Shown one piece after another: positions 1-64,000 of a stretch of DNA of 64,000 nt (its first letter is position 1; the number at the start of each line of letters is the position of its first letter). Made by a program: the position numbers and the translations under genes. Source of the stretch: Orbicella franksi (taxonomy: Eukaryota); NCBI GenBank assembly GCA_964199315.1, contig OZ116712.1:3596001-3660000 (forward strand), given 5' to 3'. The notes beneath the pieces are model-generated. The model had not been told where the DNA came from and ran no database searches. It was given only the letters and a program-made list of their open reading frames with translations.

Positions 1-573
1 GTTTATGGGTGGACAGATGTTTTGGATCAACACTGAAAATGCTTGCAAAAGAGGCTACTTATTCTAATGTATTTTACGTGCAATATATATAGAGACAAGC
101 AGTTCCACATTGGAAAGAAGTGCTGTCTCATAAGAAACCTTACCTATAGCCTTGAGTGAAATGCACTGAAGAAGGTCTGTAAGCTCGTACAACTTGAATA
201 CATGCAAATTTTCCCAGCAGGCAGACATACATCAACATCAAGATCTGGGTGTATGTATGTTGGGGGGGGGGGTGGCGGGCGGGGGGGGGGAGTAGTCTAT
301 TAATTTTTTTGGCAGGAGTGTCTTGTGTGACCCAAGAACCCTTAGCCTTTACCACTCCATGTTCAGCTGCAATTTTGCAACGGGCAACGAAATCCAACAA
401 AAACAGCCTACGCTTTCTGAGATAAGTGCGACCTTGCGTGGTACGAACCCCGCTTGTTTTAACAGTCCTTAAAAATACACCAATAATTACAAGTTCGTCA
501 ACATGTTTCATCTCTAGATTACTTAATCCACGAGTTTGACCATAGGTCTCCTTTGATTCAAACTAATAGCGGC

Positions 574-822
574 ATGTACCGCTCATAAGCAAGGTTTATA
601 TTGAATTTATTTTCTTATCTGTGATTACATATTTGTCTATAAAAGGATGAAAACAATATAACCAAAATTAATTTTAAAAGCATCTGTCATTGTAGCCCAG
701 TATTGTATTGAATTTCAATTCAATAAGGTCGAAATATGAACCTTGAGTAATTGAACAATTAGCACTAGTCAGTCAACAAAGTAAGAATATAAAGGAAAAT
801 TTGTCATTTGTGTATGTACTTA
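574..822. repeat. Diverged ~250-bp direct repeat, copy 1 (copy 2 at 2583-2839)
   Basis: Shared colinear blocks ATGTACC, TGTGATTACATATTTG, CTATAAAAGGATGAAAACAATAT, AATATGAACCTT, AATTGAACAATTA and TTTGTCATTTGTG.ATGTACTTA in both copies. Confidence 0.85.
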
Positions 823-1097
823 TAATCAAGATGTTTGCGGAAAGAGAGATTGTAAATCTCCATATGCCTGCTTTTCAGACTTTCATATAGTTTAAAATTG
901 AAAGGCTATGTACTACTTTAATTATGCCAGAAAAAAAATAACTCGTTTCTCTTCATTTTTAAAATTATCGTCAACATATCCACATTAAAGTTTTCAATTT
1001 GTATTTATACGAACCAAGTCAGTTGTAATATTCAGTTCCATTATCAAAAACTCATTACTTCATTGGATTATTGGAGACGAACCTTAACATTGCAACT

Positions 1098-1154
1098 CTG
1101 ATGAAGGTGGGCAGAAGCCACCGAAAATTCGGTATAGAAAACACAGATCGGATA
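1098..1154 (+). ncRNA. Degenerate hammerhead-ribozyme-like motif
   Basis: CTGATGA-A-GGTGG-gcagaag-CCACC-GAAA followed by a possible stem III (ATTCGGT/ATCGGAT). No convincing stem I. A related copy lies at 34007-34067 at the end of a Penelope-like fragment. Confidence 0.4.
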
Positions 1155-1346
1155 ACAAAAAACCTTAAGGAATTAGGGACTTATACTACATTCATACAGC
1201 AGCTTTGTACATGTAAATTAAGTGTGTAGTTTACCTGATAAATTTATTATACATGCTTTCTTACATTTTGAATGCTTCTCTACGAATATATGTACTCATT
1301 TATGACTTATGACTTTGAATATTAAATACATATTCGCATAAAAGAT

Positions 1347-2288
1347 CTAGTTGTCTTTGCAGAGTATTATTTTAACTAATCTTTTAATTTCATTTCGGAT
1401 ATCGTTCATTCTCCACAAGTAAAGAAATGGATTAAGTGAAGAAGACAAAAATACAATCATTAAAGATAGATCAAGTAATGACGACGTCAGAGACTTGTAC
1501 TCACTTCCCAAAGCTACCGACACCGCAAAGATTATAAAAATGGGGGAGTAACTAACATAAAAAATCGCTAAGATATATAGGACGGTGTGCACAGATTTTC
1601 TGTACTTAGCAACGTTGATCGTTGGTTGAGCAGAGGGTCGAGATAAACAGTTGAGTTGAATCTGCTGCTGATGATTTCGGATTATTCGAAAAACTTTAAC
1701 GTAAGCTGTTGAGGTAACAATAACGCAAGCCAATAGGAATGACATGGAAGCGATCTCTGTTCCAGGTTCGTTATTGAAAACGGACAGTACGCGACATATT
1801 GGAGACGGTAGTATGATGAGATAAAGTACTGCCAGTGTAGAGTAGACGCGAGGCACTGTAAGCAGAGAACGTCGGGTCATATGCAGCCAACGTTCGATGG
1901 ACATTAATGTAATGATGGAAGTCGTCATGGGAATAAAGTACGTTGCAGACCCGCTGGCGATTGCTACTACTGTTGGGTTAACAGGCGAACCTGATAGGTT
2001 CATTAACTCCATCGCAGCGTAAAATGGCTGAGATATGAGTCCTGTGCCGAAGTCAGTAAAAGCCAAGCCTGCGAGCAGAATGTAAGATGGTGTTCGGAGA
2101 GACGGATTCCTCCAAATTGCCGCCAAAACCAGAGCATTTCCGACCACTGCTACTGGCGATAAAATAGCCATAGCAATGGAAGCTGACCAACTTATCACGA
2201 TGTAAGAAGAAAAACTGTGGATTTTCTCGTCATTTTCGAAGTTGGATCTGTTAGAGTAGCAGACACAGGCCGTTGTGTCATTGCACAT
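1347..2288 (-). CDS. Class A GPCR, cluster member 1 (313 aa, single coding exon)
   Basis: 7 hydrophobic segments; GN in TM1, LAFTD in TM2, SIERW in TM3, SYSP in TM6, LNPFLY in TM7; N-terminal N-glycosylation sequons. Confidence 0.95.
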   Translation of the reverse strand: MCNDTTACVCYSNRSNFENDEKIHSFSSYIVISWSASIAMAILSPVAVVGNALVLAAIWRNPSLRTPSYILLAGLAFTDFGTGLISQPFYAAMELMNLSGSPVNPTVVAIASGSATYFIPMTTSIITLMSIERWLHMTRRSLLTVPRVYSTLAVLYLIILPSPICRVLSVFNNEPGTEIASMSFLLACVIVTSTAYVKVFRIIRNHQQQIQLNCLSRPSAQPTINVAKYRKSVHTVLYILAIFYVSYSPIFIIFAVSVALGSEYKSLTSSLLDLSLMIVFLSSSLNPFLYLWRMNDIRNEIKRLVKIILCKDN

Positions 2289-2308
2289 GGCTACCTTTTT
2301 GCTATGAT

Positions 2309-2490
2309 AAAAGGAAGAGAGGCCGTCCCAAATCCACCAGGAGGAGGACTGCAGAGGATTAACCTCAGGGTGTAAACCTTAACTGGGAGCAAGCTGCAGG
2401 GCTTGTAAAGGACTGACAGGAATGGAGAAAGTTTGATAATGTCCTATGCGCTACTTGGCGTTTAAAGAACTGATGATGATAACGATGATA
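2309..2490 (+). mobile_element. 5'-truncated RTE-type non-LTR retrotransposon 3' end
   Basis: Translates as KRKRGRPKSTRRRTAED*PQGVNLNWEQAAGLVKD*QEWRKFDNVLCATWRLKN*, resembling the RTE ORF C-terminus, followed by a (TGA)n-like tail. Confidence 0.8.
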
Positions 2491-2582
2491 CTGAACTCTC
2501 TCGTATGATACGACTTTCGGCTGCCTTACCAGAGGAAAACTATCTCAGACTTCTCGCTAAACGTCTGCAAACGAATAGTTGA

Positions 2583-2839
2583 ATGTACCGATCATGGGCA
2601 AGGTTCATATTAAATTTCTCTTTCTTTTGTGATTACATATTTGCCTATAAAAGGATGAAAACAATATCCCTGAAATTAATTTCTACTAATGCATTTTGAG
2701 AGCTTCCGTAGTTGGAGACCTGTTTTATGTTGGATTTCAATTAAGTCAAAATATGAACCTTTTATAATTGAACAATTAACATCGGTCGGTAAACAACGCA
2801 AAAATAGAAATGAACATTTGTCATTTGTGCATGTACTTA
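2583..2839. repeat. Diverged ~250-bp direct repeat, copy 2
   Basis: Colinear with 574-822. Confidence 0.85.
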
Positions 2840-2864
2840 ATATATATATTTAACCAAGCCTAAG

Positions 2865-3469
2865 AGCGGAGCTCGTGGGCCGGGTTGTTCAAAGCCCGAT
2901 CAAGCTAACCCAGGATAAGCGAGAATTTTGATCTGAATTTTGTAAATTTGCGTTAAGATTTTCTGTATATTGTTTAGCTCTCTATTTTGAGTTAAAATAA
3001 TCTCAAACTACACAAAACAAAAACAGTGAAAAACATTTTTGTACAACAAGTTCACCTGACATAAGCTGCTATCCAACCGAAAACTAGCACTTGGTCAGCG
3101 GTCAACTTTAAAAAAGCACGAGGCCTCGATGAGCTATAAACTCGAGCCTGCGATATGGTCACCTGAAACTGGTCAGCGGATACCTTGTTTTGACAGGTGT
3201 AAATTGACCATAACAGGGATGTCCAATGTCAAAAAAAGGACGCTATAAACCAAGGCTGCATGTCTCTGTCAAGCTATTAGCTGGAGTATGGCCGTCATCT
3301 TGGGCAACTCCGCCGCCGCCGCCATCGTCGTCATCGTTGTGCATACACTCCCACGAACAATACCGCTAGCCATGATAACCATGCATGAAAAAGTCAATTT
3401 ATGGGTTTCCTTTTTTTCCTATATGGGTGTGGTACTCCCCTTGGCGGTACGGACCGCCCGAGCTCCGCT
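2865..3469. mobile_element. Composite non-autonomous element with TIR AGCGGAGCTCG/CGAGCTCCGCT and a nested MITE fragment at ~2878-3050
   Basis: 11-bp inverted termini at 2865-2875 and 3459-3469. The internal 3060-3400 part is homologous in reverse orientation to intron sequence at ~10790-11150 and ~11695-12055. The nested part starts GGGCCCGGGTTGTTCAAAGCCC, like the MITE at 27953. Confidence 0.65.
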
Positions 3470-4152
3470 ATAATCAAGTTTAGACACTGAAGTTAACTAA
3501 AATTTTTTTTTTAAAGCCTCAGGTATGGCTTTGAATACAAACTGCAATTTGCTATAATCAACAACAACGGGTTTCCGTTTGTTAAGTTATAACATTATTC
3601 TTTTGGAATTCGCGTTATCTTCCAATAAAATCCATTTAAAACTAAGTGGGCTAATTAGATTGTGTTTAAACCTCGAGAGGTTTAATACATAACATATGCG
3701 AACTAGTAGTAGACAAGAAATAACTTTGAGATAAAAACACACAATTTTAAATTTGCATAACATGTTTCCAATGACCCGGCAACAGCCGTCTTCAGTGCAA
3801 TCCCGTGTAATTTTAAAAATACAAAACAGGCATTATTTTTTCCTCTATTCAGTAGATAAGGTGTTAACCGAAGTTCAAGAATTCTTGCTGGATTTTTAGG
3901 GCCTAATTTCATCATATTCCGGATAGAACCGAACCATAACTTACTTAGTAAGTAGTATTGGCCGATAAAATAAAATATGTTGCTTTTGTGATACTAAGAG
4001 ATCTCTCAGGGGATCAAAAAAAGTGGGAATTAAATGATTTGCTAAGGGAAAAGAATTTAGAAGACTTGAAATCAGATTTTTTTTATAACAATCATTTGTT
4101 CCAACACGGTCACGTTGAGCTAAGTCATGGCATTTGACTTACTTTGGCCATG

Positions 4153-4355
4153 TACATAATTACCTTTAAACCAAAGGAAACCTGAAAGTAGGAGTTAACT
4201 AAGATAGAAAAACACCGGAGAGATAATAACAAACTATAAGAGAACAAGGATAGTTGGGGATGGAGACGATAAGTAGACAACAGGGATTACAAACGAGGAA
4301 CTTGAAAAATTTAGGCTAAACTTTTCAAGACGTGAAGCCGTGACGTAGCTCCTTT
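4153..4355. repeat. Dispersed ~200-bp repeat (second copy 9401-9596)
   Basis: Shared AATTACCTTTAAAC..AAGGAAACCTGAAA, GGATTACAAACGA and AATTTAGGCTAAACTTTT...TAGCTCCTTT. Confidence 0.85.
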
Positions 4356-4598
4356 GACACTTAATCGTGCGTCACATTTCATTCCGTTATGAAGACATTG
4401 CGTACAAATCTGATTTTTGATAATCAGAATAAAAGTTGCGCAACAAGGCTTCATAGTGAGTTGAAAAGCGTTGTTATGAATATTGCCACCCATGTTACAG
4501 TCTGCGACGACATGCTGCGCGAAGTGGACGTGAGTTCTGAACCTTGTGCAACATTTTGGTAACATGAGTGGTAATACCCGCGATAACGCTTTCAAGTA

Positions 4599-4742
4599 AC
4601 ATATCAAACACGGGAGACATTGTTTCATCGGGATATCCAAACACCGAGAAGACAGTTGAAAATGCGACGCAGCGGAGTATTTTTGACGAATATCGGGGTG
4701 TTTAGATAGCCAATGAAACACTGTCTCGAGTGTTTGATATGT
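4599..4742. mobile_element. Palindromic MITE (related copies at ~31245-31335, ~40465-40570, ~56945-57065)
   Basis: ~30-bp imperfect TIR ACATATCAAACAC.GGAGACA..GTTTCAT / ATGAAACACTGTCTCGAGTGTTTGATATGT. Confidence 0.75.
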
Positions 4743-6005
4743 CTTCTAAATCGAAACAAATACCAAGGAGTAAACGAACAAGTAAAATCGTCGAAATCTA
4801 TGCTAATTAAGGCAGGGTGTCCAATCTCCTTCACGATTGCGATTTTCTTTGTTTTAGCTTGACGCATTTATGAGTTTGAGAACTTGCAATGCAACATTGT
4901 TGCGCAACTATTTGTAAAAAAAAAATGTTCTCATATGTACTTTGCCTTAAATTTGCAAGATTTTTTTCCTTGTGAAAATGTTTAATTTTCGCATGGAGTC
5001 TGATGTTTCGTGTTTTTTTTTTTGGGCCATGTGGGGGCTGAAACGTTCTTAAGATATTCTTAGTCATCATTTCTGGCATTTCACTGCATGAGTCAATGGC
5101 TACGTGACCAGCGCATACAACTTAATAAGATGTCCTATAATGATCCATGCAATAAGACGAACTCGCTGTCTATGGTCATTTATCATTCATCATTCATCAT
5201 TCATCATTTATCATCAAGTACAACGCTAAAAGCCTTTCGATATTAGACTTTATAGACTTAAGTCTTATATTTCTCCAGAACTCATACAGCTGTCTTTTTT
5301 TCTTCAAAATGTTGTCAAAAAATTTTCTTTAGTAATTCTCGGCACGATGTGTGTTTTACATTTGATGTTAAAACTAGCGTTGATCACACCTTAACGTTCC
5401 AGGCTCTTTCAAGAAAGAGTGTGTTCTAGTGCAGTAAAACTGATCCAGGACATTAGCTGCATAGGACGTTTTAATCATATTAAAAGTCATCATTGCATCT
5501 AAAACACATGCAAGCATTCCCGCAGGTTGTGAGCAGAAGTTTCTGGGCAAGACAGAAATGCGATCTGGGGACACAGAAAGATCTAAGTGGGCAACAAGAG
5601 AAAGAAAGGTAGACAGGTGGGATATATATTACAAAGAGACCTGCAAAGACACAAATCGGTAAATTAAAAGGCGACAGGTTCCATTTAACCTAAATGTTTA
5701 TTACTTTAAATAGCTAAGTACGATCCATTTTCAGTGGAGTCCTTAGTTACCAAGTAAACAAACGGAAGTTTACAGTGTTACCTCATTGTCTATTAGACAG
5801 ACTTGGTATGGGTATTGGTATAACAATGGCAAGCGTAGTTTATTATTTGCACTACGAGCGATATTTGAAAATTCTCTCAAAATTGCGTAAGCCTTATTTA
5901 AGGACAGTGAAATTTGAAAAATTTTAATAATTACGAGTAATGCAACTATGACTCGTATACGATTACTTATTTATTATGACTGGGAAAATTATGAACACAC
6001 GCACG

Positions 6006-6565
6006 TTAATTTGCATTGCAGTCAGGTCTTTTCGCAAATATCACGTAAGCTCGCCTAAATATCTTTCTGGGAATTCTAAAACAATCTTCTAAATATCACT
6101 AAACAAGTTTCTAAATATCTCGAAAAACCCTCTAAATATGTATTATTTTTTTCATAAAAAGCACCGATTTCGAATCGCTTTGGCCAAAATTTGCAGAATT
6201 TTCTTGCACTGGTAGGACTTGGGGAAGAACATTCATGCACTCAGACGTTTCCAGCGTCCCCCATTTGGGAAAATTGCCACCTTAGCACTTTCAATGATAT
6301 GAATTACATTTTTCGAGTTGGAAATCGCTGAGCTGAATTGTTTCTGGCATAGAGCTGAGTATTGTTTCAAGAATACAGCGAGGAAAATAGAACGCAAGGC
6401 TAAGCCAGAAAAAAAAATTTAAAAAAAAAAAAAAAAAATCATGAATATTTCTAAAATATCCCTGAATTCTAAATATCTTAATATTTTCTACATATCTCGA
6501 AAAGTTCTTAATATCCCCCCAAATATCCGGATATTTTGGAAAGGCTTAATTACGGTGCAAATTAA
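6006..6565. repeat. Element with ~10 copies of a CTAAATATC-like motif in two blocks, bounded by a 10-bp inverted repeat
   Basis: Motif copies at 6034, 6055, 6089, 6111, 6132, 6451, 6469, 6488, 6507 and 6519; TTAATTTGCA at 6006-6015 and TGCAAATTAA at 6556-6565. Confidence 0.6.
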
Positions 6566-7019
6566 AAATTAACGACAATTTGCCTGCTTTCAGCCAATCC
6601 TAATGAAGTAATTTTTTCAGTCATATAATACTAACGATTGATTGTGGCGAAAATCTTAGGCCTTTTCTCCCCTCGCTTACGTCTCCCCATTGGCTTGAAG
6701 AGACACCGAAGAACTATACGTTATCGCCCAAGAACCAATACACCATTAGCTCGTGTAGAAGAGAGATCCTCATTGGCCCGCTTTAGTTTAAAATTCAACT
6801 GAAAAACTGGAAAAGCAGCAAACAATGTGAAATGCGAATAGGTCAGATATAGTTATCAAATTATATTACATATCTTAACTGACCACTCCCCCAATGGGGC
6901 TTTTCAGGGCCAATGAAACGAATGGTCAACGGGTGGTCTCTTAAAAACACTTAAGAGGAAACGTAAAGAAAATTCCACTCACTTTTGACATCACGAAGAT
7001 AAAAGAGAGGCTTACAAAA

Positions 7020-7394
7020 ATGTTACAATGTGGGTTGTGTTTCGCTCTCTTTCTACTATCTTCTGCAAGCGCAAAACAGAACGATCATCAGCTTGATGGG
7101 AGTCGTGGTTTAAAGAGAGGCGTTCATGTGCGTGGAAATCGCGTCTCGTACGGCCATTTTTCAGTGGAGAAGTTCCATCGTCTTCAAGTATCAGTTGGTT
7201 CATCGTGTGTAGTGAGCAGTTACAGAGACTGCGCTCTGAACTGTGTTAACACTCCGCCATGCTCTTCGTTTAATGTGGCCTCGTCTCCTCGTTCAGACGG
7301 AAAATACCGATGTGAGTTGTTAGACGAAGACAAGTACTCAGCAAACCCAGCCCAGCTGGTCAGCTCACAGGAATACCATTATTACAGCATCAAG
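7020..7394 (+). CDS. Exon 1: signal peptide plus PAN/apple-like domain
   Basis: [18 protein letters not shown] signal-like peptide; C..C/C.SFN/CELL Cys pattern; donor CAAG/GTATTT at 7395 (phase 0). Confidence 0.85.
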
Positions 7395-10300
7395 GTATTT
7401 AACAGAAAAAAAATGACTAAAACTAACTTTGAAATTCCTACAAACATATACACCACCTATATATTTGAGAGGTACGAGCTTATTTTGATAGCTATAAATG
7501 GACTAAATTCGAAGAAAAAGTGGCAAGTAAGTAAATTTAATATCTCTTCGGACACAGCCACCATTTTTTTGCACGCTAAACTAGTTCCTTGAGCGGTCCG
7601 AATAGTTTGCAATACGGACCGCTAAGATGGACCGCTTAAGAATTAGTCTCAGCGAATTGCTTTACAAAAATTACACAGAAGAAAAAATATTTTTTCACTT
7701 CATATTCGGTGGACAATTCGGATTTAATTTCATGAAAGCCACTTGAAAAATGTAAATGAATGCTTATTTTAGCCTGAGCATGCGCGTTTACAGAGAATGA
7801 ATTCTGATAGGGATGCTATAATTAATCAGCGAGTTTTACAGTTGTTAAAGATCCATTATATTAAATACTCTTTTGAAACACCTCTTTTGGTCGGTATTGG
7901 GCAATGGCGATCAAATTGTTTTCTTGTAACTTTATCCACAGACTTGCAAGCAATGGACTCAACCAATATTGCCTAATACAGATTCCACGCTAGTTCAATA
8001 ATTTATTCGTATCACGTATCACCGATACCCATTTAGACCCATTTGAGTCTGCAGGCCACGAGCAACCCTAGTTATTTCCTTAGGTCGGCCAAGAGCTCGA
8101 CGGATTAAGCAAAAAGAAAAGCGACTGCTGTTAGCCTGTGTTTTAACCTGCGTTTGGAAGATTACACAGATTTAAAGACAGGCAAGCTATGCAATAGTTT
8201 ACACTCCTTAATTAACGCGATCTAACAGGTACTCAGATATTAAATTGCGTATTAGATACAACCGCGGAAGATGTAAAACACGGAACTTTGAAAATTGCAT
8301 AATAATAGGAGACTTCACGAAATTTGTAAGATTTAAGTGACTTTATTGAAAGCCACTGTTACTTAAAAAGATAGAAAGAAGTGTGAAAAAGTCAACGTTC
8401 TGACGTATTGAAGATTTAGGAATAACAGAGAATCAGCCTTTTTTCCATGGTTTTTCTACTGAAGCTAGCAGTGGTGACGACAAGACCTGTCTATGTAGAT
8501 AAATAAATACATAAATTAATGTGGACAAAATTTAGATGGAATGTTGAAACATTTTCTTAGAATCATGGAAAAAAGCTAGAAGAGCAAGAATTTATTTGTA
8601 AAAAAATTGCTGATTGCAAAAACGTTATAATTGAACAGAAGAAGTTTTAAGACGTTTATGTGCCTGACAAGGTTTCCAGCATTTTCAGCGCTTCGCCTTC
8701 GATGGATCATTACTACGATTTTTTGTAGTCGATACCATAAATGACCATGAAAAAAAAAAAAAAAAAAAATTCACCGATGACTGAGCATTTGTTGAAAAAG
8801 TACGCACCATAGTTTTGGCCTTCCAGAGTGGAAAATATGCAGGAATTATACTGTTGTTAGCCACCTTTAACTCTGCTAAAACTGTATTACAAGGTGTTAT
8901 GTGCTAATATTGTTCCGAGTATGCTCTACCCGATGGTCTAATGACTCAGTTTCTCATTTCTAGCATCGAAAATAGCATATTTCCCTTACATTTGTCTCTG
9001 GTTAACTTCTGTGCATAGTCACGCCTCGTAACTTGGTTAGTTATGCAAATTTAAACCGCTGGCAGCTTATTTTGTAACCTGCTAAATATGATCTCTTCAG
9101 TTTTGACACTGAGTTTCAACGTGAAATGAAATAAGGCAAAGCAACTTCAAGTTAGAAAAGCTCAGTGTCCAACCAGTTTAAATTTGAACATGTAGCTTTT
9201 TAGGCTTCCTGTATAAGGTGGTCACTTAGCAGTAACGTTTAAAACACAACAAAGACCAGGATGTGAATTAAACCATGTCTTGAAATTTCCATTGAAATAA
9301 TTTAAATTTAGATAGAGGACATCCCAGAAATATTAAGCAATTTTGAAAGAACCACTTCTTAAAGGGACACAATCCGGATAATTTGAGTTATTTTGGACGC
9401 GTACAAAATTACCTTTAAACTGAAGGAAACCTGAAAAGAGTAGTCTACAAAGATAAAAAACGCTAAAAGAGACAACGAAAAACAACAAAGGAACAAGGAT
9501 GGATTATGATCGAGAAGATAGACACGGATTACAAACGACGAGCTTGAAGAATTTAGGCTAAACTTTTCTCGGTGAAAAACGTGACATAGCTCCTTTAGGA
9601 TATTGAATTATTATTGACAATTGATTAACGTGTAATGCTTTTTTCTCCCTCAAATTCCATAAAAATACCATAAAGTATACCTGACGCGTTGCTGGAAGTT
9701 TGTGTACACATCCTCACTTTTTGTTTTTGCTTTGTTTTTTTTTTTTTTTACAGGCACCATGCTCAAGCTTACCTTGTCAAAACGGTGCAAAGTGCGTTCC
9801 CAATTATAGTGAAAATGAATACCAATGTGATTGTGTTCCTGGCTACACAGGAAGACACTGTGAAACAGGTAAGAGATATGGATGAAACTGAATATTTACT
9901 TCTTATATCCCGAGGAACCCCAGAAACACCACTACCTTGGATTAATTATTGCTGTGGCGCAACTTTGTAAAATATTGCGGAATGATCAGTATTATTTTCC
10001 TCGCAAGCGGGACAGGCTGAAACCCGCGACTTACGATAATGTTAGCAATGTTATCTGCTTTTTTGTATCTTGTTTACCCGTTTTTTGTCGAATATTGGGC
10101 GCGTGGTAAGTGCTAATGTTTTGCAAAAACTGTTCTACTTTAGCGAGAGAGCATGAAGAGTAAGAGAGATAATCCCCTTATAGCCTTTCTATCCAAAGGG
10201 GATACCTCTCAAGTTACTTTAAGTGGTGGATATTTCTCTCACCGCTTCGCGGCTCAGTAATATCCACCATTAGCCACTTCCACTGCAAGGAATAATTGTT

Positions 10301-13300
10301 AACTGTTGCTATTCAGATATCAATGAATGCTTGAGTAATCCCTGTTTAAACGGAGGGACGTGTGTTGACCAGGTGAATGCATATGCTTGTAACTGCAAAC
10401 CTGGATACGCTGGAGTGAACTGTCAAAGTAGTAAGTACTTTATCTATTTTGAAATGTATGTTCAGCTGGCCGGCTTAGTTCTGCCGGGATTCCAGTTTTT
10501 GAACGATGTTTATATGTTATGTCATTCTATATTCATGCAGACATCAACGAATGTTCCAGTAATCCCTGTGTTAACGGAGGGACGTGCGTTGACCAGGTGA
10601 ATGGATATGTTTGTAACTGCAAACCTGGATACGCCGGAGTGAACTGTCAAACTGGTAAGTACTTTATCTATTTCCAAATGTATGTTCAGTATACCGCCTT
10701 GGTACAGCTGGTCTTCCAGTTTTTGAGCGATGGTTACTTTTTAGCGCAGCTCCAGTGGCCCGAAGAGTCACCAAGCGGAGCACCATACTCATAGGAACCC
10801 ATGATCTGATTTCCTCATGGTCATCTTCGCTAGCGGTATTGCTTTCGGACGCTATGCACGATGACGACGATATCACGCAACATGGCTGCCTTACTCCAGT
10901 TAATAGGTCGACAGAAGCATGCAGCCTTGGTTTACAGCGTGTATCTTTGATGTTGGATATCCTTATTATGGTCAATTGACACCTGACTAAGCAAGGTATC
11001 CGCTGACCAGTATCACGTGACCATGTCGCGGACTCAGACTTAGAGGTCATCGAGGTCGTGTGTCTTTTTGAAGTTGATCGCTGCTTTTTTTAAGGTGACC
11101 GCTGTCCAGATATTGATTTTGGATTGAATCGCAGGCTCAAGCTAGGTTTTATAGAGCCAGAAGCTCTGCTTTCAGGCTTAGCTAAATCTACATATTAAAT
11201 TATGCATTCTGTTTTATGCAGATATCAACGAATGTTCCAGTAATCCCTGTTTAAACGGAGGGACGTGTGTTGACCAGGTGAATGCATATGCCTGTAACTG
11301 CAAACCTGGATATGCTGGAGTGAACTGTCAAAGTAGTAAGTACTTTATCTATTTTGAAATGTATGTTCAGCTGGCCGGCTTGGTTCTGCCGGGATTCCAG
11401 TTTTTGAACGATGTTTATATGTTATGTCATTCTATATTCATGCAGACATCAACGAATGTTCCAGTAATCCCTGTGTTAACGGAGGGACGTGCGTTGACCA
11501 GGTGAATGGATATGTTTGTAACTGCAAACCTGGATACGCCGGAGTGAACTGTCAAACTGGTAAGTACTTTATCTATTTCCAAATGTATGTTCAGTATACC
11601 GCCTTGGTACAGCTGGTCTTCCAGTTTTTGAGCGATGGTTACTTTTTAGCGCAGCTCCAGTGGCCCGAAGAGTCACCAAGCGGAGCACCATACTCATAGG
11701 AACCCATGATCTGATTTCCTCATGGTCATCTTCGCTAGCGGTATTGCTTTCGGACGCTATGCACGACGACGACGATATCACGCAACATGGCTGCCTTACT
11801 CCAGTTAATAGGTCGACAGAAGCATGCAGCCTTGGTTTACAGCGTGTATCTTTGATGTTGGACATCCTTATTATGGTCAATTGACACCTGACTAAGCAAG
11901 GTATCCGCTGACCAGTATCACGTGACCATGTCGCGGACTCAGACTTAGAGGTCATCGAGGTCGTGTGTTTTTTTGAAGTTGATCCTTACTTTTTTTTAAG
12001 GTGACCGCTGTCCAGATATTGATTTTGGATTGGATTGCAGGCTCAAGCTAGGTTTTATAGAGCCAGAAGCTCCGCTTTCAGGCTTAGCTAAATCTACATA
12101 TTAAATTATGCATTCTGTTTTATGCAGATATCAACGAATGTTCCAGTAATCCCTGTTTAAACGGAGGGACGTGTGTTGACCAGGTGAATGCATATGCCTG
12201 TAACTGCAAACCTGGATACGCTGGAGTGAACTGTCAAAGTAGTAAGTACTTTATCTATTTTGAAATGTATGTTCAGCTGGCCGGCTTGGTTCTGCTGGGA
12301 TTCCAGTTTTTGAACGATGTTTATATGTTATGTCATTCTATATTCATGCAGACATCAACGAATGTTCCAGTAATCCCTGTGTTAACGGAGGGACGTGCGT
12401 TGACCAGGTGAATGGATATGTTTGTGTCTGCAAACCTGGATACGGCGGAGTGAAATGTCAAAGTAAGTACTTTATTTATTTTCAAATGTGGCCAGCTTGG
12501 TTCAGCTGGGGTACCTTGCTCTCTTAGCTGAAAATTTCGTCTCTTAATTTTTGAACCATCATCGGTAAAACCATCCTAACTTGCTACTATTTTTTTTTCA
12601 TTTGTTAAATGTTATCAGACTCAAATGAACATTGTTTTATTTAATAAAACAGAACTTTTATTACAAGTGCCCGGATGCAGGAGTAATGAAACATCTGAGA
12701 ATACCTTCCTTTTAATTTTTTTTAATTAACTCAAAATAAAAGTTGAGACAATAGCTGGATTAAAGAATTAAGGGACGGCAGTCGGCAGTTTGATCATTCT
12801 TGCATCTTAATTTCTTTTAGTTTTCACTCTGTCTTTCTTGCGATAAAACTTTCACGTCGGCTTGCTTGCGGTTAGTTTCTACTCTGGTGTGACCTGGTTC
12901 ATTTGCATGCGGCTAGGTTTCATTTATTGCTTAGGACAAGGTATATATAAGCCTTTGACTGAGACATCAGTTTCATAGTTTCTCGCAATTAGGGCTAAAT
13001 TAACAACAGTGATACTTTATTGCCATTTGACAGCAGCGCAAGTGACTGTTACAAGCTCCCGTGCGGGCCTATCACTGAAACAAACCGAATTAAGCGGAAT
13101 CCTGTTCTCAACTGAAAACAGCGACTACAACTACAACTCTGGCAGTGACTACTTATATCTTGATAACATGGACTGCCAGTGGAATTTAGCTTCCAGTACA
13201 AAGGTGGAAGTTACCTTCTTTAATTTCAACACTGAACCTAACGTCGATTACTTGTATGTGTATGATGGCGACTCCTCGTCATCTTCACTGATTGGCAAGT

Positions 13301-15829
13301 TCAGTGGTACGTCTTTACCCGCGCCCATCACGAGCTCATCGAACAAACTTTACCTCAGGTTCACGTCTGATGGTTCAGTTCAAGCCCGTGGATTTACAGC
13401 AGCTTACAGAGGTAGAAATTTCTTTCATTTAATGCCACACTATATTTGCAATACATACACATTAATTACAATTCTAAAACAACTACTTACTCTACTTACA
13501 GTACTACATTTAGTTACACTTCATTTCAATACTTGTCTAATGCCTATCTGCATATTGCCCAAAAGTTACATTACAGTCAATACAGTTCTAAAAATATAGT
13601 ATAAGCACACTTATAAACAGATTGCAAATTAAGATACAGAGCCCATGCACAAATCCCACTTCTTATTAAATTTGTTCATGTTATAAACTTTTCTGTTTCA
13701 TACTTAACTTTTGCCTTTAGTTTAAAGGCGTTTATAATAGGAGTCAGATTTCTTCTGCAATCCTATATATATGATTTAGCGACTAGTATCAAATAGTTCA
13801 GTAAAGGGTAATTTGCGTAAATAATGCCAATCATGACATCTTGCAGAGTAACGTTACAGAGGTAGGATGCATCTGTACCTGAGAGCACTATATCTTAGAT
13901 GACCGTTCTTTTATTTTGATAAGGACCTTATTTACATTATTAATTATGGCATGTTCGATGACCAAATGGCTGGTATACGCAGTGGACTCGAGCGTTCCGG
14001 GTTCACCAGCTGGCCAGAGTCATTTTGTTGTGTTCTTGGCCAAGACTCAAGAGGTAACCCTGAAAGGAATTAATAAACGTCCAAGGGGAGAGGGAAGGAC
14101 CCAAATACTCTTCGTTATTCTCTCTTTTAAGAATACTTCCTACCTTCGCGGGTGTCCTTCGAGAAAAAAATTCGTGCTCGCGCCAGTTTCAATAAAACCC
14201 CAGCGAATATATCAGAAGAAAGCTTGACAAATGTAGTCTACGATAAAAATACAATTTAAGCGAGTTTTTCTTTTAGGAAGTGTCAGGATTCGGTAAGGCA
14301 TGAAACGACTGAGGGTTCTTCTATTGAATTTATAGGCTATCGGATGCCGCCATACGAGCAAAATGGCTGCACAGTCTTATTCACAAGGCATCAATCAACA
14401 CAAGTGTGTCGGGCTTTTTCGATATTCTGATATTCTAGATATCCGCATCTAAAGTTGGATTAGCTAAAAACATGTTAGACGTGTTACGTAAATGGGCGCC
14501 ACGGGAAAATATGCTAAAAATCCAAATTTCCCGACACATTTTCGTTTGTCATTATCCCTGGAATGATTTCACGAAAATCCGTCAAATCTGCATACCCTAT
14601 AAATTCGCTCGAAGTGGATGTATTCCTGCCAAAATCAAATGCGACATTTATGCTCGTAATTGTTGGTAAACAACTAGTGCCACGCCAGGAGACTAGCTCG
14701 CCTTATGAAACCGCAAACCGATGGAACAACAGGACCTCCTAGCGTCAATGAAAATGGATCTAGGATTTACTGGGAAAGGCATTGTACTGTAATTAATCCC
14801 CGATTTTTTATGCCCTCGAAGGTGGGAAGTAACCTTAACTAAACTATATAATACTGGTAAAGTGGTAGTAGTAGCTCGCCCAGAATATTCAAGGTGTTGG
14901 CGTACGGACGAACTTACGGATAGTCGCATGACAACCAAAATTTGTTAGATCGGTAAGTTACCAAATTTTCTAAGGTATGGGGCTCCGCTTGCTCGCCTTC
15001 GGCGCGAAGGAGCTCAGCTAATAATAAAGTTATTGTTACTGTTATCGCTTCATGCTTCAAAAACTGGAGTTAAGCGCCTACTGGTATACCGGGTAGGCAA
15101 CCTTTACGTTTACGGTTGGTTATACTTACAATCCACGCTTCGTAGTTATCTACTATATTTTAGTTTGCTTCTTTGTTTCGATTAATAGCAATAACAGATG
15201 GCGCCATCCGTCTCATGAATAGTGGCACACCATTAACTGGAAGGGTGGAGATATTTCACAACGGTCAATGGGGGACAGTTTGCGACGATAGTTGGGATAT
15301 TAACGATGCAAACATAGTGTGCAAGCAACTTGGCTTCTCACAGGCTACCCAATTTTTTAGAGGCGCATCTCATGGCCAGGGTTCGGGGCCCATTTGGTTG
15401 GATGACGTAGCATGCTCAGGAAGCGAATTATTACTTTCTGAATGCAGCCACCGCGGATGGGGAATCAGTGACTGCGTTCATAGCGAAGACGCCAGTGTGC
15501 AGTGCTCTCATGGATCGTCTTTAGTGCGATTAGTTAACGGAGGAGCTAGCTATGGCCGTGTCGAAGTTTACCACGACGGAGAGTGGGGCACAGTTTGTGA
15601 TGATAACTGGGATGAAAGTGATCCCAATGTTCTGTGCCGTCAGCTCGGGTTCTCCGGTGCCTTATCGGCTCCTTGCTGTGCAGCATACGGTGAAGGTTTG
15701 GATCCTATCTGGCTTGATGACGTCGACTGTGCGGGAGCAGAGTCCTCTTTGCTTGATTGTCCTCATGCGGGATGGGGAAAACACAACTGTGCCCATAAGG
15801 AAGATGCTAGTATTGTGTGCTACACTTAG
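7020..15829 (+). CDS. Predicted secreted mosaic protein SP-PAN/apple-EGFx7-CUB-SRCRx2, 10 exons, ~729 aa
   Basis: Exons 7020-7394, 9754-9868, 10317-10430, 10541-10654, 11222-11335, 11446-11559, 12128-12241, 12352-12462, 13034-13411 and 15189-15829. All introns are GT-AG with compatible phases (0, then all 1). The sum is 2190 nt = 730 codons ending in TAG. No TM segment. Confidence 0.85.
9754..9868 (+). CDS. Exon 2: EGF-like domain
   Basis: Poly-T tract plus CAG acceptor; [38 protein letters not shown]; donor G/GTAAGA. Confidence 0.92.
10317..10430 (+). CDS. Exon 3: calcium-binding EGF (type A)
   Basis: 114 nt, phase 1-1, [38 protein letters not shown]; donor GTAAGT. Confidence 0.92.
10541..10654 (+). 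CDS. Exon 4: calcium-binding EGF (type B)
   Basis: 114 nt, phase 1-1, [38 protein letters not shown]. Confidence 0.92.
11222..11335 (+). CDS. Exon 5: calcium-binding EGF (type A)
   Basis: 114 nt, AG acceptor ending at 11221, GTAAGT donor at 11336. Confidence 0.9.
11446..11559 (+). CDS. Exon 6: calcium-binding EGF (type B)
   Basis: 114 nt, matches exon 4. Confidence 0.9.
12128..12241 (+). CDS. Exon 7: calcium-binding EGF (type A)
   Basis: 114 nt, phase 1-1. Confidence 0.9.
12352..12462 (+). CDS. Exon 8: calcium-binding EGF (type B variant)
   Basis: 111 nt, phase 1-1, ends [14 protein letters not shown]; donor GTAAGT at 12463. Confidence 0.9.
13034..13411 (+). CDS. Exon 9: CUB domain
   Basis: DNMDCQW...FFNFNTE...DYLYVYDG...GKFSG...[25 protein letters not shown] is CUB-like; CAGCAG tandem acceptor; donor G/GTAGAA at 13412. 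Confidence 0.9.
13967..14048 (+). mobile_element. Truncated tRNA-derived SINE-like fragment in intron 9
   Basis: Degenerate tRNA-like head (GGACTCGAGCGTTCCGGGTTCA...) followed by TTGTTGTGTTCTTGGCCAAGAC, a pattern I recognise as SINE-like. Confidence 0.45.
14690..15012. repeat. Interspersed repeat in intron 9 ending GGGGCTCCGCT...GGAGCTCAGCTA
   Basis: Terminus resembles the GAGCTCCGCT end of the 2865-3469 element. Confidence 0.45.
15189..15829 (+). CDS. Exon 10 (terminal): two group-A SRCR domains
   Basis: IRL...[20 protein letters not shown]...VCKQLGF...[12 protein letters not shown]...HSEDASVQC occurs twice; stop codon directly after the second domain. Confidence 0.93.
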
Positions 15830-16110
15830 ATGATTAGCCGAGACCCGATTCAATAGCTTTGCCCATGAGTAATTCAGGAGTGTAGCTAGCATTTAAAATA
15901 ATTCTAGGCCTGACCACCCTGTCCACATCTTGTGGAATCCTGGAAGACGTTCCATGAGGAATTTCTTCAGATAAACATCCCGGAATATGCTTTCTCCCTT
16001 CTTCACGTTCTAATGATTCTTTTTTTTTCATTTTTGACAGTATTTATGTTTTGTAAGCTTGACGCCTATCAGTCTGAGCTCCGTTGTCGTTCTTTTTTTT
16101 TAAGTTATAA

Positions 16111-16466
16111 GGGAATTGACGCAAGACGATTGCGGCGCTGAGGACAGCGTCGATTGAAAAAAAGAAGTCATATCCTTCTTAACCTTCACCCATATCTCTT
16201 GTGCAATTCACTAGCTGTTTGTCGCTGTTAAAGCTATCCTCAGCTCAGTATGTCAAGTGACTGGACAGAAATGTTGATAATTCGCCGTCGGGGCTCACGT
16301 TCTCCAGAACACGGATAATTGGTTATTTCAAGTTGTTGTTTTGGATAGGTCAGTTAGTAACTGTAACAAGTTTGTAACGCACGTGCATAGCCATTGTACT
16401 TCTCATTGAATTTTTACTTTGGTAGCGTTTTCGGTGCCATTGTCGTCGTGGCTTGTGTCAGTTCCC
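16111..16466. mobile_element. MITE ending 5 bp beyond the stop codon of GPCR 2
   Basis: Imperfect TIR GGGAATTGACGCAAGACGA / TCGTGGCTTGTGTCAGTTCCC; internal sequence related to the 42781-43112 element. Confidence 0.6.
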
Positions 16467-16470
16467 AAAT

Positions 16471-17409
16471 TTAGTTGCCTTGAAGAAAGATCTTCTTAAC
16501 CAATTGCCTGACTTCATTCCGGATATCCTTCATTCGCCACAAATATAGAAGAGGGTTAAGCAAAGGATATAAATGCACAAGTATCGTTGCGATGGTGAGA
16601 AATAAGCTAGTGAATTCATTTATCGGACGAACAAGCGCTAGCACCATAGCGATAGCTATGGGCAAGAAACATATATAGAAAGCAGCTAGAATAAAAAGGA
16701 TTGTGTACACAGATTTCTTGTATTTCTCGAAGTTAATAGCTGGTTGGGCAAAGTTTTGTTGCAACTCGTTGGCGTGAATTTGCTGCTGATGGCGGCGAAT
16801 TGTTTTGAAAACTTTAAAGTAAGCTACTGATGTGAGCGAAAGGCAAACCACCAAAATTGAAATAATAGCAACGCGAAATAAATAACTAAAGGTTTCTTCA
16901 ACGAAAGTCCAAGCTAACGGGATAGGGATGAGCAACAGTACTACAAGCGTCACTCTGGTGGGACGAACAGTGATGAAAGATCGACGGGTCATGTGCAGCC
17001 ATCGCTCAATTGACATGAACGTCATCAGCAACATCGTAACTTGGAAACAATACGCGCCACAACCACTGCTAATAGCTTTGGTTGTGATATAGGCGGCCGG
17101 CCGGGTCATTTTCTCGAAAAGCTTGATCTGATGAGTGTCTGTTAAGTAGATCAACCCATTTGCAACAAAAAAAGGCTGAACGAATAACCCATTGCAGACG
17201 CCAGTTAAGGCCAATCCAGCGAGCAGAATGTAAGACGGTGTTCTGAGTGACGAGTTCCTCAAAATTGCAGCACAAACAAGAGCATTTCCTATCACTGCTA
17301 TTGGTGAGAATAGTGCAAGAAGAACCGTACATGAGAGAATTATTGGAAAAGGAGTAGAGTTGTTCTTGAGGGGAGAATTTGTTGTTGAATTAGTCTCGTT
17401 GTTGTTCAT
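16471..17409 (-). CDS. Class A GPCR member 2 (312 aa from first ATG; D2.50 replaced by Gly)
   Basis: ORF track start is TTG; first ATG at 17409 (MNNNETNST). SIERW, CFLP and LNPLLY present; TM2 reads LALTGVCNG. Confidence 0.92.
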   Translation of the reverse strand: MNNNETNSTTNSPLKNNSTPFPIILSCTVLLALFSPIAVIGNALVCAAILRNSSLRTPSYILLAGLALTGVCNGLFVQPFFVANGLIYLTDTHQIKLFEKMTRPAAYITTKAISSGCGAYCFQVTMLLMTFMSIERWLHMTRRSFITVRPTRVTLVVLLLIPIPLAWTFVEETFSYLFRVAIISILVVCLSLTSVAYFKVFKTIRRHQQQIHANELQQNFAQPAINFEKYKKSVYTILFILAAFYICFLPIAIAMVLALVRPINEFTSLFLTIATILVHLYPLLNPLLYLWRMKDIRNEVRQLVKKIFLQGN

Positions 17410-19036
17410 GACGATGCAGCTTATCGACAAAAAAAAGAATGATGACTCTTCATCTATGCTGTAAGAACGCTTTTAATTTTTATGTGTTAAGAACCTTTCA
17501 CCTGGTTCCTATTAAGGCGTCTCATCGTTGAAGTAAATATATTCATCCTGCCTACAATACCAGTGCTTTTTAATGTGAAGCTTTGATGATAATTGATGGC
17601 TGGGCCTATTTCCGCTGATTTTTTCGGTGAACTAATTTACACCGCAGTGGCCTGCTGTCCAAAAAGAGATATTTGCTGTAATTGCAATTTCCTTTGCAAA
17701 AATGTGTTAATCTTAATCATTTTTCGATACAATGTGCCCCGGTGTCTTAAGTATGGATGACGCTATGCTTTTAAATCAACTTGTCGAGCTAAGATGGGAA
17801 AATAATTTGTGAGGATCTCACCTTTAAATTTAAGTGCAGCTTATATCTTAGTTTCATTGTTTTGCTCCGTAATTGTCTTTTAGGGCTTTAAGTAGTTTGC
17901 CGGAACCTTTATTAGTATTATGTCATAGTGTGTTCAGTTATAAGCAGGCTTTCACTTGAAGGCTATTAATGTGTAATATTTCTCTTCCTAGTGACTGTGT
18001 TTCCTGAGAACAATTTGAATAGCGGTGGGGCAAGTACCAAGTTTGGTAAAAACATTTTTGTCTCTCATTAGGTTTTTGTTCATAGACTATTTCTATCGTT
18101 AAAACTAAAGCTTTTAAATGTCTCGATGTCTTTCCGTGGGCGAGAATTGAAAACCGTGAATTGCTGGATTTTTTGTTACTTCTTTCGTTTGGTGCAGTTA
18201 ATGTGCATTTATTCCAACCGAAAGTACAGTACGTTTCTCCGCTAGACCAATTTATTTCCTCAGAATAAATTGCATAGCAGTTAGGTGTCCTGAATTAAAG
18301 GAATATTTCTTCAACCGCATATCATGCTTGATCATGTTAACTTGTTTAACAAGTGTTTTATTGCTATGACAATGTAACAATGATTTTCTAAAAAACGTTT
18401 TTCTGAAAGCCCAATAAATTGGGCCATGTATAAATTTTACTCGTCGGTCGAAAGAGAAATCCCCATGGAAGCTTTAGCTAATAGTCGCTGTCCTATGATA
18501 ATTTCAATATTTATTCCAGGTAATTAATAAATCGTAAACAAAGTTTATTCAAAGTTCTTGGTGCTTTTCAATCAAGCGTATTGATACAAATTTAGGTGTT
18601 TTCAAAACAGGTGAAATACACTAGTACTGGCACTATCTGTTGGGTGTACCGGGCTTAATCATAACAATTACAATTTCCTCAAATGTGATTGGTGTATAAA
18701 CTGCTGTACTTTGCTCTAATTAATCTGCAAAGTTGTAATCGGACAGTGTAATCGGACAGTTGGGTGTAAACGGACACTTACATGAGCCAATCATGTTAAG
18801 TCCTCTCCACTTAATGCATCAATCATCATATTGATTAAAATCACTATAGTAACCAATTCAAGAGACTGACTTTGTAAAATTGTGGAGGTTTAGTCTCCGG
18901 TGACTGTTTTGAAAGAAACGTAACAGCCATTTTGCAAGCTATTCTCCATATTTTTAAGTTTTAAAATGACTATTGAAAGCTCTTTTTCAAATGAAACTTT
19001 TACTTTTGTGGGAAATTGTTATTGTTATGATTAATT

Positions 19037-19178
19037 GGTAACAGGACACCGTGTCATCCAATTCAGTCTGTAATCATACTCGTGATTAACAAATCGGACC
19101 CCCGCTTCGCGGTCGTCCGATTTTGGTAATCACTCGTATGATTACAGACCGAATTGGACTCCACTCAGTCCTATTACC
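19037..19178. mobile_element. Foldback/hairpin MITE
   Basis: Near end-to-end inverted repeat (GGTAACAGGAC...TGTAATCATAC.CGTGATTA.CAAATCGGAC / GTCCGATTTTGGTAATCACTCGTATGATTACAG...GTCCTATTACC) around a CCGC-TTCG-CGG loop. Confidence 0.8.
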
Positions 19179-19859
19179 ATTATTAATCAAATGTAGGATT
19201 TGTTTAGTTGGAAGAAAAATATTTCGAAAAAATTTATTCAGATATATAGAGAATGTTGCACGGTGGCGATAAGATAGAAATTTTATGTTCGAATGGCAAG
19301 AACGAGTGAGTGCAGCGAACGACTGAGACATTGTTTTTTGCCAGGAGACCATAAAGTTGCTATCTTCGAGCCAACATGTAATGTTCTTTTTATCATATAG
19401 GCACATACTACAGAAGCGAATCGAAAGCACAAACTGTATATGAACTTTAGCTTGGCAGCTGAAATATCTTGAATATCTCACAATTTTTTGAGCATTAAAG
19501 AAACCCCTTGAATAGTTTTAAGCCGCATGAAGTTTCTATAATCATTGTGCAATGTTTGTCATTTTCGTGTTCGTTATAAAGAAGGATCTTATGTCGGCTT
19601 CAGTGAATTTAACTTCCCTATCACTCGCAATCTTTCAATCGTCTATGGCAAAGTTTGGCCTACGTCATCAATTTCCTTACTAGTGAGAATATGGAAAATA
19701 CGCCAACACGGTCCCGGACGTAAATTCGTATGAATTTTACGAGTGGTGTATTTTACAGTAAAACGCTCGTGTCTAAATTATAAATAAGATTTTCTATCTA
19801 AGTTCAAATTTTCTTTTTCAACAAATGCCGCAGCATTTAACCGCGGCAAGCCTAACCAG

Positions 19860-20813
19860 CTAATTCCCTTTACGAAATACTCGTTTGAAAAGGAGTTTCA
19901 CTTCATTTCGAATATCCCTCATTCTCCACATGTAGAGAAGAGGGTTTAGCGAAGCAGACAGAAACATTAACATGGAAGACACATTCAACGATATGACGAC
20001 GAGTTCATTGATCAAAACTGTCGATATTCTCGTAGAGAGAGTAATAGGGACATAACCCATGTAGAAAATAACAAGGATGTAGAGGATCGAGAACACGGAT
20101 TTCTTGTATTTCGTCAAGTTAATGGCTGGTTGAGCAAAGTTTTCAGACATTTCGTTTGCCCGGATTTGCCGCTGATGGCGACGGATTATTCGAAAGACTT
20201 TAAAGTAGGCTACTGAGGTGGCAGCAAGCAAGAATATTATACCTAAACCGCCAGCGACGTCTGTTCCAGATGTAGCAACTTGCTTCATTTTTTGAAACAC
20301 ACGAAACGCAGTTAATAGGATCGCAAAGACAAACAAGATCGCAACTATGAAGCAGGGTCGACGTACGTTTATCACTGATCTTCTAGACATGTGCAGCCAC
20401 CTTTCAATGGACATGACTGTCGTGATAAATATTTTGATAGTTGAAAAGAACGAAGCAGAGCCATAAGCCATAACACTTATTGCGAACATTGGTTTGTTGT
20501 CAACGGCGCTCATCCGAGGCTGTAGTGCGTAGATCAACCAGTTTGTGACATAAATAGGCTGGCTAATGAGTCCAGTGCCCAAGTCGGTGAGAGCCAATCC
20601 AGCGAGAAGAACATAAGAAGTTGTTCTTAGAGAAGGTTTCCTCCAAATTGCCACCAAAATCAAACCATTAGCCACCACTGTCAGCGGCGACAAAATTGCG
20701 ACGACAACTGATGTGGACAAAATTATTACGTAAAAGGCTGAACCATGACTTGGTGCTTCGAATTTAAAGTAGAAAGGATGTGGTGGAGGAAAATATGTCA
20801 CGTTATTATACAT
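19860..20813 (-). CDS. Class A GPCR member 3 (317 aa)
   Basis: 7TM; LALTD, SIERW, GYVP, LNPLLY. Confidence 0.95.
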   Translation of the reverse strand: MYNNVTYFPPPHPFYFKFEAPSHGSAFYVIILSTSVVVAILSPLTVVANGLILVAIWRKPSLRTTSYVLLAGLALTDLGTGLISQPIYVTNWLIYALQPRMSAVDNKPMFAISVMAYGSASFFSTIKIFITTVMSIERWLHMSRRSVINVRRPCFIVAILFVFAILLTAFRVFQKMKQVATSGTDVAGGLGIIFLLAATSVAYFKVFRIIRRHQRQIRANEMSENFAQPAINLTKYKKSVFSILYILVIFYMGYVPITLSTRISTVLINELVVISLNVSSMLMFLSASLNPLLYMWRMRDIRNEVKLLFKRVFRKGN

Positions 20814-21253
20814 GACGATTTATTCCCATAAGCAGAGGAGTAATTGATCTTCAACTTTCAAACTAAGCTGTAAAATAAATTTAGATCGTTTTTCACCTGC
20901 TTGTTCTAATTTTCATTTCGTTTTTGTCTACCTTTGTGTGCAAAGCTATTTCCTTAAGATAAAAGGCTCTCTTGGTTTGAGTTAAAATCTTTAATTAGTT
21001 CTTATGACTTTTTTGTCGGCTTAAACATCCTGTAACGTTAAGCTCTTAAGGCCATAGAAAATTCCTTTACTTCTTCCGTTGGGCCAATCAATTTTCCCAG
21101 AACAAAATGAATAGCAACTAAGCAACCTAAATTAAAGGTTTGCTTGAATCTCCTTTGGCTTAAGAACAAAATTTTTCACTGTTCTCATACAAGTAGTAGG
21201 AATAAAACTGAAATAAAATGAAAAAAAAAACGCACCCCCCCCTCCCTCCACAA

Positions 21254-21313
21254 AAAATAAAATAAAATAAAATAAAATAAAATAAAATAAAATAAAATAA
21301 AATAAAATAAAAT
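21254..21313. repeat. (AAAAT)n microsatellite
   Basis: About 12 perfect pentamer units. Confidence 0.97.
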
Positions 21314-22148
21314 AAAAAAAAATAAAAAAATAAAAAACATACGTGTACGTTTACCATATTTGCAGAACATGGTATAATGGCTCATATACCATGATGGCTA
21401 AGCCAATGAAAACTTTTGAATGCATAATCGAATGATTTCAATAATGTAAGTTATCTTGACATAGCAATTTTAGGCCAAAATAATCGCGCCTCGTGGAAAT
21501 GTATATTTGTACTGTCTTTTGTGGCATTTCAATTAAGGGAATTGAGAAAGTTTTTCTCTTAATGGTTAAAACAGGACCAGTTAGATAAAAGAAATCAGAC
21601 AAATTTGATTTTAACATGCATGATTGAAACTAGTTGCATCATGAACAGGCTTTCTCGAAAAAAATATTTGCAATAGTTTCATTTACACCGGTTTTCATTT
21701 TATACGGCTAAATCAATTAATTCAGCAATAGAAGTCTCGAACGTTTAGCAACGGGGATGGCTGATTTCGAACCTTTTTGACTAAATTGTGTTACAGCGTG
21801 GCTCGTTACATCGAGTAAAACCTCCTGTGTTTAGTCGGCTCAAATTCATCTTCATTGCAACGAGCTGTCTTTTTATTGCTAGTTATCTGGACGAAAGATT
21901 CCTTTAATATATATGTACTTGTACGTGTTTTTCAGAATAGGTGGCATACCCTGGGTGTGCACGGTTTGACTAAATGTAAGATTAGCTTAATTAGGAGAAA
22001 GTTCTTTATTGGGATAAACGTGTTTTTTTATCCACTAAGTTGAAATTTCCTTCTCGTATAAATGAAGGCAATAAATGCCAAGTTGTAATCTGAGTTATTT
22101 AAAAGGAGGAAACTTTAGTGATATTCAACTTGTTCTCCTTATCTAATT

Positions 22149-23078
22149 CTATTTGAGGAGTATTCGTTTGACAAGAAGTTTCACTTCATTTCGAATATCT
22201 TTCATTCTCCACAAGTAGAGAAGAGGATTAAGCAAAGCAGACAGAAACATAAACAAGAAAGAAAAATTTATAGATAAGACGACTAGTTCATTGATCAAAA
22301 CTGTCGATATTCCCAAAGAGATGGCGGCAGGGATATAACCCATGTAGAAAACAACAAGTATATAGACGATTGAGAGCACGGATTTCTTGTATTTCGTCAC
22401 GTTAATCGTTGGTTGAGCAAAGTTTTCAGACATCTCGTTCGCCCGGATTTGCTGCTGATGGCGACGAATTATTCGAAAGACTTTCAAGTAAGCTACTGAG
22501 CTGACAGTTAGCAAGAATGGGACTAGTGAACTGGAAATAACATCTACCACAGGTGTAGAAGCTCTCTTCAATCTTTGGAGCACACGATACACAGTTACTG
22601 GAATAGGAAGGAGAAATAAAGAGACAACAATGATAAAGGCTCGACGCACGTTTATCAGCGACCTTCTGGCCATGTGCAACCACCGTTCAATTGACATGAT
22701 TGTCATAATAAATGCTGTACTGTGTGAAAAGAGCGTGACACAGCCATCGACCATAGCATAAGTTACAACCACGCTCCCTCTAGGTTTTAACAAGTAAATC
22801 AACTCGTTTGTGACATACATAGGCTGGCTGATGAGTCCAGTACCCAAGTCGGTGAGAGCTAATCCAGCGAGCAGAACATAGGAAGGATTTCTCAAAGATT
22901 GGTTCCTCCAAATTGCCGCTAAAATCAGGCCATTAGCCACCACTGCCAGGGGTGATAAAATGGAGACGGCAACTGCTGTGGACAGAGATATCCCGTGAAA
23001 AGCTGAACCATGAATTCGCGCTATGCTTTCAAACTTGAGAAGAGGAGGCAGGGCAGAATGAGTCATATTATTATCCAT
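22149..23078 (-). CDS. Class A GPCR member 4 (309 aa), close paralog of member 3
   Basis: 7TM; shares QIRANEMSENFAQP and the TM7 region with member 3. Confidence 0.95.
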   Translation of the reverse strand: MDNNMTHSALPPLLKFESIARIHGSAFHGISLSTAVAVSILSPLAVVANGLILAAIWRNQSLRNPSYVLLAGLALTDLGTGLISQPMYVTNELIYLLKPRGSVVVTYAMVDGCVTLFSHSTAFIMTIMSIERWLHMARRSLINVRRAFIIVVSLFLLPIPVTVYRVLQRLKRASTPVVDVISSSLVPFLLTVSSVAYLKVFRIIRRHQQQIRANEMSENFAQPTINVTKYKKSVLSIVYILVVFYMGYIPAAISLGISTVLINELVVLSINFSFLFMFLSALLNPLLYLWRMKDIRNEVKLLVKRILLK

Positions 23079-23796
23079 GACGGTCCATTCCTTGAGCAGA
23101 AGACAGTCCAGACTTCACACTTCCTGACTTAGCTGCAGAATAAATTTTGATCGATTTTGACCTGCTTGTTCTAGTTCTAAATTTCGTTTTTTGTTTGTTT
23201 TATTTCGGATCGTTTCATTGTTTCCTTATAAACGTTGTGATGTTAAGCTTTTAAGGCCTTAGTGTCATATAATTGTCATATTTATTTGCTGGGTCAATTT
23301 ATTTCGCACAACGAAGTGAATAGCAGCTGCCGAGGACTTTCCCATAATATTATGATGACAAGAGGTCCATTATTCGAGCTCGGGCCACAATGGTGGTCAT
23401 TCAACATGTTCACAGATGATTGGGCAGTTTTGTGAGACCATAATTGTTGTATCAACTTATTAAGACTGGTTATAATTAACCATCAAAATCTAAGTTCTGA
23501 CAAGTGCTGAAAACTGTTTTGAGCCACTTTAAACCGTCTTTTATTTCTTGTCGCATGGCTACATATTCATTAATTAAATGCACTACATTATAACAACTTG
23601 AAAAAGGATGATTTCCCAAGCTCTACCAAAAGAGTGGATATATTCTTTAGAAGGCCTTTTTTTGCCTGTTTTCTTCTCACACAAGAATGTTTTTTTTTTT
23701 TTTTCTAGCTTTAGGTTTTTGTGCAGTTATTAACTATACTTTTATAACTATTTTATTATTATAACTATTCTATTATTGTTTATGATTTGTGCACCC

Positions 23797-24022
23797 GAGC
23801 TCGTTTCTCGAGAGCCCAGTAACTTTTCGGGCTCGCAAGGCCATTTTTAGATAATCTGTATCTAAAACCAGAGAGGTGTATACGACTGAAACTCCTTGTG
23901 TGAAGAGAACCTTCGTTCATATTAAGAATATCTGAATAAAACAGGTCTGTAATCATAAGATTTGAGATTCTGCTACGGCTTTCCGGGTTAGAAAACTTTT
24001 CGGGACCTTCGAGAAACGGGCC
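23797..24022. mobile_element. MITE
   Basis: TIR GAGCTCGTTTCTCGAGAGCCC / GGGACCTTCGAGAAACGGGCC. Confidence 0.75.
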
Positions 24023-24250
24023 CTAAGGCCGTTATGAAAACCGCATATTTGCTGTATGCGCCCTGTTTAAAAATTATTATTAGTAGTATCTAGAAAATTT
24101 AATTCAAAAACGGACTGAATACACTGGGTTGAAAGGGTTGTAATGCCAAGTTGCTGAGATTTCGTTAAATGTTAATACGTTTTACTTTATACCGTGAGCT
24201 AGGACTTGTGATTACTGGGAAAGGTAAAAAGTGTAACAAAGTTCATTTAC

Positions 24251-25195
24251 CTAGTTGCTTTTACAGAATATTCGTTTACGGAGCTGTGCCACTTCATCTC
24301 TAAGATCTTTCATTCTACATAAGAAAATCAGAGGGTTAAGTGAGGAAGACAAAAACCCTAGCAACGCAGACACATTGAAAAACAGCAACTCTACGTCAGG
24401 GTGTGTCAACACAAAGGATGACATAATTAGTGGTATCAGTATGGGAAGGTAAGATATATAAAAAATTGCTATGATATAAAGAATTGAACACACAGATCTT
24501 TTGTACTTCACAAGGTTGATTGCTGGTTGAGCAGTGTTTTGCGCCAATGTATTTACCTGGATTTGCTGCTGATGCCGACAAATTATTCGAAAAACATTGA
24601 AGTACGAAACTGAAGTAACCATGATACAAAGAATTAAAAGGATTACAGTAACAAATTGCGATTCATTTGTGTAGTAGTAGACTGCTGACGGCAGCATAAA
24701 GGACAGGAGTAGCAGAACAATAAAGCAGACTCGACGAACAGTAAGCCAGGATCGACGAGTCATGACCAGCCATCGTTCTATTGACATCAGTGTTATCACC
24801 GACACAGTAACCTGAACAAAATATGTGGCAAGACCGTCGCCGATAGCCTTTGTTGTCAGGTAAAACTTTGGCCAGCTGGTTGTGTCATGATAGTTAAACC
24901 GAGGATCTGAAAGGTAGATCAATTGATTTGCCACAAAAAAAGGCTGGGAGATGAGTCCAGTGCAAAAGTCGGTGAAAGCCAATCCTGCGAGCAGAATGTA
25001 ACAAGGGGTTCTCAGAGACGACTTGCTCCAAAGTGCCACCAAAACCAGACCATTTGCCACCACTGCAACGGGCGATAACACAGCAATGGGAATCAAAAGT
25101 GACAGATTCACCACATACCAAGTATAGCTGTCGTGTTTCGCTTCACGGTCAAAATTAGACGGCTGGTGAAAAAATGCGCTTGTGTTGTTTGACAT
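24251..25195 (-). CDS. Class A GPCR member 5 (314 aa from MSNNTS)
   Basis: First ATG at 25195; SIERW, SYLP, LNPLIF (NPxxF variant). Confidence 0.93.
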   Translation of the reverse strand: MSNNTSAFFHQPSNFDREAKHDSYTWYVVNLSLLIPIAVLSPVAVVANGLVLVALWSKSSLRTPCYILLAGLAFTDFCTGLISQPFFVANQLIYLSDPRFNYHDTTSWPKFYLTTKAIGDGLATYFVQVTVSVITLMSIERWLVMTRRSWLTVRRVCFIVLLLLSFMLPSAVYYYTNESQFVTVILLILCIMVTSVSYFNVFRIICRHQQQIQVNTLAQNTAQPAINLVKYKRSVCSILYIIAIFYISYLPILIPLIMSSFVLTHPDVELLFFNVSALLGFLSSSLNPLIFLCRMKDLRDEVAQLRKRIFCKSN

Positions 25196-26789
25196 GGAGA
25201 CTTCGCGAGTTCGACTCTCCCGTAGCAATCTTTTCTCACAAACAAAGCTCTTCTAGATAAGTTGTAGAGTTATGGAAAAGACCGGAATTTAACGTGTCCC
25301 ATATAGCACCGAAAACGAAACCCGCTGAGCAAAGTTAATTTTACTCAGTTAACTCTTGTTCAAAGATAAGCCATATTTTCTGTGGAGAAAGAATGAAACA
25401 ATGTAACGTACTTTTCCCTGTAGATTAAATGCTTTGTTTTGAATTATTTCTTTCAGGATGTATTTCAAAATTTAATGAAATGAACATGATTGAGATGACA
25501 GTATGGCACTGCTGAGATAATGAAATCTACAGCTGAAACTTAAATAAGTGAACTCGTTGTTTTTGCAACCAAGAATGAAACCCGTCAGTCACACACACAT
25601 TTCAATTAAATCTTGAAATCTCAATTTAGTATAATTGTTTGATGATAAAGGAAGTTTTTAATTACTTTCGTTGATTGAAACCAAGCGAGCTTTGTGTAGC
25701 GGATTTCACTAGCTTGGCATCGATACAAAACGTCTGGTTATGTAGTGTCGATTTGTAATTATTTCTTGATTTTAAAAAAAGTAAAATAAACGCCTGCCTG
25801 CTAGTTATGATATTGTCAATTTTGGAATATCTCTCTATAAACATAAAAATTAATCAGCATAGGTTTTTATAAACTACGACTAAATTATGAGCATAGCTGG
25901 ACATTGATTTAATTATATTTAACCAGAAAGGTCTGGAGTGATGGGGAATAATAACATCAAAAATTAATTACATGACGAAGATATTGGCGTTTTTTTTATT
26001 GATTTTCTGGGACAGGGAGGTGGATGGTTTAAGACAATAGAACCTTTGTGAACAAGAAAAGTAATCTTTGAGGCTAAACATGTAGCACCATTGCCTTTTC
26101 ATTAACTATTGAATAATTTTTTGGAAGTTCTCAGACCTTTTTCTTTACATTCAGCGAGAAGTGCTCTACGATATCTAATATTACAAAATAATTTAAGACA
26201 AATGCTTTAAACAAGGACCTTTTCACTCGTCAGCCGCGCTATCCACCTTCCTAAATAATGTGTTTGGATTTTGCGGAGTCTTGAGCCTTTTTAAGAACAA
26301 CAACGACTTCATTTTACAAATGAACTTAAACTTTAATTTTGTTTTCTTTTCTTATATAGAGTTAACAGAATTGCTTACCCCCGCAGCTAGGTCCAGAAAT
26401 AATCTAGGCGGGGGCAGGGGTTCATATAAAAAAGAAAGGAATGAAAGAGAAAAGTAATGTTAATTTACAGCAACATTACAAAAGGTACAAGTAAAACAAT
26501 GTAAACAACTACGGGAAACCGAAAACAAAGTAATAGTGTGATGTGTACATATATAAGCGACTAGAATACTATCATTAATAAACTACAAAAATTTAGATAA
26601 CTTCTGTATCAGTTGGGAGACTTCAATACGCAGTATTGTGCCAAAGCAACGCAAGCGATAATCGTCGAATTTCGCACTTTGGTCTTGCAATATTTCGCCC
26701 ATATCTCGTCGATATCTCGGCGATATATCGCGCATATAAGCGACGCGTTGTAACGATAATTCGACGAGATATCGTCGCTTCCCTTTGAC

Positions 26790-27840
26790 ATCTTAATACG
26801 TCAAGGAGTAGTTCCTTCATTATATTTAGCAATTTAAATTTGATTACTAATTTCACTGAATGTGGGATGGAGTTCCGGACTGAAACACCAAATGAAGCAT
26901 TCATTCGTAGATGATTTGTTGAGGAAATTGTAATTTTTATGATTAAGGTAGTTATTAAAGTATGGTAAATAGTTAAGAAGAGACGACATGGGATATAGTG
27001 TCTTACTTAGTTTAGCAATAATCCTAATTGATTTACTATTTTTATGACAGATGAAGTCGATGTGATTCTTCTTTCATTCCCGAGATATTTGACGACGTCT
27101 TTCATTTCACGAACTATTTGTACACTTGACATGGGGTCAAGGATCGTAATTTGAGGAACAAAAAGCATAGTCTTTTGACGAGGGCGAAATTAACATAGTT
27201 ATATTTCTGTACATTTAATGTCAGTTTATTAGCTTTTAGCCTTTCACTACCTTTGGCAAGCTCTAAACTAACAGTTGATTCAAGGGTATGCAAGTCTTTA
27301 TTTGCATAAATTATACTTGTATCACCTGCAACCAAATATAAGGTAAATTCTGAAGAACATTTATAGATATCATTATTATATAATAAAAACATTAGCGGTC
27401 CAAGGACCGAGTCTTGGAGTACACTACAGAGGGTTTTCTCCCCATTAGAAATAATTTACGTTTACCGATTTCAACTGTTTTTTTTTGGCTAGCTAAATAA
27501 GATTGAAACCAAGTATTTACTATTCCTCTTATACTATAACTTTCAAGTTTAGCTAATAGGATACTATGGTGAACTGTATCAAATGCGTTTTTAAGATCAA
27601 TAAAGATACCACCTGTATACTTTCTGCTGTCAACATTGCCTTCTATAGTATTGCGTGCTGTGTTTGCTTCGAAAATGGTATTGGATGTTATAGAGTATAT
27701 TACTTTTGTCAACAAATTTAGTAAGATTGTTATATATAAGCTTTTCAAATATTCGATTATAAATGGATAACGGCTGGTGAAATAGGTCGATAATTTTCAG
27801 GAAGAGTATTATTGTCATTTTTAATAAGTAGAACAATCTT
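26790..27840 (-). mobile_element. Decayed CR1/L2-type LINE reverse transcriptase remnant
   Basis: Frameshifted peptides IFEKLIYN, GIFIDLKNAFDTVHHSILLAKLESY, SVLQDSVLGPLMFLLYNND (decayed GVPQGSVLGP), LVAGDT (decayed F/YADDT), LKANKLTLN, YLG and NHIDFICHK. Confidence 0.9.
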
Positions 27841-27952
27841 TGCGAGCTTGAATTTTGTTGGGTACAGCCCAGAAAGAATACTATATTAAATGCTTCAGCT
27901 AGGGGTATTGATATAATTGACGTTGCCAGACAATAGTCCTTGGTAGTACAGC

Positions 27953-28184
27953 CCTGGGACCGGTTGTTCGAAAGCCCATTAACGTTAGTTAATCAGAGTT
28001 CAAATTTCTCTCGAATAAAAGTGTTTTCACTGTCCATGTTTCCTGGAGTTTGACATTGGTCAAAGCCAAAATCGAAGGACAAAAAATTTAAAGAGAAAAC
28101 GTCACTGAAAAGTTACAAAATTGAAATAAAAATTTACGCTAATCCTGGATTACCTTAATCGTGCTTTGAACAACCCGTCCCTGG
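27953..28184. mobile_element. MITE
   Basis: TIR CCTGGGACCGGTTGTTCGAAAGC / GCTTTGAACAACCCGTCCCTGG. Confidence 0.8.
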
Positions 28185-28613
28185 TAGTTGCCTTGAAGTT
28201 AAGGATCAGTGTAGACCTCTATCCTGAGATTTCTTCTTTAAGCTGTTCACTGAATGAGCAGCCTCCTTTCCCCTACAGCTCGTTGGCCAGGATTGGGCAC
28301 GCGAGGCACAGTTAACAGAGATGACTGAGTGATGAGCAAACATCATTTAACAAACATCCGAGACACCATGAATGTTTTAAACGAGGAAAAGGATGTTAAA
28401 GAATCAGAGACCAGAGCTGTTAGTGTACAGAGCTTTCTGGCCCGCAGTTGAAGTCGTGGATGCTCATCTTAGGGTTCGCCCAATTAGATCATTTTTTTTT
28501 TGACGCTCCAGTCCATTGGTAGTGAAAGGAATGTGTACAATATGCATTAGGTGTTCAGATTTGAGTTAATAGCTGATTATATACAAACGTTAAGCTTTTA
28601 ATATTGATGTCCC

Positions 28614-29568
28614 TTAGCTGCTTTTGCAGAACATGCCTTTAAGCAGCGTTATTACTTCATTTCGAATATCCTTCATTCTCCAAATGAAAATAAGGGGGTT
28701 TAGCGAGGACGCCAAATACCCAAGCAAAATAGACACACGAAGAATTAACTCCTTCAAGTTGGGGTTCTGCAGAAGAACCCATAGTAAACTTATAGTTAAA
28801 ATTACGGGCAAGTACGTTATATAGAAAACAGCTAGAATAATAAGAATCGTAAAGACAGACTTCCTGTACTTGACAAAGTTGATCGCTGGTTGAACGTGGT
28901 TTTGAGACATCGCGTTGGCCTGAATTTGCAGTTGATGCCGACGAATTATTCGAAACACTTTGAAGTAGGCTACTGAAGTAACAATAAAACAGCATGACAC
29001 AAGTAAGATTATTATGAAATATGATCCTGGTCCATTCGGAAATACAAGTAACGGTAGCATAAGCAGCGACAGCATCACGACAATATAATTGACACGACGC
29101 GCAGTCAGCACGGATCGGCGAGTCATGTGCAACCATCGTTCAATGGACATGAGCGTTATTAGTAAAACAGTAATTTGATAAAAGTATTTAGCACAGCCAT
29201 CGCCGATGGATCTTGTTATGGAATAAAACTTTGGCCATTTGCTTTTGTCTAATGAATTAAACTGATCGGAAGATAAGTACCGAGGCAAATCGTTCGCAAA
29301 GTGGTTGGGAGATGAGTCCAGTGCAAAAGTCAGTGAAAGCCAATCCAGCGAGCAGAATGTAAGAAGGTGTTCTCAGAGAGGGATTCCTCCAGATCGCCGC
29401 CAAAACAAGACCATTGGCTATCACAGCCACGGGCAGTAACGCAGCGATGAAAATTAAAAGTGACAGATTAACTCTATCTAATGCAAGGTTGTGTTCCTTT
29501 GCTACAGAGTCAGAGTTAGAGGTGTTGAAAGAAAGCTGATGAAAAAAATGAGTTGTGTTGTTAGACAT
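28614..29568 (-). pseudogene. GPCR member 6, single frameshift near 29300 (paralog of member 5)
   Basis: N-half ORF (MSNNTT...LISQP) and C-half ORF (...SIERW...LNPLIF) are in different frames; junction CCA-C-TTT-GCG versus CCT-TTT-TTT-GTG-GCA in member 5; no stops in either half. Confidence 0.85.
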
Positions 29569-31456
29569 GGAGCGGGCCGGAGTCTTTGATTTGATTTGAG
29601 TTCTCTATCCCTTTAACTGATAACAGAAATTATTTCATGATGGTCCTTTCGTGATATTTCAAATTATCTGTTTCTAATATGGTCTTATATACACTTCACT
29701 GTACCTAAAGGAAATCAAACGCATTAAAAATGGTACTGCATTCAAAACTGTGTTTTTGTGATTTCCAATTCATGTTGTTTTTTTAATTTTCGTAAATTAA
29801 TAAAATGAAATTTCAACTGCAGTAGTGTGCCACTTGGATTTTAATAATGTTACATGAGTAAATAAAATCCATCAGAAGGACATAAGCTCAATTCATGTTT
29901 TGAAAGCTTATCACGGTTCTCATTATACGCGTGACGAGTAATTTCTAATGGCAGGAGAGATTTTAATTAAAAGTTCAAAGTCTTATTGAAAGCCTTTTTA
30001 AATTACATCGCTGGAGTCACGCGTACACCGTCCAAAAAACGAAACGCTCGCTTTTCAAAACGGTTTTAATCTTGGGCCGATACTGGATCGCTGTGAAACT
30101 GCAGCTTTTGCTCTTGTTGTTTCTTCTAAAAGCTTAAGAATCTCACCTGACGGCCTAATTAATGTAAAGACGACAGAATGTCGAATCATTACACAACGTT
30201 TTTTTTAAATGCGTTGCCGCTACTTTCTCGGTCACAGAATTAAACTATAATGATGCAAAAGTTGTCAAAACCAAATAAAGGCCTATAAAGACCAAACCCT
30301 TATGCTTAAAATCACTTTGTTTAGAACACGAGAGGAAATCCCACCATTCCTTCCTTTAAGCTAAGGTTAGGCAGCGCGTTAATTAAACACGGTATTTGAC
30401 GTTTTTAATAATTTGAAACGCTGTATTTAAGCGTTCCCGTTTCAAAGTGAGCTTTTCTTTCGTCAAATTTATTTGTTTCTGACGGAAGATGCGAACTCAA
30501 TTATTTCCGTTGAAGCTTCGTAAAATTCATATATTTATTTTCTCAAGAGTAAATGCAAGGGTAAATCTCATGCTAGATTTGATGAAGACAATCGTAGGAT
30601 ATCGACAAATGTCATAAAAACTTTATCAATCTTAGCTTATATAAACTAGCCAAACCAGTACCAAATTAATTAAAACTGGTAGATTGGTTTTGATTGATAT
30701 CTATCAAGACGTTTTTTAATGGACTAGGAGTTGGACAAAGGGATGAATTTTTGAGTTAAATATGCTATCTTTTGATTGGCTGTTTAGACAGGTAGGATTC
30801 AAAAAATAAGGCAAACATGAGAAAAAGATTAATTAGATTATTCTGTAGAGTGCTTGAAATTATGTTGTATTTGCTAAGTCAATAAATGTGCTTTTAGTCT
30901 TTCAGTCAAAAAAGGGAAATCAATTTCCATCTCGCTTTGTTTGGATTAGATAACTAAACCGCACGACCTGCATTTTCAAACTGAGTAGAAATAAATGTAT
31001 TATTAAAAACAATAGGTTACAACTTAAAAAGCTGTTGTGAAAATCACTTCGCAATGTCGTAATGTTGTGAAGATTCGCAAGTGAATACATGAACATCATG
31101 TATACTTCTCAAACTCATTAATAATTCATCAAGTTTGAATAAAGAAAATCATGACCGTGACGGTGTTTGGATATCTGATCTTAATTAGCATAGATTTTGA
31201 CGATTTTATTTCTCCGTTTTCTCCTCAGTTTTAGTTTCGATTGAGAAGATATATCAAACACTCAAGACAGTGTTTGACCTGAAAACTCTCTTCTCGGTGT
31301 CTGGAAATGTGGTCAAACACAGTCTTTTGTGTTTGATATATGACAACTCACATAGTTGCGAGAACAAAGCCTAAGTTATTCAGGCTTGAACCTTGAAAGG
31401 GCTCTAACCCATATTATAAGAGTACTGCGAATAAATTTTCTTTAAGTATATGTATC

Positions 31457-32419
31457 CTAACAACACAGTTTCTTAAGCAATTGCCTTACTCCATTTCGAA
31501 TATCATTCATCCTGCAAAGGTAAATAAAAGGATTGACTGACGAGGACAGAAAGAAAAACACATTAGACACCAGAAAAGCTAACTCCACATGTGAATGGTT
31601 TTGAAAAGAACTATGAACACCAAGAAAGACGAGAAACGGCAGGTAACTTAAGTAAAACAATAATACGATGTATAGGATAGAATATACGGATTTCTTGTAC
31701 TTCGCTAAGTCTATTGCTGGTTGACCAAAATTCTGAGATGGTTCACTGGTTCGTACTTGTTGTTGATGATGACGAATAATTCGGAAAACTTTAAAATAGG
31801 CTACTGATGTAGCAAACAGGCAAATCAAGAGAACGGCGATGGTGATGATATTCAATACCAATCCATGCCTTCCCTTCAGGAGTTGAAAGGAACGTAATAT
31901 GGGGGCCGGAATTGGAAGGAGAAACAAGACTGTTAAAGTGAAACGTACTCGACGCCCATTCACCAAAGATCGTCGAGCCGACATGTGCAGCCATCGTTCA
32001 ATCGACATGAAAGTCATAACCAGTACGGTCAAGGCGATGAGGTAGGTACCACAACCTTCAGCAATAATCTTTGCGATGACAAGAAACGCCACAGAATCTT
32101 TAATTTCTTGAGGTTTCTTCAAACAAATCATCTCAGCTGCAACAAAAAAAGGCTGCGTCACTAGTCCTGTGCAAAAATCGGCAAAAGCCAATCCACATAG
32201 AATGATAGAGGAGGTTGTTCTAAGAGACTGGTTCGTCCATATTGTCATCAAAATCAAGGCATTTCCTGTCACAGCTATGGGCGACATAAGAGTGACAATC
32301 AGTGAAATTAAGAATTTAACTGCACTAAAAGCTGAAGTGTGGTCTCTGGCAACTCCGTCAAAGCCGCAAAGGCCGAGGAAGGAACTGTATAGAGATATTA
32401 CAGTCGTGTTATTTGACAT
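31457..32419 (-). CDS. Class A GPCR member 7 (320 aa)
   Basis: 7TM; LAFAD, SIERW, SYLP, VNPFIY. Confidence 0.95.
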   Translation of the reverse strand: MSNNTTVISLYSSFLGLCGFDGVARDHTSAFSAVKFLISLIVTLMSPIAVTGNALILMTIWTNQSLRTTSSIILCGLAFADFCTGLVTQPFFVAAEMICLKKPQEIKDSVAFLVIAKIIAEGCGTYLIALTVLVMTFMSIERWLHMSARRSLVNGRRVRFTLTVLFLLPIPAPILRSFQLLKGRHGLVLNIITIAVLLICLFATSVAYFKVFRIIRHHQQQVRTSEPSQNFGQPAIDLAKYKKSVYSILYIVLLFYLSYLPFLVFLGVHSSFQNHSHVELAFLVSNVFFFLSSSVNPFIYLCRMNDIRNGVRQLLKKLCC

Positions 32420-33141
32420 GGTGATCAGCTCTGAGAGAAGTATTTTTCAAGCACGTTTTTTTTTTTCTTAAGACAATATCAGAAGCTCAAAGAAATAAAC
32501 AATTCGTTGTTTATAATTACTGTTTATTTTTTTCTAAGAGGGCACGGTAACGAATCCTGTAGTCTGATTGGTTCTTAAGACGGCCATGATTTTCCTACCT
32601 CTGATCGCATGACCACGGTCACGGCAATGCACGCGCGATGTATGCGTGGAAAAGGTCAACAATAATAAAAGTGATCTGAGGGAGAGGGAAAGAATAAAAA
32701 AAAATATATATATATTTACCAGCTTAGGTAGTAAACCTCCTTCCTCTTCTATCAGAAGAAGACTAAATTGTGTGCTGGCAAACCAGTTGTGTTCCGGATG
32801 TAACAGTTAATGAGTTGGAAACTTGATAGCGATTATCTCGATAAATGATCTGGGCGCTAAATGAAAATTTGAAGTTTCTGTCACTTTTAGTCTTCATGAC
32901 TAAACAGACTTAATTTCGCCTTCTTATGGTTAATAAAGATCTGAATGCAGATGTGGGATTTAATTTCAAAATTTTACGATGGAGGAAGTAAGAAAGAGAT
33001 AAGCTCCAATGAAAATTAAGGTTTTCCTGTAACGCTTTAAAAGTATGTTATTCCAAGGGGAGTCGTCTTTCAAGGCGCTCAAGACAAGAAAATGAACCGT
33101 ATATGTAGATTAACAGTTACAACTACCACAAGAGGCTTTTG

Positions 33142-33764
33142 AAGACATGAGTGATCATCGCAGTTATATGCACAACTTTAGCAGTTGTGAAATTAAAGCC
33201 TGAAAAAAAAAAAAAAAACAAAAGTAAAAAATAAAAATGAAAAATAAATAAATAAGATAAAATAAAAAAATAAAAAAAATTCAGGCCTGAACGAGATTCC
33301 AACCCATGATCTCTGCGATACCGGTGCAGTGCTCTAACAACTGAGCTATCTAGCCAACTGGCAGCTGATCATATTGTGAGTTCGTTACATACCCGTAGGT
33401 GTTGACGAATGCAAGTGAATACATGAAAGATCATATATTTGAACTGTGGAGAAAGTTATGAAGACATGATTGATCGTCGCAGTTATATACACAACTTAAG
33501 TAGTTGTGAAATTAAAGCCTGAAAAAAAAAAAAAATTCGGGCCTGAACTGGATTCGAACCCATGACCTGTGCGATACCGGTGTAGTGCTCTACCAACTGA
33601 ACTATCAAGCCAACTGGGAGCTGATTATTTTGTGAGTTCGTTAATTTTTTTTCAGGCTTTAATTTCACAACTGCTTAAGTTGTGTATATGATTGTGATGG
33701 TCAATCATGTCTTCATAACTTTCTCCGCAGTTCAAATATATGATCTCTCATATATTCACTTGCA
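33142..33764. mobile_element. Two tandem tRNA-core repeat units; the second (33410-33764) is a complete foldback with ~120-bp inverted arms
   Basis: Arms TGCAAGTGAAT...AATTAAAGCCTGAAAAAA (33410-33530) and TTTTTTCAGGCTTTAATT...ATTCACTTGCA (33645-33764) flank a 72-nt minus-strand tRNA-like core at 33540-33611; a second core lies at 33284-33355. Confidence 0.85.
33540..33611 (-). pseudogene. tRNA-like core (pseudo-tRNA, GGT loop) of the foldback element
   Basis: 7-bp acceptor stem GGCTTGA/TCAGGCC, A-box TAGTTCAGTTGG, B-box GGTTCGAATCC; anticodon stem is mismatched and the loop CCGGTAT lacks U33. Confidence 0.7.
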
Positions 33765-33768
33765 AAAG

Positions 33769-34080
33769 AGGCGTTTCTCGGAGTCGTGGCACTCAAATTT
33801 GGACAGCACCGCCATCAACGAAAGGAAACCGCTCCATCTCGCTTACCTGCCTTTGATTAGATTCAAAATCAAGAAAATGACTGAGTTGAGAGACAACACA
33901 CGACGCCATATTGGACGAGAACACGTGCTACTTTATTATGTAGCCCAGAGTGCAACGCGCACCCTAACAACTACGAACGGGCTTGTAGCGCGAGTAGAGT
34001 AACGAGCTGTGACGAATGTGGACAGAAGCCACCGAAAAATCAGAAAACCAAAACCAGATCGGATTTGAAAAACCTTAGAA
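33769..34080 (+). mobile_element. Penelope-like retroelement 3' fragment with a degenerate hammerhead-like motif
   Basis: RRFSESWHSNLDSTAINERKPLHLAYLPLI resembles the C-terminus of PLE GIY-YIG endonucleases; followed by TGACGA-ATGTGG-acagaag-CCACC-GAAA. Confidence 0.6.
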
Positions 34081-35425
34081 AATGTCTAACATCGGAAGTA
34101 GTAATTTCAGTCACATGAAGAAACATTTGTATTTTGATTTTAGCGCTGTTCACTTTTTGCAGTTGCTCTTTGCTCTTTCAACCTTACCGAAAGGACACAA
34201 CATTCAGCCTTTGTTTACAGTATACAGCTAAGAAAAGAGAATACCCTGAAAGGGAATCATCGCACACGAGGCTTTTGCGGATGTAATCAGTTCCTGGAGC
34301 TTTATATTTGAATCGGATTACTTTGACAGAATAAAAGAGGGTATAAGTAACGGTTGATTAAAAATCTCACAGCTGATAATCAAGCTCCAATATTCATTTC
34401 CAACTTTAATTTAAAACTACGACAAAACTGTGTACGTAATTGAAAAGTGGTCGACAAGATCTAGAGGTAGTAATAAGAAGGTTGTAAGTTAAATAAAACG
34501 CGCTGTTGTGATCTATTTAAAAACATGAATCATGTAAAATGTAAAGCAATAATCTTGATTCTGAATGCGAACCTTAACCGGCCGTTAACGGTGGTGACTG
34601 TGACTAAGGTGAACGTGTTTGAAGGTTCTTCTTCTATAGCTTTGAAATAATGAAATCTTTTGTTAAAGCAAACAAAAAACATTAAGTGAAATTTATCTTT
34701 CATTTTTTCACATTGATTTCCAGCTTGTCATGACTAACATTAAATATGGCAAGCAAGCAGCTTGAGGGTTTATTTGAGCTTTCTATAATTTGATGAAAGT
34801 GAAATATAGAAAATAGCCTGTGTTGAAAGACTGCGGAGAATTTTAATAGAAAGACTTTGCATTGGTAAATTATTTTTAATCATACAGCGACTGAATATTT
34901 TACGTTGTTTTATACGCGTAAGAAAGTTTTACGACGTTTTAATTTTGGGGCGCTTGTTTAATCGTCCTTGCTCTCGAAAAATCCGAAAAGTCCCCCAAAT
35001 TAGAAACATTATCGAGAAGACCGTTGCCCGGCGTCAAAAAATTAATATTCTTGGCCAAACTATGAAGTATTTAACAAGCAAAAGGTAAACAGCCTTGATG
35101 TTTAATTCAATGAACTTCTTGGAGAAAAAGTTGAAGAACTGCTCAGTATCGAAGAATAAACAAATGATGCTTCACCCCCGGAACGACAAACATATATTTT
35201 TTTGAAAGCCACCTGAACATTTCAATTCGTTTGTTTAGTGAGAATAATTCATCAAAAAAACTGAACTGAAGATTAAAAACTGAAAAGCTGCTTTACGCGC
35301 AGATGTAGATGACAAGACCACATTACCAGTGTGTCCCCAAACCATAGTCAAGGCTAGTTTTGCCGGAGTTTTCTTTTGGAAGAGGTTATTTGAAGAATTC
35401 TCAGTTTGTCGCTCAGAACACAGCC

Positions 35426-36364
35426 ATGTTTAACAACTCAACATGTTCTCCAGTATATAGTCCTTATAGCTCTTGTTGTTTCGATGGTACCACGAGGAAT
35501 CAAAGTTCTGCTTTTCGTGCATTAACTCTTTCAACTTCAATTATTGTTGCCATTTTGTCTCCTGTAGCAGTGGTAGGAAATGCTTTGATAATGGCTGCAG
35601 TGTGGAGGAATCATTCCCTCAGGACACCTTCTTATATTCTTTTATTCGGTTTGGCATGTACTGATCTTTTTACAGGTCTCGTCACACAACCTGTGCATGT
35701 CGCAATCGAATGGATGCTCTTAAAGAATCCCCAGGAAACCGAGAAATTGCAGTCGTTCCTTCTTTACGGCAGGCCTCTTGTAGTAGTCTGTGGAAGTTAC
35801 TTTGCTTTCTTAAGTATAATACTTGTGATTCTAATGTCAGTTGAAAGATGGCTGCACGTGGCTCGTCGACATTTGCTAACTGTTCGTCGTTGCTGCATCA
35901 TCGCGTCAACAGTGTCCGTTCTCCTGATCCCTCTGGTAGTCTGTCTTACGTTCAAGGGAATTGATCTACTCAACAAGTTTGCATTTCCTCTTTTATTAGT
36001 TTGTCTTTTAACCACTTCAATCGCCTACTATAAAGTTTATCGAGTAATTCGTCGCCACCAGCAACAAGTTCAAGGAAACGAATCGTCTGAAAACTGTGGT
36101 CAACCTGCAATAAATGTGGCGAAGTATAAAAAATCTGTTTACACGGTACTGTACATCGTTGTAGTTTTTTATATTACGTATGTTCCTTCTGTTGTAAAGA
36201 TCGGATTTTCCATTTTTTACTATGACCATTGTGTATTAGAGTGGGCTCAAAGGATTACGGTGGTGTTTTTATTTTTGCCTTCTTCAGTTAACCCTCTTAT
36301 TTACCTCTGGAGGATGAAAGATATTCGTAACGAGGTAAAATTAAACACTTGTTTAAGCAACTAA
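35426..36364 (+). CDS. Class A GPCR member 8 (312 aa from MFNNST; helix 8 frameshifted)
   Basis: GCCATG at 35426; LACTD, SVERW, TYVP, VNPLIY; a 5-nt insertion at 36341-36345 alters the C-tail. Confidence 0.9.
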   Translation: MFNNSTCSPVYSPYSSCCFDGTTRNQSSAFRALTLSTSIIVAILSPVAVVGNALIMAAVWRNHSLRTPSYILLFGLACTDLFTGLVTQPVHVAIEWMLLKNPQETEKLQSFLLYGRPLVVVCGSYFAFLSIILVILMSVERWLHVARRHLLTVRRCCIIASTVSVLLIPLVVCLTFKGIDLLNKFAFPLLLVCLLTTSIAYYKVYRVIRRHQQQVQGNESSENCGQPAINVAKYKKSVYTVLYIVVVFYITYVPSVVKIGFSIFYYDHCVLEWAQRITVVFLFLPSSVNPLIYLWRMKDIRNEVKLNTCLSN

Positions 36365-38229
36365 TCTATAAGGCAATGTAGAGAAAACCTGTAAATAGTC
36401 AAATTTTGGAAAAGATGTTTCTAACATAAGTCGTGAAGTTAACTAACTTGTAGGGAGCAGGAATACTTTCAGCGATAATCTCTAATTAAGTTGGTTCACG
36501 CTTAGAAATGTCAATGAATGGGCCGCGTAATGGTTGTGTTAGGAGCACGGTATTCGGGCAATGTACATCCCGACCTGGACCGTTGAACTTTTTTCTATAA
36601 CTTGATCCTTCCACGTCCAAAGTCAAATTTGCTGGTCTTACTTTTGAGTATAAATGAACCCCTTGTGTGTAACTATCCGTCGTAGTAGTTGTAAAGTTGA
36701 CACCTGTCTTATTCAGTAGTTTTATGCTACTAATACTGTGTAAAAATAAATCGTTAGCACTACTTTTTGCTAGTTCTGATCGTGTTTCTGTTATTTGGGT
36801 ATTGTAAAAAAATGTAACATTAAATAACTAGTTTTCAGCCTTGAGTGAAAGGTGAGTGAAAGGATGAAAAGAATAACTACTTTTCATGTATAAGTAAAGC
36901 AGGAACTGATGCATTAGCGAAGAAGAGATCTTTGGAATGTTTGAGGAGGAGGACAGGGGAACAGTGCAACCAATGATACATGTAGCTTTGAAAATCATCA
37001 AGCGTTAGTTAAAATAAAAACGTTAATTCAATGAAACGTTGAATTTTCCTGTAATCCTTCAAAAAATGAACTGTGCATGCTCGACAAAGACGTATTTTAG
37101 GCTAAGTATGAAGGCTGAGTTACAAAAGCCAAAATGTAGATTGTGATTCATCAGTCAGAGAACTAAAACATGTAGGGAATATCTCCTCAAAGGTTTTCTT
37201 TTTTTCTATATTATGCAAAAACATACATGTAGAGTCTTTTCCCCTGAGCCTTATATCAAACCGATTAAACAAACTTCAGAATTACGTATATGTGTCTATG
37301 AAGCATGAAATAGATCAGAAAAGGGCTGTATGATAAAAATTTTGATCCAAGTTAAATGCCACTGAGCGAGGAAAATAAAAATTAAAAACTCACTTATGCT
37401 AGGCTTGATAGATTGATTTAAGAAGTAAGTTCAAAAGTAGACATCCACTGATATAAAATATTGATGTGCAACAAAAGGAAGATGGACAGAAATTAATTAA
37501 ATGTCGTAGAGTTGTTAAGAAACGTCTGAAATTTAACCTCGATTCTCAATTTAACATAATCTCGTATTTAAGTAACTCTGCTTCTTTTTATTAAGCCTGA
37601 TGGATAAATTCGGAACAAAGGCAAATATAGTTCTGATGAATATCAAAGATGAGTGCATTAAAATTTGTCAGCAAAGAGCGACTAAAGAGTAAACCATTGA
37701 TTGTTCTCTGCCAGTGCGTAGAGACCAAATCAAAAGAAAGATCAGAAAACCTGTACTGTAAAGCAGCTGATTTAACAGTCGAGAAGCAAAGTAACTAAAA
37801 CTTTTGTTATCTTTCAATCTTACAACATTTGAACTATTCTATTTTTATGGAAAGGAGAGAGAATACCAATTCTTTTTCTTTATAGGAAAGATAATCCCAC
37901 GAAAATGAAAAGAAAAATATCAGAGTTTCTTCAAATGAAAAGCCACGCGACGTTTTTAATTTATGATACTTTATTAATTCATTTATTAGTGTTTTTCCTT
38001 GCATAAGCAATTAGAAATCCAATCAATCAATGGATCAATCAAAACTGTTACTGAAAAGGTGTAGATGAAAACCTCCGCACTCAGAGATCTCTTCCATTTT
38101 GGAAATTATTTATAGTACACATGTCTAGCAGGAAAAACGCGGCATCTTTGTCTAAGGTTAGCACTTCGAGCAGTTCCATTTACATGTTATCCATCAAGTT
38201 ACCAAAGAGCAAGGTTGCAGTGATCACTG

Positions 38230-39165
38230 ATGGCAATTACCACCAACGTCTCTATCCTTTGTAGCTTTGATGGCGTGACGGACAGGAAACAAGATCCTGC
38301 TTATGACGAAGCAATTTTACTACTTTCAATAGTTATCGCTGTTCTCTCGCCGATTACAGTGACAGGAAATGTTTTAATTGTGGCAGTAATTTGGAGGAAT
38401 CGGACCTTGCGAACTCCCTTCTACATGTTCCTTTGTGGATTAGCTTTAACCGACCTATCCACAGGACTTATCACTCAGCCATTTTATGTTTCATCCCAGT
38501 TTATTTGTTCGGAGGGACCCCAGGAAATCGAGGGCCGTCAGACGTTTCTCTTTTTAGCGAGAGTAGTTACTGGTGGCTTTGGAAGTTACTTGATATACGA
38601 GACGGTCCTGATTCTCACATGCATGTCGATTGAAAGATGGTTGCAGATGTCGCGGAGATTCTTGTTTACCCAGCGTCGAGCGCGTTTTATTGTCGCTGGG
38701 ATATTTCTCGCTCCGATCCCATTCGCTGTGTTTCGCACGTTAAACACCTTAACGGGTAGCTATGAACATGTTTTGACAGTTTCCTTCGCCTTTTTATGGC
38801 TTTGTCTCATTGCCATATCGTCATCGTATTTTAAGGTTTTCCGAATTATTCGATGTCACCAACAACAAGTGCAAGCCAGAGAAACGCGTCAGATTTCAGG
38901 TCAACCGGCGATAAACTTGGCAAAATACAAGAAGTCTGTGTTTTCTATTCTGTATATTGTGCTATTATTTTACATTAGTTACGCTCCTTTTATTGTCTTT
39001 TTCGGGATCTATCGCTCTCTCAGGGATCACTCTGTGGTAGAACTGGCTTATGTTATGTCGTTGACGTCTGTATTTTTGTCTTCTTCGCTAAATCCTCTTA
39101 TTTATATTTGGAGGATGAATGATATTCGCAACGGGGTCAAACAACTGATTTGGAAGTACATGTAA
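38230..39165 (+). CDS. Class A GPCR member 9 (311 aa)
   Basis: 7TM; LALTD, SIERW, SYAP, LNPLIY. Confidence 0.95.
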   Translation: MAITTNVSILCSFDGVTDRKQDPAYDEAILLLSIVIAVLSPITVTGNVLIVAVIWRNRTLRTPFYMFLCGLALTDLSTGLITQPFYVSSQFICSEGPQEIEGRQTFLFLARVVTGGFGSYLIYETVLILTCMSIERWLQMSRRFLFTQRRARFIVAGIFLAPIPFAVFRTLNTLTGSYEHVLTVSFAFLWLCLIAISSSYFKVFRIIRCHQQQVQARETRQISGQPAINLAKYKKSVFSILYIVLLFYISYAPFIVFFGIYRSLRDHSVVELAYVMSLTSVFLSSSLNPLIYIWRMNDIRNGVKQLIWKYM

Positions 39166-41023
39166 CACTAAAGGAGCAATGTCTTTAATTTGTAATGCTT
39201 TAAGATAATGTAATGCATAGAGGGAAAATTGTGAACTGAAAGAGGGAAAGGATGGGTTCAAAAAAGCAGCCTATGTCAAATATAAGGTGGCTAATGTAAC
39301 TTCAAGTGTTGATCGGCTCGACTCTGTTTATTCAACATGTTGCAAACATGGTACTGTGGCCCTGTTCTTGTGAAAATTGGAAAGGTATTAATTGCTGAAA
39401 TAATATTGTGTAATAATATAAAACACCAAAAATGTTCAAAATGAAATATATTTGGAATGGTGTCTTTGCTAAATTTATTATTCCTTATCGAAATGCATCA
39501 GGTGTAATAAAGGGCATTTGTTTTCCTTTGGTTGATGGATTTGTTCACTCACAACTGTAAATAACATGACATACACGCAGAGTAAGGTGATTACACATTG
39601 TACAGCTGACAAATCAGAGTTGTCCATTTACTAAGGTAATAATGTGTCATGGTAAACTTTATCCTCTCTAAAGACACTGGCACATGAACGATGTAATCAA
39701 ACGCACGGTGGGAGCTGAACGAACGTTTCAGAATAGGGGACACGCTTGGCAATGAACGCGAGAAGAGAACCCTGCCGCATAAAGCTACATAAGCTTTGTT
39801 AGCCTGAGAACAGTAAATCCAAAAATATATCTGGGAAGTCAGTGGTTTCTCGCGACAATGTCCAAACGGGAAACGTAAAGTGTAGGAGTAATTTTGAAGA
39901 TGGAGATTCATTCAGGACTGAAAGAGAAGAACCGTGCATGGTATGGTACCGTTTGACATATATTGGTGCCATCTTTTCATCTATATCTCAACAATGATTC
40001 GAGTCGTGCAAAAAATGATTCATTGTCAAATGCAAATAAGTTTCCAAAGGAAATCAATTACAAAGGAGAGCATTATGAGTTCGCTGTTTACCATTTATTG
40101 ATAAGCTTTGTACCTTTCTATTTGAAATTAATGCTAATTGCGCACTCAAGGACCGGATATATAGTACACATGACGGGTCGGAAGGAGGAATATTAAAGCG
40201 GCGAAGTAGGTTCAAAGCAAGGTGGCTCTTAAATTTTGTTAAAGGCAATCTGACTTTTACGTTTACAATACAGCAGCTGTATACCCGCTTTTGGAGCTGA
40301 GTGTGCATTATCTTTTTGTAGATGCACGGTTGGAAATTATACAGCGGGATGTTTTCTTGCCAACACAATCACCGCCCCTTCTCAGATGGACATAATTTCG
40401 ATTTTCACGAGATATTCTAATCGAATAGACTTCATCAGCCTCCAAGGTAATCTATCAAACACGAGAGATCGTGTTCTATCACATTTCTAAACACCAAGAA
40501 GAGAAATGAAATTGCAGAAGTCGAAGTGAATGGAATTGCGTTGAAGCACTGTTTAGAGTGTTTGCTATACCTTCTTAATCAAAACTACAACTAGGGAAAA
40601 GACGGAGAATCAAAATCGTAAAAATCTATGCGAATTCAAATCCGATGTCCAAACACCATTACAGTTATGATTTGTCAAAGTTGATGAATTATCAATGAGT
40701 TTGAGAAGGGCTGCAGGTCAACATCGTCGTCGGGTTGCGCCATCTTGGGGGCTTGATATTAATCACTATTAACACCATTACATTGAACACATCTCACGGA
40801 AAGAGCTATTTTAATTTCTTGAAGTAATCGAAATCTACAACAATAAATTTTTCTGAATATTTTAAGTTCGCCCTGCATAAGCAAGCTATAAGCTAACAGC
40901 TTCATTCTTTACATTCTGTGTACCGTTAAAATGTCTCGGTGTAGCCCTGCCATATATCATTTATCATTTCTTGTTACTGATTTTATTCGGTTTTAATATT
41001 CGACAAGGCAGTTTACAGCCAAA

Positions 41024-41347
41024 AATAGGCCAAGTTCGATATATTAATATTCTAACATGGCTCCGAGGCTTTCAGGTCAAAATTGCAAATTTTGTAAGTT
41101 TGTTTTGTCCCTCAATAGACCAGTTTCGATATTTTAAAATTCAGCCTAAGACAATAGACCTCAGCACGAGGCCATAAACTCTGTAGTTATTCCCCAGAGC
41201 CTCGTGCTGAGATCTATTGTCTTGGGCTCAATTTTAATATACCGAAATTGGACAGGACACTTGGATACAAAGAAAACAACACCAAATATAGGCGTTTGTC
41301 TCGAAAGCCTTTGAACCATGTTACTGACATTTCGAACATGGCCTATT
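41024..41347. mobile_element. Nested MITEs: outer 41024-41347, inner foldback 41114-41251
   Basis: Outer TIR AATAGGCCA.GTTCGA / TCGAACATGGCCTATT; inner arms of ~55 bp (CCAGTTTCG...CTCAGCACGAGGC / GCCTCGTGCTGAG...CGAAATTGG). Confidence 0.8.
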
Positions 41348-41545
41348 GCAAAGAAAAAATGACAGCTTTGCATTTGAATATAAAGGTGATATTTGATATT
41401 ATGTTTCAAAATGTTGCGATTTAGGTAAGATCAAATTTTACACTGACTTCCTGATATCGTCAACTATATGCATTTTAAAGTGTCTTAAGCGTATAGACCA
41501 GAAAAGTGTCATTTTATGACACTATACATTCATCTGAGTTCTCAT

Positions 41546-42541
41546 TTAGTTGTCCACCTTACAAAATAGTTGCTTCAGCAACTGCTTTACACCATTGCGA
41601 ATATCACTCATCCTCCAAAGGTAAATGAGAGGACTAAGCGAAGAGGACAAAAACAAAAATGACGCTGACACTGTAGAAAACAACTCTAATTGAGAGTCCT
41701 TCAACCAGATGGATAGTCCAAGGAAGAAAAGGACGAGCACGAAACCAATGTAAAATACTCCTAAAATATAAAGCATCGAGAACACAGATTTTTTGTACTT
41801 TTTTAAGTTGATTGCCTGATGGCAAAAGTTATGAGCCGGTTCGTTTGCTCGAATTTGTCGTTTGTGACTCCGAATGATTTGAAAGACTTTAAAATAAGCA
41901 AGCGTTGTGCTTATAGTACAAAACAGGAAAACGAAGAAAAAGGTGATAGCAGTAGCGAGTCGATACGTATTATTGAAGATGCGCAAAAAGTGAAAGACTG
42001 CAAAAGGAATCAGAAGAAGTGAGACTGCTACCATGATAAAATGGATACGGCGAACAGTCAGCAAAGTTCGGCGAGCCATGTGCAGCCATCTTTCAATTGC
42101 CATCAGTGTAAGAAGCGACACAGACAAGAAACAAATGTAAGCACCGCATCCATATGTAATAACTGCAGTAGAAATTTGGAATAAAGGCAGACTGTTTATC
42201 TTCTGTGGTGTTTCCAAACAAATAAGTTCGCCTGCAACAAAAAAAGGCTGGATGACGAGTCCATTGCAAAGATAAGTAAACGCCAAATAACGGAGAAGAA
42301 CGTAGGTTGGTGTTTTAAGAGACTTGTTCTTCCAAATTGCAGCCATGATCAATGCATTCCCTACCACTGCCACTGGAGATAAAATTGTAGTGATCAGTAA
42401 AGCCGTGAGAGTTACTGCGTGAAACACAGAACTGCGGTCTCTTGCGACACCATCCAGGATGCAAAGCCTGAACGAATCATTTGTAAAAAGCTTCATCGTG
42501 TTATTGAACAGGGCGGTCCACCGAGATTGGAAAACGACCAT
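41546..42541 (-). CDS. Class A GPCR member 10 (331 aa, or 316 aa from ATG 42496); atypical, lacks D2.50, P6.50 and N7.49
   Basis: Open 7TM frame; LAFTYL, FYIGFVL and LSPLIY in place of the family LAFTD, xYxP and NPLIY. Confidence 0.85.
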   Translation of the reverse strand: MVVFQSRWTALFNNTMKLFTNDSFRLCILDGVARDRSSVFHAVTLTALLITTILSPVAVVGNALIMAAIWKNKSLKTPTYVLLRYLAFTYLCNGLVIQPFFVAGELICLETPQKINSLPLFQISTAVITYGCGAYICFLSVSLLTLMAIERWLHMARRTLLTVRRIHFIMVAVSLLLIPFAVFHFLRIFNNTYRLATAITFFFVFLFCTISTTLAYFKVFQIIRSHKRQIRANEPAHNFCHQAINLKKYKKSVFSMLYILGVFYIGFVLVLFFLGLSIWLKDSQLELFSTVSASFLFLSSSLSPLIYLWRMSDIRNGVKQLLKQLFCKVDN

Positions 42542-42780
42542 CAGACGAATTTTCCCCTTCTCCTTTCACCTGTGGCCAACAAATAATTCAAAAAGTAAAA
42601 ATATTCTTATCATCACCATGGAAGACATTTCTTTTTTGGATAAATTATGGATATGAACCAATCGGTAGGATTGGTTCAATCAGTATTTATTCGCCCCACC
42701 TCTTGCCACCAGCCACTTGATGTAGACTAACAACTTTAAATTATGCAGTTTTGGTTCACGCACCTAACTTCTCATCAGTA

Positions 42781-43112
42781 GGGAGTTAAAGAAGACGGCA
42801 ACGAGAACGTCGCTAAACAAAAGATTTAATAAGAAATGCAGCGATTGTGCACGTACGTTATAATTGTTTGGTACATTTCTTTGCCGTCCCCTGCAAAACA
42901 ACAACGCGAAATGCCCAAAGTCTGCGTCGTCTGGAGACATTTTTAATTCCAGTTGTACGCTGTGTTCAATACTCAGTTTTGGGATAGATTTGACAAAGAG
43001 AAACAAACGAATCGAAATGACTAGAGTACCGCAAAATTCTTAGGTAAAAATATGAATTCATTTTTTAGTCGACGTTGTCCATGGCGTCGCCATCGTCGTT
43101 ACTTAAACTCCC
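42781..43112. mobile_element. MITE with TA flanks
   Basis: ta-GGGAGTTAAAGAAGACG ... CGTCGTTACTTAAACTCCC-ta. Confidence 0.8.
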
Positions 43113-44270
43113 TAATACCTATGAATAGCGCAATCTCTGTTTCAAGAAAGTTACATTGCGTAGATCATCAAAGGAGGGCGTAGTATTACGAAGATTTGTA
43201 AAACCAAAGTAGTATAATGATCAGAACCGTGCAGAACGTTTCGGTTAGACTAAAGCGAGTCAAAAAGATTCACTGATTTAAGGCGTGCATGAGGCGTGCA
43301 CCTCATGTGTACCTTCGTGTACAGCAAAGACAACATGAATGACATGGTTATCATCGAGATTAATCGACTATTCAAGAAATGAATTATTTTCTCTTTGATG
43401 AATTTGCTCAGCGTAGGTACGGCACGTTCAGTCACAGCCAACATAGAATATAATGTATAATCAGCGCAAAGCGAACAAAATTAATTAAAAACTGCACAGC
43501 TGGGCAAGACAAAAACACTCAAATACGGTTCACATGCAATCATCTTGTAGTCGTTTATTTGAGTAAAATATATGAAAAATTGATTTAGACTGAATTGAAA
43601 ATCGAGTTTTGTTTTGCTAGGTTTCCGATTACACAATGACGTGAAAAGCAAGTAAAGTAAACTTAATTAAAATCTTCAATTGAAGTTAGAGAAATGATGT
43701 TTTGGTTTCCAAACATTCAAGTGCAGTGCACCGTATTTGCATTTGCCTTAATATTAAAATACTGGTTTCTTTTCAGAATCCATCTTATTGGCATCTAAAT
43801 TACGAAGTAATTTTGGTTTGCTTCCTACGAAATACCATTTTGCAGAGAAACTAAGGATTCGCCAGCTTATAATGTCAATTGAGTTTTTGTCCTTTACGAA
43901 GGGAAAATTGACAATAAATTATCCATCTACAGTACTGTTGAAAAATGATACAGATGGAATTGACCGAATTGCGGCAATTTCTAAGAATTTTGCGAAAGCG
44001 TTGCAAACTTTCGTTTTAGGCGACGTTTTAGCAATATTTCAGCAATACTTCGTTTGGCTTAAGACGTAGCCGTACTTAAAAATTTAACACTCGAAGCTTT
44101 ACGCTGAATACACGTTATCCTGAGGGTTTGTTTGATGTCGGGAAGAATAACAATATTTCATTTCTGATCATTTGAGATTGATATATACTTTCGCAATTTG
44201 ACTTTGAACCACTGCACACCAACTGGATACGTACGCTTTATAAATCACCAAGTGCGATGCGCGTTATTTA

Positions 44271-44404
44271 TACAGTTGAATTCCGGTTTCTCGGACATTC
44301 AGTTTTTCGAACCTTCTGATAACTCAAACCAGAAGTCGTTTTACCTCCTCAGTCAAACGCTGTAATTTTCCCTTGCAAGTTCGAAAAATCGGGATTGCAC
44401 TGTA
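44271..44404. mobile_element. Tc1/mariner-type MITE (paralogous copy 50942-51094)
   Basis: TA-CAGTTGAATTCCG ... CGGGATTGCACTG-TA termini. Confidence 0.65.
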
Positions 44405-44610
44405 TTTAACTGTTTTCACTGTCAAAGTAATGCATCTTATATTAAATAAAACGTATCGGAATCTCGGCTTTAGGAAGAAAATTGCTTACTTTCATTGATT
44501 TTGTGGATTTGCAATGGACCACAGTACCGGATTGCTGTTCAGTTTGCACGCGAAAAGTAATTTACAAATGTACAGCCGTAAAATACTGCACAATATCATC
44601 TCCTGTCCTN

Positions 44611-44795
44611 NNNNNNNNNNNNNNNNNNNNNNNNNNNNNNNNNNNNNNNNNNNNNNNNNNNNNNNNNNNNNNNNNNNNNNNNNNNNNNNNNNNNNNNNNN
44701 NNNNNNNNNNNNNNNNNNNNNNNNNNNNNNNNNNNNNNNNNNNNNNNNNNNNNNNNNNNNNNNNNNNNNNNNNNNNNNNNNNNNNNNNNNNNNNN
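44611..44795. other. Assembly gap (185 N)
   Basis: Run of N; the flanks match the sequence around 51296-51635 in unit 2. Confidence 1.
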
Positions 44796-46185
44796 CACTT
44801 ACCGGTGATATACAGAGAGGTCCTTTTCTAAATATATCATAAGTCACAAGATTAAAGGAATAAAATATGTTCTAAAACTAAACTAATACGGAGTTTTCTT
44901 GGTAAAATAATTGCTCTTTTCACGGTAGGCACAGAGGAAACCAAAAGGTGACTGTGTGAAAAACGTCCTGCGTTTTTATTCCGTAATACCGAAACTCTGT
45001 ACCAGATAGAAATTCTAATTCTCTAAAAATTCTATGTTTTTAGTTTCTTAAGACTTTGGCATTTTTGGCGACTGAGAAAATGACGTCATGAATTAAGGGT
45101 CGAATTTTGGCCTTTAGTAATATAGGGCATGACTATTTGAAAGACTTTTTCACCAGGATCTCAAAACGAAGAAAAAATTGATATGTCTATCTACTAAAAA
45201 GATGTGACGTTTTGAAATTTTCATTTTACGAGATGAACCACAAGAACATGGTTTACCACGTGACCAAGAAATCCAATAAAGCAAGAGACGAGAAAAGCTT
45301 GTCAAAGCAATATGTTCGATTCTTTCGATTCCCACAAAAAGGTAAACGAATATATAAAGAGGAAAGTGAACTGACGGTTTCCTTTCAATGTGTCAATATC
45401 CAACAATAAATTCAAAAAACAGATGAAAGCACGTTTTTCGGATATAAGCGCAAGATCAGCGAAAAAAACGTGTTCGTGAAAGAACTTAGAAAAGATCAGG
45501 ACATAAATTCCATGCCATAAAATTGCTTTCTCTTTCCACCGAGAGCGAAACAAAGAAAGAAGAAACGTAATAGTCGACTGAATATTTTGATTTAAATCAA
45601 CGTTTATTTTTAATTAACAAGAGCTTTGTCGTCAACATTTGGATTGCTTTTCTAATCATAAAGCATGAATTATAAAGGTTGGTAACTCAGGAAGTCTCTT
45701 GGTAACCATGTCATGAAATGAAAGTTCATGATATCGTATCGAATTTAAATGTATTAAAATGCAGCTATTTGGACCAGTGTTTGTTGTTAATTCAAATTTA
45801 GATTTTTGAGCGTATGTATCCTTAAGCTTAGCCCCAACATTACTCAGTGGCTCAGTTTTAATAGATTAATTATGATACTTTCCTTGGCTCTTTTGTCGTA
45901 TGTTTGTTGCGGTACGGAAGAAGACTGTCAGTTCTCGATTAACTAATTTCAAGTTAGTTATAATGAAAAGACCTACCAGTCATAAAGGATAAATATAGCA
46001 AGAGACACTACGGGGGTTTGTGTACACTTTATCTTGAATTCAATTCAGTTCTCGTTAATAAAAAGTAAACTCGAAACAAGCTTTAACAAGACATCAGTGT
46101 GGTCTACAAGAGACAAAAGATTATTTCCGCCTTACCGAAGAGTCACCGTTCCCTCTTTTAAAGTGCCACTGTCTGCCACAACAAT

Positions 46186-46787
46186 ATGTCTTCTTCTATT
46201 CCATATAGTTACTACAGTCCTTGCCATTTAGAGGGCGTCAACAAAAAGCAGACTGTGGTAATCGTAGTGACCTCCATCATCATTAACATTCTGTCACCGG
46301 TAGCAGTGATAGGGAATGCTTTAATAATGGCTGCAATTTGGAGGAACCAGTCTCTTAGAAGACCCCCTTCCTATATTCTACTGGGCTTTTTGGTATTTAC
46401 TGATCTTTATTGTTTTGTCTAATGACTACATCGACCGCCTATATTAAAGTTTTTCGAATAATTCGTCGTCACCAACAGCAAGTTCAAGCACACGAGCCGC
46501 GCCAAAATAGTGCTCAGCCGGCAATAGACCTGGCGAAGTACAAGAAATCTGTCTTCTCAATCTTGTACATTTTAGGAGTTTTTTATATCAGTTACCTTCC
46601 ATTTATTCTCTTTACTGGTCTCTCTTTTTATTACAGCCATTCTGATTTGGAGATGGCATTTATAATTTCACTAATGTTTCTGTTTGTGTCTTCCGCTCTG
46701 AATCCTCTCATTTGCTTGTGTAGAATGAATGACATCCGTAATGGGGCGAAACAATTACTACGGAGACTTGTTTGCAAGGAAACCTAG
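46186..46787 (+). pseudogene. GPCR member 11 (A, unit 1): 340-bp internal deletion removing TM2-end to TM5
   Basis: Matches 53006-53947 except that 53229-53568 is missing (602 vs 942 nt); junction GATCTTT/ATTGTTTTG with TTT microhomology; frameshift. Confidence 0.95.
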
Positions 46788-47184
46788 CGAGAGACGAACA
46801 TTACAACAATATGATCTGTATGATTCATGTATACAAGATATAGTATTGTACAAGCAGGTTTACAGAAAGGACTCACTACAATGAGAATGACAATGACAAT
46901 GTTAATGAATATATTATTTGTTCCTTTAAAGTCCTTTGAAAAAAATATTTCATTTTTAAGTGGCTCAGAACGTAAAGAATGAACAGAGGCCCAAAATTTG
47001 GGAAACCAGGAGTTTGAGATATAAGAAATATTTAAGAAACAGAACGAATACTTCTTTGTAGCCATTGTATGCAATATTCCTTGCATAATTTTATATCTAT
47101 TGTTTAGCTTCTGAAATGTTCTCAGCGGACGGCGCGAGATTGGCAAGCTGTGTTGCCTGCTATATTTCCCTCTATATCATAAAG

Positions 47185-47307
47185 CACTGTGATAAAACAC
47201 TCCGGACATGTGAGAACACTCGAGAAATGTAGAAAACGCTCGCCTACGGCTTGTGTTTTCCACATGTCCCTCGTGTTCTCAAATGCCCGTCGTGTTTTAT
47301 CACAGTG
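47185..47307. mobile_element. MITE (paralogous copy 54350-54472)
   Basis: 16-bp TIR CACTGTGATAAAACAC / GTGTTTTATCACAGTG. Confidence 0.8.
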
Positions 47308-48198
47308 TAATACACTTAGGCTTCTTTATTTGTTAAATATACTATGCTTTGGACCCAGTTTTCTTGCTTTTCTGTTGTTTTAATTTTTATCGCTGTTTTC
47401 ACGCCTAAATAAAAGTCGCCAGCTTCCTCTGTGTACATGTATCCCATATTGATGTTTTGCTTTTAAAACAAGATGAAGATTGCAGTTCTATTAATTTCAT
47501 CCCTCTGCCCTGTTTTTCATTCCTTTTATGTAAGCCGTCGCATAATTTATTGTATTGTAGAGATTGAAGAAGCCTTTACACACAAAATAGGGTCATGCAG
47601 AAAAATATTCGAAAGTCGGAGGTTATCTATAAATTAGTTTTACTTGCACAACGTGTTGATAAAAATATTTGAAGTAATTGGTCAAGAACCGCCTGAACAG
47701 AAATAGAACCAATATCTTCAACTTTTCTCGAAAATTATACGGAAAAAAAAAAACAGCTTCCGGACTTAATAATGCTGATTAAAACTGTTTGGTAAATGTT
47801 AAATTGCATCTAAGAACTAATGCTTTTTTGAAAACAAACTTTAATGATTAATCTCTTGGCACCACAGGAGGTGAGACTGAGGAAAAAAAAAACACAAAGT
47901 TTTCCACTGTCGAGATCCGAAACAATTGAAAGGTGAGGAAACAATATCTTTTTATTTGTTTTCCTTAGAAGTAATGCTAATAATAATGAAATTAAATGAC
48001 CTTGACAGAATACAAATATTTGTCCAAGATTAGATTATATCTAGGAAACCTGTCCGTTATGACTTGGTACCAGAAGTATTGGAGATGCGGAATGGAGAAA
48101 GCTGTTCGTAAGGAAGAATTGAACGAGGTCACAAGGATTTATGTGCATCACAATTAACGAAAGAGAAGATTATCACTCGCCTCAGTCCGAGGGCCATC

Positions 48199-49167
48199 AT
48201 GAGTAGTAACCTGACCGTGTCTCCAACACAGGATCATTTGAAGTTTTGCTACTTAGGCAGCGGCGTCCAAAACAATAGTTTTACATTTAACGCAGTAACT
48301 ATTTCCACGTCAGTTGTCTTAGCTGTGTTGTCGCCGATAGCGGTAGTGGGAAACATCTTGATCATGGCGGTAATTTGGAGGAATCAGACTCTTAGAACAC
48401 CATCCTACATTCTGTTGAGCGGTTTGGCTTTTACTGACTTTTGCACAGGATTTATCACACAGCCGTTATTTGTGGCAAGCAGATTTATTTGTTTTGAATC
48501 GTCGCAGGAAACTAACGCCCCACTGTTATCATTTCTGCCTTACACCATAGCTTTTTCTGCAGGCTGTTCCAGTTACTTTAATACCTTAACATTACTACTT
48601 ATAACACTTATGTCTATCGAAAGATGGCTGCACATGACTCGTCGATCACTCTTAACTGTGCGACGTAGTTGTTTGATTGTGGCAGCATTGATGGTCCTTC
48701 TCATACCACTCGCAGCAGTTCATTTGAAGCACATCTTAAAAAAAATTTCTAATCCCGTTTGGACGACAGTATTTTCCGTCATTTTACTCTTTTGTATTAT
48801 TACAACTTCGATTGCTTATTTTAAGGTTTTCAAAATTATTCGTCGTCATCAACTCCAAGTAACAACCAATGAAACGTCTCAGAACTTTGGTCAACCAGCA
48901 ATTAACTTGGCAAAGTACAAGAAATCTGTGTTTACGATCCTGTATATTTTGGCATTACTTTTCGCTAGTGTCTTGCCTCTTCTTGTATTTGTTGTACTTT
49001 CGCTCTTTTCGTACAATCTTTCCGTGTTAGATTTAACATTTCAAATAGCGTTAACGTTTTCCCATTTATCGTCTTCACTCAATCCTCTCATGTACCTCTG
49101 GAGGATGAATGATATTCGTAACGGCGTGAAGCAATTGTTAAATCACCTTCTTTGCAGAGATGGCTAG
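48199..49167 (+). CDS. Class A GPCR member 12 (B, unit 1; 322 aa)
   Basis: 7TM; LAFTD, SIERW, SVLP, LNPLMY. Confidence 0.95.
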   Translation: MSSNLTVSPTQDHLKFCYLGSGVQNNSFTFNAVTISTSVVLAVLSPIAVVGNILIMAVIWRNQTLRTPSYILLSGLAFTDFCTGFITQPLFVASRFICFESSQETNAPLLSFLPYTIAFSAGCSSYFNTLTLLLITLMSIERWLHMTRRSLLTVRRSCLIVAALMVLLIPLAAVHLKHILKKISNPVWTTVFSVILLFCIITTSIAYFKVFKIIRRHQLQVTTNETSQNFGQPAINLAKYKKSVFTILYILALLFASVLPLLVFVVLSLFSYNLSVLDLTFQIALTFSHLSSSLNPLMYLWRMNDIRNGVKQLLNHLLCRDG

Positions 49168-51309
49168 AAAGTCGTGAAGCAAACTTGCTTAACATTATGA
49201 ATTAGAGACCACTATTACCAAGTACAAAGGGTTTTTGAAAAAAAAAACCCTGTTCTCGTAGGTGTGTCAAATGGCTTTTGATAAAGGTCATGATGATCGA
49301 ATGGATGAATTGGGTCGATCATCGAACGTGCAACGTTTTTAGACGAGAGGAACTGCTGATGCTGGCGATTTTGAAAGAAATTTGATGGAGAAAAAGTGAT
49401 AAGAACACGCCAGGCTAGAATTTGGAGAAGCTGAGCGAAGATCTATCCAGTCATTGTCAATAGCGAAGCGCGCGAGTGACGTCATAACTCAGACAAACTC
49501 AGACAAACAAAACGGATTGGTGGAAGATTTGACGCCTTTTCAAGCGCGTAAGCAAGTGTTCCTAAAACAATTTTTCAAACAAAAATTTGGCGTTTATTTT
49601 CCTCCAATTTCTCTCAGAAAACGCTTACGTTGTCCGACTCTCGCGGGGTTCCAATAATTTGCATTCTATTTTTAGACTTTGTGCGCTTCGTTATCAAAGG
49701 AAGGCTTAGTATTACGAAGATTTGTAGAACCAAAATAGTAATGATCAGAAGCGTGGAGAACGTTTCGGTTAGACTAAAGCGAGTCAAAAAGATTCACTGA
49801 TTTAAACTGGACTCCTTTTTTTGTTTTGACTCTTGAAATGTTGGAGTAATATGCCAGTTTGAGTCCGTTACCTACCTTACACTTTGAATTCTAAGCTGGT
49901 ATAATAAAGATAAGATATCAAGTCTCAGATTAAAGCTTGCACCTCGTGTATACCCTCATGTACAGCAAAGACAACATGAATAACGTGGTTATGATCGAAA
50001 TTAATCGACTTTTCAAGAAATTAATTATTTTCTCTTTGATGAATTTGCTCAGCGTAGGTACGACAAATTCAATCACAACCAACATAGAATATGATGTATA
50101 ATCAGCGCAACGTCAACAAAAGTAATTAAAAACTGTACAGTTGGGCAAGACAAAAACACTAAAATACAGTTCACATGCAATCATCTTGTAGTCATTTATT
50201 AGAGTAAAGTATATGAACAACTGATTTGGACTGAATTGAAAATTGAGTTTTGGTTTTGGTAGCTTCCGATTACAGAATGACATAGAAAAGCAAGTAAAGT
50301 AAACTTAATTAAAATCTTCAATTGAAGTTAGAGAAATGATGATGTTTTGGTTTCCAAACATTTGAATTCAAGTGCAGTGCACCGTATTTGCATTTGCATT
50401 TATATTGGAATATTGGCTTCTTTTTAGAATCCATCTTATTGGCATCTAAATTACGAAGTAATTTTGATTTGCTTCCTCCGAAATACCGTTTTGCAGAGAA
50501 ACTAAGGATTCGGCAGCTTATTTAAATTTTATTTTATTTTATTTTTCAATTTAAATTTTGTCGTTTAAGAAGACAAAAATTTGCAATAAATTATCCATTT
50601 AAAGTGTGTTGAAAAATAATGCAAATGAAATTAACCGTATTGCGCACTTTCCAAGAATTTTGGGGAGAGCGTTGCAAACTTTCGTTTTAGGCGATCTTTA
50701 AGCAATATTTCAGCAATATTTCGTCTGGATTAAGACGAAGCCTTACTTAAAAATTTAACACTCGAAGTTTTACCCTGATTACACGTTATCCTGAGGGTTT
50801 ATGTGATGCCTGGAAGAATAACAACATTTCATTTCTGATCATTTGAGATCGATATGTACTTTCGCAATTTGGCCTTAAACCACTGCCCACCAAATGGATA
50901 CGTACGTTTTGTAAATCGCCAAGCGCGATGCGCGTTATTTATACTGTTGAATCCCGGTTTCTCGGACAGTCAGTCTTTCAAACCTTCCGATAACTCGAAC
51001 CAGAAGTCGTTTCCCCTCCTCAGTCAAACGCTATAATTTTACTCCCGATTTTCTCGTTTCCCTTGCAGGTTCGAAAAATCGGGATTGCGCTGTATTTAAC
51101 TGTTTTCGCTGTCAAAGTAACGCATTTTACATTAAATAAAACGTATCGGAATCCCGGCTTTAGGAAGAAAAGTGCTTACTTTCATTGATTTTGTGGATTT
51201 GCAATAGACCACAGCGCCGGATTGCTGTTCAGTTTGCACACACAAAGTAATTTATAAATGTACAGCCGCAAACTACTGCACAGAATCATCTCACGTTCTA
51301 GATTTGGAG

Positions 51310-51586
51310 TTAATAATAATAATAATAATAGTAATAATAATAAAAAATAATAACAAACTTTATTGAGCACTTTTCCATACAAACTTGAATCTTACATGTA
51401 TCTGGTAAAAAATTCAGAAATTCTGTTGTTCCTTAAGTTTCGGTAATTATAATAATAATAATAATATCAAAATAATAATAATAATTTAGTATCATTATTA
51501 TTTTGATATTATCATTATTATTATAATTACCGAAAACTTAAGGAACAACAGAATTTCTGATAGTAATAATAATAATAATAATAATG

Positions 51587-51620
<34 letters not shown>
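51310..51620. repeat. AT-rich palindromic region: (TAA)n tract, ~70-bp-arm hairpin (51414-51560) and a (TAA)n/(TTA)n palindrome
   Basis: TCAGAAATTCTGTTGTTCCTTAAGTTT.CGGTAATTATAAT...ATCAAAATAATA is mirrored by its reverse complement across a ~5-nt loop. Confidence 0.93.
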
Positions 51621-51621
<1 letters not shown>

Positions 51622-53005
51622 AGGAAGCTCTTTCACCTACCGGTGATATACAGAGAGGTCCTCTTCCAAATATATCATTAACCACATAAATAAATGAATA
51701 AAATATGTTCTAAAACTAAACTAATACGGAGTTTTCTTTGTAAAGTAATGGCTCTTTTCACGGTAGGCACAGAGAGAGGCAAAAGGTGCACTGTGTGAAT
51801 AAAGTCCTGCGTTTTTATTCAATAATATTGAAACTTTGCACCAGATAGAAATTGTAATTCTCTAAAATTCTAAGTTTTTAGTTTCTAAGACTTTGGCATT
51901 TTGGCGACTAAGAAAATGACGTCATGAAGTAACGGTCGAATTTTGGCTTTATTAATATAGGATATCACTATTTGAAAGACCTTTTCACCAGGAACCCAAA
52001 GCGAAGAAAAAATGAAATGTTTATCTACTCAAAAGATGTGACGTTTTGAAATTTTCATTTTACGAGATGAACCACAAGAACATGGTTTACCACGTGACCA
52101 AGAAATCCAATAAAGCAAGAGACGAGAAAAGCTTGTCAGGGCCATATGCTCGATTATTTCGATTCCCACAAAAAGGTAAATGAATATATAAAAAGGAAAG
52201 TGAACTGACGGTTTCCTATCAATGTGTCAATACCCAAAAATAAATTCAAAAAACAGATGAAAGCACGTTTTTCGGATATAAGCGCGACATCAGCGAAAAA
52301 AACGTGTTCGTGAAAGAACTTAGAAAAGATCAGTACATAATTCCATGCCAGTAAAATTGCTTTCCATTGCATCCAACCGAGAACGAAACAAGGAAAGAAG
52401 AAACGTAAAAGTCGACTGAATATTTTGATTTAAATCAACGTTTATTTTTAATTAACAAGAGCTTTGTCGTCAACATTTGGATTGCTTTTCTAATCTTAAA
52501 GCATGAATTATAAAGGTTGGTAACTCAGGAAGACTCTGTAACCATGTCATGATACCGTATCGAATTTAAATGTATTAAAATGCAGCTATTTGGACCAGTG
52601 TTCGCCGTAAATTCTGATTTTGATTTTTGAGCGTATGTATCCTTAAGCTTAGCCCCAACATTAGTCAGTGGCTCAGTTTCAATCAGATTAATTATGATAC
52701 TTTCCTTGGCTCTTTTGTCGTATGTTTGTTGCTGTACGGAAGAAGACTGTCAGTTCTCGATTAACTAATTTCAAGTTAGTTATAATGAAATGACCTACTA
52801 GTCATAAAGGATAAATATAGCAAGAGACACTACGGGGTTTGTGTACACTTTATCTTGAATTCCATTCAGTTCTCGTTATACAAAGTAAACTCGAAACAAG
52901 CTTTAAAAAGACATCAGTGTGGTCTACAAGAGACAAAAGATTATTTCCGCCTTATTGAAGAGTCACCGTTCCCTCTTTTAAGGTTCCACTGTCTGCCACA
53001 ACAAT

Positions 53006-53947
53006 ATGTCTTCTTCCATTCCATATAGTTACCACAGTCCTTGCCATTTAGAGGGCGTCAACAAAAAGCAGACTGTGGTTATCGTAGTGACGTCCATCAT
53101 CATTACCATTCTGTCACCGGTAGCAGTGATAGGGAATGCTTTAATAATGGCTGCAATTTGGAGGAACCAGTCTCTTAGAAGAACCCCTTCCTATATTCTA
53201 CTGGGCTTTTTGGTATTTACTGATCTTTGTACGGGACTCATTACCCAGCCTTTTCACATTGCAGCCGAGTTCATTTGTATTATGGACTCCGAGGAAGAAA
53301 AGATGGAGCATTCGTTTCTCGCTTATACAAGAACAATTGCCGAAGGCAGTGGTACGTATTTTAGCTCCTTAACTCTATTTCTTCTCACATGGATGTCCGT
53401 CGAAAGATGGCTACACATGACTCGCCGATCTTTGCTGACTGTGCGTCGTTCCTGTATTATGATGACAGTTACAATGTTCCTTCTGATGCCCTTAGTAGCA
53501 TTTCGCTTGTTGCATTTGTTTAGGAACACTCATCGCTTCGTCTCGAATGCCATTTTGTTCGTCATTTTATTGTTTTGTCTAATGACTACATCGACCGCCT
53601 ATATTAAAGTTTTTCGAATAATTCGTCGTCACCAACAGCAAGTTCAAGCACACGAGCCGCGTCAAAATAGTGCTCAGCCGGCAATAGACCTGGCGAAGTA
53701 CAAGAAATCTGTCTTCTCAATCTTGTACATTTTAGGAATTTTTTATATCAGTTACCTTCCATTTATTCTCTTCACTGGTCTCTCTTTTTTTTACAGCCAT
53801 TCTGATTTGGAGGTGGCATTTATAATTTCACTAATGTTTCTGTTTGTGTCTTCCGCTCTGAATCCTCTCATTTGCTTGTGTAGAATGAATGACATCCGTA
53901 ATGGGGCGAAACAATTACTACGGAGACTTGTTTGCAAGGAAACCTAG
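53006..53947 (+). CDS. Class A GPCR member 13 (A, unit 2; 313 aa; NPLIC variant)
   Basis: 7TM; LVFTD, SVERW, SYLP, LNPLIC. Confidence 0.93.
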   Translation: MSSSIPYSYHSPCHLEGVNKKQTVVIVVTSIIITILSPVAVIGNALIMAAIWRNQSLRRTPSYILLGFLVFTDLCTGLITQPFHIAAEFICIMDSEEEKMEHSFLAYTRTIAEGSGTYFSSLTLFLLTWMSVERWLHMTRRSLLTVRRSCIMMTVTMFLLMPLVAFRLLHLFRNTHRFVSNAILFVILLFCLMTTSTAYIKVFRIIRRHQQQVQAHEPRQNSAQPAIDLAKYKKSVFSILYILGIFYISYLPFILFTGLSFFYSHSDLEVAFIISLMFLFVSSALNPLICLCRMNDIRNGAKQLLRRLVCKET

Positions 53948-55390
53948 CTAGAGAAGAACATTACAGCAATATGATCTGTATGATTCATATAACTATACAA
54001 GATATATTATTGTACAAGCAGGTTTACAGAAAGGACTCACTACAATGAGAATGACAATGACAATGTTAATGAATGTATTGTTTGTTGCTCTAAAGGCCTT
54101 TGAAAAAAAATATTTCATTTTTAAGTGGCTCAGAACGTAAAGGATGAACAGAGGCCCAAAATTTGGGAAACCAGGAGTTTGAGATATAAGAAATATTTAA
54201 GAAACAGAACGAATACTTCTTTGTAGCCATTGTATGCAATATTCCTTGCATAATTCTATATCTATTGTTTAGCTTCTGAAATGTTCTCAGCGGACGGCGC
54301 GAGATTGGCAAGCTGTGTTGCCTGCTATATTTCCCTCTATATCATAAAGCGCTGTGATAAAACACTCCGGACATGTGAGAACACTCGAGAAATGTAGAAA
54401 ACGCTCGCCTACGGCTTGTGTTTTCCACATGTCCCTCGTGTTCTCAAATGCCCGTCGTGTTTTATCACAGTGTAATACACAGCTTAGGCTTCTTTATTTG
54501 TTACATATACTATGCTTTGGACCCAGTTTTCTTGCTTTTCTGTTGTTTTAATTTTTATCGCTGTTTTCATGCCTAAATCAAAGTCGCCAGCTTTCTCTGT
54601 GTATATGTATCCCATTGTGATGTTTTGCTTTTAAAACAAGATGAAGATTGCAGTTCTATTAATTTCATCCCTCTGCCCTGTTTTTCATTCCTTTTATGTA
54701 AGCCGTCGCATAATTTATTGTATTGTAGAGATTGAAGAAGCCTTTACACACAAAATAGGGTCATGCAGAAAAATATTCGAAAGTCGGAGGTTATCTATAA
54801 ATTAGTTTTACTTGCACAACGTGTTGATAAAAATATTTGAAGTAATTGGTCAAGAACCGCCTGAACAGAAATAGAACCAATATCTTCAACTTTTCTCGAA
54901 AATTATACGGAAAAAAAAACAGCTTCCGGACTTAATAATGCTGATTAAAACTGTTTGGTAAATGTTAAATTGCATCTAAGAACTAATGCTTTTTTGAAAA
55001 CAAACTTTAATGATTAATCTCTTGGCACCACAAGAGGTGAGACTGTCGGAAAAAAAAAAAAAAAAACACAAAGTTTTCCACCGTCGAGATCCGAAATAAT
55101 TGAAAGGTGAGGAAACAATATCTTTTTATTTGTTTTCCTTAGGAGTAATACTAATAATAATGAAATTAAATGACCTTGACAGAATACAAATATTTGTCCA
55201 AGAGAACTAAAGTGCATCGCTTTAACGGTGTAGAGGAAATTAAATTATATCTAGGAAACCTGTCCGTTATGACTTGGAACCAGAAGCATCGGAGATGCGG
55301 AATGGAGAAAGCTGTCCGTAAGGAAGAATTGAACGAGGTCACAAGGATTCATATGCATCACAATTAACTCGCCCCAGTCCGAGTGCCATC

Positions 55391-56359
55391 ATGAGTAGTA
55401 ACCTGACCGTGTCTCCAACACACGATCATTTGAAGTTTTGCTACTTAGGCAGCGGCGTCCAAAACAATAGTTTTACATTTAACGCAGTAACTATTTCCAC
55501 GTCAGTTGTCTTAGCTGTGTTGTCGCCGATAGCGGTAGTGGGAAACATCTTGATCATGGCGGTAATTTGGAGGAATAAGACTCTTAGAACACCATCCTAC
55601 ATTCTGTTGAGCGGTTTGGCTTTTACTGACTTTTGCACAGGATTTATCACACAGCCGTTATTTGTGGCAAGCAGATTTATTTGTTTTGAATCGTCGCAGG
55701 AAACTAACGCCCCACTGTTATCATTTCTGCCTTACACCATAGCTTTTTCTGCAGGCTGTTCCAGTTACTTTAATGCCTTAACATTGCTACTTATAACACT
55801 TATGTCTATCGAAAGATGGCTGCACATGACTCGTCGATCACTCTTGACTGTGCGACGTAGTTGTTTGATTGTGGCAGCATTGATGGTCGTTCTCATACCA
55901 CTCGCAGCAGTTCATTTGAAGCACATCTTAAAAAAAATTTCTGATCCCGTTTGGACGACAGTATTTTCCGTCATTTTACTCTTTTGTATTATTACAACCT
56001 CGATTGCGTATTTTAAGGTTTTCAAAATTATTCGTCGTCATCAACTCCAAGTAACAACCAATGAAACGTCTCAGAACTTTGGCCAACCAGCAATTAACTT
56101 GGCAAAGTACAAGAAATCTGTGTTTACGATCCTGTATATTTTGGCATTACTTTTCGCTAGTGTCTTGCCTCTTCTTGTATTTGCTGTACTTTCGCTCTTT
56201 TCGTACAATCTTTCTGTGTTAGATTTAACATTTCAAATAGCGTTAACGTTTTCCTATTTATCGTCTTCACTCAATCCTCTCATGTACCTCTGGAGGATGA
56301 ATGATATTCGTAACGGCGTGAAGCAATTGTTAAATCGCCTTCTTTGCAAAGATGGCTAG
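55391..56359 (+). CDS. Class A GPCR member 14 (B, unit 2; 322 aa)
   Basis: 9 amino-acid differences from member 12. Confidence 0.95.
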   Translation: MSSNLTVSPTHDHLKFCYLGSGVQNNSFTFNAVTISTSVVLAVLSPIAVVGNILIMAVIWRNKTLRTPSYILLSGLAFTDFCTGFITQPLFVASRFICFESSQETNAPLLSFLPYTIAFSAGCSSYFNALTLLLITLMSIERWLHMTRRSLLTVRRSCLIVAALMVVLIPLAAVHLKHILKKISDPVWTTVFSVILLFCIITTSIAYFKVFKIIRRHQLQVTTNETSQNFGQPAINLAKYKKSVFTILYILALLFASVLPLLVFAVLSLFSYNLSVLDLTFQIALTFSYLSSSLNPLMYLWRMNDIRNGVKQLLNRLLCKDG

Positions 56360-59139
56360 AAAGTCGTGAAGCTAGCTTGCTTAACATTATGAATTAGAGA
56401 CCACTATTACCAAGTACAAAGGGTTTTTGAAAAAAAAAAACCTGTTCTCGTAGGTGTGCCAAATGGCTTTTGATAAAGGTCATGATGATCGAATGGATGA
56501 ATTGGGTCGATCATCGAACGTGCAACGTTTTTAGACGAGAGGAACTGCTGATGCTGGCGATTTTGAAAGAAATTTGATGGAGAAAAAGTGATAAGAACAC
56601 GCCAGGCTAGAATTTGGAGAAGCTGAGCGAAGATCTATCCAGTCATTATCAATAGCGAAGTGCGCGAGTGACGTCATAACTCAGACAAACTCAGACAAAC
56701 AAAACGGATTGGTGGAAGATTTGACGCCTTTTCAAGCGTGTAAGCAAGTGTTCCTAAAACAATTTTTCAAACAAAAATTTGGCGTTTATTTTCCTCCAAT
56801 TTCTCTCAGAAAACGCTTAAGTTGTCCGACTCGCGGGGTTCCAATAATTTGCATTCTATTTTTAGACTTTGCGCGTTTCGTTGTCGCAGATATCTAAGAA
56901 GACGCGCTGAGATGCTTCTTGTTGAGGACCTATGGCCACCGAAGCAGGAGATGTGTCAAACACCAGAGACAGCTTTACACCACATTTCAAAACATTGCAA
57001 AGTTCGTCAAAAATGCTCCGCTGGACATGTGCTAATTTGGAAATGTGGGCTCTCGTGTTCATATATTATAAAAACAATAGTTATATACCCTGTTGCCTCC
57101 GTACTCGACCTATACACCTAGAAACCAAATTTCCTTATGGTTTTAGAATCTCTTTCGCAAACTGAATTTCCAAGTTCCGAAATGCTGACAAGATTGATGC
57201 CTAGATGTTGAATTTATACCTAACTTATGCAAACCTTCTGCGAAGAAGCAAGTGCTTGAATTAGCTTAGCTTCCTGACCACCAAATACAAATGATCATGA
57301 CCTACAGGTTTTTTCACCTCTGATGTATATCACCCTTCGCGCGCTCTTACAGCATCCTTGCATCAGTTTATCTTGATTTTTTTTTATTTTTAATTTTTTT
57401 TAATATCTCATTGTATTATTTTTATTCAGGTTTTTACAGTTGGTGTGATATCTCACGATTTTTACCGACTTACCTAAGTGTAGATGTAAATGTAGATCTT
57501 GATGTTTGGTGAACTACTGTTCAAATGGGTCTGTTGAACCCCTTCCAGCAAGGAAATTGAAAGAGAGGCAAAACTAAGTTACTTTACTACTGTATGGCGA
57601 AATAAGGCGGATTGTGTAACATTTATAATGAAAAAGAATGGAATTCACTTTGATTATTTTAGGGTGCGTTTGTTTGGGAAAATCAAAGATTGGATTCTTC
57701 GATCCAAAACGGATTTTTTTGTTTCTTTACTAAACAGGTTAATCGAAGGTCACTCGGATCATGATAGATCAAAGGAACCGAAAAATCCTTGCCCAGAGGG
57801 GATTCTTCGGTCCAAATTCCTTTGATGCACCATGATCCGAGTGATCTTGAGCCCTATTTAAATCGATACCCTCTGTCAGACCCACTTTATAATTATTTCT
57901 CTAGTCCAGACCAATGTTAAAGGCAATGTTTACATGCTTTTATAGGTAGGATAAGTTCTTCTAATTCAAGACTAGAGTGCAAAAACCATACCCTATTTGA
58001 GACCAAAATGGCCAAAATCGATTCCCTATTTCTGACTAAAAAGGCTAAAAACCATACCCTTGGGGGCCGCACATACCAACATAGCCCACATAAGGGAGTA
58101 CCTCCTCGCAGGCAATGACGCCACTATTGTTATTACTGCGTCAATCAGTTTGGTGAAAAAAGAACTTCCTTAAAATAACTAGTTGGTAAATCTAGGTCAA
58201 ACAATATCTGTACATCACATTGCTGATTACTGTGCCCAAGGAAATAGCCAAAATCCCAGCCATCGAAACATTATTGTATTATAAACATGATGTACACCGG
58301 TAAAGACTAAAACTTGAAACGTTAAAAGCTATAATACTTGTATTTATTCACTTAAACGGCTACTTTAACAAATAAAACATTGAATTAGTTTTATAATAGG
58401 AAGTAAACTATGTACAGGCATGTTTAACTTTTCTCAGTGTTATCAGTCGACACCTACACAAATTGTTGACTAGAAAGTATTAATAGAAGTTGTCATTAAA
58501 CGTTCGATGACATTTTGATACATTCTTCAGTTGGGAATTTAAGGTTAGGTGGTTTGAAAGGTTTCAATAAAGATGTTGAGTTTAAAGGCATGAGAAATCT
58601 GATAGCAGTTATGTATTCAACTGATGCATTTGCGAAAACAAAGCTTGCTTGTACAAGATTCGAACGTACACAGGACTCACCCATGATCTGATTGGTTAAA
58701 TCGCTGATTGTTGACAGCTTTGAGATAAATATTTGACAGATCTTTACAGCGGCTTGTATATTTGCATAATTTTTACCTTGAGTGAGAAAGATGGCGTCTG
58801 CGTGCAATGCACAGTTTAGAAACGTAAATTCGAGGCAGCTTTGAGGAATTCTTCACAACATTTTATTCATATCTCTGGTTTGAAACTTGAACAGAAGCCA
58901 TGCCTGGAAACTAGCTCAGAAGCGCGATGTTTTTGGCATTCGGGAATAGTTTAATCTTCCAATTGTTATCAAGTCTACTGAGACATATCAAAAACATCAA
59001 TTTTTTTACCTTCTTGGCTGATTTGTAACAGGCTTATCACCAAGGGCGGATTGGTGCATCAAAAACAAAGTCTACTGGCTTCCCCTACGTATTCCCTACA
59101 AGATATCGCGATTAAAACGTAGCTTGGACTTCTATATTG

Positions 59140-60125
59140 TTCTTTTTACAGAGCAGCTAGCTTAATAATTGTTCAGTACACCCGCTCGTATATCTTTCAT
59201 TCTCCAAACGTAAAGAAAAGGGTTAAGAGATGAAGTCAAGAAAAACATCATTATCGTCAACCGGAAAGCCAAAATTAATGTAACCCAGCGTGATTATCAA
59301 AACACGTAAACAGGCCAATCATGACAATAGCGGGCAAGTAGCAATGTAAAATACAGCTGAGATGTATAGGATCGTAAAGACAGATCTCTTGTATTTTGCC
59401 AAGTCTATTACTGGCTGGTCACAACGACGAATCGATTGGTTTTCCTGGACTTGCTGTTGATGTGCACGAACAATATGGTAAACTTTGTAATAAGCAAATG
59501 TTGTAGTGATAACGCAAACTGGCCAAAGCATGAAAACTGTAGCGTTGCTTATGTGTCCGTGGCTTCCCTTCTTGGCGTCTAAGAAGATAACAAAAGCCAG
59601 TGGTATGGGAAGAAGTATTAAGATAACAACTAGAAAACCAGTTCGACGACCTGTAACAAAAGATCGACGGGCCATGTGCAGCCATCTTTCAATCGACATA
59701 GGCGTTATAGTCAAAGCTGAAACAAACCCGAGGTAGTTCCCACAACCGATGGTGATGGTTACAGCAGTCTTAAGAAAAGATGAACCATCTAGATCTTCAT
59801 TTACATCCTGAATGGGTTTCTTTAAACAGATGCAGTAGACGGCAACATAAAAAGGCTGAGTTATGAGTCCCATGCAAAGATCACTGACCACTAATCCACA
59901 AAGTGAAATGTACGAAGGAGTTCTCAGAGACGGGTTTCTCCAAATTACTGCCAAAATCACAGTGTTTCCAGCAACTGCCAAAGAAGACATAATGGCCAAA
60001 ATTACAGAGATTGAGAGCGTCCCAGTTTTAACAGCTGAACTGTGATTTCGTGGAATACCGTCAAGGTTACAAAGGCTGAATTTGAGAGGAAGGACAGATG
60101 GGGGATCTGTAGTATGATTGGACAT
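59140..60125 (-). pseudogene. GPCR member 15, multiply disabled in TM6 to C-tail
   Basis: Open for 268 aa, then a -1 shift at ~59341 (ATT-GC-TAC), a second shift at ~59279 before LILAFRL...LNPFLYVWRMKDIR, and a further shift plus TAG in helix 8. Confidence 0.9.
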
Positions 60126-60369
60126 GTAGTATGATTTTCAGTGAACGATGTCAACGATTCCACTTCTTAGTTAGACTGAGGGCAGTCCTATGTACAAGGG
60201 GTCTTTGTTATCTTCTAATGCTTTCAACGATCATTCCACAATAATTAATTGAAAGATGGCTTCAAGTGTTATCTGCATGCAGATAGTAATCCATATCCAT
60301 TATTGCCTGTAAAAGGTGTCTTTAAGAAAGGTTTACCTCATTAATTTGGTTATTTACAGCTTCTTAACA

Positions 60370-60635
60370 GTGAGTGAGGTATTTCGGGAAAATCTCGAAC
60401 CGAGACCTTGCCGTATTCAGCGAGCGATAGCGGGGTCGTTACAGCAAGGCCGAGGTTTGAGATTTCCTGTAAAGACCGTACGTTCGAGGTTTATAAGTTG
60501 TTTATTATACGGCTTTTTGCTTTGCTTTTGCAGGCCCGTAATCGGCCCATGTGCATTACGGGAGATAATGCCATAATATTAGCCAATCAGAGCGCGCGTT
60601 ATATCGGCTATAAACAGAAGCCGTATAATAAATAA
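60370..60635. repeat. Interspersed repeat with internal inverted repeats
   Basis: TTATTATACGGCTT / AAGCCGTATAATAA and AAATCTCGAACCGAGACCTTGC / GCAAGGCCGAGGTTTGAGATTT. Confidence 0.6.
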
Positions 60636-63070
60636 AATTACTAACTATTTTAAAGCGTATTTATCCCTTAAATATATATGGCAGGTTAGGATTAGGCCCC
60701 ACTTTGAAAATATTAGCTTTAAGAGTAAAGTCAAGAGAAATGTTGCGTGCATGGCCTCAAAATAATAACAATACAATCTAGAATTGATTCGCTGTTCTAT
60801 CTTGAATACACTAATGCAACAAATAGCCTCAGGTTTTTATCTCTGATTTTTCTGTCGATAGTTAGAAAGTTCTTTGTTTCAAGGGATTTTACTGAAAATA
60901 TATTCCTTTTCTTACTACAAAAACCTTTTCAGCTGTACTGATAAACGACTTCTTTAATTAATATATATTTCATACTCACTGTTGCAACAAAGGGGTCCTC
61001 AGCTCCATTTCTAAATATTGTAGATAGTAAAAATTTCGTTGTTTTCATATCATTTTAATGAGCTTACATCCGTTTGGTAGGTGTAAGAACTCTATTAGCA
61101 ATGCTATTCTTACTCTTCCGCAACCAAACTATGTGCGTTTGAATCTGTAACGATCAGCACCAATAAATTATGTGTGTATGTATAATGGTATTTTTAAGAG
61201 TGTAATATACATGTTAACATTAATGAGACGTCTTGTAACACGATCATTTTTTATTTTCACCCTGTTATAAAAGTGATTACGACTGATCTTAGCCCGATTT
61301 AAACTTCGTTGATCAATCCCCTCTCTATGTGTCCCTTTCCTCACATATCTCAGTTTTTGTGTTACTTTTTAAATATTTCAATTTCCAAAACCAAAATTCA
61401 TAAACAACTAATTTCTCCTGATAATATCAATACATTCTACAGCAGGTACGTGTAGAGAATATAAAACAGCACTAAAAAGGGAATCATCACCTTCGCAGTG
61501 CAAAGATATTTCGATTTTGAAATGTCGCCGTAAGATGTACTGAACCATTTTATGTGATTCGATGTAATATAAATGCAAGAAAATATTTTGTTAGTTCCAT
61601 TTCTTGTAGCAAAGAATAACTATTGCGCTTTTGGAGAGCCTCTCAACTACAATGCATGAACTTGCAAAACTAAATGGAACAATATTTCCCTCTGCAATAC
61701 GGACCTCATGCTAATTTGTCAACATTTAGTTTTTTTAGTATATCGAGAGTCGATGCAACATATAACTTCCAAAATGGCGCTATGTACTCTGATATTTACA
61801 ACTGAAGAGTGAATTAGTACTATCTAATCACGAAGTCACACGTAGAATGTAAGAACGCGTACGTTTTCATGTAGGAATTCCTCCAAAACGTGGATATGAT
61901 CAAGAGGTTTCCCATAGTCACAACAGGCAAAAACAAAGAACAACAATCGAGATGCCTTAAGTAACGTAAGTCGAAACATAACACGATGTAGCCGAATCAG
62001 TTAAGCTTGAAAGAGCAAGAAAGTGGCCACAGGCAAATTATTTAGCATGACAAATATAATGAAGGTTCAATTTTTCTTTCGCGTGCTAGTCTATTTATTT
62101 TCTTTTCGATATTTTGTCGCGTACATTAATTTCTTGCACCTCAACACAACACTCGCTCGCTCAACACAGTGTCATCTGTTCTGCCTTGACAGGGCAAAAG
62201 GCCGCCGGACAGGTTTCTTAATTAACTTTGGTCGAGCTTTGATGCAATATGGTGTTTCCATAGCCCAACTCGAGGGATCTCTCCTGTAGTGAAACTGAGC
62301 AAAAATGGAAAAAGGTTCACTAAAACGCCTTGAAAAACTAAAATTGTTAAATTTTACGCACTTACTTTACGCATTCGCTAAATGGCAACTGTTATCATCA
62401 CCATCACTGGGTACTTAACAGTTCAGAACTCTCTGTTATCCGTTTCCAAAATTAATGACACTACCAAAAGGGTTGTTGTACAATGGCTATCTACGTTTGT
62501 ATCTAAAGATGAACACACTTTATAGTGAATGTATACTTTTTAATGGAACCATTACAACTGTAATGCTAAAAGCATCTATTGAAAGTAGTTTCAAAAACCT
62601 GCGACATTCTTAATTACTTCCACCTTATTTGCTGAGGCAAACGACTTACTTCCAAAAAGTGATTTTAAGACATTTTTCAATACTATGCAAGTAAACTAAC
62701 CAAGTCTATCTGTTTATCGACTGCCGTTCTAAATTAAATTACGTCTTCACTACATGAAGCTTTTTGAAATATCTCAATATAAAAAAATTTAATCAGCTTA
62801 AAACAACACATTTTGCATTCTGTTTATACAAATTACACATATCCTTGGTAAAATTGAAATAAACTGATCCTTATATGGTGCTTGCGTGGGAAGTGCAACA
62901 AATAGCACAAAAGTACTACCAGCTGAGTACACGGACTGCCAGAATATATATTGAGCCCGCCATAAATTATTAAGTATAAGTTGATTACATCCCTAGGGCT
63001 GTTCTTTTAGGGTTTCTCTCACGAAAATTGAATTCTTGTCAAAAGTTTGTGCGGAAAGCCAGCAAAGTCC

Positions 63071-64000
63071 ATGGCAAATTTTACAGCATGCTTCCCATGG
63101 CCACCGCTCAAAACTTACATTGCTTGCAGCGTAGATGACACAGGACGGCTATGTGATCCCTTTGTATGCGCCTTTACTTTCTGGAGTTCAATCATCATTG
63201 TTGTTTTATCACCGGTGGCAGTTGCGGGAAATGCACTTATTCTGGCGGCCATTTGGAAGAAGACTTTTCCGAGAACGCCATTCCATATCCTACTGAGCGG
63301 GTTAGCCTTCACGGATTTGTGTACAGGACTCATCGCCCAGCCTTTCGTTGCTTCAAAAACCCTGGTGTTCTCAGCCAACCCCGGGATAGCCAAGGAGAAG
63401 CCAATGCTCGTACTGACAATAGAAGCCATTGGCGAGGTCAGTGCTACCTATTCTATTGCCGTCACAGTATTTCTTATAACACTGATGTCCGTTGAAAGAT
63501 GGCTGCATATGTCTCGCCGATCCTTGGTTACATCTCGTCGCGGTTATTTCACCGTCACTGCACTGTTACTCATTCCAGTTCCACTTGTTGTCTTACAATA
63601 TTTGGACATTGTAAATGAAAATGATGGACGCGAGTTGATTACTACGATTGTGACAATGATGCTCTTTTGCTACCTTACTACAGCATTCGCCTATTTCAAA
63701 GTCTACCAAGTTATTCGTCGTCACCAACATAACGTCAGAGTAAGCAAACCAGCCTAGAATATTGGTCGACCTGGAATCGACTTGGCAAAATACAAGAGAT
63801 CTGTGGCCACCATATTATATATTCTTTCGTTATTTTCTCTGTGTTTCTTACCTTTTGTTGTCTCTGCTGGAGTGTACATTTCGATAGGCCCCAGTTCAGC
63901 AGTATATGCGGCCAGCAACGTTTCGTTGTCGCTTTTGTTTTTGTCATCTTCACTCAACCCTGGCCTTTACCTCTGGAGAATGAAGGATATTCGATACGGA
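63071..64000 (+). pseudogene. GPCR member 16 with a single in-frame premature TAG (63755-63757); runs off the window end
   Basis: ATG 63071 (MANFTAC); after the TAG the same frame continues NIGRPGIDLAKYKRSV...CFLP...LNPGLYLWRMKDIRYG with no further stop. Confidence 0.88.

Follow-up and report, generated by a model that had tools for sequence, protein, structure and literature searches.

We suggest that the window, the whole 64,000-nucleotide stretch of Orbicella franksi contig OZ116712.1 analyzed here, belongs to an extensive tandem array of intronless class A GPCR genes from a hexacorallian-restricted family, most likely a set of sensors for extracellular chemical cues that have diversified in ligand; the sensor role, which we consider probable, is inferred from organization and evolution alone. 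When the 12 full ORFs were used as tblastn queries, exactly 16 class A (7tm_1) GPCR paralogs were recovered in the window (W1 to W16), of which the first seven lie on the minus strand, the next two on the plus strand, one on the minus, four on the plus, one on the minus and the last on the plus. Twelve consist of one uninterrupted ORF of 309-331 aa, with its ATG and stop codon, and the other four are disabled by a frameshift (W6), a 337 bp deletion (W11), multiple frameshifts (W15) and a nonsense codon (W16). The tblastn and Pfam results thus bear out the original prediction of 16 paralogous GPCR loci in mixed orientation, 12 open and four disabled, with four different types of lesion read in the latter; the likeness in organization to olfactory receptor (OR) clusters that had been noted also stands, the array being tandem, with a single coding exon per gene and many pseudogenes. 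The window array is about a quarter of a cluster that extends over ~247 kb (C15:3.56-3.81 Mb) and holds 65 loci, 30 of them intact and 35 (54%) broken or partial. Many other intronless GPCR arrays are present in the O. franksi genome.

Among the minus-strand loci that open the window, W1 (1347..2288; intact, 313 aa, full ORF, PF00001 E 6e-20) lies in a segment that is duplicated, at 97.8% identity, 25 kb upstream of the window, where the upstream copy of W1 has a stop. The four loci that follow are likewise intact ORFs: W2 (16471..17409; 312 aa from the first ATG), W3 (19860..20813; 317 aa, PF00001 E 3e-12), W4 (22149..23078; 309 aa) and W5 (24251..25195; 314 aa from the first ATG), the last with a partial ortholog of 80% identity in the compared coral. 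W6 (28617..29592) is a pseudogene that tblastn recovers in two parts, one in frame -2 and one in frame -3, and the sequence as read places the frame change near 29300 (TM2/ECL1). W7 (31457..32419; intact ORF, 320 aa) has a syntenic ortholog in the compared coral (86% identity, omega 0.32). Two intact ORFs are found next on the plus strand, W8 (35426..36364; 312 aa from the first ATG) and W9 (38230..39165; 311 aa, PF00001 E 4e-20), the member chosen for modelling, whose homologues in other corals reach 94% identity. W10 (41546..42541, minus strand; intact ORF, 331 aa) has SPLIY in place of NPxxY and an ortholog of 83% identity (omega 0.38). A secreted mosaic gene of PAN-CUB-SRCR type is also embedded within the receptor array.

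Self-blastn delimits two tandem duplicated units on the plus strand, copy 1 (43294..49692) holding W11 and W12, and copy 2 (49935..56882) holding W13 and W14. Three of these genes are intact plus-strand ORFs: W12 (48199..49167; 322 aa, with a PF00001 match), W13 (53006..53947; 313 aa, with a PF00001 match) and W14 (55391..56359; 322 aa). W13 reads NPLIC in place of NPxxY and, like W10, is full length despite the variant motif; its ortholog shows 84% identity (omega 0.25). W11 (46186..46787, plus strand) is identified by tblastn and blastn as a pseudogene with an internal deletion of ~337 bp and a frame change relative to W13. Its two tblastn pieces correspond to W13 residues 1-74 and 188-313, at 96-98% identity and in different frames, and the lost segment to residues 75-187, with blastn breakpoints at 46408/46406 versus 53228/53566. 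An assembly gap, an intergenic run of N at 44610..44795 inside copy 1, lies ~1.4 kb upstream of W11 and ~2 kb from the start of W10; there is no receptor inside it, and the ORFs that span it are X-filled artefacts only. As its flanks are collinear, and in the same orientation, with both the paralogous copy and the orthologous region of the compared coral, the gap breaks no receptor. W15 (59145..60125, minus strand) is a pseudogene whose ORF stops after TM6 at 59319, with remnants of TM7 and helix 8 in two other frames, and W16 (63071..64000, plus strand, with its end ~30 bp past the window) is a pseudogene that would be a complete 320-codon gene save for a single in-frame TAG at 63755-63757. 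The pseudogenes are called from a single assembly, and a defect of one base might be an error or an allele that is still segregating.

All five members tested match PF00001 (7tm_1) over profile positions 1-260 (E 3e-12 to 4e-20), and as their scores of 47-73 bits, relative to a curated cut-off of 30.5 bits, compare with 160-229 bits for other GPCRs of the same genome, the family is a divergent subfamily. The AF2 model of W9 (pLDDT 82.8, pTM 0.81) has seven helices and helix 8, and Foldseek aligns it to solved class A receptors with TM 0.65-0.72 (0.65-0.76 for fold matches overall). Intact receptors are compact, at about 310-330 aa, with a short, glycosylatable N-terminus; the family motifs are MSIERW, KYKKS and SSLNP, with ICL3 of the form HQQQ...KYKKS. 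Across the 30 intact paralogs of the cluster, the microswitches N1.50 (30/30), D2.50 (28/30), E-R-W at 3.49-3.51 (30/30), P6.50 (29/30), N7.49 (29/30), P7.50 (30/30) and Y7.53 (28/30) are retained, and Y5.58 is kept. The toggle position 6.48 is F or Y in 28 of the 30, with no CWxP Trp there, and Cys replaces P5.50 in 28; Cys3.25, which would form the TM3-ECL2 disulfide, is absent among the 30, and ECL2 is only 2-7 residues long. Several accepted class A families likewise lack the CWxP Trp, P5.50 and the Cys3.25-ECL2 disulfide, and class A membership therefore stands. The receptors are class A (rhodopsin-like) GPCRs of a divergent, hexacorallian-restricted orphan family, so that the proposed anthozoan (stony coral) origin and orphan status are both upheld, with no specific affinity to solved or reviewed bilaterian receptors seen in the profile and fold comparisons.

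Two known chemoreceptor assignments were rejected. With the vertebrate OR profile (PF13853, 7tm_4) only W9 passes, at 31.5 bits versus 72.8 for 7tm_1, the other four of the five tested members giving no match, and the OR motifs MAYDRY, KAFSTC and PMLNP are replaced in the family by its own. A place among TAAR or aminergic receptors was discarded on the lack of D3.32, this position being A, G, S, F or V in 30/30 intact paralogs. The likeness to vertebrate OR/TAAR clusters is one of arrangement and pattern: the genes have a single coding exon and sit in mixed-orientation tandem clusters rich in pseudogenes, copies turn over by birth and death, the cytoplasmic face is conserved where the ligand side varies, and ICL1/TM2 carries a motif of L-x-T-P-x-Y type; the two differ in that they are not homologous at the family level and in that the coral paralogs are mostly old and kept as orthologs. 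Another parallel is offered by the sea urchin 'surreal' GPCRs and other echinoderm and lophotrochozoan expansions, summarized as intronless class A clusters that are proposed chemoreceptors mainly by organization and tissue expression (PMC9897584; also PMC11886862, PMC5442662). The surreal GPCRs are alike as an intronless, clustered class A expansion, but belong to a different phylum and have an independent origin, and the coral family is known here from genes and bulk RNA.

When the intact paralogs are compared region by region, the molecular basis for a diversified repertoire can be proposed. Pairwise identity among the 30 is 0.50-0.60 in ICL1-3 and helix 8 versus 0.17-0.27 in the N-terminus and ECL1-3, in agreement with the earlier statement that intracellular parts are conserved and extracellular parts diverge. 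Selection, assessed as dN/dS by region, is not uniform: pooled omega is 0.54 for the outer helix halves and 0.43 for the outer loops, versus 0.22 and 0.25 on the inner side, and amino-acid replacements are in excess on the side that faces the ligand (Fisher odds ratio 2.1, p 3e-7), which changes about twofold faster. Omega is above 1 in no receptor region tested, so the faster change of the outer face may reflect relaxed constraint instead of diversifying selection. We suggest that the paralogs share one transducer through the conserved surface of ERW/ICL2, ICL3 (HQQQ...KYKKS) and helix 8 and, because the divergence is concentrated in the N-terminus, ECL1-3 and the outer helix halves, that they probably differ in the ligands they bind.

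The duplicates are of very different ages. Four pairs had been taken as recent, and this is correct for 11/13 and 12/14 (~97% identical, dS 0.027), both of which belong to one tandem two-gene duplication whose copies are 88-91% identical over the 5' 1.7 kb and 95-99% over the 3' 4.5 kb; it is not correct for W3/W4 (protein identity 65%, dS 0.46) and W5/W6 (identity about 55-65%), whose levels of divergence indicate that they predate the split from the compared coral. Most window paralogs share 40-55% amino-acid identity, with dS saturated. The old paralog lineages each have a syntenic ortholog in other scleractinians (omega 0.25-0.38), every window lineage groups in the phylogenetic tree with its own cross-species orthologs, Oculina included, and Nematostella relatives carry the family signature. 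The repertoire is therefore lineage-specific in the sense of being hexacorallian-restricted but, contrary to a narrower reading of that prediction, is neither young nor species-specific, and its paralogs, most of them old and conserved, make the array less OR-like than had been supposed.

Birth-and-death turnover in the cluster, which had also been predicted, is real, with gains and losses relative to the compared coral. The two-gene unit is doubled in O. franksi and single in the compared coral, and many segmental duplicates of 92-99% identity are found across the cluster. As to losses, the W6 locus, frameshifted in O. franksi, is wholly absent from the syntenic region of the compared coral, where the W8 ortholog is interrupted by an RVT_1 retroelement and an RVT_1 element occupies the place of the W15 body. 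W16 and two 95-97% copies of it elsewhere in the cluster carry three different, independent single nonsense codons. The array grows by local segmental duplication, probably through unequal crossing-over with some gene conversion, and shrinks by frameshift, nonsense mutation, deletion and retroelement insertion, while moderate purifying selection maintains the old paralog lineages, which persist as orthologs in different stony corals.

Transcription is low over the gene bodies, with none over the spacers sampled. W9 and W10 drew no reads in two poly(A) raw-read runs and a depth of 1-3 in a third; metatranscriptome contigs tile the W9 region (38064-39363), with no splice joint reported, and also cover part of W10. 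Near-nil RNA in adult poly(A) libraries is compatible with any weakly expressed gene.

A different role, which we regard as unlikely, is that of an expanded receptor set for the animal's own neuropeptides or peptide hormones, comparable to the hexacorallian-only expansion in Nematostella. The compact build, minimal ECL2, and missing disulfide and P5.50 recall the peptide-binding melanocortin receptors (MC1R to MC5R), which in the structures of MC4R are compact, have a very short ECL2 and lack both the TM3-ECL2 disulfide and P5.50, and which also head both the sequence and the fold matches (MC1R profile E 7e-15; best reviewed fold match TM 0.70-0.76). Identity to them is only 18-22%, however, the coral family has F or Y in place of the CWxP Trp at 6.48, and the profile match is no better than those to adenosine, histamine or adrenergic receptors (4e-14 to 4e-13), with histamine H2, 5-HT1A, beta-1 and CB1 receptors among the close matches; as these alpha-group receptors score nearly as well as MC1R, no specific affinity emerges from the profile and fold comparisons. 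Since melanocortin receptors are vertebrate genes, the likeness is probably one of build and not of family membership. There is a precedent in the hexacorallian-only expansion of >100 class A GPCRs in Nematostella, which includes low-sensitivity QGRFamide, QWamide and PFHamide receptors (Thiel et al. 2024, PMC11087051), and orthologs conserved across corals would suit stable endogenous ligands. Within the files of that study considered here, the signature motifs occur only among all screened GPCRs, in two Nematostella sequences, and are absent from the complete tested-receptor file and from the portions of the tree files examined. A 54% broken fraction with continuing copy turnover would also be unusual for receptors of conserved hormones.

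Improbable, to a greater degree, is a repertoire for sensing microbes, symbionts or non-self that serves innate immunity or symbiosis and is not neuronal and chemosensory. Rapid turnover and outer-face divergence would also suit host-microbe arms races, the PAN-CUB-SRCR type gene sits within the array, and such a role has been proposed for coral-amplified GPCRs (Noel et al., bioRxiv 10.1101/2022.05.17.492263); in that preprint, however, the proposal is pure speculation, omega nowhere exceeds 1 and the receptors carry no immune-type domain. It is very improbable indeed that copy number is largely an assembly artefact (uncollapsed haplotypes or mis-joins at the gap) with pseudogenes as sequencing errors: the gap does lie within one tandem copy, near the point where between-copy identity switches, and two duplicates in the cluster at large share 99.2% identity, but 14 of the 16 window loci are 35-60% different in protein from every other window locus, an independent assembly, that of the compared coral, has the same gene order and orientation between W5 and the W15 region, the duplicated units differ by 1-12% plus the 337 bp deletion, which is above normal allelic variation, and W14 groups with a protein from a separate data source, W12 falling outside.

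Tandem amplification of rhodopsin-like GPCRs in corals has already been published. As reported by Noel et al. ('Pervasive tandem duplications and convergent evolution shape coral genomes'), no domain is more frequent among the orthogroups amplified in corals than the rhodopsin-like GPCR (34/192), mostly as tandem duplicates and with function unknown. The array described here is the same phenomenon in the same host group; beyond a survey made at the level of orthogroups, in the part of the preprint considered here, it adds this family, its 65-locus cluster, the pseudogene load, synteny-resolved gains and losses, and the receptor signature. As a rather doubtful extension, the family may be the coral functional counterpart of an olfactory repertoire, in which each receptor would be expressed in a few sensory cells (for example the aboral sensory cells of the planula, or those of the tentacle ectoderm) and would respond to exogenous cues, among them prey, microbial metabolites or inducers of settlement, the compact and open pocket without a disulfide then being a cnidarian solution for small or lipophilic waterborne ligands.

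An ORF listing and a tblastn search of the whole window with the 12 full-length ORFs recovered 16 related loci (numbered W1 to W16 along the sequence) from 1347 to the window end, in the strand order 7 minus, 2 plus, 1 minus, 4 plus, 1 minus and 1 plus. All five representative members match PF00001 (7tm_1) across all 260 model positions with E-values of 3e-12 to 4e-20, exceeding the curated Pfam cut-off, so these are genuine class A GPCR genes and not chance ORFs. Twelve are open from ATG to stop, each as one exon-sized ORF of 309-331 aa, and four are pseudogenes, each disabled by a different kind of lesion: in W6 the reading frame changes near 29300; W11 has lost ~337 bp, equivalent to residues 75-187 in W13, its twin, and changes frame as well; W15 has a stop after TM6, with remnants of TM7/helix 8 in two other frames; and W16, which ends ~30 bp past the window edge, is complete except for a single TAG at 63755. 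The locus count, the mixed orientation and the division into 12 open and 4 disabled genes given in the original prediction are thus upheld by the ORF listing, tblastn and Pfam.

The array also contains other sequence. Between W1 and W2, exon-sized plus-strand ORFs (7020-15829) match PAN (E 1e-4), CUB (E 2e-19) and two SRCR domains (E 2e-65), and from these domains a non-GPCR mosaic gene, probably with a secreted product, is embedded within the array. A tandem repeat at 10303-12489 (period ~906 bp, ~2.4 copies, 97.6% identity, ~220 bp sub-repeats inside) is probably intronic to this gene; two of the 906-bp units each hold a 128-aa minus-strand ORF, and neither ORF has a Pfam match. Between W5 and W6, a 118-aa ORF on the minus strand (27392-27748) resembles a reverse-transcriptase fragment by eye. 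The sole N run of the window, 44610-44795, precedes W11 by ~1.4 kb and is ~2 kb away from where W10 starts, and the ORFs spanning it are X-filled artefacts only. Its flanks are collinear, in the same orientation, with the paralogous tandem copy at 49935-51292 and 51634-53228, and likewise with the orthologous region in the assembly of another coral (ENA ERZ25878340), so the sequence on either side is best read as continuous. The gap is intergenic and no receptor relies on it; its position and collinear flanks rule out both an interrupted receptor and a mis-join.

When the family was mapped across 290 kb, comprising the window and its flanks, 65 loci were found on contig C15 between 3,561,611 and 3,808,371, a stretch in which the window occupies 3,596,001-3,660,000; 30 of them retain a complete ORF (≥295 aa) and the other 35 are broken or partial. 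Elsewhere in the 497 Mb assembly, contig C3 carries a second cluster at 16.30-16.49 Mb (16297182-16486563), whose 20 or more loci share 36-45% identity with W12; other contigs carry more distant relatives, with distant arrays on C13, C11, C9 and C8. A genome-wide 7tm_1 search (3914 first-look candidates in total; 147 of the 147 scored were over the cut-off) revealed many further arrays of single-ORF GPCRs, which makes such arrays commonplace in this genome. The nearest named proteins are those of two stony corals, Oculina patagonica (71%) and Desmophyllum pertusum, coral assemblies contain matches of up to 94% identity, and array sequence is present in RNA runs labelled 'coral metagenome'. Together, the stony coral proteins and these RNA runs confirm the anthozoan origin that had been proposed.

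Seven helices and helix 8 are present in an AlphaFold model of W9 (pLDDT 82.8), for which 59 family sequences were used. Across the 30 intact paralogs, N1.50, D2.50, E-R-W at 3.49-3.51, Y5.58, K6.30, P6.50 and N-P-x-x-Y are invariant or nearly so, which argues for receptors that would be signalling-competent. In the same set, position 5.50 is Cys, not Pro, and 6.48 is Phe or Tyr, not Trp; Cys3.25 and D3.32 are absent, and ECL2 is 2-7 residues long. N-termini are 19-39 residues in length with 0-4 N-glycosylation sequons. Members of the W7-W14 subgroup, W8 excepted, carry a single Cys in the N-terminus and another where ECL1 begins, and these could form a disulfide. Pairwise identity between paralogs is 0.27 in the N-terminus, 0.17 in ECL1, 0.18 in ECL2 and 0.19 in ECL3, against 0.50-0.60 in ICL1-3 and helix 8, in agreement with the earlier statement that the intracellular parts are conserved while the extracellular parts diverge. 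Regional omega, pooled over nine independent unsaturated pairs, is 0.54 in the outer helix halves and 0.43 in the outer loops, compared with 0.22 in the inner helix halves and 0.25 in the inner loops and helix 8 (outer versus inner, odds ratio 2.1, p 3e-7). The ligand side changes faster; since no region has omega >1, this does not amount to proven positive selection.

The array had been described as olfactory-receptor-like (OR-like), with an organization typical of vertebrate chemoreceptor clusters. The likeness in organization and evolutionary mode stands, but family membership does not: the OR model 7tm_4 passes in only one of the five members, far below 7tm_1, and OR signatures are absent, while TAAR membership is rejected by the absence of amine-receptor signatures, including D3.32. 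A search of the family profile against all solved structures yielded generic class A matches only, with MC1R at the top (E 7e-15), followed by A2B, H2, 5-HT1A, beta-1 and CB1 as far as ~5e-13; the best matches span melanocortin, adenosine, histamine, serotonin, adrenergic and cannabinoid receptors at E 7e-15 to 1e-11. Fold searches of solved and reviewed proteins were likewise generic overall (15-23% identity): Foldseek against the PDB gave generic class A matches (TM 0.65-0.72, 15-22% identity), and MC1R dominates among reviewed proteins (TM 0.70-0.76, ~20% identity). Melanocortin receptors and this family have in common a compact, disulfide-free build with a short ECL2, although this likeness does not show orthology. 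Neither the profile search against solved structures nor the fold searches revealed specific affinity to a known bilaterian receptor, and neighbors in the ESM Atlas were mainly cnidarian 7tm_1 clusters with automatic names, giving no functional lead. Among the sequences listed from the all-GPCR file of Thiel et al. 2024, two from Nematostella carry family motifs (ICL1/TM2, KYK(K/R)S, CY(L/V)P and NP..Y.WR, searched as short motifs and not by alignment), and the same motif search found none in the complete tested-receptor file of that study. From these motifs the family seems to be hexacorallian and orphan. The absence of the motifs from tested Nematostella receptors and the lack of a specific bilaterian affinity in our searches agree with the orphan status originally suggested, and the genes appear to form a divergent, orphan class A family restricted to cnidarians.

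Most pairs in the window have only 40-55% protein identity, with saturated dS (>1.3). W11/W13 and W12/W14 are the sole pairs with ~97% identity (dS 0.027), and were correctly called recent duplicates; the same call fails for W3/W4 (65% protein identity, dS 0.46) and W5/W6 (~55-65%), whose divergence rules out the view that all duplicates are recent. Two loci of the other coral's independent assembly (L024 and L026) are collinear with the window over the W5 to W15 region at ~80-88% nucleotide identity, and the orthologs there of W7, W9, W10, W13 and W12/14 have 83-86% protein identity, dS of 0.20-0.30 and omega of 0.25-0.38. In a maximum-likelihood tree, each of these lineages clusters with its orthologs from other species; the W9 and W10 groups have Oculina proteins as sisters, and a lineage located upstream in the cluster has a Desmophyllum protein as its sister. 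A dispersed paralog of W9 (83%) lies 1.3 Mb off on the minus strand (C15:4936573-4937499) and ~0.84 Mb off in the other coral (L027:10001-10930); this solitary, conserved copy, itself of an intronless gene, may be a retrocopy. The collinear orthologs, the tree and this conserved dispersed copy indicate that the repertoire is old and largely conserved among stony corals. A young, species-specific burst is not borne out, given the orthologs across stony corals and the saturated dS.

Turnover within this old repertoire is nonetheless real, as had been proposed. The tandem two-gene unit that contains W11-W12 and W13-W14 (43294-49692 and 49935-56882) is double here and single in the other coral, and many segmental duplicates, 92-99% identical, occur throughout the wider cluster. 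Losses affect W6, W8, W15 and W16. W6, a frameshifted gene here, has been deleted in the other coral, and W5/W6 arose by a duplication that predates the split between the two; W8 is intact here, but in the other coral an RVT_1 retroelement (L024:7936-9282) interrupts its ortholog; and W15 is broken here, with an RVT_1 retroelement (L026:17477-19171) in its place in the other coral. Genes of the cluster thus appear to be killed repeatedly by retroelements. W16 (C15:3659071-3660030) and two copies at 3696850-3697830 and 3715815-3716800, 95-97% identical, have one nonsense codon each, at different sites (ICL3, TM2 and ECL1), and two further sister copies remain intact; these codons are independent knock-outs following recent duplication. 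The two tandem units are 88-91% identical in the 5' 1.7 kb, equal to their identity with the ortholog, and 95-99% identical over the gene-bearing 3' 4.5 kb, with the switch located just right of the gap at 44610-44795. This suggests either an older duplication homogenized by gene conversion or two superimposed events. Because between-unit identity switches along the unit, the low dS of W12/W14 may date conversion instead of duplication.

RNA reads were mapped to 37000-42999, the 6 kb surrounding W9 and W10. Of the poly(A) raw-read runs, two have zero reads on W9 or W10 and a third has a depth of 1-3. Contigs from a poly(A) metatranscriptome tile 38064-39363 (W9 with short flanks) and part of W10, and none cover the spacers at 37200-37999 and 39400-39999. 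The mapping over 37000-42999 gave no splice joints, at a depth too low to show splicing, strand or transcript ends. At this low depth, the pattern fits weakly transcribed single-exon genes with signal restricted to the gene bodies. Downstream of W10, contig depth at 41000-41200 reaches 338 in one metatranscriptome compared with <25 elsewhere, and all raw reads there fit only partly, with loose ends at 41081-41149; this signal is probably a repeat piece or a transcript piece from another locus.

The observation is therefore confirmed and its interpretation partly supported. Noel et al. (bioRxiv 10.1101/2022.05.17.492263) report that, of the gene-family expansions in coral genomes, the tandem amplification of rhodopsin-like GPCRs is the most prominent, and large cnidarian class A GPCR expansions are known (Thiel et al. 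2024, PMC11087051). Tandem GPCR amplification in corals is thus a published pattern, and by itself this cluster is one further example. The literature searched identifies no GPCR as a cnidarian chemoreceptor, and a putative sensory role for these receptors is a reasonable inference from the organization and evolution of the array. What is new is a well-resolved cluster that provides a defined candidate set for coral chemoreception, well delimited by its 30 intact genes, orthogroups that are clear from coral to coral and a defined variable pocket. This set could be used directly in deorphanization screens and single-cell expression maps, and is relevant to the sensing of prey, microbes, symbionts and settlement cues by corals.
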